Source: Betaproteobacteria bacterium (GTDB lineage Bacteria > Pseudomonadota > Gammaproteobacteria > Burkholderiales > SG8-41). From it: a stretch of 39,841 nt of DNA. Both the position numbers and the translations under genes were made by a program. Within the stretch, counting starts at the first letter, position 1. Each line of letters begins with the position of its first letter. Below are positions 1-39,841 of this stretch, one piece after another. Below the pieces are notes generated by a model. That model worked only from the letters and a program-made list of their open reading frames with translations, searched no databases and had not been told where the DNA came from. Location: contig JACQOI010000200.1 in assembly GCA_016202615.1 (NCBI GenBank), positions 1-39,841 on the forward strand. Reading direction: 5' to 3'.

Positions 1-908
1 GGTGTACTGCCGACCGGATCTGCTCCATTCGCCACCATGCGATCCCTGACATCGGGAAGCTTGAGACTTCTGGAGATTTCTTCGTAGAGCTTGGCCACGA
101 CTTCCCGCGGTGTGCCAGCCGGCGCCAGCAAGCCATACCATCCGCTGACTTCGTATCCGCGAAATCCGGCTTCCGCAACGGTCGGAACGTCGGGCAAAAG
201 GAGCGAACGCTTGATGCTCGTCACCGCCAACGCCTTCACCTTTCCGCTCCTCACATGAGGCAGCCCGCCAAGCATCGTCGCAATAGATGCGTCCACCTGG
301 CCTGCTATGAGGTCGATTATCGCCGGCGCGGTTCCCTTGTAAGGCACATTCACAGCGTCAAATCCCGCGAGTGTCTTGAGTAGTTCCATCCCCAGATGAC
401 TAGCCGATCCGATGCCCCCTCCGGAAGCGTAGGTAATTCCGCCTTTCTTGGACTTTGCCAACGCGATTAACTCGTTGACCGTTTTCGCCGGCACTGAAGG
501 ATGCACGGCAAGGATATAAGCCCCCGCGGCGATTTGTGTAATAGGCGCAAAGTCCTTTACAAGATGATATGAGAGCTTGCGATACAGGGTCTGGCTGATA
601 GTAAGCTGCGATGTAATCACCAGCAGCGTATAGCCATCCGCCACCGCCTTGGCCGCGATCTCTGCCCCGATAGTTGCGCCTCCACCCGGGCGGTTATCGA
701 TCACTACCGCCCGGGCCCAAGTCTCGGCGAGTTGCTGTCCGATCATTCGCCCGACAGTATCGGCGCCGCCGCCCGGCGTAGCCGCCACAATGATCCGAAT
801 GCTTTTGTTCGGATAGGACTGAGCTGACGCTGCACCCGCGATGGATGCACACAAGACTAACGAGAAAACATTACACAATAGCCGCAGCAAGCGGTTACCT
901 ATCGTCAT
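1..908 (-). CDS. Bug/TctC tripartite tricarboxylate transporter substrate-binding protein (3' end runs off the window)
   Basis: My translation of the minus strand from ATG at 908 gives a signal peptide, then AQSYPNKSIRIIVAATPGGGADT...VVIDNRPGGGATIG; GGAGG RBS upstream. Not in the ORF track. Confidence 0.9.
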   Translation of the reverse strand, partial: MTIGNRLLRLLCNVFSLVLCASIAGAASAQSYPNKSIRIIVAATPGGGADTVGRMIGQQLAETWARAVVIDNRPGGGATIGAEIAAKAVADGYTLLVITSQLTISQTLYRKLSYHLVKDFAPITQIAAGAYILAVHPSVPAKTVNELIALAKSKKGGITYASGGGIGSASHLGMELLKTLAGFDAVNVPYKGTAPAIIDLIAGQVDASIATMLGGLPHVRSGKVKALAVTSIKRSLLLPDVPTVAEAGFRGYEVSGWYGLLAPAGTPREVVAKLYEEISRSLKLPDVRDRMVANGADPVGST

Positions 909-1032
909 TTCCCCTCCTTGATTGACAGCAGCGGCGCCCTTTTCACCGCAAAGCTTGCCTCACTAAATCCGGAACCGGCTCATGGCATGCATTGTTACGC
1001 ACCGCAGTTACAGACAATAGAGGATGGCACTT

Positions 1033-1062
1033 ATACTACGCCCCTCCCGGATCCAGGGTCAA
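1033..1062 (-). promoter_or_regulatory. Candidate sigma70 promoter for the Bug gene at <1..908
   Basis: Minus strand TTGACC-N18-TAGTAT; consensus match only. Confidence 0.35.
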
Positions 1063-1357
1063 GTCCAAGTCTCTTCCGGTGTGAGTCTGAGCGTGGGCCA
1101 CTTGCTGTATTTCCAACGGGGTATGCCCGTGGTCGCCCATCGTTTCTGAACTGCCGGCGGTTTCTTTACTCAAAGCCGGGAATAACCTATAGTAATCTAT
1201 CTTGAGGCTTGGGCGGGAGTGAGCTTCTGCCGAGACTGGCGTGTATACTGGCCGCTACTTTCAGAAGCGCATTGACGTACCGCATGCCGCTTGAGCGCCG
1301 TACGAGCGTTAGCGTTGTGACCAGTGGCGGCATTTTTCAATTAGCAAGGGGTAGAAA

Positions 1358-2485
1358 ATGGCAAACCAAGAAGAAATGACATTGTTTGCGGTTGGGGATG
1401 TGTGTGTCAACCGGGATAATCCCGATTCGATTTTTTCCTTGTGTTCTTCAGCGATAAAGAAGGCCGACATCGCCTTCTGTCAATTGGAAACCATGTACAC
1501 CGAGAGGGGTTCACCTTCGGTTGTGGCGGCCGTTGCCCTGCGTGCGCATCCCAGAAATATTTCTGCGTTTACGTTTGCAGGCTTTGATGTTGCATCTTTG
1601 GCGGGTAATCACGTCATGGATTGGGGCGCCGATGGCCTCGCAGATACCATCGAGCTGCTGGAGCGCAACAATATACGCGCGGTTGGTGCTGGAAAGAATA
1701 TAGCCGAAGCCAGAAAACCCGTAATCATTGAACGAAAAGGGGTTCGGACGGCTTTCCTAGCCTACAATTCCATATTGCTCCATCCGTCATATTGCGCTGA
1801 AGCGGACAAGCCAGGTTGTGCCCCGATAAGAGTCTCTACCGTGTATGAGCCGATTGAATACGGCCAGCCAGGATGCCCCGCTCGAATTCTCACATTCGCC
1901 GATAGAAATGATTTGGAGGCGATGAAAAATGATATAGTGAATGCGAAGAGGTCGGCTGATCTGGTTGTACTTTCCATTCACTGGGGCTTGCATTTTACGC
2001 CTGCTGTTTTAGCTACGTACCAGAGGGAAGTGGGGTATGCAGCCGTCGATGCTGGGGCAGACCTAATAATCGGTACTCACGCCCATATTCTAAAAGGGAT
2101 AGAAGTTTATAAGGGCAAGGTAATTACCTATAGCTTGGGCAATTTTGCATTTGACCTGAGTTTGACTGCTGAGCATTTTGAAACGCCAAAACGCAAGGAG
2201 CTTCTCAAATTCTATCCAAATCGCAAGTTTTTTGAAGATTACCCCTCTTATCCGTTCCCAATCGATTCAAGAAAAACTATTCTTCTTAAATGCTTTATAT
2301 CCAAGAAAGGGGTTCAGAGGGTTTCTCTCCTACCCGTTTTCATTAACAACCAGGGGCAGCCTGAAATCTTGACTCGTAAAGATAAGAAAAGCCTTGAAGT
2401 GTTCGATTACATGAACGATCTTTGCAAGGAATTTGGCACAAAATTATCGTTCCAGGGCGATGAAGTTTTGATCCATACCGATTAG
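1358..2485 (+). CDS. CapA/PGA_cap family metallophosphatase-fold protein
   Basis: Motifs VGD, QLE, SLAGNHVMDWG, SIHWG, GADLIIGTHAH, YSLGNF; visibly more AT-rich than its neighbours. Confidence 0.9.
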   Translation: MANQEEMTLFAVGDVCVNRDNPDSIFSLCSSAIKKADIAFCQLETMYTERGSPSVVAAVALRAHPRNISAFTFAGFDVASLAGNHVMDWGADGLADTIELLERNNIRAVGAGKNIAEARKPVIIERKGVRTAFLAYNSILLHPSYCAEADKPGCAPIRVSTVYEPIEYGQPGCPARILTFADRNDLEAMKNDIVNAKRSADLVVLSIHWGLHFTPAVLATYQREVGYAAVDAGADLIIGTHAHILKGIEVYKGKVITYSLGNFAFDLSLTAEHFETPKRKELLKFYPNRKFFEDYPSYPFPIDSRKTILLKCFISKKGVQRVSLLPVFINNQGQPEILTRKDKKSLEVFDYMNDLCKEFGTKLSFQGDEVLIHTD

Positions 2486-2605
2486 AGCTGGCTCTGTTGC
2501 AAGGACGGGCAGCCCGTGTACGGTTTGCGCTGAATTGCTATTATGCGATGTTTCTGCCGCTCCGATACCTGACGCTTGACTCTCAACTTCTAACCCGAAG
2601 CACAT

Positions 2606-2710
2606 ATGGCTGACGCGACGCAAAAGAACTTGAAGCTCGCATTCATCGGGTTAGGGGTCATGGGCTGCCCGATGGCGGGACATCCGGCGAAACGGCTGAC
2701 TGAAAAATGA
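2606..2710 (+). pseudogene. 34-codon remnant of a 3-hydroxyisobutyrate dehydrogenase / 2-hydroxy-3-oxopropionate reductase family gene
   Basis: Translates MADATQKNLKLAFIGLGVMGCPMAGHPAKRLTEK*: the family Rossmann start FIGLGxMGxPMA, then an immediate stop with ATGA overlap to the NUDIX gene. Confidence 0.8.
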
Positions 2711-3525
2711 TGAGCAACATAGTGCCGATTCCCGCTGCGACGGTGACGCTGGTGCGCGACACCGACGCCGGGCTCGAGGTGCTGATGGTGCAGCGCAGCC
2801 TCAAGTCGGGCTTCGTGCCGGGCGCTCACGTATTCCCCGGCGGTGCGCTCGATGACGAGGACTATTTGCCCGCGATACATGCGCTGTGCGCCGGCATCAC
2901 CGATGATCAGGCCAGCCGCGCGCTCGGCATCGCACACGGCGGGCTTGCCTATTGGGCGGCGGGGATTCGCGAGTCGTTCGAAGAGGCCGGGCTGTTGGTC
3001 GCATACGATGCACGCGGACGCATCGTCGCGCTCGACGAGCCGGACGTGGCCAATCGTTTCCGCCAGCATCGCCACGCATTGAATGCCGGCGCCCGTAGCC
3101 TGCTTGACATATTGCACGAGCAAAAGCTCACGCTTGCCGCCGACCAGCTCGTCTATTTCAGTCACTGGATCACGCCAGTATCGGGGGTGCGCCGCTATGA
3201 CACGCGATTTTTTGTCGCTGCGGCGCCGCCGAAACAGGCGCCGCTGCACGACAACCATGAGACGATCAGCCACGTCTGGGTGCGGCCGGCCGCTGCGCTC
3301 GACCGTCACCGGAAGAAGGATTTCAAGATTCGCTTTCCGACGATGCGCACGCTCGAAGATCTCGCCGCATATGCCTCGGTCGATGCGCTGATGAAAGCCA
3401 TGCGCGCCAAGCGCAACATCCCCGCGATCCTGCCGCGCATCAGCAAGGACGGGCGGCGCCTGCTGCCGGGCGACGCCGGCTACGAGCAAGCAGTCGGCGT
3501 CGGAGCGACCGGCAAATGGCGGTGA
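2707..3525 (+). CDS. NUDIX hydrolase (NUDT19-like)
   Basis: PAATV..RD, VFPGG, split Nudix box AGIRESFEEAG, HWITP...RRYDTRFF. Confidence 0.88.
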   Translation: MMSNIVPIPAATVTLVRDTDAGLEVLMVQRSLKSGFVPGAHVFPGGALDDEDYLPAIHALCAGITDDQASRALGIAHGGLAYWAAGIRESFEEAGLLVAYDARGRIVALDEPDVANRFRQHRHALNAGARSLLDILHEQKLTLAADQLVYFSHWITPVSGVRRYDTRFFVAAAPPKQAPLHDNHETISHVWVRPAAALDRHRKKDFKIRFPTMRTLEDLAAYASVDALMKAMRAKRNIPAILPRISKDGRRLLPGDAGYEQAVGVGATGKWR

Positions 3526-4349
3526 TTGTTCCCGGCGAGGTGGTGCGGCTCTCGGCGCTGGTGCGCCGCGTGACTGCGCCCAATCCGGGCATGATGACCG
3601 GACCGGGCACCAATACCTACATCGTAGGCAGCGAGCGGCTCGCGTTGATCGACCCCGGTCCCGAAAGCGAAGCGCACCTCGCCGCGATGCTTGGGACAGT
3701 CGGCGACCGGCTGCGCTGGATCCTGTGCACTCATACCCATCGCGATCATTCGCCCGGCGCGCGTGCGCTGAAAATGGCGACCGGCGCCGAAGTGATCGGC
3801 ATGCGAGCGCCGGCAGGCGGCAGGCAGGATACGCAGTTTGCGCCCGATCGCGTGTTCGGACACGGCGACCGGCTCGATTGCGGGGATTTCACGCTGCGCG
3901 CGGTGCATACCCCGGGCCACGCGTCGAACCATTTGTGCTATCTGCTCGACCGCGAGCGCCTGCTGTTTACCGGGGACCACATCATGCAGGGCTCGACGGT
4001 GGTGATCTCGCCGCCCGACGGCGACATGGTTGCGTACCTCAAATCGCTCGAAGCGTTGCTCGCGCTGGACATCGCGCGCATCGCTCCGGGTCACGGTTAC
4101 CCGATCGACCAGCCGCACGACGAAGCACGGCGATTGATTGCGCATCGTTTGGGGCGCGAGCAAAAAGTGCTCGATGCATTCGCCGTGAATAATCCAGCGA
4201 CGCTCGATGAGCTGCTGCCCGTGGTTTACGCGGACACGCCGCAGCGGCTGCACCAGGTAGCGCGCCGTTCACTGCACGCGCATCTGCTCAAGCTCGAGAG
4301 CGACGGCAGGGTGTGGCAGCAGGGGGAGCGCTGGAAATTACGCATCTGA
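3516..4349 (+). CDS. MBL-fold metallo-hydrolase (LACTB2-like, C-terminal winged helix)
   Basis: APNPGMMTGPGTNTY, THTHRDH, TPGH, FTGDH, PGHG. Confidence 0.9.
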   Translation: MAVIVPGEVVRLSALVRRVTAPNPGMMTGPGTNTYIVGSERLALIDPGPESEAHLAAMLGTVGDRLRWILCTHTHRDHSPGARALKMATGAEVIGMRAPAGGRQDTQFAPDRVFGHGDRLDCGDFTLRAVHTPGHASNHLCYLLDRERLLFTGDHIMQGSTVVISPPDGDMVAYLKSLEALLALDIARIAPGHGYPIDQPHDEARRLIAHRLGREQKVLDAFAVNNPATLDELLPVVYADTPQRLHQVARRSLHAHLLKLESDGRVWQQGERWKLRI

Positions 4350-4369
4350 TCGCGTTATTTGGCAACCGG

Positions 4370-5443
4370 CTAATACGCCGAATAAAGAGCGGTGAGATTG
4401 CCGCCGAGTGTCGGGTACGCCACGGGCCTTGCGCGCACGATCTGTTCTTTCCATTCCGGCGGCAATCCGGCATCCGGGAAGCGCTTGAGATAAGGCTCGG
4501 CCCACGCCAGCACCCCGCCACGCGGAGGCTCGTCCTGCTTTGCCTGCGCCGCGCGCTCGAAATACGACGGGTCCATCATTCCGCTCACGGTGCGCGCGAC
4601 GAGACGGTGCAACGCGCGATCGGACTCCGCGTACAGCGGCGTGTCGTTCGCCGCGCCGATTTCCGCGATCAAAACGAGCGGCGCGAGCGCGAAATTGTGA
4701 TAATGCACCGCCCGTGTGCGCCGCGCCATTTCCAGCGGCAGCGTGCCTGCCGGCGTCATATGCGTGAGCGCCTCGCGATACACGCCGACACCCCAGTCGA
4801 ACAGTGCGCGGTCGTTGGCCGCCACACCCGCCGCGGCCACCGCCAGCCCGGCCCAGTAGAAATGATTGTTGCGTGTGCGTCTTGGGTCGTCGAAATACGG
4901 CCGCACCGCGTGCGCCAGCTTGTGTAACCACGCCTCGACGCGCTGCTTGCCCGCCGCATCGAGCGCGGTGCTGTCGCGGATTTTGAGGTAATTGAGCGCG
5001 AGCCCGGCAAGGGTCCAATTGCGGTGGTAGTCGGCCTGGCTGCTCGACATGCTTCCGAGCATCGCCCCGCCCTGCGCCCACGCATCCAGCCATCCGAGTG
5101 CGCACGCCGCCACCGCCTCCGCTCCGGAACGCGTATACAGATCGGTCATGCGGCTGAAACTGCGTAGATAATCTTCGAGCGGCTTCACCGCGAACTTGTT
5201 CCGGCGCTCGAGCGCGGGATCGATGACGGAGCTGGCGGCGTCGCTGTAGTAGCGATTGGCGGTGATGTCCCGCACCGCGGGCGGCGCGGGCAGGCACACG
5301 AAACTCATTGCCGCGGCTGGCGCCGCGGGCTGGACCTGCGGGAACGGACTGCGCAGCGTGCTGGCTTCCACGGCGCCGGCGGGTCCCACAGCGAGCAGCA
5401 GCACGGCAGCGGACAGCCCTCTCGTTACAAGGGGTTGTGGCAC
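4370..5443 (-). CDS. Secreted alginate lyase, PL5/AlgL-like
   Basis: Signal peptide; NNHFYWAG (compare AlgL NNHSYW), GTLPLEMAR, YHNFAL. Confidence 0.8.
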   Translation of the reverse strand: MPQPLVTRGLSAAVLLLAVGPAGAVEASTLRSPFPQVQPAAPAAAMSFVCLPAPPAVRDITANRYYSDAASSVIDPALERRNKFAVKPLEDYLRSFSRMTDLYTRSGAEAVAACALGWLDAWAQGGAMLGSMSSSQADYHRNWTLAGLALNYLKIRDSTALDAAGKQRVEAWLHKLAHAVRPYFDDPRRTRNNHFYWAGLAVAAAGVAANDRALFDWGVGVYREALTHMTPAGTLPLEMARRTRAVHYHNFALAPLVLIAEIGAANDTPLYAESDRALHRLVARTVSGMMDPSYFERAAQAKQDEPPRGGVLAWAEPYLKRFPDAGLPPEWKEQIVRARPVAYPTLGGNLTALYSAY

Positions 5444-5484
5444 GCGCTCAGCTCAAAACAGGAACTTGGATCAGATTGTATCGT

Positions 5485-6474
5485 TCACTGTATTGCTTTG
5501 ACCTTCGCTTCCTTCACTACCTTGGTCCATTTCGCGACGTCGCGCTTGACCACGGCCTGGAACACCTCGGGCGGGCTGTCGGCGATATCGAAGCCTTCGG
5601 AAGCGAGCCGTTGCTTCATGTCCGGCAGCTTGGTGGCTTTGCGGATTTCCGCGTTCCAGCGCGCGACGATGTCATTCGGCAGGCCTTTGGGTCCCAACAC
5701 CCCGTACCACAACACTACCTCATAGCCGGGTACGCCGGCTTCGGCGACGGTTGGAAGGTCGGGCAGCGCGGCCGAACGCTGGCTGGTAGTGACCGCGATG
5801 GCGCGCAAGCGGTTGCCGCGCACGAGCGGGATCGTCGACGGGGCACTGCCGAAAATCAACTGGATCTGGCCGCCGAGCAGGTCAGTCAGCGCCGGGCCGG
5901 TGCCTTTGTACGGCACGTGCGTCATTTTGGTCGCCGCCATCATGTCGAACAGCTCGCCGGAGAGGTGGGCGATGCCGCCGGTGCCCGATGATCCGTAGTT
6001 GAGCGCGCCGGGTTTGGACTTGGCGAATGCCAGCAGCTCATTGATGCTTTTTATTGGAACTCCCGGATGCAGCGCTACCAGGAACGCCGTATCGCCGATG
6101 AGGCCCATCGGCAATATGTCGTTCACCGGGTCGTAAGGCAACTTGAACATCGCCGCATTCGTAGCGTAACTGCCCGACATGATGATCACCGTGTAGCCGT
6201 CGGGCGTGGCGCGCACTGCAGTCTCAGCGCCGATCGTGCCGCCGCCGCCCGCGCGGTTGTCCACGATCACCGTCTGCTTGAATGCTTCCGTCAATTTCTG
6301 CGCCAGCAGGCGCGCGACGATATCAGTGCCGCCGCCGGGCGCGAACGGCACGATCAGCCGGATCGGCTTAGTCGGGTATTCCTTGGCTTTTTTTTGCGCA
6401 AATGCGTCGTCAGCAGCGAGGCCTGCGGCGAGCAACGCTGCGCCGATGGTTGCGAAGCGGGTGAGGTTATGCAT
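5485..6474 (-). CDS. Bug/TctC substrate-binding protein
   Basis: YPTKPIRLIVPFAPGGGTD, DNRAGGGG, HVPYKG; start placed at ATG 6474 behind GGAGG. Confidence 0.93.
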   Translation of the reverse strand: MHNLTRFATIGAALLAAGLAADDAFAQKKAKEYPTKPIRLIVPFAPGGGTDIVARLLAQKLTEAFKQTVIVDNRAGGGGTIGAETAVRATPDGYTVIIMSGSYATNAAMFKLPYDPVNDILPMGLIGDTAFLVALHPGVPIKSINELLAFAKSKPGALNYGSSGTGGIAHLSGELFDMMAATKMTHVPYKGTGPALTDLLGGQIQLIFGSAPSTIPLVRGNRLRAIAVTTSQRSAALPDLPTVAEAGVPGYEVVLWYGVLGPKGLPNDIVARWNAEIRKATKLPDMKQRLASEGFDIADSPPEVFQAVVKRDVAKWTKVVKEAKVKAIQ

Positions 6475-6547
6475 GACTTCCTCCGGAGTGAATGTTTCTC
6501 GATTCGGCAAAACGGCAAAAATAATTAGCCACAGAGATCACCGCCAC

Positions 6548-6600
6548 GTAGGGTGCGCCTGCGCACCACGGCGCAAACTGGTGCGCAAGGCGCACCCTAC
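6548..6600. repeat. Inverted doublet of GTAG-type REP sequences (REPIN-like)
   Basis: GTAGGGTGCGCCTGCGCACC (6548-6567) and its inverted copy GGTGCGCAAGGCGCACCCTAC (6580-6600); each unit is GTAG plus an internal palindrome; intergenic. Confidence 0.8.
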
Positions 6601-6651
6601 CGGCATGGTTCTGCGCTCGCATGCAGCGGGGTTAGCGAAGTGCCATGGGAG

Positions 6652-8049
6652 TTACGCGGCGCTGCGTTTCGATTGCGGATTGACCAGCAGCCCGAGAAAC
6701 TTGCGCACCGAATGCTGCTCGATGGCGAACGCGGCGGCGGCAATCGCATCGGCATCGAGTTGCGGATTGATGCCGCGGAATTTTTCGGTGATGCCGCGGG
6801 CGTCGATCGGTGCGTGGATCGAGCCGGTCGGGTTCATGATGTCGACGCGCACCCAGTCGCCGTTGTGCTCGACGGCGACCCAGCCGGCGAAATCCTTCGG
6901 ATACAGCTTGTCGAGCTCGGGGTCGGGCACGAGCTCGATCTTGCGGGCAAGCGCCGTGATGACGGGATCCGAGAGCTTGGCATCGGTGAACTGCGCCGGC
7001 AGCACCTGGCCGTCGATCAGCGCCGCCGCGACCGTATAGCGCAGGCTCATTTGCGCGTTGAGCGCCGAGCTCGGCGTGTAATCGAAGCCGCATTGCACAT
7101 CCACCACTTTGCAGGTGCCGACGCGCACGCGCCGCCTGGTATCCCACGGCGCGCCCAGTTTCTTGCGCAACGCGAGCGCGGCGTCGACATAGGAGTGCGT
7201 GCTGCCGCAGCACGCATAGGGCTTGATCGAGGTCTGGTCGAGGTGATACACCGCGCCGAGGTCCCTGGTGAGCGGCGCCGGATCGGAGGCGTCGGAAAAC
7301 GCTTTCAGCACGCCGCCGTCCTCGTATTCGTAGATCTGCGTCGGTCCGGTGAAGCCCGACTGCGCGAGTTCGGCGGCGAGCACGCCCGAATGCGCCGCTT
7401 TGCCGGCGTGCAGCCGCTTGCTCATGGTGCCGTCGGCGTTGAACGCCCACAATCCCGCGCCCTGCGTGCCGGCGAGTCCGAGCGTCCACGCCGTCTGCTC
7501 GGTATTGAGTTTCATCAACGACGCGCAGGCGGCGGCGGCACCGAACGGGCCGGTGACGCCGGTGAGATGCCAGCCGCGCAGCCGTGCGGCGGACGGATTC
7601 AGTGCGAGGCTCGAACGGATCATGACTTCGTAGCCGGCGGCAATCGCTGTAACAAGGTCGCTGCCGCTGCTGCCCAGCTTCTCGGCGACCGCAATCGCAG
7701 CGGGTATCACCACCGTGCCCGCGTGTATCTTGGCATTGTGATAATCGTCGAGTTCGAACGCATGCGACGCAGTCGCGTTGACGAGCGCGGCATCGGCGCA
7801 GCGCAGGGACAGCTGCGCTTCGCCCCATACGTGCGCTTCGCCGGCACCGGCAGCGCCGCGTCTCGCCCATGCGAGCAGCATCTGCGCCCATGGTGTGCAA
7901 TAACCGTAGACGCCGGCGCCGACCGTGTCGAGGATCGCGATGCGCACCACCTCGCGCGTGCGCTGCGGCAGATCGTCATAAGAGAGGCCCGCGATCCAGT
8001 TGGCGAGTTCGCGGGTAGGTGCGGCGACTGCGTGGCGGTCGAAATTCAT
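6652..8049 (-). CDS. MmgE/PrpD family protein
   Basis: AALVNATASHAFELDDYH, IHAG, GYEV, RGWHLTG, KRLHAGKAA, KPYACC. Confidence 0.92.
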   Translation of the reverse strand: MNFDRHAVAAPTRELANWIAGLSYDDLPQRTREVVRIAILDTVGAGVYGYCTPWAQMLLAWARRGAAGAGEAHVWGEAQLSLRCADAALVNATASHAFELDDYHNAKIHAGTVVIPAAIAVAEKLGSSGSDLVTAIAAGYEVMIRSSLALNPSAARLRGWHLTGVTGPFGAAAACASLMKLNTEQTAWTLGLAGTQGAGLWAFNADGTMSKRLHAGKAAHSGVLAAELAQSGFTGPTQIYEYEDGGVLKAFSDASDPAPLTRDLGAVYHLDQTSIKPYACCGSTHSYVDAALALRKKLGAPWDTRRRVRVGTCKVVDVQCGFDYTPSSALNAQMSLRYTVAAALIDGQVLPAQFTDAKLSDPVITALARKIELVPDPELDKLYPKDFAGWVAVEHNGDWVRVDIMNPTGSIHAPIDARGITEKFRGINPQLDADAIAAAAFAIEQHSVRKFLGLLVNPQSKRSAA

Positions 8050-8283
8050 GGTACGGTTCTCCTCGGAACGAGAGCGTGGTGCGACCGTGTAATTGTAATT
8101 GCCATCGCCCGGCGCAGGCTCGGTCGGATATTGTAAATTGATGCCAACGGAATGTCATTTCGTGCGCTGCGCGCTACTCCCAGGCTTGACACTTGCGCGC
8201 GCTCGACCGCAAGCTAATCCAAATTCACTTTTTGGCCTCGCTGCCTTGATGCAACCAGGTATTTTGGCCACAGTCACCTCGCA

Positions 8284-9060
8284 ATGAATGTGCTGGTTCT
8301 GGTTTCCGGTACCGCCGACCCCAAATGGCCACTGCCGCCCCGGCTCGATGCGGAGGCGCTGGAGGCGCACGCGCGGCGATGCGCGGTGCTCAGCCCTTTC
8401 GACGAAGCGGCGCTGGAACTCGCCCTGAAGCTGCGCGACGCCGATCTTTCGGTGCATATCACGGCGGTGGTGGCGGCCGATGAGGGGCTTGCGCGACAGG
8501 CGGCGAACCTGAGGCTCGACGCGGTCTACCGTTTCGATGAGCGGCGCCTGGGGCCATGGAGTGCCCGGGCGTTTGCAATGGCGCTTGCCGCGGCGCTCGG
8601 GCAGCTGGATCGCAGCGCCGACCTGGTGCTTGCCGGGCGCGAGTTCGGGGACCTCGATGACGGGTCCGTGCCCCCCTTGCTGGCACGGGCGATGGGACTG
8701 CCCTGCGTGAGTCTGGCCCTTTCGGTGGCCGCCGATGCCGACGGCCTGTGGGTGACGCGACAGCGGGGCCCCTTCATGGAACGACAGCGACTGGCCGGGC
8801 CGACCCTGCTGGCGGTCACCAACGACACCCACAACCGCCTGCGCCATCCGCTGCTGAAGAACGTCATGGCGGCCAGGAAGCTTCGGTTCGCGCCGTTGGC
8901 GGCTGCGATAGCCGACGGCGAGCAGCCGATTTCCCTCGGCGCCGTCCAGGCATACACTCCCGCGCCGCGTGAAGGGGCCTGCCGCATGCTGACTGGCGCT
9001 CCGGCCGAGCAGGCGGAAGCGCTGGCACAAGTCCTGGCCGGATTCGGGGGCCCGCAGTGA
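8284..9060 (+). CDS. etfB: Electron transfer flavoprotein beta subunit (divergent)
   Basis: LSPFDEAALELALKL, DLVLAGRE..DLDDG, RLRHP; translationally coupled to etfA. Confidence 0.8.
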   Translation: MNVLVLVSGTADPKWPLPPRLDAEALEAHARRCAVLSPFDEAALELALKLRDADLSVHITAVVAADEGLARQAANLRLDAVYRFDERRLGPWSARAFAMALAAALGQLDRSADLVLAGREFGDLDDGSVPPLLARAMGLPCVSLALSVAADADGLWVTRQRGPFMERQRLAGPTLLAVTNDTHNRLRHPLLKNVMAARKLRFAPLAAAIADGEQPISLGAVQAYTPAPREGACRMLTGAPAEQAEALAQVLAGFGGPQ

Positions 9061-10070
9061 AGATTGACGCACTGCGCATCGTCGTCCTGCTCCCGTTCGA
9101 ACCGGCGGAAAAACGCGATCACAACGCGCTTGTCGCCAGTGTCTGCGAACTGCACGCTGCGGTGCCCGGCAGCGCGCTGCACATCGTGCAGCTTGCACCG
9201 GCGACCGGGCTGGTCGAAGCGCGTGCGCCGGCATCCTGCGACGGCGCGATATGGTGGAACGCTGTGTGTCCGTCCCTGGCTGCCGATGCGCCTGCCGGGA
9301 CACTCGCGCGGTTGTTCCGTGAGGCTCTGGCCGCGCAGGTAACGGGTGATGCGCAGCGGCGCCTCGTGCTGCTTCCCCGCGGGGCCGCCGGCGAGGAATT
9401 GGCGGCCACGCTGGCCTGGGACTTCAATGGCGAATCGCTCGGCCGCTGCCAGCGTATCCGGGTCGAGCCCGAGTCCTTCGTCGGGCAGCGGGCGGCTTTC
9501 GGAGGCCGGGTGCTGATTGATCTGCGCACGCAAGCCCGATGTTGCTTCGCGACCCTGCAGCAACAGGGGAGCGTCTCCCCCGTGCCGCAGCCTTTACCGC
9601 AAGCCAGCGTTCGAACCATCGAGTTGCTGACCCGGTTGGAGCCGGACCATGATACCCAGAGGCTGGAAAGCCGGGATGCGATGCCCAGGCTCGAAGGCGC
9701 TTCGGTCGTTGTCGGCGGCGGGCGCGGCGTGCAGGGGGTGGAAGGCTTCGAGTGGCTGGCGCGCGTCGCGGCGAGCCTGGATGGAGCCTTGGGTGGCAGC
9801 CTGCCGACGGTCGATGCGGGATGGATTCCGGTGTCACGGCAGATCGGTCAGTCGGGCAAGTTCGTGGCGCCGCGTCTTTATTTCGCCGTCGGCATTTCCG
9901 GCACCCTGCAGCACCTGGCGGGGGTGTCGGCCGACACGACCATCGTGGCGTTGAACAGCGATCCCGAGGCGCCGATCTTCAGCGTGGCCAAAGTGGGTGT
10001 GGTTGGCGACTGGCGCGATATCCTGCCACTGCTGGCTGAAAGACTCGAAGAGCGCCGCCGGCGCGGCTGA
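9057..10070 (+). CDS. etfA: Electron transfer flavoprotein alpha subunit
   Basis: VVVGGGRG, VDAGW, QIGQSGK.VAP.LY.AVGISG..QHLAG, NSDPEAPIF. Confidence 0.9.
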   Translation: MKIDALRIVVLLPFEPAEKRDHNALVASVCELHAAVPGSALHIVQLAPATGLVEARAPASCDGAIWWNAVCPSLAADAPAGTLARLFREALAAQVTGDAQRRLVLLPRGAAGEELAATLAWDFNGESLGRCQRIRVEPESFVGQRAAFGGRVLIDLRTQARCCFATLQQQGSVSPVPQPLPQASVRTIELLTRLEPDHDTQRLESRDAMPRLEGASVVVGGGRGVQGVEGFEWLARVAASLDGALGGSLPTVDAGWIPVSRQIGQSGKFVAPRLYFAVGISGTLQHLAGVSADTTIVALNSDPEAPIFSVAKVGVVGDWRDILPLLAERLEERRRRG

Positions 10071-10074
10071 CGGC

Positions 10075-10274
10075 CTAGGAGTTTGTCGGACTTAGCCCCG
10101 ACAAACTCCTATTGCAAAACCGGAGCCAGTAGAAATGCAGAAGAAGATAACAGATATGCGGATTTGCCCGCGCTTTTCCCCAAATTCGACCGTTTCGAGT
10201 AAGTTTATTATGAATGGTCAGCCGGTTTTGCTTTTGGCAGTCTGTACGGATTGTTAAGTCCGACAGGCTGCTAG
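10075..10274 (+). mobile_element. Non-autonomous MITE-like element, copy 1 (200 bp)
   Basis: CTAG-GAGTTTGTCGGACTTA ... TAAGTCCGACAGGCTG-CTAG imperfect terminal inverted repeats; no transposase; near-identical copy at 10378. Confidence 0.8.
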
Positions 10275-10373
10275 TTGCCTCATTTAAAAATCTGACCGAA
10301 ATGTGCTTCGTTGCCTCACGCAAAAATCTGAGTGAAATGTTTCATTGCAGGCGTGCCGGGGCGTGGCTACAAT
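10275..10373 (+). promoter_or_regulatory. Sigma70-like promoter preceded by two 30-bp direct repeats (putative operators)
   Basis: Repeats at 10275-10304 and 10311-10340 (25/30 identical); TTGCAG (10345-10350)-N17-TACAAT (10368-10373). Confidence 0.6.
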
Positions 10374-10377
10374 CCAC

Positions 10378-10580
10378 CTAGAAGGAGTTTGTCGGACTTA
10401 GCGCCGAAAAACTCCTAATGCAAAACCGGGGCCAGTAGAATTGCAGAAGAGGATAACAGATATGCGAATTTGCCCGCGCTTTTCCCCAAATTCGACCGTT
10501 TCGAGTGGGTTTATTATGAATGGTCAGCCGGTTTTGCTTTTAGCAGCCTGTACGGACTGTTAAGTCCGACAGGCTGCTAG
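10378..10580 (+). mobile_element. Non-autonomous MITE-like element, copy 2 (203 bp)
   Basis: By hand alignment 12 substitutions plus a 3-nt insertion versus copy 1; CTAG at both ends. Confidence 0.8.
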
Positions 10581-10608
10581 CGGCGACGATCGATCAAAGA
10601 GGTTCGAC

Positions 10609-11547
10609 ATAGACAGGCTCTGGGCCATGGAAGTTTTCGTTCGCGTTGCGGAGTGCGGGAGTTTTTCGCGCGCGGCCGAATCGCTCGACTTGGCCAACGC
10701 CACGGTCACCACCTGCGTGCGCAACCTCGAGCGGCACCTGGACGTGACGCTGATCAACCGCGACACGCGGCGCTTGCGCCTCACCGAAGAGGGCCAGATG
10801 TACCTTCCCCGTGCCCGTGAGCTGCTCCAGTCCGTGGCGCGAACGGAAGAGGAGGTGCGCACGAGGCTTGGCGAACTGCGCGGGTGGCTTCACATCGAAA
10901 CCCCGATTTCGGTCGGCCATGCCCTGCTCTGCCCGGCGCTGCCCGCTTTCGCCCAGCGCTATCCGGAAATCTCCGCCGCGATCACGCTGACCAACCAGCC
11001 GCATCACATGATCGAGCGCGGAATCGACGTGGCCATCCGCATGGACCATGTGGAGAATGCCGACCTGGTCGCGCGCCCGGTCTACGAAAGCCGATATGTC
11101 ATCTGCTGCACGCCGGCCCTGGCGCAGACGCTGCCCGCGCACCCCGCGCAGCTCAACCCGCGGCGCTGCATCGGGATCCTCGCGGAAGAGCGTCGCCATG
11201 CGAATGCCTGGGTGCTGGAGAAGGGCCAAGAGCGGCTGGAGATCCGGCCGGGCGGGTCGCTGCATTTCAACACCAGCGATGCGCTGCTGCTCGCCGCGCG
11301 CAGCGGCGTCGGCGTGGCGCACGTGCTCGACATCTTCGCCCATCGCCTGCTCGACAGCGGCGAACTGGCGCAGGTGTATCCCGACTGGACAACGACCGCC
11401 AAGACGTTCTACGCGGTGACCGTCAAGGGCCGCGCCAGTTCGGCCAAGGCGCGCGCTTTCACCGACTTCCTGGTCGAGGTACTCGACTCCGAACGCCGAC
11501 TCAGCGCAAAACGCGCGGTGTCGGTCCGCGCGCTCGGCAAACACTGA
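10609..11547 (+). CDS. LysR-type transcriptional regulator (expected start codon reads ATA at 10609; next in-frame ATG at 10627)
   Basis: (M)DRLWAMEVFVRVAECGSFSRAAESL...LERHLDVTLINRDTRRLRLTEEG HTH; AAGAGG RBS precedes 10609. Confidence 0.92.
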   Translation: MDRLWAMEVFVRVAECGSFSRAAESLDLANATVTTCVRNLERHLDVTLINRDTRRLRLTEEGQMYLPRARELLQSVARTEEEVRTRLGELRGWLHIETPISVGHALLCPALPAFAQRYPEISAAITLTNQPHHMIERGIDVAIRMDHVENADLVARPVYESRYVICCTPALAQTLPAHPAQLNPRRCIGILAEERRHANAWVLEKGQERLEIRPGGSLHFNTSDALLLAARSGVGVAHVLDIFAHRLLDSGELAQVYPDWTTTAKTFYAVTVKGRASSAKARAFTDFLVEVLDSERRLSAKRAVSVRALGKH

Positions 11548-11560
11548 GCAGCGGCAACCC

Positions 11561-12955
11561 TCAGGCAGCCTGCGCTGCCGCCGCGGCTGCTACGGCGCTT
11601 CGCGCCGCCAGCCGCCCGAACACCGCCGCCTTGCCGAGGGCAGAGCCGGTCATATAGGCACCCCCATGGAAGCCGCCGACCACCTCCCCCGCGGCATATA
11701 GGCCGGGAATGCACTCCCCGAACACGTCGATCACGCGCATCGCGTGGTCGATGCGAAGGCCGCAGTAAGTCCCGAACACGGCCGCGGTGGACGGGTAGGC
11801 ATAGAAAGGACCCTGCTCGATGCGCCGCAGCTCGCCGTGGTTGTGCACCAGCGTCTTGCGGCCGAATTGCGGATCGTGCCCGGCGTCGGCTCCCCGGTTG
11901 TACCTCTCGACGGTCTCGCGCAGCGCATCCCAAGGCACCTCGATCTGCCGCGCCAGCGCTTCGAGCGTGTCGGCCTTCACGATCAGCCCCTCCTCCATGC
12001 GGCGGCCGAAATCGAGAATGCGCACGCGGTCATCGCCGCTTTCGAAAATCGGCTGGTCGAAAATCTGGTAGGCCGTGTGGTAGGACTGGCGCATCACCGC
12101 GTCGCCGAGCAGCTTGTAGGAGATCGATTCGTCAACGAAGCGCAAGCCCTCCTGGTTCACTGCGATCGCCCCCTTGTAGACCGCCAGGCAGCTGTGGTTA
12201 TTGCGGGTGTCGACGGGGTGCTTGCCGAAGGTGCCCTTGATGTAGGCCATGTCGCGCATGTCGGCGCCCAGCTTCCAGGCCATCAGCAGCCCGTCGCCGA
12301 CATTGCCGCTGCCGCCGACGAACACGGCCTCCGCGTACTGCGGCGCGAAACGGTTCACGAGCTCCGGGTTGCGGCAGAAACCGCCGCTCGCCAGCACCAC
12401 CCCGTCGCTGGTCTGGATCGTCATGTCCCCGTCCGGTCCCACCGCCGTGACGCCGGTGACCGGCGAAGCCTCGTCATGGCGCAGCAGGCGCTTCGCCGGG
12501 GTCGACATCAGCACGGTGACGCGGCCGCTCGCCCGGCAGCGCGCGGCGAGGAGCCGCACCATGTCCGCCGGGTCCACGGTGTGGACGCGGGGCACGGACT
12601 GGCCGGACGACGCCTCGATCGACTGGCTGAACTCCACGCCATGCGCACGCAGCCAGCGGTACGTCTCCAGCTGGTGGTCGACGTAGGCATCGACCAGCGA
12701 AGGATCGTTGTCGTGCTGGCCGGTTTCGATCAGGTCGCGCTTCAGTAGCGCATTGGAATCCTCCACGCCGCAGGCCTGCTGGACATCGGTTCCGGCGAAC
12801 GCCAGGCAGCCGCCGCTCATCGCGGAGGAGCCGCCGATGGCGTCGAGCTTCTCGATCAGCGTCGCTTCGGCCCCCTGCTCGGCCGCTTCCAGCGCCGCCG
12901 AAAAGCCGGCCAAGCCGCCGCCCACGACGAGGAGTTGGGTGCGCAGTTGCTTCAT
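11561..12955 (-). CDS. FAD-dependent oxidoreductase, flavocytochrome c / fumarate reductase flavoprotein-like
   Basis: VVGGGLAG, EK..IGGSSAMSGG, VLASGGF, GLYAAGEVVGGFHG..YMTGSAL; start at 12955 from ATGA overlap with the upstream gene. Confidence 0.88.
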   Translation of the reverse strand: MKQLRTQLLVVGGGLAGFSAALEAAEQGAEATLIEKLDAIGGSSAMSGGCLAFAGTDVQQACGVEDSNALLKRDLIETGQHDNDPSLVDAYVDHQLETYRWLRAHGVEFSQSIEASSGQSVPRVHTVDPADMVRLLAARCRASGRVTVLMSTPAKRLLRHDEASPVTGVTAVGPDGDMTIQTSDGVVLASGGFCRNPELVNRFAPQYAEAVFVGGSGNVGDGLLMAWKLGADMRDMAYIKGTFGKHPVDTRNNHSCLAVYKGAIAVNQEGLRFVDESISYKLLGDAVMRQSYHTAYQIFDQPIFESGDDRVRILDFGRRMEEGLIVKADTLEALARQIEVPWDALRETVERYNRGADAGHDPQFGRKTLVHNHGELRRIEQGPFYAYPSTAAVFGTYCGLRIDHAMRVIDVFGECIPGLYAAGEVVGGFHGGAYMTGSALGKAAVFGRLAARSAVAAAAAAQAA

Positions 12956-13758
12956 CGTGTGTTCGCCCGGCTGTAAAAATCGAGGAGTTCGGCGACGCGC
13001 TCGCGCGGCGGCGGCTCGTTGAAGTAGCCGATCTGGCAACGTTCCACCCCGCTTTGGCGCTTCAGGTCCACCAGCATTTCCGCATGCTTGATCCAGCAGG
13101 ACAGCGAATCGAGCACCGGCACGCCGTCGACGCTCGACATGCCTTGGCTTGCAAGCAGCACGCACAGCGGGGCCTCGCCGGGGATGATCACTTCGGCGCC
13201 GCGCGCGATCTGCGCGCGCGCCGCCGTCCGGAATCGCTCGATCAAGGGCGCGGGCTCGGAAAAACCCTGCAGCACGTCATTGAAGCGGAAGCCGACATCC
13301 GTCACTCCCGCCAGCCGGTCCGCCATGCCGTAGCGGCGGGCGTTGTCGGCGATCTGGTGGGTCAGTTCGCTGATGAAGACCATCACGGCGAAGCGCGATC
13401 CGAGCAGGCACGATGTCAGCATCGCCGACTCGCCGTAGCCCACGACGGGGATGCCGAGCATCGAGCGGATTTCCCTCAGTGCCGGGTCCGGCAGCGTGCT
13501 GATGGCATAGGCATCGAAGCCTTCCCGCTCGGCGGCGAGTCCGGCCTCGATGAACTGGATCGAGTGCAGGTGCTGCAATGCTGCGTGGCGGATATCGTTT
13601 CCGGGATAGTTCGTGCGGTAGGTGCCCGGCCGCATGCCATGCATGACGATCTCGGTGCCGGGCCGCGCGACGCGATGGAAGTGCGCTTGCAGCGCCCTGT
13701 CGTAGGCGCCGAGGTCGGAAAGAACGGTGAAGCTCTGGTGCCAGATGCGAATTGTCAT
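12952..13758 (-). CDS. Asp/Glu/hydantoin racemase family protein (atypical active site)
   Basis: AEREGFDA...DPALREIRS.L.IPVVGYGESAM; GAEVIIPG. Confidence 0.8.
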   Translation of the reverse strand: MTIRIWHQSFTVLSDLGAYDRALQAHFHRVARPGTEIVMHGMRPGTYRTNYPGNDIRHAALQHLHSIQFIEAGLAAEREGFDAYAISTLPDPALREIRSMLGIPVVGYGESAMLTSCLLGSRFAVMVFISELTHQIADNARRYGMADRLAGVTDVGFRFNDVLQGFSEPAPLIERFRTAARAQIARGAEVIIPGEAPLCVLLASQGMSSVDGVPVLDSLSCWIKHAEMLVDLKRQSGVERCQIGYFNEPPPRERVAELLDFYSRANTR

Positions 13759-13805
13759 GTTGTCGTTTGGAAATAAAGATCAGGAATCGGATCCGGCGCG
13801 CCCGC

Positions 13806-14585
13806 TCAGTCGCACAGCATCCCGCCGTTGACGTCGAGGATTTCGCCCGTGATGAAGCCGGCGTCGCGCGAGGCCAGGAACAGCACCGCGTTCGCAACGT
13901 CCGCGGGCGTTCCCATGCGCCCTGCCGGAATAAGGGCTTTCAGTTGCGGCGGAAAGGAGGTCGTCATCGGCGTGGCGATTGGACCCGGCGCGATGGCATT
14001 GACGGTAATGCCGTATGGCGCCAGCTCCTTGGCCAGGAAACCCGTCATCACGTGCACGCCGGCCTTGGAGACGCCATACGCGACGTTGCCCGCGCACTCC
14101 TGCTCCGCGGCGTCGATCCACGGCCTCGCGTTGCCGGCGTTCTTGCCCACGACCGATCCGATGTTGATGATGCGGCCGAAACCCTGCCGCTTCATGGAGG
14201 GCATCACCGCTTGGCAGGCGAGGAAGGCGCCCTTGAGGTTTATGTCGATCACGCGGTCCCACTCGCTCTCGGCGAGCGACTCGGCGCTGCCGAACGAGGC
14301 CACGCCGGCCACGTTGACCAGAAGGTCCACCGGGCCGACGAGCAACCCGATCCGCTCCACCAGCGCGGCGATGGCGCGCCGGTCCGTGACGTCCAGGCGC
14401 ACCGGCGCCGTGGCCAACGCAGGCGCGTCGGCGCCTCTCCAATCGCCCGTTGCCGCCCTGTCCGCGCAAACGACGGAAGCGCCGCGCTCACGCAGCACGT
14501 CGGCAACGGCGCTGCCGATCACACCGCTGCCGCCCGTGACCAGCGCGACGCGCCCGGCAAACGCCGAAGAGGACGACTCGCTCAT
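13806..14585 (-). CDS. SDR family oxidoreductase
   Basis: TGGSGVIG, NVAG, YGVSK, VNAIAPG, ITGEILDVNGG. Confidence 0.92.
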   Translation of the reverse strand: MSESSSSAFAGRVALVTGGSGVIGSAVADVLRERGASVVCADRAATGDWRGADAPALATAPVRLDVTDRRAIAALVERIGLLVGPVDLLVNVAGVASFGSAESLAESEWDRVIDINLKGAFLACQAVMPSMKRQGFGRIINIGSVVGKNAGNARPWIDAAEQECAGNVAYGVSKAGVHVMTGFLAKELAPYGITVNAIAPGPIATPMTTSFPPQLKALIPAGRMGTPADVANAVLFLASRDAGFITGEILDVNGGMLCD

Positions 14586-16042
14586 GCCACGTTCCGCCGG
14601 CGGCGCGCAGCTGCCACGCCGCCTGCGATGCGGCCGAACACGAGCCCTTTCAGCACCGAGGTGGCCCCGGTGTAGTTGCCGTAATAGAGCCCGGCGGTTT
14701 CACCCGCCGCGTAAAGGCCCGGTATCGGGTCGCCATCGCCATTCAGCACGCGCGCGGACTCGTCGATCTTCAGGCCCCCGAAAGTGAACACGTTGGCCGA
14801 GATGATGGGGTAGGCATGGAAGGGCCCTTCCTCGATCGGCGTGGCCCAGTTCGATTTCGGCGGCTCGAGGCAGCGTGTGGCGAGGCCATCGACTTCCAGC
14901 GGCCGCCATTCGCCGGCAACGCAGGCCGCGTTGTACTCGCGCACCGTGGCTTCCAGTGCCGGGGCGGGCACGCCGATCTTTTCGGCCAGCGCGGCGATGG
15001 TTGAACCCGTCACCGGCGGCTTGTCCGTGCGGATGCCCAGGCGATAGTTGGGTACGCGCTGATGCCTCGCATCGAGCACGACCCAGGCCGTGCCGCCGCG
15101 CTGTTCGTAGATGCGCCGCGTGATCCGCTCGTACCAGGCATCCACGGTGCCCGGGGCCTCATCGGTGAATCGCTTGCCGTCCAGGTTCACCAGGATGCCG
15201 TAGGGAAAGATGAAGACCGAGGGCTCGGCGATGCCCGAGCGCGGGTCCACCGGCTCGGCATGGTAGCTGCCGAAATCGCCGCACGCGGCCGCGCCAACGT
15301 CGAGCGCCATGCGGATGCCTTCCCCGCGGTTGTAGTAACCGCCCTTGCAGATCGGCCGCAGATACACGGAGCGCGGGCCCACGTAACGCGTCAGCATCTC
15401 GGCATTGCCTTCGAAACCGCCGCACGCGAGCACCACCTCGCCCCGCAGCCTCGTCTGCCCCTTGCCGCGCACACGAACCCGCAAGCCCGTCACCTGTCCC
15501 CCGTCATCCAGCTCCAGCGCGGTGGCGGCGGTTTCGTAAAAGAACTGCACGCCCATCGATTCCGCGCGCGCCGCCAGGGCCTCAACCAGCGCCTGGCCGC
15601 CGCCGACCGGCAACAACCTCGGCTGCGATTTAGTGAGGAACTGAGTGGGCAGGAACTCGAAGCGCACACCCATCCCCTCGAGCCATTCGATGGTGCCGCC
15701 CGCGCTATTGGCGAGGCGCCCGATGATCCCGGGGTCGGCGATGCTCAAGGCGCGCGTCAGGGGCGAGCGTTGCGATGCCGACGCAACCGCGTCTTCCACC
15801 ATTTCCGGGTCCACGCTGCCCGAGCCGTTCTCGGCCAGGTGCGTCTCGAAATCGTCGGTCACTTCCCGGTGGCTCTTCATGCGCAAATAGGCTTCGGTGT
15901 AGCGGCTCTGCCCGCCCCGCTCCTCCCTCGACGCCCGCTCGACCAACGCCACGCGCGCGCCGGCCTGCGCGGCGGCCACGGCCGAGGAAAGCCCCGCCAC
16001 GCCGCAGCCCGCCACCACCACATCGAAATCCTGAGTCGCCAT
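14582..16042 (-). CDS. FAD-dependent oxidoreductase, TcuA (tricarballylate dehydrogenase)-like
   Basis: VAGCGVAG, RGGQSRYT, VLACGGFEGN, HAEPVDPRS, GKRFTDE, FTFGGLKID, GLYAAGE. Confidence 0.85.
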   Translation of the reverse strand: MATQDFDVVVAGCGVAGLSSAVAAAQAGARVALVERASREERGGQSRYTEAYLRMKSHREVTDDFETHLAENGSGSVDPEMVEDAVASASQRSPLTRALSIADPGIIGRLANSAGGTIEWLEGMGVRFEFLPTQFLTKSQPRLLPVGGGQALVEALAARAESMGVQFFYETAATALELDDGGQVTGLRVRVRGKGQTRLRGEVVLACGGFEGNAEMLTRYVGPRSVYLRPICKGGYYNRGEGIRMALDVGAAACGDFGSYHAEPVDPRSGIAEPSVFIFPYGILVNLDGKRFTDEAPGTVDAWYERITRRIYEQRGGTAWVVLDARHQRVPNYRLGIRTDKPPVTGSTIAALAEKIGVPAPALEATVREYNAACVAGEWRPLEVDGLATRCLEPPKSNWATPIEEGPFHAYPIISANVFTFGGLKIDESARVLNGDGDPIPGLYAAGETAGLYYGNYTGATSVLKGLVFGRIAGGVAAARRRRNVA

Positions 16043-16198
16043 GACTTGTTTCCTTCGGTTGAGATAGGCGAATCATCAGCGCCAATGCCGAATGGCGAAA
16101 GACAATGAATGCGAAAACTGGTTTCAGCAAAACCGGCTGGCCCTTCGCCCTGCTTCGCCTTACAGTCGCGCCAACAAGACAACACTGAGGATGAAACC

Positions 16199-16978
16199 AT
16201 GCGAATGGCCAACAAGTTCGGCATCGTGACGGCCGGCGCTTCCGGAATGGGGCGCGCCGGGGCAGTGCGCTTCGCCGCCGAAGGCGCGGCAGTTGCCGTC
16301 ATCGACATCGATGAGGCGAAGGCGCGCGAGACCGTGCGTACAATCACCGCGGCGGGCGGGCAGGCGTTCGCACTGGCGGGCGACCTCATGGACGAAGACT
16401 TCGCCCGCGGCATCGTGCACGAGACGAAGAAGCGCTTCGGTCACCTCGATTTCCTCTGGGCCCACGCGGGCCATCCTTCCGTCTCGCGAGTCGAGGGGCT
16501 GGATCTCAAGGAATTCGACATAGCGATGAACCTGAACGTGCGCGCCGTGATGGCGAGCACGATCGAAGCCATTCCCTTCATGCGCGAACGCGGCGGCGGC
16601 AGTATCCTCTACACCTCGTCCACCTCCGGCCTTTTCGGCTCGCCCTTCAGCCCGCTTTATTCCGTGGCCAAGTGGGGCCTGATCGGGCTCGCGCGCTCGC
16701 TTGCCAAGCGCTATGGGCCTGAGAACATCCGTGTGAACGTGGTCTGCCCCGGCACCACCGACACCCCCATGCTGCGCGTGCTCGTCTCGCGCCCCGACGA
16801 GACCGCCACCAAGGGCAAGGACATCGACGAGCTGATCAGGGTGCGCGGCTCAGGCAGTCCGCTCGGGCGCCTGGCGCGACCCGAGGAAATCGCCAACGCG
16901 GCGCTTTTCCTGCTCTCCGACGAGGCCTCGTTCATCACCGGCGCCGCCTTGCCGGTGGACGGCGGCAAGACCGCCTGA
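16199..16978 (+). CDS. SDR family oxidoreductase
   Basis: TAGASGMG, YSVAK, VNVVCPG, FITGAALPVDGG; start at ATG 16199 after GAGG. Confidence 0.9.
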   Translation: MRMANKFGIVTAGASGMGRAGAVRFAAEGAAVAVIDIDEAKARETVRTITAAGGQAFALAGDLMDEDFARGIVHETKKRFGHLDFLWAHAGHPSVSRVEGLDLKEFDIAMNLNVRAVMASTIEAIPFMRERGGGSILYTSSTSGLFGSPFSPLYSVAKWGLIGLARSLAKRYGPENIRVNVVCPGTTDTPMLRVLVSRPDETATKGKDIDELIRVRGSGSPLGRLARPEEIANAALFLLSDEASFITGAALPVDGGKTA

Positions 16979-16989
16979 GGACGGCGCGC

Positions 16990-17778
16990 TTGCTGCTCCA
17001 GGACTACAACACCGTCGTCACCGGCGCGGCGCGCGGGCTCGGCGCCGCGGCGGCCCGTCGCTTCGTGGCCGAGGGCGCCCGCACGGTGGTATCCGACATG
17101 GACGAAGCCGGCGCGCTCGAATGCGCGCGCAGCATCGACCCCACGGGCCGGCGCGCCATCGGCGTGCGCTGCGACGTCTCAAGCCATGAGGATTGCGCTC
17201 GGCTGGTGGCCACCGCCGAGGAATTCTTCGGTGCCCCCATCGACGTCTTCCTCGCGCATGCGGGCGTGGGCTTCGTCGGGCGGCTGACCGAGGTCGAGGT
17301 GGAGCGCATCCGACGCGCCATCGAGGTCAACGTGTTGGGCTCGGTGTTCTCGGCGCAGGCCGCGCTGCACAGCCTCACGAAGAGTCCGCGCGCGAGCTTG
17401 CTCTTCACGAGCTCGCTGCAGGGCGTGATGGGGCGGCCGCTGCGAAGCGTCTACACCGCGTCGAAGCACGCCATCGTCGGCCTGGTGAAAGGACTGGCGC
17501 TGGAGTTCGGCCCGCAGGGCGTGCGCGTCAACGCCATCGCGCCCGCCGCCACCGACACGCCCCACTTGCGCGCGATGCTGGCGGCCACGACCGCCGACGT
17601 GGACGAAGCGGTGCGAAACGTCGCGGCCTCGATGCCGCTGGGTTGGCTGCCCACGCCCGAGGACTTCGCCGACGCGGCCGTCTTCCTCGCCTCCCCCGCC
17701 GCGCGCTCGATCACCGGCCACACGCTGCTGCTCGACAGCGGCGCCGCCGCCGGCATCTTCAAGCGCGAACCCGCCTAG
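16990..17778 (+). CDS. SDR family oxidoreductase
   Basis: TGAARGLG, YTASK, VRVNAIAP; TTG start after GAGGA. Confidence 0.9.
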   Translation: MLLQDYNTVVTGAARGLGAAAARRFVAEGARTVVSDMDEAGALECARSIDPTGRRAIGVRCDVSSHEDCARLVATAEEFFGAPIDVFLAHAGVGFVGRLTEVEVERIRRAIEVNVLGSVFSAQAALHSLTKSPRASLLFTSSLQGVMGRPLRSVYTASKHAIVGLVKGLALEFGPQGVRVNAIAPAATDTPHLRAMLAATTADVDEAVRNVAASMPLGWLPTPEDFADAAVFLASPAARSITGHTLLLDSGAAAGIFKREPA

Positions 17779-17899
17779 CGCACCACGAGGCGCACTGGCC
17801 ACTCAGGCCACGCGGACTGGGTGGGCGAAATGCCCGGCACAGCATGCTCAGCGCGGCAGCCGCGAGCAGGCCGAGGCGCATGCGCTGGGCCGGTTTCAT
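17775..17899 (-). pseudogene. 5' remnant of a Bug/TctC gene
   Basis: GGGAG RBS, signal-like MKPAQRMRLGLLAAAALSML, then after a frameshift TQSAWPEWPVRLVV (compare Bug WPxRPVRLVV); cut off at the convergent SDR stop. Confidence 0.65.
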
Positions 17900-17917
17900 A
17901 GGCAAACTCCCTTCAGG

Positions 17918-19630
17918 TCATGACCTCAGCAGCGAATCCCAGTTGCTGGGCAGCTTCACTTCCCGGGTGGTCAGCCGCGTGTACCCCGAGTCCAGAGTCT
18001 TGATGCGGTTGCGCCCCGGGTCCCCGCAGACCACGATGTCGATGTACTCCGGTCCCGGCATGATCTGGATCATGTCATCCGGTCCGACATCGTAGCTCTT
18101 GGGGAAGGTGCCCAGGCGGATCTTCTCCTCGATGCCGTGCACCTCGGCCATCGCGTACTTGAGCTCCCATTCCATGTAGCTGCGCGGGACCTTGGCGTTC
18201 TCGTACACGTACTGCCGGATGTCGTCCTTCGAGTAGCCGGCCTCGGCCAGCACCTTCGCCACCGGCGGCGCCAGCAGGAACACCATGTCGGTGACGAAAC
18301 CGGTGAGTCCGCGTTCGGAGAAAAGCGCCAGCGCGGGCTTGCGGACCGCATCACGGCACATCTGCTCCAACGCGCACTGCGCCCCCGTCTTGTCGTCGCG
18401 CGTGTAAGGCGAGGGCGAGAAGCCCCAGTTCATGGTCGTGTTCACCGAGACCGTGCTGGTGTTGCGGTCGAAGCCCCGCTCCACACGCAGCGGTTCCCAA
18501 GGGTTGAGGTCGTCGTTCTCGGCGAAGGCGAAGCTGATGGGATAGCCGAAGGTGCCCATCTGGTTCTTCGCGGGGCGGTACTCGCCGATGTTGCGGATGA
18601 TGAGGCCCAGGGCGCGCCCCAGCGCGGGGTTGGCGCCGCGCGAGATGAGGCCCGCGCCGGAGTTGAAGCCCAGCTGCTTGACGATGGGGCCGCTGACGAA
18701 GACGTAGGGCACGATGCCCCAGGTCGTGCCGATGTTGTCGAGGTTGAACCGGTCTTCCTGCAAGGCTTCCGCGATGGCGATCAGCAGCGGCATGGTCTGC
18801 GGCTTGCACCCCGCCATGACGCCGTTGGCCGCGATGTTCCACACTGTCGCGCGCAGGTTGGCCTGCGGCAAAACCGCGATGACCTCATCGGGCGAGCGGT
18901 CGCTGTACTTCAGGAACAATTCGACGCGCTCCATCGTCGGCGGCACGATGGGCAGGCCATCGGTCCACTCCTTCTCGTGGAAATGGTCGTTGACCTGCTC
19001 GAAGCTGCCGGTGCAGACGATGGCTTTCGAGTTCCAGACGTCGGCCTTGCCGGGCGCCTGCGACTTGACCGGCTTGGTCAGAGCGCTGACGATCCTTTCG
19101 AACAGCACGTTCTTGACCTTGTCGCGGATTTCCGCATGGTCTACACCCACGGCGCCTGGGTATTCGACTAGGGGCACGTCGGGGACACCTGCGGCCTTGG
19201 CCGCCAGCTGGCCCACGATGTTGAACCCCGGGAGGGTGACGACGGCCGAGGGGATGCCGAGGACCTTCTCCGCTTCTGCTGCAGGCCGCACCGCGGCCGG
19301 TGTGCAGGTCCCTCAGCCACCGTTGCCGGAGATGACGGCGTCTGCGCCCTTTTCCTTCAAGCCCGCGATGATCTGCTGCAGCACTTGGCGCTGGTACGAG
19401 GGCGTGCCCTTGAGCGAGGCGTAGGGCAGCTCGGTGTAGGGGACGATCTTCACGTCGGGGAAGCGTTCCTTGAGCAACTCGCGATAGATGGGGAACATGA
19501 TGTCCCCCTTGAAGTCTTCGTTCCAGACTTCGCACACGGTCTTGCCGTTCAGCGTATCGAGCCTCTTGGCGAGGTTTTTCTGCTGGACGGACTCGCCCCC
19601 GGTGGGGCTGATGACAGCTTGGGATTCCAT
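17918..19630 (-). CDS. UGSC-family selenoprotein (U-G-T-C motif), 570 aa by UGA readthrough at 19315-19313
   Basis: ORF 19313..19630 ends ISGNGG-TGA and continues in frame as GTCTPAAVRPAAEAEK into ORF 17918..19291; UxxC motif; hairpin just 3' of the UGA; WTDGLPIVPPT domain follows. Confidence 0.85.
19279..19312 (-). promoter_or_regulatory. Putative bacterial SECIS element
   Basis: After the UGA: GGGACCTGCA-CACCG-GCCG-CGGTG-CGGCCTGCAG; 5-bp upper stem and a G-initiated tetraloop starting 16 nt after the UGA. Confidence 0.55.
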
Positions 19631-19745
19631 GGGGTGTTCTTTTCGTTGGCTGTAGAGGGCTGTGACGATTCATGCTAGACCGTGGCCGCGCGGGAAAAGG
19701 CGAGGCCGCGGAAAACTCCATTCGCTTTTTCTGCTACTTCTTCCC

Positions 19746-20732
19746 CTATTTCGCCGCCTGCCCCTTGACCCCGGCCTGCTTCGCAATCGCGTTCCACTTT
19801 GCCACCTGCCCGCGCACATAGGCCGAGGCCTCTTCGGGCGTGCTGGTGGTGGCCGATGTCTTCGCCGAGCTGGCCAGGCGCTCGACGGTGGCGGGCTGCG
19901 TGAGCACCTTGCGAAAAGCCGCATTGAGCTGGTTGACGATCTCCCTTGACGTGCCCGCGGGCACAAGGATGGCGTACCACACGGAGTCGCCCATGCTGGG
20001 AAAGCCAGCTTCGGCCATCGTGGGCACATCGGCAAGACCCGGATGGCGCCCGTCGCCGGTAACCCCGAGCGCTTTCACCTTGTTGGCCTTGATCTGCGGC
20101 TCGGCGGCGGGCATGGCGACCAGTGACATCTGGATCTCGCCCGACATGATCGCGGTCAGCGCTTCCGGCGTGCCCTTGAAGGGAACATGAACGATGTCCA
20201 GCCCGCGTTCGCTCTTCAGCAGTTCGCCCGTGAGGTGGCCGATGCTGCCGACACCGGCGGACGCGTAGTTCAGCTTTCCCGGACTGGCCTTCGCCATAGC
20301 CACGAGTTCGGCCATCGAATTCGCCGGGAACGAAGACGACACGACCAGCACCAATTTTTGCAGGCCCATCATGGTGACGGCCTCGAAATCCTTCACCGGG
20401 TCGAAAGGCAGCTCCATGAGGCTGGGCAGTACCGAAAAGCTCAGGCTCGCGAGGAAAAGCGTGTATCCGTCGGGGCGCGACTTCGCCGCGAAGTTGGCGC
20501 CGATGCTGCCCCCCGCGCCGGGCTTGTTCTCGACCACCACCGGCTGGCCCAAGGCCTCGCGCAGCGCGGGCGCCATCGCGCGCGCCGTCAGGTCGCTGCC
20601 GCTGCCGGCGGGAAAAGGCGAGACCAGCGTCACCAGCCGGCTCGGAAATGCCTGGGCCAGCGAAGGACCGGCCGGAAGGGCGAAAATGGCGGCGCTGCAC
20701 AAGAGCGCGGCCAGGAATGATTTGCGTCGCAC
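19746..20732 (-). CDS. Bug/TctC substrate-binding protein
   Basis: FPSRLVTLVSPFPAGSGSD, VENKPGAGG, HVPFKG; GTG start at 20732 after AGGAG. The track's 677-aa extension is antisense to the racemase. Confidence 0.9.
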   Translation of the reverse strand: MRRKSFLAALLCSAAIFALPAGPSLAQAFPSRLVTLVSPFPAGSGSDLTARAMAPALREALGQPVVVENKPGAGGSIGANFAAKSRPDGYTLFLASLSFSVLPSLMELPFDPVKDFEAVTMMGLQKLVLVVSSSFPANSMAELVAMAKASPGKLNYASAGVGSIGHLTGELLKSERGLDIVHVPFKGTPEALTAIMSGEIQMSLVAMPAAEPQIKANKVKALGVTGDGRHPGLADVPTMAEAGFPSMGDSVWYAILVPAGTSREIVNQLNAAFRKVLTQPATVERLASSAKTSATTSTPEEASAYVRGQVAKWNAIAKQAGVKGQAAK

Positions 20733-21002
20733 GGGGAAGTCTCCTCTAAAGTCATTCGTCGGCCGCTGCCAAGGTAGGTGGGTCCAGGGATGACGTAAAG
20801 CAGCTGCCCCTGAAAACATTGTTTGTATTAACCGAATGAGCCTACGCCGAAGTTGGAGCCTCCGGGCGGGTAGCACACGACCAGCCGGACGCCAGGGTGG
20901 GCGTGAAGTCACTTTTCGCAATTTCCGAATGCGCCGGGCGCCCGTCGCGCCTACCATCTCAAGCACCCCCGAGCTTTTTGGGCCACCGGCCCACGCGAAG
21001 GA

Positions 21003-21851
21003 ATGCGATTGCGAATCTGGCACCAGAGCTTCACCGACCTCGATGCGTTTCCCCTTTACCGCGAAACGCTGCGCGAGCACGGGCGCCGAGTGATGGAAGG
21101 CGAGGCGGAGGTCGTCGTCCACGGCCTGCGCCCGGGCACCTACCCGGCCGGCATTGCGCCGATGGACGTGAACAGCATCGGTGGCCTGCGCATGCTCAAC
21201 GAACAGCAGGTCTGCGAAGCCGCCCTGGCCGCCGAGGCCGCCGGCTACGACGCGCTCGCGCTGGGCTGTTTCTTCGACCCCGCGCTGCACCAGGCGCGAT
21301 CGCTGGTCAACATCCCGGTGGTGAGCCTGACGGAATCGTGCATGCTGACCGCGTGCTCGCTGGGCCGGCGCTTTGCGGTAATCTCGCTCACCGATTTCCA
21401 GAAAATGTTGACGGAAGACCTCGCTGCGTCCTATGGTCTCGCCGGGCGGATGGCGGGAGTGGTCGCGATGTCTCCTGCCGTACGCCTGTTCGACCTGGAA
21501 GGCAGCGGCGCCGTCGTCGAGTCGATCAAGGAGCGTTTCGTCGCCTCCTGCCGTGCGGCGCTGCAGCTCGGCGCGGAGGTCATCATCCCCGGCGACGGCG
21601 TGCTCAACGAGTTCCTGGTGCGCCATCGCATGCTGTCCGTGAACGGCGCGGTAGTGCTCGACTCGCTCGGCGTCCTTTTCCATCATGCGGCGTTCTTCGC
21701 GCGGGCGAGAGCCAGCGGCAGCCTTGACGTTAGCCGGCGGTTGTTGTACGCCAAGCCCACTCAACCGATGCTCGCGCACTCACAACAGTTCTTTGCCGCG
21801 CTGCAGCGCGTCGAGCAGGAGTTTTCAGGGAGCGCACCTACACCGCTCTGA
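21003..21851 (+). CDS. Asp/Glu/hydantoin racemase family protein
   Basis: AEAAGYDALALGCFFDPAL..ARSLVNIPVV; paralogue of 12952..13758 (shared RIWHQSFT). Confidence 0.82.
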   Translation: MRLRIWHQSFTDLDAFPLYRETLREHGRRVMEGEAEVVVHGLRPGTYPAGIAPMDVNSIGGLRMLNEQQVCEAALAAEAAGYDALALGCFFDPALHQARSLVNIPVVSLTESCMLTACSLGRRFAVISLTDFQKMLTEDLAASYGLAGRMAGVVAMSPAVRLFDLEGSGAVVESIKERFVASCRAALQLGAEVIIPGDGVLNEFLVRHRMLSVNGAVVLDSLGVLFHHAAFFARARASGSLDVSRRLLYAKPTQPMLAHSQQFFAALQRVEQEFSGSAPTPL

Positions 21852-21914
21852 CAGGCGGCGGGACAGACTTTGACACACGTTTTATATTCAACTAAGAGTG
21901 GAGGAGCAGAGAAC

Positions 21915-22883
21915 ATGGCACGATTGATTATTGCTTCACTGGTGTTCGTGTGTGCGGCGATGGCCTCCGCGAGCGCCGTCGCCCAGGACTGGCCGTCGCG
22001 ACCCATCAGATGGGTGAACCCGTATGCCGCAGGGGGCGCCTCGGACATTCTTACGCGGCTGGTGGGGGGTCAAAAACTCGCCGAACGGATAGGCCAGCCG
22101 GTGATTACCGAAACCAGAACCGGGGCCGGCGGGACCATCGGCACGGATTTCGTCGCGAAGTCTCAGCCGGATGGCTACACGATGCTCGTATGCAATATCG
22201 GCCCGATGGCCATTAATCCAAGCCTCTTCAAGAACCTGCCGTACGACCCTCAGAAAGATCTGGTGCCCATCACGCTGCTGATGGCGTACGGCGTCGTAAT
22301 TGTTGTGCACCCCTCAGTGCCAGTGTATTCGCTGAAAGAACTCATTGCTCTTGCAAAGAGCAAGCCGATGCCCTTCGCCGGCAATGCCGTCGGCACCTCC
22401 AGTCATCTTGCCGGTGAGTTGCTTGCCCGGGCCGCGCAGATCAAGCTGCTGCACATTCCGTTCAGGGGTGGGCCGGACGGCCTCCTTGCCACGATGACGG
22501 GTACGGTCCCAATGGCGGTGGGCGATATTGCTCCGACCTTACCGTTCATCCGAAGCGGGAAACTACGAGCGCTGGTAGTCACCTCACGTGAACGATCGCC
22601 ATTAATGCCGGACATACCCACTGTGATAGAGGCTGGCCTCCCCGGCTTCGAGGTGACCGGCTGGGTCGGCGTCTGTCTGCCTAAGAACACGCCGGCGTCG
22701 ATCGTTACCCGTCTGGCTCAGGAGTTCTCAACCATCATGGGCATGCCTGATGTGCGGAAGGCCGTGACCGAGATGGGTGCGTACGTCCCGACGCTAGGAC
22801 CAGGGTTCTTCGGCGAGTTTATACGCTCGGAGATTACGAAATGGCGTCAGGTCATCGAGGCTGCGAATATCAAGGTGGAGTAA
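21915..22883 (+). CDS. Bug/TctC substrate-binding protein
   Basis: WPSRPIRWVNPYAAGGASD, PDGYT, HIPFRG; ATG at 21915 after GGAGG. Confidence 0.92.
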   Translation: MARLIIASLVFVCAAMASASAVAQDWPSRPIRWVNPYAAGGASDILTRLVGGQKLAERIGQPVITETRTGAGGTIGTDFVAKSQPDGYTMLVCNIGPMAINPSLFKNLPYDPQKDLVPITLLMAYGVVIVVHPSVPVYSLKELIALAKSKPMPFAGNAVGTSSHLAGELLARAAQIKLLHIPFRGGPDGLLATMTGTVPMAVGDIAPTLPFIRSGKLRALVVTSRERSPLMPDIPTVIEAGLPGFEVTGWVGVCLPKNTPASIVTRLAQEFSTIMGMPDVRKAVTEMGAYVPTLGPGFFGEFIRSEITKWRQVIEAANIKVE

Positions 22884-22908
22884 GACCACCACGTATAAGG
22901 AATGAGAT

Positions 22909-24513
22909 ATGCAAGTGATGACCGCTCGGGACGCGGTAGAGCTGGTGAAATCCGGCGACACCGTCGTCATCGGGGGCGTTGTCTCTTTGGTCACGCCGGA
23001 GGCAACAGTGCGCGCCCTCGGTGATCGCTTTCGACGAACAGGCTTTCCGCGCGATTTGACTCTCATCTGCCCGAACCGAATCGGTTGGTCGTCAGAGCTC
23101 GGACCGCACGGTCTGGAGCACCTGGCCCACAAGGGGATGGTGAAGCGCCTGTTAGCATCGAGTTTCAGCGCGAAGGTGTCCCCGGGATTCGTCAAACTTG
23201 TCATGGATGGAGAAATCGAGACCCAGGTCGTTCCGATGGGGGTGCTCTTCCGATGGTTGAGAGAGTGCACGGCAAAGTCGCCGGGCCTGCTCACCGAAGT
23301 AGGTATTGGTACCTTCTTCGATCCTGCCGGGCGGATGCGGGCTGGCGCTGAGAACAAGGAACGCGATGCTTCTTCCCGCCAGTTTGCCAAGCGCGTCACC
23401 GTTGACGAAACCGAATGCATCTTCATGCCTAGCATGCTTATCGACGTCGCTCTGATAAGGGGAACGGTCGCAGACGTGGACGGAAATATCAGCCTTACCG
23501 GCGAACCGATTAGTGCAGGCGTCAGGCAGATGGCAATGGCAGCGAAAACCTCCGGCGGCAAAGTCATTGCGGTCGTCAAGACATTGACTGATCGCGGCAC
23601 GTTGCATCCCAGGATGGTGGAGGTTCCGGGAATATTTGTCGATGCCGTGGTCGTGGACAGCCAGGCGATACAAACGCAATGTTCCTACGAACCGGCATTC
23701 ACCGGTGAGATCCGTACCCCCGCGCCGCCGCTACCTCAGTTGCCGATGAGTTGCCAGAAAGTGATTCTCCGGAGGGCAGCCCTTGAACTTGCAAAGGGTG
23801 ACGTCGTCAACCTTGGTTTCGGAATGGGAACGCAGCTTCCAGGACTTGCCCATGAGGAGGGCTTCCTGAACGACATCACGTTCAGTATCGAGCATGGCGC
23901 GCTCGGCGGAGTGCCGGCCGCGGGCGGTTTTGATGGCGCCTTTGGAGCGCATTACAACCCGCACGCCATCATCGACTCGACCGATGTCTTCGACTTTTAC
24001 CATGGCGGTGGACTCAATGCGGCGGTGCTCGGGTTTGCCGAAGTAGACGCACTCGGCAACGTGAACGTAGGAGGAAACTACAGTGGCTCGATTCGCGGCC
24101 CTGGCGGCTTCGTCGACATCACGCACCGCACTCGCAAGGTGCTCATTTGCGGCACGCTGACCAGCGGGGGTCTCGAAGCGCGGTTCAACGGGAGGGGCGG
24201 GACAGAAGCTGACATTCGCATCCTGCGGGAAGGAAGGCACAGGAAGTTTCCGCGACAGGTCGAACACATCGATCTGTACGGTGCCGGCTCGCTCGAGCGC
24301 GGTCAACGCCTGCTGGTAATCACTGAACGCTGCGTGTTCGAGTTAAGAAAGCCGGGCCTTACGTTGATCGAAGTGGCACGCGGTGTTGATATAACGAGAG
24401 ATGTTAAACCGCAGCTAGATTTCGATCTGCGGATCGCAGAGGAACTTCGGACAATGCCCGCGGCGGTTTTCCAGGATGGACAGATGGGGCTGCGCTTGAA
24501 GGACGAAAAATGA
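22909..24513 (+). CDS. Fused family I CoA-transferase (YdiF/propionate CoA-transferase-like)
   Basis: PGLLTEVGIGTFFDP, IDVALIRGT.AD.DGNIS, VNLGFG, catalytic SIEHG, GPGGFVDI, ITERCVF. Confidence 0.9.
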   Translation: MQVMTARDAVELVKSGDTVVIGGVVSLVTPEATVRALGDRFRRTGFPRDLTLICPNRIGWSSELGPHGLEHLAHKGMVKRLLASSFSAKVSPGFVKLVMDGEIETQVVPMGVLFRWLRECTAKSPGLLTEVGIGTFFDPAGRMRAGAENKERDASSRQFAKRVTVDETECIFMPSMLIDVALIRGTVADVDGNISLTGEPISAGVRQMAMAAKTSGGKVIAVVKTLTDRGTLHPRMVEVPGIFVDAVVVDSQAIQTQCSYEPAFTGEIRTPAPPLPQLPMSCQKVILRRAALELAKGDVVNLGFGMGTQLPGLAHEEGFLNDITFSIEHGALGGVPAAGGFDGAFGAHYNPHAIIDSTDVFDFYHGGGLNAAVLGFAEVDALGNVNVGGNYSGSIRGPGGFVDITHRTRKVLICGTLTSGGLEARFNGRGGTEADIRILREGRHRKFPRQVEHIDLYGAGSLERGQRLLVITERCVFELRKPGLTLIEVARGVDITRDVKPQLDFDLRIAEELRTMPAAVFQDGQMGLRLKDEK

Positions 24514-24719
24514 AGATGCTTGGTGAAGCACCATTGCGCCCGCACAATCGAGCTCGTGGAACATTCGTCAAGGTCGATAGGATCGTTCAACCCGCACCCG
24601 CGCCGCGCTTCAGCCGGACGCCTTCGAAGAAGCCGGCGTCCCTAGAGCCCCCCGGCGCCAGTACGCTCACGGCGCTGACTGACTGGCGCTTTCCCGAAGC
24701 TGATTATGTGTTGTTTTAA
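24510..24719 (+). pseudogene. C-terminal remnant of a CaiB/BaiF (alpha-methylacyl-CoA racemase-like) gene
   Basis: EAPLRPHNRARGTFVKVD.IVQPAPAPRFSRTP matches the family C-terminus; the rest is absent. Confidence 0.75.
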
Positions 24720-24843
24720 TTAGTTTCCCCCGGCATCGCTTAAAGCATTTCGCTGGCGGCGGGTCTGGTATATGCTTACAGCGCTCGGGAGGACTCTCGG
24801 CAGCGCCGCAGGGCGCCGTGTTCCACGCTCCGCAACCCGCACG

Positions 24844-25788
24844 ATGGAAGCACCGGAAAACGATCTGACCATATTGTTCGTCGACGTGAGCGACAGCGTG
24901 CGGCTTTACGAGTCGCTCGGCGATGCCGTTGCGTTCCGCGAAGTGCGCGAATGCCTGACGGTGTTCGAGGAGGTCGCCGCGGGCCACCACGGCCGGGTGG
25001 TAAAAACCATCGGCGACGGCTCAATGTGTGTTTTTCCCGACGTCGACTCGGCCATGCTTGCCGCCTGTGAGATGCAGGCGCGCCTGCAGCAACGCACGAT
25101 GCCGCACGACCGGCAGATCGAGATCCGCATCGGGTTGCACCACGGCCCGGTGCTGCTCGAGGGTGACGATGTTTACGGCGACACCGTCAATACCGCTTCA
25201 CGCATGGCGCAGTTCGCCGCCGCCGGCCAGATCATTACCACCGGCGAAACGGTGGCGCAGTTGTCGCCGGCCCACCGCAACGCGACACGGCGGCTCGATG
25301 CGTTGCCGGTCAAGGGCAAGCACGACGAAGTGACGGTGCACGAAGTGTTGTGGCAGGCCAGCACCGATCACACTCAAATGCCGGGACGCATCGACACCAT
25401 CATCCAGCGGGCGGGCATCGCACGGCTGCGGCTGCTGCATGCCGGCCGTGAAATCATCGTCGTCGCCTCGATCACCATGGGACGCCACGCCAACAACGGC
25501 ATCGTACTCAAGGACCCGATGGCGTCGCGCCATCATGCCTTTATCGAGCGTCGCAAGGACAAATTCGTGATCGGCGACCAGAGTTCCAACGGCACTTTTG
25601 TCGCCATGAAAAACGGCGAGGAGTTCAAGCTGCGGCGCGAAGAGATGGTCCTCTACGGCAGCGGCGCGATTACTTTCGGGCATCGCGCGCGCGACAAGGA
25701 CGCCGAGATCGTCGGTTTCTGGTGCGAATCGAAGAATAACGCCGACACGCCGCCGCCCGCCAACCCGCCCTCTAACGGGGCATCCTGA
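24844..25788 (+). CDS. Class III adenylate cyclase with C-terminal FHA domain
   Basis: ILFVDV, VKTIGD, RIGLHHG, DVYGDTVNTASR; FHA motifs GR...SRHH...SSNGT. The start could instead be 24772. Confidence 0.88.
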   Translation: MEAPENDLTILFVDVSDSVRLYESLGDAVAFREVRECLTVFEEVAAGHHGRVVKTIGDGSMCVFPDVDSAMLAACEMQARLQQRTMPHDRQIEIRIGLHHGPVLLEGDDVYGDTVNTASRMAQFAAAGQIITTGETVAQLSPAHRNATRRLDALPVKGKHDEVTVHEVLWQASTDHTQMPGRIDTIIQRAGIARLRLLHAGREIIVVASITMGRHANNGIVLKDPMASRHHAFIERRKDKFVIGDQSSNGTFVAMKNGEEFKLRREEMVLYGSGAITFGHRARDKDAEIVGFWCESKNNADTPPPANPPSNGAS

Positions 25789-25869
25789 TCGAATCAGGCG
25801 GGCGGTGGCCCTTGCTCGCTGCTGCGTCTCATGATTCGGGCCCAGATCAGGCTGGACTTTCCCGCATTC

Positions 25870-26832
25870 TTATTGGGTCGTAATGCCAGCCGACCTGATG
25901 ACCTCTGCCCAGCGTGGAAGTTCGTTGCGTATCAGTTTGGAAAATTCTTCCGGGCTGCTGCCCACCGCTTCACCGCCCTGTGTGATAAACCGCTCCTTCA
26001 CGGACGGCACCGCAATCGCTTTAACCACTTCGGCATGCAGCTTGTTGACAACCGCCTTCGGCATTCCCGCCGGCCCCACCAAGCCGTACCAGGCATAAAT
26101 TGTCATGCCGGAGACGCCCGCTTCACTCATCGATGGCACATTGGGCATTGATGGCGCACGCTTGCCGTCAGTCGTAACCGCCAAGGCGCGCAACTTGCCG
26201 CTGTTGACGTACGCGAGCACGGTTGGGATCGTGGAGATCAGCATTTCAACTTGGCCGCCAAGCACCGCGGGGACCACCTCGCCGGCCCCTTTGTACGGGA
26301 TGTGTGCGACGTTGACCTTGGCCGCTATTTTAAAAAGTTCAGCCATCAAGTGATTTAAGCCACCGGCGCCGGCTGACCCGTAGTTGAATTTTCCGGGATT
26401 CGCCTGCGCGAGCGCAACGAATTCCTTGAGCGTACTGGCTTTAAGCGAGGGGTGCACCACGAGCACATTGGGGGCGCCTATGATCTGCGTAATCGGGGCG
26501 AAATCCTTGGCGACATCAAACGGGAGCGACTTGAACAAGCCGGGCACGATCGTGGTACTAGTATCGGCCAGCATCAGCGTATACCCGTCCGGCGCTGATC
26601 TGACGACCATCCCGTTAGCAATGGTACCGCTTGCGCCTGTGCGATTGTCGACAACGAACGATTTCCCGAGCTGTTCCGATAGTTGCAGCGAAATCACTCG
26701 AGCGGTGAAATCGGTGCTGCCGCCGGGCGCGAAGGGCACTATCACGCGCACCGCCTTACTGGGATAAACTTCGGCGCCAAAGCACAGCGAAGCTCCAAAC
26801 AACGTCAATACAAACAACAAAGCGTTACGCAT
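25870..26832 (-). CDS. Bug/TctC substrate-binding protein
   Basis: YPSKAVRVIVPFAPGGSTD, HIPYKG; start at 26832 after GAGGAG. Confidence 0.92.
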   Translation of the reverse strand: MRNALLFVLTLFGASLCFGAEVYPSKAVRVIVPFAPGGSTDFTARVISLQLSEQLGKSFVVDNRTGASGTIANGMVVRSAPDGYTLMLADTSTTIVPGLFKSLPFDVAKDFAPITQIIGAPNVLVVHPSLKASTLKEFVALAQANPGKFNYGSAGAGGLNHLMAELFKIAAKVNVAHIPYKGAGEVVPAVLGGQVEMLISTIPTVLAYVNSGKLRALAVTTDGKRAPSMPNVPSMSEAGVSGMTIYAWYGLVGPAGMPKAVVNKLHAEVVKAIAVPSVKERFITQGGEAVGSSPEEFSKLIRNELPRWAEVIRSAGITTQ

Positions 26833-26944
26833 GATTTTCCTCCTCTTGGACAACCGTGTGTGCCAGGCACGCCGACACTTCATACAACCATTAGTACGAT
26901 GCCACAACCCCAGGCAAATAGCGCATGACTCGATTTTTTTTGGC

Positions 26945-27032
26945 GAATTTTTCCCGCTTGCCTGCCTTGACGCAAGGGGGGTAGAGTATAGCCCTGTTGG
27001 TGGCATCATGGTGATGGCCGCCTGAGTAGTTA
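26945..27032 (+). promoter_or_regulatory. 88-bp promoter/leader cassette, copy A
   Basis: TTGCCT-N18-TAGAGT, then hairpin GGTGGCATCATGGTGATGGCCGCC; inverted copy at 29057-29144. Confidence 0.7.
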
Positions 27033-27052
27033 CCCTGAAAAGGAGCCGTAAT

Positions 27053-28012
27053 TTGAAAACCCTTTTTCTCTTTCTCGTGATTGCCGGCGCGACTCAACTC
27101 GCATCCGCGCAAGAATATCCCAGCAAGGCGATACGCGTCATCATTCCGTTCAGCCCGGGCAGTGGGCTGGACGTCCTCGGCCGTCTCCTTACGCCCAAGC
27201 TGCACGAGGCGACGAGACAGCCCGTGATAGCGGAAAATCGCGCCGGCGGGGCCGGCAGGATCGGCCACGAGGCCGTCGCCAAAGCTGCCCCCGACGGCTA
27301 CACGCTTCTGCTGACGGCCGTGGGACCGCTTATCCATACTCCGATACTCTACCCCCAAACGCCGTTTGATCCGCTCAAGGACTTCGCGGCAATCAGCCTG
27401 TTCGTCACGGGGCCGCTGGTGATCGTCGTGCATCCGTCGATACCAGTGAAGAACGTGAAGGAACTGGTGGATTTCGCCAAGAAACGGCCCGGACAGCTTA
27501 ACTTCGGCTCAACCGGCGTGGGCAGCGTCAACCACCTTCTCGGCGAGATGCTCAATCTCCTCACTGGCACCAAGATTGTGCATGTGCCGTACAAAGGCGG
27601 CGCAGACGCGCTCACCGAGCTGCTCGGAGGACAGGTGGAAATGGTCATGACCGGCGTTTCGCCGGTGATTCCGCACGCCAAAGCCGGAAAACTTCGCGTG
27701 ATTGTCACCACCGGCCGACAGCGCATGCCGAATATGCCCGAGGTGCCGACGATGGCGGAGTCCGGTCTCCCGGAGGCCGAAATTGTGATCTGGTACGGCG
27801 CCGTTGCGCCCGCAGCAACGCCCAAGCACATCATCGGCCGGCTTAACCGCGAGATCGTGAAGGTGATGAATTTGCCCGATCTGCGCGAACGGTATGCCCA
27901 GCAGAGCGTCGTTCCGGAGACGAATTCCCCTGAGCAGTTCGCGCAGCTCATCCGCGACGAATATGCGCGCTGGACCAAGGTCATCCGCACCGCAAGAATC
28001 AAACTCGAATGA
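27053..28012 (+). CDS. Bug/TctC substrate-binding protein
   Basis: YPSKAIRVIIPFSPGSGLD, APDGYT, HVPYKG; TTG start after AGGAG. Confidence 0.92.
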   Translation: MKTLFLFLVIAGATQLASAQEYPSKAIRVIIPFSPGSGLDVLGRLLTPKLHEATRQPVIAENRAGGAGRIGHEAVAKAAPDGYTLLLTAVGPLIHTPILYPQTPFDPLKDFAAISLFVTGPLVIVVHPSIPVKNVKELVDFAKKRPGQLNFGSTGVGSVNHLLGEMLNLLTGTKIVHVPYKGGADALTELLGGQVEMVMTGVSPVIPHAKAGKLRVIVTTGRQRMPNMPEVPTMAESGLPEAEIVIWYGAVAPAATPKHIIGRLNREIVKVMNLPDLRERYAQQSVVPETNSPEQFAQLIRDEYARWTKVIRTARIKLE

Positions 28013-28051
28013 GCCGGTTGATGACCAGCCGAGGTAGCGAACGAGGTGCTC

Positions 28052-28096
28052 CTAGGAGTTTGTCGGACTTAGCCCCGACGAACTCCTAACGCAAAA
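28052..28096 (+). mobile_element. Solo left end (hairpin) of the CTAG MITE family
   Basis: CTAGGAGTTTGTCGGACTTAGCCCCGACGAACTCCTAACGCAAAA matches 10075-10119; lies between convergent genes. Confidence 0.8.
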
Positions 28097-28109
28097 GCGG
28101 CCCGCTGAG

Positions 28110-29018
28110 TCAGCTCGGCCAAGCTTCGAGGAGATCGCCCACCGCGTCGCCAGCCGCCTCCATTACCAAATCGCCGCCGTAGAAGAATGCCCAGTAGAGC
28201 GTTTGGACCACCTGGTGTCGCTTCACTCCGAGCCGCATCGCGTGGAGGACCGAGCTTCTCATCAGGTCGCGCTGCAAGCGAACCGTCGCAACGTTGAGCG
28301 TGTACAGCGGCGCGAGCTGGGCCGGCAGAGCGTTTCCGAGAGCGCGCTCGTAGCGAATCCGCTGCGTCTTATACGCAGCTGGATGCAGCTTCGCCCAGAG
28401 ATCGACATGTCGCGGAGGAGCGCCATGCGCCGCCGTGTGCCAGGCCTTGATCGCGGCGACGTCGGCGGCACTCAGCTCGTTTGTCGAGAGGTCCATGCCC
28501 GAGCGGAAAGCGGCGGGGTTCGGCACCCAGTCCGCCGGCCACTCGTACGTAGACGGGGCATCGTCCGGCCACGACCTCAGGTACTCGTCGCTCAGTGTTG
28601 CGACGGCGTTGATGCTGGCCGGTCCTCCGCTGAGAAACGCGTAGGCAAATGTGTCCATGACCACGGCCTTCGACATCCCCAGGCGGCGAGCGGCGAGGAT
28701 CTCGTAGAGGATGCCCCTCTCGTTCGCGATCACCGCATAGAGGTGGAGGAAGAGCAGCACCGACACGCCGAACGGCAGGGCAACCCCATCCCGTGACGCC
28801 TCGATGAACGTGAACCACCGCCGGTAATCCTTGAACTGCCTGGGGAGATGCTCCATGAGGAAGGGAACGAACGGGACGAGCTTCAGGTCGCCGCTCCCGT
28901 GGAACCGGTTGTACCAAGCCTCGAACGCGGCTTTCTCCTCGGGCGAGAACCGATCCTGGTCCCACTTGGCGTTCATGCCGAGGTCGAAGAAGCTCGGCTC
29001 AGGCCGCTGGCCGCTCAT
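28110..29018 (-). CDS. Hypothetical protein with two CMD/AhpD-like repeats, no CxxC
   Basis: Internal repeat: EILAARRLGMSKAVVMDTFAYAFLSGG versus SVLHAMRLGVKRHQVVQTLYWAFFYGG; GAGGAG RBS. Confidence 0.65.
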   Translation of the reverse strand: MSGQRPEPSFFDLGMNAKWDQDRFSPEEKAAFEAWYNRFHGSGDLKLVPFVPFLMEHLPRQFKDYRRWFTFIEASRDGVALPFGVSVLLFLHLYAVIANERGILYEILAARRLGMSKAVVMDTFAYAFLSGGPASINAVATLSDEYLRSWPDDAPSTYEWPADWVPNPAAFRSGMDLSTNELSAADVAAIKAWHTAAHGAPPRHVDLWAKLHPAAYKTQRIRYERALGNALPAQLAPLYTLNVATVRLQRDLMRSSVLHAMRLGVKRHQVVQTLYWAFFYGGDLVMEAAGDAVGDLLEAWPS

Positions 29019-29056
29019 CTGGACTTCTCCTCAAGTAAATAGTAATGGAAAAATCA

Positions 29057-29144
29057 TAACTACTCAGGGGGCCATCACCATGATGCCGCCAACAGGGCGA
29101 TACTCTACCGCCCTCTCCCGCGTCAAGGCAAGCGAGAAAAATTC
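29057..29144 (-). promoter_or_regulatory. 88-bp promoter/leader cassette, copy B
   Basis: Reverse complement aligns with 26945-27032 (48/51 identical from TAGAGT to GTTA). Confidence 0.7.
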
Positions 29145-29198
29145 TTCTTTAGCGCGCTGGGGTTGCTATTTGCGGATGTCGGGAGCATCATTTAACTG

Positions 29199-29227
29199 TT
29201 GACGAGGGAACCGGGCTCATGCAAACT
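29199..29227 (+). promoter_or_regulatory. Candidate sigma70 promoter for the Bug gene at 29376
   Basis: TTGACG-N17-CAAACT; consensus match only. Confidence 0.35.
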
Positions 29228-29375
29228 TTTTTCTCAGGCAAATTTCCTGCGGACGGGAAAAAAGCGGGCAGTTGCCCGGACCGGGATCAAGCCGGAATTT
29301 TATTTTCGGACATTACGGTGTAAGTATTAACCGTACATTACGATAGTTTCAGCAGGTCGTTTTCGCGGAGGAGCC

Positions 29376-30362
29376 GTGGGCAAGCTGCATCACGTTGTGG
29401 TCGCCGTTTCGGTATTGTGCGCGAGCGCGGCGCTCGCGCAGGCGCCGGTTGCCGGCCCTTTGACGAGCTATCCGACCAAGTCCGTTCGTATGCTCGTCGG
29501 CTTCGCGCCCGGTGGCGGCACCGACGTGATAGCGCGTATCTACGCCCAGAGACTCAGCGAATCCCTGGGGCAGACTTTCATCGTGGAAAACCGGCCCGGC
29601 GCGGGCGGCACTATCGCTACCGATTTCACCGCCAAGGCCGCGCCTGACGGCTACACGCTGCTGATGACGGGCATCGTGCACACCACCACCGCCACCATCT
29701 ACAGCAAGCTCCCGTACGATCCGGTCAAAGACTTCACCGCGATCACCACCGTGGGATTGACGCCGCAATGTTTTGTAGTTCATCCGTCCATGCCGGTGAA
29801 AACGCTGCGCGAGCTGATCGCGCTGGCAAAGGCGAAGCCCGGAGAGGTCAGTTACGCGTCCGCGGGCAACGGTACGCCGATGCACGTCGGGATGGAATTG
29901 TTCCGGTCGATGGCCGGGATCAAGCTGCTGCACGTGCCATATAACGGCGCCGGTCCGTCCACCATCGCGGTGCTTGGAGGGCAGATTCCCGTGCTCTCGA
30001 CCAGCCTGCCGACGGCGATACCGCACGCGCGCGCCGGCAAGCTCAGGATACTCGCCGTGACCACCGCGCAACGCACCCAGCTCGCACCCGACTATCCGAC
30101 CGTGGCGGAGGCCGCAGGACTGCCGGGTTACGAAGCGGCCGTTTGGTACGGCCTCTTGGCGCCGGCGGGCATGCCCCAGGCTGTCGTCAACAAGCTGAAC
30201 GCGGAGATCGAGCGGCAGCAGCAGCGCGAAGTGCGCGAGCAGCTGGCGACGCTGGGTATCGATCCTTACCGCCTCACGCCAACCGATTTCGCCGAACTGA
30301 TCAAATCGGACGTCGTGAAGTGGCGCAACGTAATCCGCGAAACCGGCGCCAAATTGGATTAG
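29376..30362 (+). CDS. Bug/TctC substrate-binding protein
   Basis: YPTKSVRMLVGFAPGGGTD, VENRPGAGG; GGAGGAG RBS and GTG start. Confidence 0.92.
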   Translation: MGKLHHVVVAVSVLCASAALAQAPVAGPLTSYPTKSVRMLVGFAPGGGTDVIARIYAQRLSESLGQTFIVENRPGAGGTIATDFTAKAAPDGYTLLMTGIVHTTTATIYSKLPYDPVKDFTAITTVGLTPQCFVVHPSMPVKTLRELIALAKAKPGEVSYASAGNGTPMHVGMELFRSMAGIKLLHVPYNGAGPSTIAVLGGQIPVLSTSLPTAIPHARAGKLRILAVTTAQRTQLAPDYPTVAEAAGLPGYEAAVWYGLLAPAGMPQAVVNKLNAEIERQQQREVREQLATLGIDPYRLTPTDFAELIKSDVVKWRNVIRETGAKLD

Positions 30363-30382
30363 CCCCGCACGTTTCGCGGGCT

Positions 30383-30448
30383 CTGAAGAAGGGGCCGGCG
30401 GCCACCCTGACGCGTGACTACAAGTGCCACGACATCACCACGCTGTTC
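30383..30448 (+). mobile_element. Tiny IS630-family transposase remnant
   Basis: LKKGPAATLTRDYKCHDITTLF resembles the IS630 DDE-domain segment KKGR..TMTHDYKRHGTTTLF. Confidence 0.65.
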
Positions 30449-30534
30449 AAGAATGGATCGCAAAACTGAGCCGGGAATAACTCCCGCCAAAAGTGCGGCG
30501 TGTTAACAATTGCCGTCTATCTAAGGAAACGTCA

Positions 30535-30927
30535 ATGGACGAACTGAAAAAGCTATCCCCGCTCGGCAAATACATCGAGCACTGCAGGAAAGGCGAACTC
30601 GCTTACCAGGTGTGCACCGACGACAACACGCCGGTGTTCTTTCCGCGTGCCGTCGCGCCCAAGACCGGCAGCACCAACCTCGAGTGGCGCGTCTCCAAAG
30701 GTCTCGGCACGGTGTACTCGACGACAGTCGTCTACGCCGCCAAGGACCAGCCGCCGCACAACGTTGCGCTGATCGATATCGACGAGGGTTTCCGCATGAT
30801 GAGCCGGGTCGAGGACATCGATCCGCTGCAGGTCAAAATCGGCATGCGCGTCAAGGTCAAGATTAATCCCGGTGATGACAAGCAGCCGCCCTACCCTGTG
30901 TTCACGCCTGCGGAGGATGCCAAATGA
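30535..30927 (+). CDS. DUF35/ChsH2-like Zn-ribbon OB-fold protein
   Basis: GELAYQVC...FFPR, SKGLGTVYSTTVV, LIDIDEGFRMMSRV, IGMRVKV; coupled to the thiolase. Confidence 0.88.
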   Translation: MDELKKLSPLGKYIEHCRKGELAYQVCTDDNTPVFFPRAVAPKTGSTNLEWRVSKGLGTVYSTTVVYAAKDQPPHNVALIDIDEGFRMMSRVEDIDPLQVKIGMRVKVKINPGDDKQPPYPVFTPAEDAK

Positions 30928-32078
30928 GCGCCCTCAAACGCGGTAGCGTCGCAGTCGTCGGGGCCGCCGAGTCCGATCTCGGTCAGGTTGCCCCGCACAC
31001 CAGCCCGGTCGACCTGATGGCACAGGCCACGCGCCGCGCGCTCGACGATTGCGGCCTCAAGCTATCCGATGTCGACGGAGTGTTCGTCGCCGCCAGCCAG
31101 GTACGCAATGCGCCGATGGTGCTGTCGGAGTATCTGCGTCTGAAGCCGAAGTATTTTGACGGCACGCAGATCGGCGGTTCATCCTTCATGTCGCACGTGG
31201 CGCACGCGCAGGCCGCGCTCGAGGCCGGCCTGTGCGAAGTCGCGCTGATCGCCTACGGCAGCACGCAGCGGTCGGTGAGCCGCGCTGCGGCAAGCCCGCG
31301 CGAATACAACCCGTATGAAACGCCTTATAAGCCTCTCCTGCCGATCAGCGCTTATGCGATGGCAGCCGCACGCCACATGCATCAATACGGCACGACCCGT
31401 GAGAATCTTGCCGAAGTCGCGGTCGCCGCGCGTAAATGGGCGCTGATGAACCCGGTGGCATGGGAAAAGGAGCCGCTCACGATCGAGCAAGCGTTGAAAG
31501 CGCGCATGGTAAGCTATCCGTTCACGGTGCGCGACTGCTGCCTGGTGGTGGACGGCGGCGGCGCGATTATCGTGACCTTGGCCGCGCGCGCCAAAACGCT
31601 CAAGAAAAAGCCGGTCTACGTGCTCGGTACCGGCGAAGCGTTGAGCCACGCGACGATTTCCAACATGCCGGATCTGACCGTGACCGCTGCGGCGGAATCC
31701 GGGCCCCAGGCGTTCAAGATGGCGGGCGTCAACCCATCCGACGTCGACATGGTGTCGCTCTACGACGCGTTCACGATCACCCCCATCCTGTTCCTCGAGG
31801 ACCTGGGCTTCTGCCCCAAGGGCGAGGGCGGCCGTTTCGTCTCCGGCGGCAATATCGCGCCCGGCGGCAAGCTGGCGGTGAACACCAGCGGCGGTGGTTT
31901 GTCTTATTGCCACCCCGGAATGTACGGGCTCCTGGTGATGATCGAAGCGGTGCGCCAGGTGCGCGGCGAATGCGGGAGCCGCCAAGTCAAGGACTGCGAA
32001 ATCGCTCTCGCGCACGGCAACGGCGGAGTTCTATCAAGTCAATGCACGGTGCTGTTCGGCGGAGCCTCGACGGTGTAA
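30924..32078 (+). CDS. SCP2-type / Ltp2-like thiolase-family protein
   Basis: GGSSF (no nucleophilic Cys), DCC...DGGGA, LYDAFT, LEDLGFC.KGEGG, NTSGGGLSYCHPG, HGNGG. Confidence 0.9.
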   Translation: MSALKRGSVAVVGAAESDLGQVAPHTSPVDLMAQATRRALDDCGLKLSDVDGVFVAASQVRNAPMVLSEYLRLKPKYFDGTQIGGSSFMSHVAHAQAALEAGLCEVALIAYGSTQRSVSRAAASPREYNPYETPYKPLLPISAYAMAAARHMHQYGTTRENLAEVAVAARKWALMNPVAWEKEPLTIEQALKARMVSYPFTVRDCCLVVDGGGAIIVTLAARAKTLKKKPVYVLGTGEALSHATISNMPDLTVTAAAESGPQAFKMAGVNPSDVDMVSLYDAFTITPILFLEDLGFCPKGEGGRFVSGGNIAPGGKLAVNTSGGGLSYCHPGMYGLLVMIEAVRQVRGECGSRQVKDCEIALAHGNGGVLSSQCTVLFGGASTV

Positions 32079-32171
32079 TGAAATCCGTCCCGCCCGGAAT
32101 TACCGATCATTTAGGCTTTTTGAAAATTGCGGCAAGCGGTTAACGCTCATTCATTCAAGGGAAAATCGGCG

Positions 32172-32705
32172 ATGGATCTAACGGACGATGACGTTCTAAA
32201 AATACTCAAGATCATCGATGAATCCGATTATGACGACGTGCGGCTGGAAATCGGTGATTTCAAGCTGCATGTGCAGAAACACGGCAATGCGGAACACGCC
32301 TCGCCGGCGGCGCCATCCGACAACCGGGAAAAGCCGCACGCTACCGCGCCGGCGGCTGTTCATGCGGCCAGCGCCGTGGCGCCACCCGTCACGTCAGCCG
32401 TTCCCAAGGCGGCCGAGGAGGAACCGATACCAGACGGACTGGTTGTCGTACGGGCTCCGATGCTGGGCACGTTTTATCGGGCGCCGTCTCCGGGGGAAAA
32501 GCCATTCGTGGAAATCGGTGACAAGATCGGTCCCAACGACACGGTGTGCCTGGTCGAGGTGATGAAGCTCTTTAACTCCATCAAGGCCGGCGTGGCGGGA
32601 ACCGTGGTGAAAATCCTGGTTGAAAACGGGGCCATGGTTGAGCACGGGCAGCCGCTCATCCTCATCGAGCATGACCTGATCGATGCGCCAGGCAAGATCC
32701 AGTGA
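32172..32705 (+). CDS. accB: Biotin carboxyl carrier protein
   Basis: APMLGTFYRAPSPG..PFVE.GD; EVMKL biotinylation motif. Confidence 0.92.
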   Translation: MDLTDDDVLKILKIIDESDYDDVRLEIGDFKLHVQKHGNAEHASPAAPSDNREKPHATAPAAVHAASAVAPPVTSAVPKAAEEEPIPDGLVVVRAPMLGTFYRAPSPGEKPFVEIGDKIGPNDTVCLVEVMKLFNSIKAGVAGTVVKILVENGAMVEHGQPLILIEHDLIDAPGKIQ

Positions 32706-34087
32706 ATGCAGAGGGTGGGATTAAGCGCCTGTTTGTCGCCAACCGCGGAGAAATCGCCGTCCGCATCATTCAGGCCTGCCGCAAGCTCGGTGTAGAGGCG
32801 GTGGTCGGCGTCTCGGCAGCCGATCGCCAGTCGCTGGCCGCGACGATCGCCGACCGCGCGGTATGCATCGGTCCCGCGCCGGCAACCGAGAGCTACCTGA
32901 AAATGGGAGCGGTAGTCACTGCCGCGAAGGGCACCGGCTGCGACGCCGTTCATCCCGGCTACGGCTTCCTCGCGGAGCGGGCGGGATTTCAGCGCCTTTG
33001 CGTCGAGCACGGACTGAAGTTTGTCGGACCGTCCGCCGCCGCCATCGAAGCGATGGGCGACAAGCTGCAGGCGCGGCGCATCGCCGCCGAGCTTGGGGTG
33101 CCGATAGTTCCCGGAACCGATCACGTGCGGGCGGCGCAGGACGCATTGGCATTTGGGCGCGAGGCCGGCTTTCCTTTCCTGCTCAAGGCGAGCGCGGGCG
33201 GCGGCGGCCGCGGCATGCGGGTGGTGCGTTCGCCGGAAGAGGTCGCCACTGCCTTCGACAGCGCGAGCGCCGAAGCGCGCGCCGCCTTCGGCAATCCTGC
33301 GCTTTACATCGAGCGCTACGTCGAGCATGCCCGGCATGTGGAAATCCAGGTCATCGCTGACAGCCACGGCAACATCGTTCATCTCGGCGAGCGCGACTGT
33401 TCGACCCAGCGCCGGCATCAAAAGCTGATCGAAGAGGCCCCTTCCCCCGTCATCGATCAGGATCTGCGCGCCCGCATGGCGCAGGCCGCCGTTCGTCTCG
33501 CCGGACACGTCGGCTACACGAATGCCGGAACCGTCGAATTCATCCTGGATCTGGATTCCGACGCGTTTTATTTCCTGGAAATGAATACCCGCATTCAGGT
33601 CGAGCATCCGGTCACCGAGATGATCACGGGCATCGACCTCGTGGCCGAACAGATTCGGGTGGCGGGTGGAGCGCCGCTATCGATTGCGCAGGACGCCGTA
33701 AGGTTCAACGGACATGCGATCGAATGCCGCATCAATGCCGAGAGGGCGGAGCGCGATTTCATGCCCAGCCCGGGCCTCGTCACCGAGTGGCAACCGCCGG
33801 CCGGACCGGAGATTCGCGTCGATACGCATTGTTATCCGGGTTATTTCATCCCGCCCTTCTACGATTCGATGATAGCCAAGCTCATCGTTCACGGCAAGGA
33901 TCGCGCCGCGGCGTTATCGCGCATGTCCCGCGCGCTCGGCAGTTTCAAGGTGGCGGGCGTGCACACCACGATACCCTTTCACCAGGCGGTACTGGCCCAT
34001 CCCGACTTTAGGCGGGGCCGTGGCACCACGCGTTGGGTGGAGGAAAAGTTCATGATGCAAAGCCGCTTGACGGAGAATCTCACATGA
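32702..34087 (+). CDS. accC: Biotin carboxylase
   Basis: ANRGEIAVRI, HPGYGFLAE, GGGGRGMR, ERDCSTQRRHQK, EMNTRIQVEHPVTE. Confidence 0.95.
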   Translation: MNAEGGIKRLFVANRGEIAVRIIQACRKLGVEAVVGVSAADRQSLAATIADRAVCIGPAPATESYLKMGAVVTAAKGTGCDAVHPGYGFLAERAGFQRLCVEHGLKFVGPSAAAIEAMGDKLQARRIAAELGVPIVPGTDHVRAAQDALAFGREAGFPFLLKASAGGGGRGMRVVRSPEEVATAFDSASAEARAAFGNPALYIERYVEHARHVEIQVIADSHGNIVHLGERDCSTQRRHQKLIEEAPSPVIDQDLRARMAQAAVRLAGHVGYTNAGTVEFILDLDSDAFYFLEMNTRIQVEHPVTEMITGIDLVAEQIRVAGGAPLSIAQDAVRFNGHAIECRINAERAERDFMPSPGLVTEWQPPAGPEIRVDTHCYPGYFIPPFYDSMIAKLIVHGKDRAAALSRMSRALGSFKVAGVHTTIPFHQAVLAHPDFRRGRGTTRWVEEKFMMQSRLTENLT

Positions 34088-35580
34088 GGAGAATCAAAGT
34101 CATGGACACTACTCTCCGCGATGGCCACCAGTCGTTGTGGGCCGGGCGCATGACCACCGCCATGATGCTGTCGGCCGCCGAGCGCATGGACCGCATCGGC
34201 TTTGACGGAATCGAGTTCACCGGGCTCGGTCACTTTGATGTTTGCGTGCGCTTTTTGAAGGAGAACCCCTGGGAAAGGGTGCGGCTGATGCGCCAGAAAT
34301 TCAGCCGTACTCCTTTGCAGGGAATTATCCGGAGCAAGACGTTCATCGGTTTTGACGTCGTCCCCAGCGATTTAGGGATGTTGGTCGCCGAGCGATTCGT
34401 CGCGAACGACCTGCGGCACATCAGGATGTTCGACGCAATGAATGACCTCGACAACATGGTCGATACGTTGAAGTACGCGAAGGAGTTGGGCGCTTACACC
34501 GTCGGAGCACTGGCTTACGGCCACAGCCCCGTTCATACCGACGAGCTCTACACGAAAAAAACGAAAGAATTGATCGAACGCGCGGGTGTTGATGCCGTTA
34601 TGCTTAAGGACGCCGGCGGGCTGCTCACGCCTGATCGCATACGCACGCTGGTCCCCGCAATGAAAAAGATGACGGGTGATCTGCCGCTGGAGCTGCACAC
34701 TCACTGTACCACGGGTCTTGGGCCGCTGGTGGTTCTCGAAGGAGTGAAGCTCGGTGTAGATACGGTGCACACGTCCATTGCGCCGCTCGCCAACGGCACA
34801 GCGCAGCCGGCAACGCAGACCATCGTCCGCAATCTCCGTGGCATGGGCTATACGGTCAACGTCGACGACGCGCTGATCGACGAGGTCGGCGAGCACTTTC
34901 GCAAAGTCGCGCAACAAGAACGCAAGCCGCTCGGGATACCGGGGGAATACGACGCGTTCCATTTCGAGCATCAGGTGCCGGGCGGGATGCAGTCCCATTT
35001 CAAATCCCAGCTCGCGCAGGCCGGGCTAGCACACAAGCTCGATGAAGTCCTGCATGAATGCGCGCGCATCCGAAGGGAACTCGGTTGGCCCATCATGATT
35101 ACCCCGTTCTCGCAGCTGGTCGGGACTCAGGCGGTGTTCAACGTTGTGCATGGCGAGCGCTACCGGATCGTTCCGGACGAGGTGAAGAAATACGCGCTCG
35201 GCTATTATGGCAAACTGCTGGCGCCGGTCGAGCCCGACGTGCTCGACCGGATTATTGAGAACGGCTCGCAATCGATTTCCCTCGAACCGCCGCCGCCCGA
35301 GCCGGCGGTGCCAGGCTTACGAAAGAAATATCCCGACATCAGCGATGAGGAGCGATTGCTCCGCTATTCGTACGCGGGGTCGCAGGTGGACGAGATGATT
35401 GCCGCCGGCCCGATCAAAACCGAATACCGTTTTGAGAGGCCCCTGGTCAGCCTGCTCAACGAGATCACCAAGCGCCCGAAGCTCGCCCATGTTTATGTCG
35501 AAGGTAAGGGGTTGCGTCTGGAGCTTAGCAGCAAATCACGTGAGTCCCATCGTATAACCTCCAAGGAGAACCTGAGATGA
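34084..35580 (+). CDS. Pyruvate carboxylase B / oxaloacetate decarboxylase alpha-like carboxyltransferase, paralogue 1 (no biotin domain)
   Basis: DTTLRDGHQS, ENPWER, LKDAGG, HTH, HQVPGGM, ITPFSQ. Confidence 0.9.
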   Translation: MRRIKVMDTTLRDGHQSLWAGRMTTAMMLSAAERMDRIGFDGIEFTGLGHFDVCVRFLKENPWERVRLMRQKFSRTPLQGIIRSKTFIGFDVVPSDLGMLVAERFVANDLRHIRMFDAMNDLDNMVDTLKYAKELGAYTVGALAYGHSPVHTDELYTKKTKELIERAGVDAVMLKDAGGLLTPDRIRTLVPAMKKMTGDLPLELHTHCTTGLGPLVVLEGVKLGVDTVHTSIAPLANGTAQPATQTIVRNLRGMGYTVNVDDALIDEVGEHFRKVAQQERKPLGIPGEYDAFHFEHQVPGGMQSHFKSQLAQAGLAHKLDEVLHECARIRRELGWPIMITPFSQLVGTQAVFNVVHGERYRIVPDEVKKYALGYYGKLLAPVEPDVLDRIIENGSQSISLEPPPPEPAVPGLRKKYPDISDEERLLRYSYAGSQVDEMIAAGPIKTEYRFERPLVSLLNEITKRPKLAHVYVEGKGLRLELSSKSRESHRITSKENLR

Positions 35581-36542
35581 CATTGATGAACACCCTGCGT
35601 GGAATTAGCGTTGTCCTGCTGGCGGGCGCTTCGATTGCCTCGGCGCAGCAGTACCCGACCAAACCGATACGCTTCATCCTGCCGGCTCTCCCCGGCGGCG
35701 GCTTCGACCTTGTGGGCCGCACCATCAGCCCGAAAATCTCCGAGTCATTGGGCCGGCAGGTCGTCGTTGAAAACCGCGGTGGAGCACAGGGCAACGCCGG
35801 CACCGCGTTGGGCGCCAAAGCAGCGCCGGACGGCTACACGGTGGTGTTGACCTATATTGGCGCGCTGGCGATCGCGCCGTGGATGTACAAGGACCTCGGC
35901 TATCACCCGCTGCGTGACTTCGAGCACATCACGCAACTTTCCTCGTCACCCTATCTCGTCGTAACGCACCCGAGCGTGCCGGCGAAAAGCCTCAAGGAGC
36001 TGGCGGCGTTCGCCAAGGCGCACCCGGACCAGCTCACCTTCGCGTCCTCGGGAACGGCGAACCAACTGGCCGGGGAGTTGTTCAAAATCATGACCGGCAC
36101 CAGGATGACCCACATACCCTACAAGGGCTCATCGGGCGCCGCGATCGACCTGCTGGGCGGCCACATCGCGCTGAGTTTCCTGAGCCCGGCCGCTACGACG
36201 GGGCATGTCAAGAGCGGGCGGCTGCGCGGCCTCGCCGTGACGGGGACTTCCCGGCTCCCGGCATTGCCGGATGTCCCGACTTCCAGGGAAGCGGGCTATC
36301 CCGGCCTCGATGTCAAGGGCTGGTATGGCGTATCTGCTCCAGCCAACACCCCGAAAGAAATAGTCGCCAGGCTCAACGCCGAGTTCGTGCGTGCGCTCAG
36401 GCTGCCCGAGGTAAAAGAGCGGCTCAACAGTGTCGGCTTCGATACGGTGGGTGACTCCTCCGAGGAGTTCACCGCCTACGTTAAATCCGAGTACGAGCGC
36501 TGGGGCGAGGTAGTGAAGAAGTCGGGAGTAACGGCCGATTGA
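35577..36542 (+). CDS. Bug/TctC substrate-binding protein
   Basis: YPTKPIRFILPALPGGGFD, APDGYT, HIPYKG. Confidence 0.92.
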   Translation: MTLMNTLRGISVVLLAGASIASAQQYPTKPIRFILPALPGGGFDLVGRTISPKISESLGRQVVVENRGGAQGNAGTALGAKAAPDGYTVVLTYIGALAIAPWMYKDLGYHPLRDFEHITQLSSSPYLVVTHPSVPAKSLKELAAFAKAHPDQLTFASSGTANQLAGELFKIMTGTRMTHIPYKGSSGAAIDLLGGHIALSFLSPAATTGHVKSGRLRGLAVTGTSRLPALPDVPTSREAGYPGLDVKGWYGVSAPANTPKEIVARLNAEFVRALRLPEVKERLNSVGFDTVGDSSEEFTAYVKSEYERWGEVVKKSGVTAD

Positions 36543-36618
36543 AGTGCGAGGAGTTCCGGCTGCAAGCGATGAGCTTTGCGGTTGGCGCGGCGCGATTTTG
36601 CCAAACGGGGAGCGCCCC

Positions 36619-38079
36619 ATGACAGAAATCAAAGTCATCGACACCACTTTGCGCGACGCGCACCAGTCGTTGTGGGCCACGCGCATGACCACTGCCATGA
36701 TGCTGTCGGTCGCCGCACGGATGGACCGCATCGGATTCGAGGCGATCGACCTTCCAAGTGGAAATGTTCACGTCGATGTCGGCGTGCGCTACTTGAAGGA
36801 GAACCCGTGGGAAAAAGTGCGGCTGCTGTGCCAGGCCATTACTCGTACCCCGATGTTTGGGGGAGTCCTCAGCAGGAGCGGCGTTGGCTTCCACGTAGTT
36901 CCGGATGACATCCCGTTGTTGTGGATCGAACGGCTCGTCGCGAACGGCATGCGGCGTTTCAGGACATTTGATCCGCTGGCCGACCTCGACTCCATTGTTC
37001 CCCTCTTGCGGTTCGCGAAGGGACTCGGCGCATACACGATCGGCGCATTGGCTTTCGGCCACAGTCCGGTTCATACCGACGAACTTTACATGCAAAAGAC
37101 CAAAGAACTGATCGAACGCGCAGGGGTTGATGCGATCATGCTCAAGGACGCGGGCGGGCTGCTCACGCCTGACCGCATCCGCACGCTGGTTCCGGCAATG
37201 AAGAAAGTGATGGGCAAGCTGCCCCTGGAGCTGCACAGCCATTGCATTACCGGCCTTGCGCCGCTGGTGTATCTCGAGGGCGTCAAGCTCGGCGTCGACC
37301 ATGTGCACACTTCGATCGCCCCGCTCGCCAACGGTGAGGCGCAGCCTGCGACACAGACGATCGTCCGCAATCTCCGCGGCATGGGCTACACGGTCAACGT
37401 CGATGACGCGCTGATCGACGAAGTCGGCGAGCACTTCCGCAGGATCGCCGTCCAGGAAGGCAAGCCGCTCGGAGTGCCGCTTGAATACGATGCGTTCCAT
37501 TTCGAGCACCAGGTGCCCGGGGGGATGCAGAGCAATTTCAGGTTCCAGCTCGCGCAAGCCGGGCTCTCCCACAAGCTCGACGAAGTGCTGCACGAATGCG
37601 CGCGCATCCGCGGGGAACTCGGGTGGCCGATCATGATCACGCCGTTTTCCCAGATTGTCGGCACGCAAGCGGTGCTCAACGTGGTGCATGGCGAGCGCTA
37701 CCGGATCGTGCCGGACGAGGTAAAAAAATACGCGCTCGGTTATTATGGCAAACTGCTGGCGCCGGCCGATCCCGACGTGCGCGATCGGATCATCGCGAAT
37801 GGCTCGCAGTCGATTCCTCTCGAACCTCCGCCGCCCGAGCCCGCGGTGCCGGGGCTGCGCAAGAAATATCCGAACGTGAGCGACGAGGAGCGTTTGCTGC
37901 GCTACTCGTATGCCGGAACGCAGGTGGACGAGATGCTGGCGGCCGGGCCTATTCAGACCGAATATTATTTCGAGAAGCCGATAGTTCGACTGCTCAACGA
38001 GCTGGCGAAACGGCGCAAGCCGGCGCGCATTTACATTGAAAAAGGTTCGACCCGACTCGAACTCGGTCCTGCACGTTGA
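36619..38079 (+). CDS. Pyruvate carboxylase B / oxaloacetate decarboxylase alpha-like carboxyltransferase, paralogue 2
   Basis: DTTLRDAHQS, ENPWEK, LKDAGG, HSH, HQVPGGM, ITPFSQ; ATG 36619 after GGGGAG. Confidence 0.9.
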   Translation: MTEIKVIDTTLRDAHQSLWATRMTTAMMLSVAARMDRIGFEAIDLPSGNVHVDVGVRYLKENPWEKVRLLCQAITRTPMFGGVLSRSGVGFHVVPDDIPLLWIERLVANGMRRFRTFDPLADLDSIVPLLRFAKGLGAYTIGALAFGHSPVHTDELYMQKTKELIERAGVDAIMLKDAGGLLTPDRIRTLVPAMKKVMGKLPLELHSHCITGLAPLVYLEGVKLGVDHVHTSIAPLANGEAQPATQTIVRNLRGMGYTVNVDDALIDEVGEHFRRIAVQEGKPLGVPLEYDAFHFEHQVPGGMQSNFRFQLAQAGLSHKLDEVLHECARIRGELGWPIMITPFSQIVGTQAVLNVVHGERYRIVPDEVKKYALGYYGKLLAPADPDVRDRIIANGSQSIPLEPPPPEPAVPGLRKKYPNVSDEERLLRYSYAGTQVDEMLAAGPIQTEYYFEKPIVRLLNELAKRRKPARIYIEKGSTRLELGPAR

Positions 38080-38179
38080 TGCGCGGGCGTCGGGCGTCGC
38101 GCGGCGAGCTGCGTCGCAAACGAAGCGCTGGCCGATCACCTCGGCCGCCACCGTGTCGCGGCGTGGATCAGCCCGGGGA

Positions 38180-39178
38180 TCAGTATTGTTCGAACATGCG
38201 TTGTATGTCGTCCGGTTCGCTTGTTCGAGTCAGCGCCAACGATAGCAGCAGCGCCGCTTTTTGCGGTGAGAGGTTATCGGCGGCGACCATGCCCGGTTCG
38301 TGATAGTTACTTTCGCGGACGACGCGTCCCTCGCCCACTCTGGAGCTGCGCACCACGACGGCCCGGCCCGCGGCGGCGATATCGGCGCACTCCTTCGCGA
38401 GATCGCCGGACGAGCCCGCGCCTACGCCGGCAACGACTAAGCCCTTGGCCCCAAGCCCGCACGCTGCTTCCGCCATTCCGCGCTGTGCGCCCGCATAGAT
38501 GTACAGAATGTCCACCCGGGGCAGGCGCTCGACGCTCCCCAGGCTGAACTCGCTGTCGACCGTGTGTCGCCGTATCGGTGCGCGGTAAAACACGATCTTG
38601 TCTGCGTCCGCATATCCCAGCAGGCCGACGTCACGGCTGCGAAACGTATGCACATGGTAAGTGTTGGTTTTGGTCACGTCCCGGGCGGAATTGATTTCGC
38701 CGTTCGCGACCACCACCGCGCCTTTGCCGCGCGCTTCCGGTTGAGCCGCAACCCTGCACGCGTCCAGCAGATTGAGCGGTGCGTCGGTGCTTAGCGCGGT
38801 AAAGGGCCGCTGCGCGCCGGTCACTACGATCGGCTTGACGCTGCGCACAGTCAACGTCAGGAAATAGGCCGTCTCTTCCAGGGTGTTGGTGCCATGCACG
38901 AAAACGACGCCGTCCACCTCGGGAAACTGCAACAGCTCGTTCACGCGCGCGGCGAGCTTGCGCACATCTTCGAGCGTTGCTGTTTCGTACGGGTTGCCCT
39001 CGTCCACTTCGACGCACGCAACCTGCGCGATCTCCGGAACCGCCGCCAGCAGCTCCTGGCCAGTCATGCGCGGACGGCCGCTGTGCCGGTACTTTAGGAA
39101 GTCCATACGGTCTTTACCCTGGCTCGGCAATGTGGCCGGGCCCACCAACAAGCGGATGCGCGGCAAGTCTCTCTGCAT
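38180..39178 (-). CDS. Asparaginase/glutaminase family protein (divergent motifs)
   Basis: HGTNTLEETAY, KPIVVTGAQRP, ARDVTK, DNLSPQKA; ATG 39178 after AAGGA. Confidence 0.87.
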   Translation of the reverse strand: MQRDLPRIRLLVGPATLPSQGKDRMDFLKYRHSGRPRMTGQELLAAVPEIAQVACVEVDEGNPYETATLEDVRKLAARVNELLQFPEVDGVVFVHGTNTLEETAYFLTLTVRSVKPIVVTGAQRPFTALSTDAPLNLLDACRVAAQPEARGKGAVVVANGEINSARDVTKTNTYHVHTFRSRDVGLLGYADADKIVFYRAPIRRHTVDSEFSLGSVERLPRVDILYIYAGAQRGMAEAACGLGAKGLVVAGVGAGSSGDLAKECADIAAAGRAVVVRSSRVGEGRVVRESNYHEPGMVAADNLSPQKAALLLSLALTRTSEPDDIQRMFEQY

Positions 39179-39269
39179 TTTTCGTCCTTGACCTGCCCGA
39201 TCTTTCGATCCAGGCATTAGAGAATAAATAGTCTACGGCATTGTGCTTGCGGTTGCGACTACGGGCTGC

Positions 39270-39345
39270 CTAGCAGCCTGTCGGACTTAGCATTTCGAAC
39301 CGGCCGCTAAGGAGTTTGTCCGACCCAAGTCCGACAAACTCCTAG
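39270..39345 (-). mobile_element. 76-bp minimal derivative of the CTAG MITE family (both ends, interior missing), inverted orientation
   Basis: CTAGCAGCCTGTCGGACTTAG ... AAGGAGTTTGTCCGACCCAAGTCCGACAAACTCCTAG. Confidence 0.8.
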
Positions 39346-39442
39346 GGACTGTCGTTTGCGGTGTAGGCGCCTGATACTATTGGACAACGCTTTGCGTTGC
39401 GGCCGTAAAGCCGAAGTGCTAAGCTGTACTGTAGCAAAAAAA

Positions 39443-39520
39443 GAGCTTACGGGACATATTGAGAGGGAGTTAGTCAAGTGGTCAAAAGTTATTAAGGCCG
39501 CCGGGATCAAGGCAGAATAA
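39443..39520 (+). pseudogene. 3' remnant of a Bug/TctC gene
   Basis: ELTGHIERELVKWSKVIKAAGIKAE* is a typical Bug C-terminus; no gene body upstream. Confidence 0.75.
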
Positions 39521-39571
39521 AGCACCCCCGCCGCTTGGTCTGACCGATTTGTGAACAGTAAGAGACATGCC

Positions 39572-39841
39572 ATGGCGTACGGGTACGCCGATCGAATTCT
39601 GCGGGTTGACTTGAACACGCACCGGACCTGGACCGAACCGCTTCCTCCGGTGGAGGTATTGCGCAAGTATGTGGGCGGCACCGGGCTTGCGCTCTACTAT
39701 CTGGCGAAAGAAACGCCTCGCGGAGCGAAGGCTGGAGACCCGGAGGTGCCGCTGATCTTCATGACCGGCCCGCTCGCCGGGACGCGCGCGCCGAGCTCAT
39801 CCAACTATGTCGTGGTGTCGTTACACTACGAAATTCCCTAC
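39572..39841 (+). CDS. Aldehyde:ferredoxin oxidoreductase family protein (N-terminus, runs off the window)
   Basis: MAYGYADRILRVDL...KYVGGTGLA...DPEVPLIFMTGPLAGT; not in the ORF track. Confidence 0.88.
   Translation, partial: MAYGYADRILRVDLNTHRTWTEPLPPVEVLRKYVGGTGLALYYLAKETPRGAKAGDPEVPLIFMTGPLAGTRAPSSSNYVVVSLHYEIPY

Follow-up and report, generated by a model that had tools for sequence, protein, structure and literature searches.

An abundant, modular MITE family at CTAG sites of a betaproteobacterial genome shares its ends with, and is probably mobilised by, an ISAzo1-like IS1182-family insertion sequence

Four short repeat loci in the window, the whole stretch of 39,841 bp of betaproteobacterial DNA analysed here, most probably belong to an abundant family of MITEs that carry the ends of an ISAzo1-like insertion sequence (IS) of the IS1182 family, insert at CTAG and are moved in trans; we put the probability of this reading at roughly 0.87. 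The source genome is a draft of 4.23 Mb in 400 contigs with a completeness of 80%, and the copy count places the family far beyond the window: about 320 robust loci are present on many contigs, corresponding to 76 per Mb. With at most one mismatch in the core there are 468 termini, 226 of a left type, 212 of a right type and 30 unclassed, and CTAG precedes 297 of them. The termini almost always pair as left with right: 112 out of 124 short pairs consist of one of each. We found 149 complete two-ended elements with lengths of 38-293 bp, plus one span of 506 bp that corresponds to two neighbouring copies in the window; perfect CTAG is present on both sides in just 78 of the 149. The sizes fall into classes of 58-69 bp (17 copies), 74-78 bp (30), 112-116 bp (24), 149-159 bp (15), 196-203 bp (32), 208-212 bp (15) and 224-228 bp (5). 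Moreover, 47 loci consist of the left foldback only, solo right foldbacks being fewer, and near-identical deletion derivatives are found at separate loci (four 113-bp copies that are 1-2 bases apart and one identical 58-bp pair). The family affects both the assembly and the annotation of the source genome: 80 of the 800 contig ends have an element no more than 250 bp away, 331 of the 2,069 CTAG sites, about one in six, are accounted for by the elements in a genome that contains CTAG at 0.14 of expectation, and many stop codons directly adjoin an element.

Reading the window confirmed all four loci at the positions given by an earlier sequence-only reading. E1 (10075..10274, forward strand) is a full-length element of 200 bp, in which CTAG (10075-10078) is followed by the left foldback (10079-10108), CTAT, a core at about 10113-10233, the right foldback (10238-10270) and again CTAG (10271-10274). 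Folded as single-stranded DNA, E1 forms three hairpin domains (-42.2 kcal/mol, z = -7.9), and dozens of full-length copies across the source genome match it. E2 (10378..10580, forward strand, 203 bp) is another full-length copy, oriented like E1, separated from it by 103 bp on the downstream side and 93.9% identical to it over 198 bp. The left CTAG of E2 (10378-10381) is separated by three extra bases (AAG) from the element proper, which begins at 10385 (GAGTTT), and its right CTAG is located at 10577-10580. As a BLAST query, E2 gives 42 genome matches that begin no later than its ninth base and extend to about position 200; the 103-bp spacer between E1 and E2 is unique except for two short matches. 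The solo left end (28052..28100, forward strand), one of the 47 loci of this kind, comprises CTAG (28052-28055), a 30-bp foldback (28056-28085), CTAA (28086-28089) and about 11 core bases; it is 91.8% identical to positions 1-49 of E1, and no right end is present downstream. Finally, a two-ended mini-form of 76 bp (39270..39345, reverse strand) belongs to the 74-78-bp class with its 30 complete copies. It reads CTAG (39270-39273), a right-type terminus from 39274, a degenerate second arm, CTAA (39307-39310), G, a left foldback (39312-39341) and CTAG (39342-39345), and its first 22 bases are those of the left end of the IS at locus L030 described below. The common core that had been reported for these loci is real: TGTCGGACTTA occurs seven times in the window with at most one mismatch (six times exactly), as compared to 0.26 times on average and once at most in dinucleotide shuffles. 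The claim that all loci are flanked by CTAG holds for E1 and the mini-form, but not for the left side of E2, which reads CTAGAAG, nor for the inner side of the solo end, which reads CTAA. An intergenic position was found for all four, each lying between ORFs with Pfam domains (scan of 62 of the 116 window ORFs of at least 100 aa): E1 and E2 follow the stop codon of the ETF-alpha gene (10070) and precede a LysR gene (10627); the solo left end is located between a convergent TctC gene (27053-28012, +) and an ORF at 28110-29018 (-), and the mini-form upstream of an asparaginase gene (38180-39217, -).

The elements have two types of ends, GAGTTTGTCGGACTTA ("left") and CAGCCTGTCGGACTTA ("right"), and these 16-mers agree at 13 of 16 positions, the inner 11 bases being identical. 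The right-type end has exactly the sequence of the inverted repeat (16 bp) of the ISAzo1-like IS, and the left-type end differs from this repeat at 3 of the 16 positions, all in the first five bases. Both end modules are palindromes of 30-33 bp with arms that are exactly the inverted repeat of the IS and with the same CTAG flanks as on the IS; the smallest members of the family are foldbacks of 30-33 bp that correspond to two such repeats back to back between CTAG sites (for example C110:11567, C14:6455 and C233:3530). Beyond the 16 terminal bases, sequence comparison revealed nothing in common between MITE and IS. Subfamilies have common ends and different cores, and the terminal ~50 bases on each side diverge by 2-5% from the consensus, as compared to 7-21% for the core. 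The modules meet at CTAG-like tetranucleotides throughout (CTAA, CTAG, CTGG, TTAG and CTAT). With 149 complete elements, shared IS ends and no coding capacity, the proposed family of non-autonomous elements is borne out. A coding role of the sole internal ORF (33 codons) was ruled out: substitutions by codon position (106/119/95) show no bias, and the frame is intact in 20 of 33 copies. The left ends show an excess of CTAGG-to-CCAGG changes; a Vsr domain, considered with respect to very-short-patch repair as the cause, was not found in the 80%-complete genome. A 15-base terminus used as a text string had no match in the literature.

Members of the IS1182 family have one ORF, a length of about 1.3-1.9 kb, short inverted repeats and a palindromic target. 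An autonomous IS with the same ends as the MITEs, which had been proposed as something to look for, is present at locus L030 in the congeneric genome G011 (contig C127), and it fits this description with 1,577 bp, a single ORF of 451 aa, repeats of 16 bp and a CTAG at either side. The termini of this IS, CAGCCTGTCGGACTTAGC on one strand and CAGCCTGTCGGACTTGAG on the complementary one, both follow directly upon a CTAG, and the right-type 16-mer is present at either end. The transposase contains the Pfam domains DUF772, DDE_Tnp_1 and DDE_Tnp_1_6 and reaches 363.5 bits with the NCBIfam model NF033551 for the IS1182 family (cut-off 270; 369.3 bits for a second transposase). Thus, the likeness to IS1182 termini that the sequence-only reading had suggested was correct. 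The closest named relative is ISAzo1 from Aromatoleum aromaticum EbN1 plasmid 2 (NC_006824.1), with 65.7% amino acid identity over the whole transposase, the ends CAGCGTGTCGGACT and CTAG on both sides as for the partner IS; ISAzo1 is an autonomous IS rather than a MITE, and it differs at 1 of the 14 end bases compared. A 72%-identical copy of the IS with the same left end is present in G003. In a survey that found 291 relatives and kept 80 loci from many Proteobacteria, 54 loci have both termini at a distance of 1.46-1.74 kb with CTAG on both sides; the others have paired termini with one non-CTAG flank (13 loci, 7 of which look like one and the same mis-pairing), one end (12) or none (1). An IS with left-type ends was not found.

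In the source genome the partner IS is represented by broken ends. The right 119 bp of the IS are found at 91.6% identity on C339 (6166-6284), and the left end together with the beginning of the transposase gene at 76% on C272 (14050-14173); both are preceded by CTAG and run off the contig end. No complete transposase gene of the partner IS is assembled in this genome: tblastn over the whole genome yields only a 63-aa fragment with 46% identity on contig C236, the protein search gave nothing at E<=1e-20, and the window, as had been stated earlier, contains no relative. The MITE-rich genomes, i. e. the source genome (G000) and G004, have IS fragments only, and the genomes with an intact IS are nearly devoid of the left foldback (one in G011, none in G008, G006, G003 and G015). 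Since the MITEs contain no gene, their movement would depend on a transposase supplied in trans by IS copies of the same cell, and the broken IS ends at contig ends of the source genome make this the natural reading; we infer that the partner IS mobilises them. The DDE transposase of about 450 aa with the three domains named above would recognise the ends and insert the elements at the rare palindrome CTAG, and such insertions would place CTAG on both sides of each copy. Other candidates for the partner in the source genome were rejected. Seven distant end pairs, separated by 957-5,174 bp, have ordinary genes between them and no recognisable transposase as judged from translation only; a DDE_Tnp_1 element on C67 has different ends; and neither an IS630-like gene nor a DUF772 fragment on C100 has the element core in its vicinity.

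What is duplicated upon insertion is either the complete CTAG (4 bp) or, as the flanks suggest, the central TA alone. CTAG is palindromic, and the two possibilities look alike at 78 of the 149 elements and 54 of the 80 IS loci. Where a terminus has TA at flank positions 2-3, the outer base departs from C in 18 cases and the inner base from G in only 3 (p = 0.0015), an asymmetry that favours duplication of TA, in which case the neighbouring G and C would be part of the element. None of 13 off-consensus 4-mers is duplicated on both sides. The IS630 family is the classic example of elements that insert at CTAG and duplicate its central TA, and the IS1182 clade of the partner IS may do the same. 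Published accounts of the IS1182 family, however, give 4 bp: for ISPse1 caught on a trap plasmid, inverted repeats of 16 bp are listed together with a direct repeat of 4 bp (PMC3281130). The target reported for ISPsy36 is GGCC (PMC8027508). A clean empty site was not found between the source genome and G004, which are too diverged for base-exact sites; in the best case, on C282, the unfilled site is CGAG with 8 extra bases. The contigs of four public runs over window positions 9000-28999 end at element borders; the joints listed for this interval lie inside elements and include no bridge over an empty site, and there are 128 further joints. Similarly, a 27-base flank of E1, used to look for an empty E1 site, had no match in the scanned metagenome contigs.

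It is tempting to speculate that the 200-bp form originated by accretion of foldback mini-elements. Each insertion leaves the otherwise very rare CTAG on either side, and new insertions would thus tend to land beside old ones; the accreted composite could then move as a unit via its outermost ends. Accretion would explain the CTAG-like junctions, the discrete modular size classes and the conservation of the end modules over the cores. We regard this idea, and with it the duplication of only the TA of CTAG, as tentative, with the odds somewhat against it.

A comparable system is that of the Correia elements in Neisseria, which form hundreds of inverted-repeat elements of 100-150 bp in a small genome, with size classes that result from internal deletion. 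They have other ends and are unrelated to the family described here, for which a cognate transposase has been identified. MITEs derived from IS1182-family elements have already been published (PMC11578231, PMC3852290), and the present family is new, unusually abundant and modular. MITEPye1 of Paracoccus yeei has direct repeats of 4 bp. As in our family, its terminal inverted repeats resemble those of an IS1182-family element (ISPye18), it contains no ORF and lies between genes, long stem-loops are predicted for it, and movement in trans is assumed (PMC11578231). However, it is reported with 1-3 copies per chromosome (PMC11578231), whereas about 320 loci are present in the 4.2-Mb draft. The family studied here also has two end types that are each folded back and many modular size classes. 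In the archaeon Methanosarcina acetivorans, two groups of ISMac2-related (IS1182 family) MITEs of 160 and 169 bp are similarly short and were assigned to their partner by the ends, with a 4-bp direct repeat for one group; they differ by their host and by far fewer copies (14 and 7), and the available part of their description mentions neither a CTAG target nor foldbacks (PMC3852290). IS1272 of the staphylococci also belongs to the IS1182 family, has 16-bp inverted repeats and is linked to palindromic DNA, but it is described to replace hairpin targets of varied sequence without duplication, whereas a fixed tetranucleotide is found here on both sides (PMC5678879). Our work adds a very high-copy modular family to the few MITEs that have been tied to the IS1182 family, and it provides a large natural sample for the study of target choice and duplication in this poorly studied family.

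Several other explanations have to be weighed against mobilisation by the IS1182-type partner. The flank statistics in favour of TA duplication and the absence of duplicated off-consensus 4-mers would also fit an IS630-family transposase, and genes for such proteins (DDE_3) are present in the source genome and in G004. Yet the element core is absent from the flanks of the nine DDE_3 loci that were retrieved from the source genome, G004 and G003, and it is the IS1182-type IS that carries the ends exactly, which makes this possibility scarcely credible. Nearly as improbable is a REP/REPIN-like nature of the foldbacks, with a Y1 (RAYT) transposase instead of an IS1182-type DDE enzyme moving them: the end modules are indeed palindromes of 30-33 bp that also occur solo, as in the 47 left foldbacks and the fewer right ones, and there are 10 Y1_Tnp (PF01797) matches in the source genome, but the palindrome arms and their CTAG flanks are exactly those of the IS, none of seven Y1 genes checked has an element core within 1.5 kb, and a separate GTAG-type palindrome family (GTAGGGTGCGC, 313 matches in the genome) fits a RAYT better. 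In addition to being mobile, the elements might be kept because their structure serves the host as a signal in RNA or DNA, be it as a terminator, an mRNA stabiliser or a start-site cassette. The conserved termini, the very stable fold (z = -7.9) and the one insertion that has been kept at the same site in two species are in line with such a role, as is a truncated copy (C343, around 10047) that provides a Shine-Dalgarno-like motif and the ATG of a 337-aa ORF. However, only 2-3 of 18 truncated copies are located at a convincing gene start, and we have rejected truncated left halves as regular donors of ribosome-binding sites. Moreover, the elements have no orientation bias with respect to the neighbouring genes (40 against 29), Rfam at gathering thresholds gave no match in the window, and consensus scans of the E1/E2 region detected no promoter-like site and only weak terminator-like sites (3 vs 1.3 expected). 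The need to remain mobilisable, and subfamilies with common ends and different cores, account equally well for the conserved ends. We thus consider a function for the host unlikely.

The comparison with the related genome G004 bears on the age of the family and on its role in gene order. One insertion is common to both genomes at an orthologous site, and five loci are filled in G004 and unfilled in the source genome. Horizontal transfer of the family between the two was considered, as the 200-bp consensus sequences differ at 3 positions whereas the rplJ-rplL-rpoB region is only 85% identical; the shared orthologous insertion implies that the family is at least as old as the split between the two genomes, and transfer is thus not needed. 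The sequence-only reading had placed the elements at module junctions and proposed that they help to assemble or shuffle modules of TctC/Bug receptors and enzymes; recombination between copies would be one way to do so and would explain the position at junctions. In principle, hundreds of dispersed repeats with at least 90% identity are substrates for homologous recombination. At a G004 locus (L002) and on C283 of the source genome, one conserved gene is closely followed by an element in either genome; the two elements differ in class and position, and the sequences further downstream are different. Moreover, of 23 G004 loci examined, six had a single flank matched in the source genome; these are uninformative, however, as the two drafts are split into 400 and about 670 contigs. 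At the five loci with both flanks matched, the flanking genes are adjacent in G004 with the element and in the source genome without it, so that the suspected breaks in synteny did not appear there. For the elements of the window itself, the flanks had no blastn match in G004, G002, G005, G021 and G011, and the element-free stretch 10600-28040 matches five congeners (G004, G021, G011, G003 and G001) at no more than 80%, mostly through TctC paralogues. TctC-like neighbours are not enriched (45 of 237 loci vs 18.3% expected from intergenic length, p = 0.74), and no special position at module junctions is apparent either: with three occupied intergenic regions in 39.8 kb, the window has the same element density as the genome as a whole (76 loci per Mb). 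Gaps between tandem, divergent and convergent genes are occupied in proportion to their length (69/31/21), again in either orientation. The shuffling of modules was therefore not confirmed and is, in our view, decidedly improbable, and the origin of the transporter-plus-enzyme modules is not explained by the elements. As MITEs mobilised by the IS1182-type partner, the elements would behave as selfish DNA placed where CTAG occurs, often at the stop codon of a gene. A simpler reason for their location at gene ends is that the target CTAG contains the stop codon TAG: at 71 of 388 outer termini, the TAG of the flanking CTAG is the stop codon of a long ORF that reads toward the element.

Inspection of the window places all four loci of the family where the sequence-only reading had put them. 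E1 (10075-10274) and E2 (10378-10580) share 93.9% identity across 198 bp, the solo locus at 28052 corresponds to positions 1-49 of E1, and the 76-bp mini-form (39270-39345) lies in reverse orientation and joins a right-type end to a left foldback. The core TGTCGGACTTA occurs seven times in the window with at most one mismatch, as compared to a mean of 0.26 and a maximum of 1 in shuffled sequences. As proposed, all four loci are found between ORFs with Pfam domains (62/116 ORFs of at least 100 aa scanned), and no cognate transposase was found in the window. The claim that all loci are flanked by CTAG needs to be corrected at two places: the left CTAG of E2 stands 3 bases off the first element base, and the solo locus has CTAA on its inner side; the remaining flanks are CTAG.

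Our work identifies a partner for these elements. Transposase families were sought in G000, the genome of the window, and in four congeners, and every fetched locus was scanned for the core, which was present at two transposase loci, L030 (genome G011) and L034 (G003). The L030 element is 1,577 bp long, has the right-type 16-mer as both of its termini, is flanked by CTAG left and right, and contains one ORF, of 451 aa; the L034 element is 72% identical to it and has the same left end. The proteins of L030 and L034 score 363.5 and 369.3 bits with the NCBIfam IS1182 model (cut-off 270), and both contain the domains DUF772, DDE_Tnp_1 and DDE_Tnp_1_6. Thus, the proposed resemblance of the ends to IS1182 termini is borne out by an IS1182-family insertion sequence (IS), and an autonomous transposase gene between such ends exists in the congener G011. 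In G000, two contig ends run from solo right ends into IS rather than element sequence, both confirmed by BLAST: C339 (6166-6284) carries the right 119 bp of the IS (91.6% identity), and C272 (14050-14173) carries its left end and the first transposase codons (76% identity). Since these IS ends are there, we can conclude that the IS is present in this organism with its body unassembled; a tblastn search of G000 for the transposase gave only a 63-aa fragment, on C236. We infer that the MITEs are mobilised in trans by the transposase of this IS.

The characteristic ends are a property of the IS clade. A collection of species-representative genomes yielded 291 relatives of the transposase, in Beta-, Alpha- and Gammaproteobacteria and in some bins labelled otherwise, and 80 loci from these were kept for a check of the termini. 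Both termini, 1.46-1.74 kb apart and each with CTAG ahead, were seen at 54 of the 80 loci; 13 have a terminus pair with a non-CTAG flank on one side (7 of these resemble one same mis-pairing), 12 have one end only and one has none. When the IS is present in several copies, as at six loci of Thauera phenylacetica B4P, the sequence beyond CTAG is unrelated between copies. Of the named elements on annotated plasmids, ISAzo1 is the closest, with 65.7% amino acid identity to the partner transposase and, like the partner IS, CTAG on both sides. Another IS of G000 (C67:~15300-16720; positions 730-2140 of the fetched locus L018) was rejected as unrelated to the partner: its ends differ (CTTCTTGCAAAACT). 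Its ORF is of the DDE_Tnp_1/DUF772 type, seemingly in two overlapping frames, and it abuts a 112-bp element with right-type ends on both sides.

Each end of the MITEs is a foldback. The left module reads GAGTTTGTCGG - loop - CCGACAAACTC and the right module CAGCCTGTCGGACT - loop - AGTCCGTACAGGCTG; it follows from these arms that a foldback consists of the terminal repeat and its own inverted copy. A conserved pair, GCAAAACCGG and CCGGTTTTGC, adjoins the foldbacks, one at each side, and closes the variable core. As single-stranded DNA, E1 is predicted to fold into three domains, the two foldbacks and the core (-42.2 kcal/mol, z = -7.9). The 149 complete left-to-right elements of G000 fall into discrete classes of 58-69, 74-78, 112-116, 149-159, 196-203, 208-212 and 224-228 bp. 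The size classes are combinations of the left foldback (A), the left and right core parts (B and C) and the right foldback (D): A-B-C-D gives about 200 bp, A-B-D about 159 bp, A-C-D about 113 bp, A-D about 76 bp, and A-B-D'-part of C-D about 224 bp. Further subfamilies of about 210 bp have the ends in common and different cores. The tetranucleotide at module junctions is CTAA, CTAG, CTGG, TTAG or CTAT, and bare foldbacks with CTAG on both sides are present as well (e.g. C110:11567, C14:6455, C233:3530). Among 33 copies of the main 200-bp subfamily, divergence from the consensus is 2-5% in the outer ~50 bases of each side and 7-21% in the core. G000 also contains 18 left halves without a right end, 15 of which end at element positions 74-87, in or just past the GAAGAGGATAACAGATATG stretch. 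At C343:~10047, a 337-aa ORF whose N-terminus resembles a signal peptide begins with the ATG of the element. Of the 18 left halves, only 2-3 lie directly against a convincing gene start.

The family extends genome-wide. In the G000 draft (400 contigs, 4.23 Mb, 60.9% G+C, 80% complete), of which the window is contig C119, BLAST with the four loci gave 1,482 alignments, and the core (at most one mismatch) marks 468 termini: 226 left (GAGTT + core), 212 right (CAGCC + core) and 30 unclassed. In 297 of them the preceding tetranucleotide is CTAG, in 60 it is CCAG and in 24 CTGG. Looser matching results in 357 terminus clusters, 320 of them robust. The family contributes to assembly breakage, since a locus lies within 250 bp of 80 of the 800 contig ends. 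In the public sequencing runs X1, X5, X6 and X8, the summed contig depth over E1/E2 (window 9667-11000), which pools all organisms of the sample and should not be read as a copy number, is 186-10,697 versus ~1.4-39 in neighbouring single-copy bins; the family or close relatives are therefore very abundant in these groundwater metagenomes. Logan contigs are unable to span these repeats.

The target CTAG is very scarce in G000: base composition predicts 15,007 sites and 2,069 are present (ratio 0.14), and 331 of the 2,069 flank an element terminus. Publications on the IS1182 family describe 4-bp direct repeats for ISPse1 (PMC3281130) and MITEPye1 (PMC11578231), the palindromic target GGCC for ISPsy36 (PMC8027508), and hairpin replacement with no duplication for IS1272 (PMC5678879). 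Because CTAG is palindromic, duplication of all 4 bp leaves the same flanks as duplication of TA alone between a C and a G. Of the 304 reliable termini that have TA at positions 2-3 of the flank, 18 lack C as the outer base and only 3 lack G as the inner base (p=0.0015). Thirteen complete elements have an off-consensus flank, and in no case do their two sides share one 4-mer. These two counts lean towards a duplication of TA only, in which case the adjoining G and C would belong to the element. As a separate observation, 30 of the 149 left ends have a CCAG flank in place of CTAG (CTAGG turned into CCAGG), and this is seen across all size classes. At right ends, where the context is CTAGC, 11 of 149 elements show this change and 9 of 149 the other transition. 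Very-short-patch repair would produce changes in the direction CTAGG to CCAGG; a search of the 80%-complete G000 gave no Vsr domain.

The history of the family can be followed in the 29 genomes of the genus. A search for the left foldback (30 bases, at most 2 mismatches) gave 203 matches in G000, 126 in G004, one in G011 and none in the other 26 genomes, and the reversed control pattern gave none anywhere. Full or nearly full transposase genes (at least 62% identity) are present in G011, G008, G006, G003 and G015, and fragments in G004, G005, G006 and G015. The 200-bp class consensus, derived from 31 G000 copies and from 16 G004 copies of 20 fetched loci with other subfamilies included, differs at only 3 positions between the two species; their rplJ-rplL-rpoB regions are 85% identical. 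Both flanks were matched in G000 for 6 of the 23 G004 loci examined with flanks. One is the same insertion in both species (C166 of G000, C35 of G004); at the other five (C98, C245, C282, C281, C322), G004 carries an element and G000 none, and the two flanking genes lie side by side in G000, so that gene adjacency does not depend on the element. At C283, where one flank only was matched, both species have an element at different positions. Moreover, near-identical deletion derivatives occupy separate G000 loci (four 113-bp copies 1-2 bases apart and one identical 58-bp pair). These data show that insertion took place repeatedly, before and after the split of the two species.

The idea of a special link to Bug-plus-enzyme modules was not supported. 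In a tblastn search with six proteins of the window, about 319 of 3,857 crudely called G000 genes are TctC/Bug-like. For a draft of 4.2 Mb this family of paralogues is very large, and therefore any intergenic feature is often near one. In all, 45 of 237 element loci adjoin a TctC-like gene versus 18.3% expected from intergenic length (p=0.74), and the three occupied gaps in 39.8 kb are the genome-average expectation at 76 loci per Mb. According to the same crude gene caller (81% coding), on which these gene-context figures rest, 222 of the 320 loci are fully intergenic, 69 partly overlap a call and 29 lie inside one; some of the overlapped calls are likely false ORFs. Complete elements occupy tandem, divergent and convergent gaps 69, 31 and 21 times (58, 23 and 19% of gap length), and in tandem gaps 40 are oriented with the genes and 29 against them. 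At 71 of the 388 outer termini flanked by TAG, this TAG terminates a long ORF that runs toward the element and is rich in G+C at third codon positions; among the free CTAG sites, 19% are stop codons of this kind. The position of elements at gene ends thus reflects the target CTAG.

Other explanations for the family have to be weighed against these data. A RAYT/REP system is an unlikely driver: an element lies near none of the seven Y1 genes checked, and a separate family of GTAG-type palindromes fits such a system better. An IS630-type transposase deserves hardly any credence, as no IS630-type element with these ends was found among the loci fetched. That the elements are also kept for a host function is somewhat less improbable and still doubtful, since it is supported by no bias found. 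Two papers tie MITEs to IS1182-family elements (PMC11578231; PMC3852290). The kind of element is thus already known; new are this particular member, the number of its copies and the modular way in which it is built from foldbacks. A literature search with the terminus as a text string, with ISfinder outside its scope, found no paper.

The GTAG-type palindromes (GTAGGGTGCGC, at most one mismatch) have 313 hits in G000 and are REP/REPIN-like (e.g. C283:14303-14530, C197:~1042, C374:~14867, C182:~28019); G000 has 10 Y1_Tnp matches. At several loci these palindromes lie inside the foldback loops of CTAG elements, always directly after GGACTT(A). A further repeat of ~58 bp is found in the window at 26975-27032 (+) and 29057-29114 (-), a short distance upstream of both the TctC gene at 27053 and the ORF 28110-29018 (-), with more copies on C45, C297, C151, C360 and C392 (89-94% identity) and matches of 85-89%, several in G011 and one in G004. 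Rfam at gathering thresholds gave no match for it; with its TTGACG...TATAGC pair and short hairpin, it looks like a shared promoter or leader. Contig C245 of G000 has at ~15170-15290 a long inverted repeat, GTGTAGCGCAGGCGCCCTCGCCTGC with its complement, which takes up the intergenic region that holds a CTAG element in G004 and may be another palindromic element. Comparison of the G004 locus L016 (C137) with G000 C245:15040-15110 places the G004 element inside the last codons of a gene: the G004 protein ends ...WQPLGVCRT* and its G000 counterpart ...WQPLVTR*. Each of the three frames has a stop codon in the element ends, within about 37 bases.
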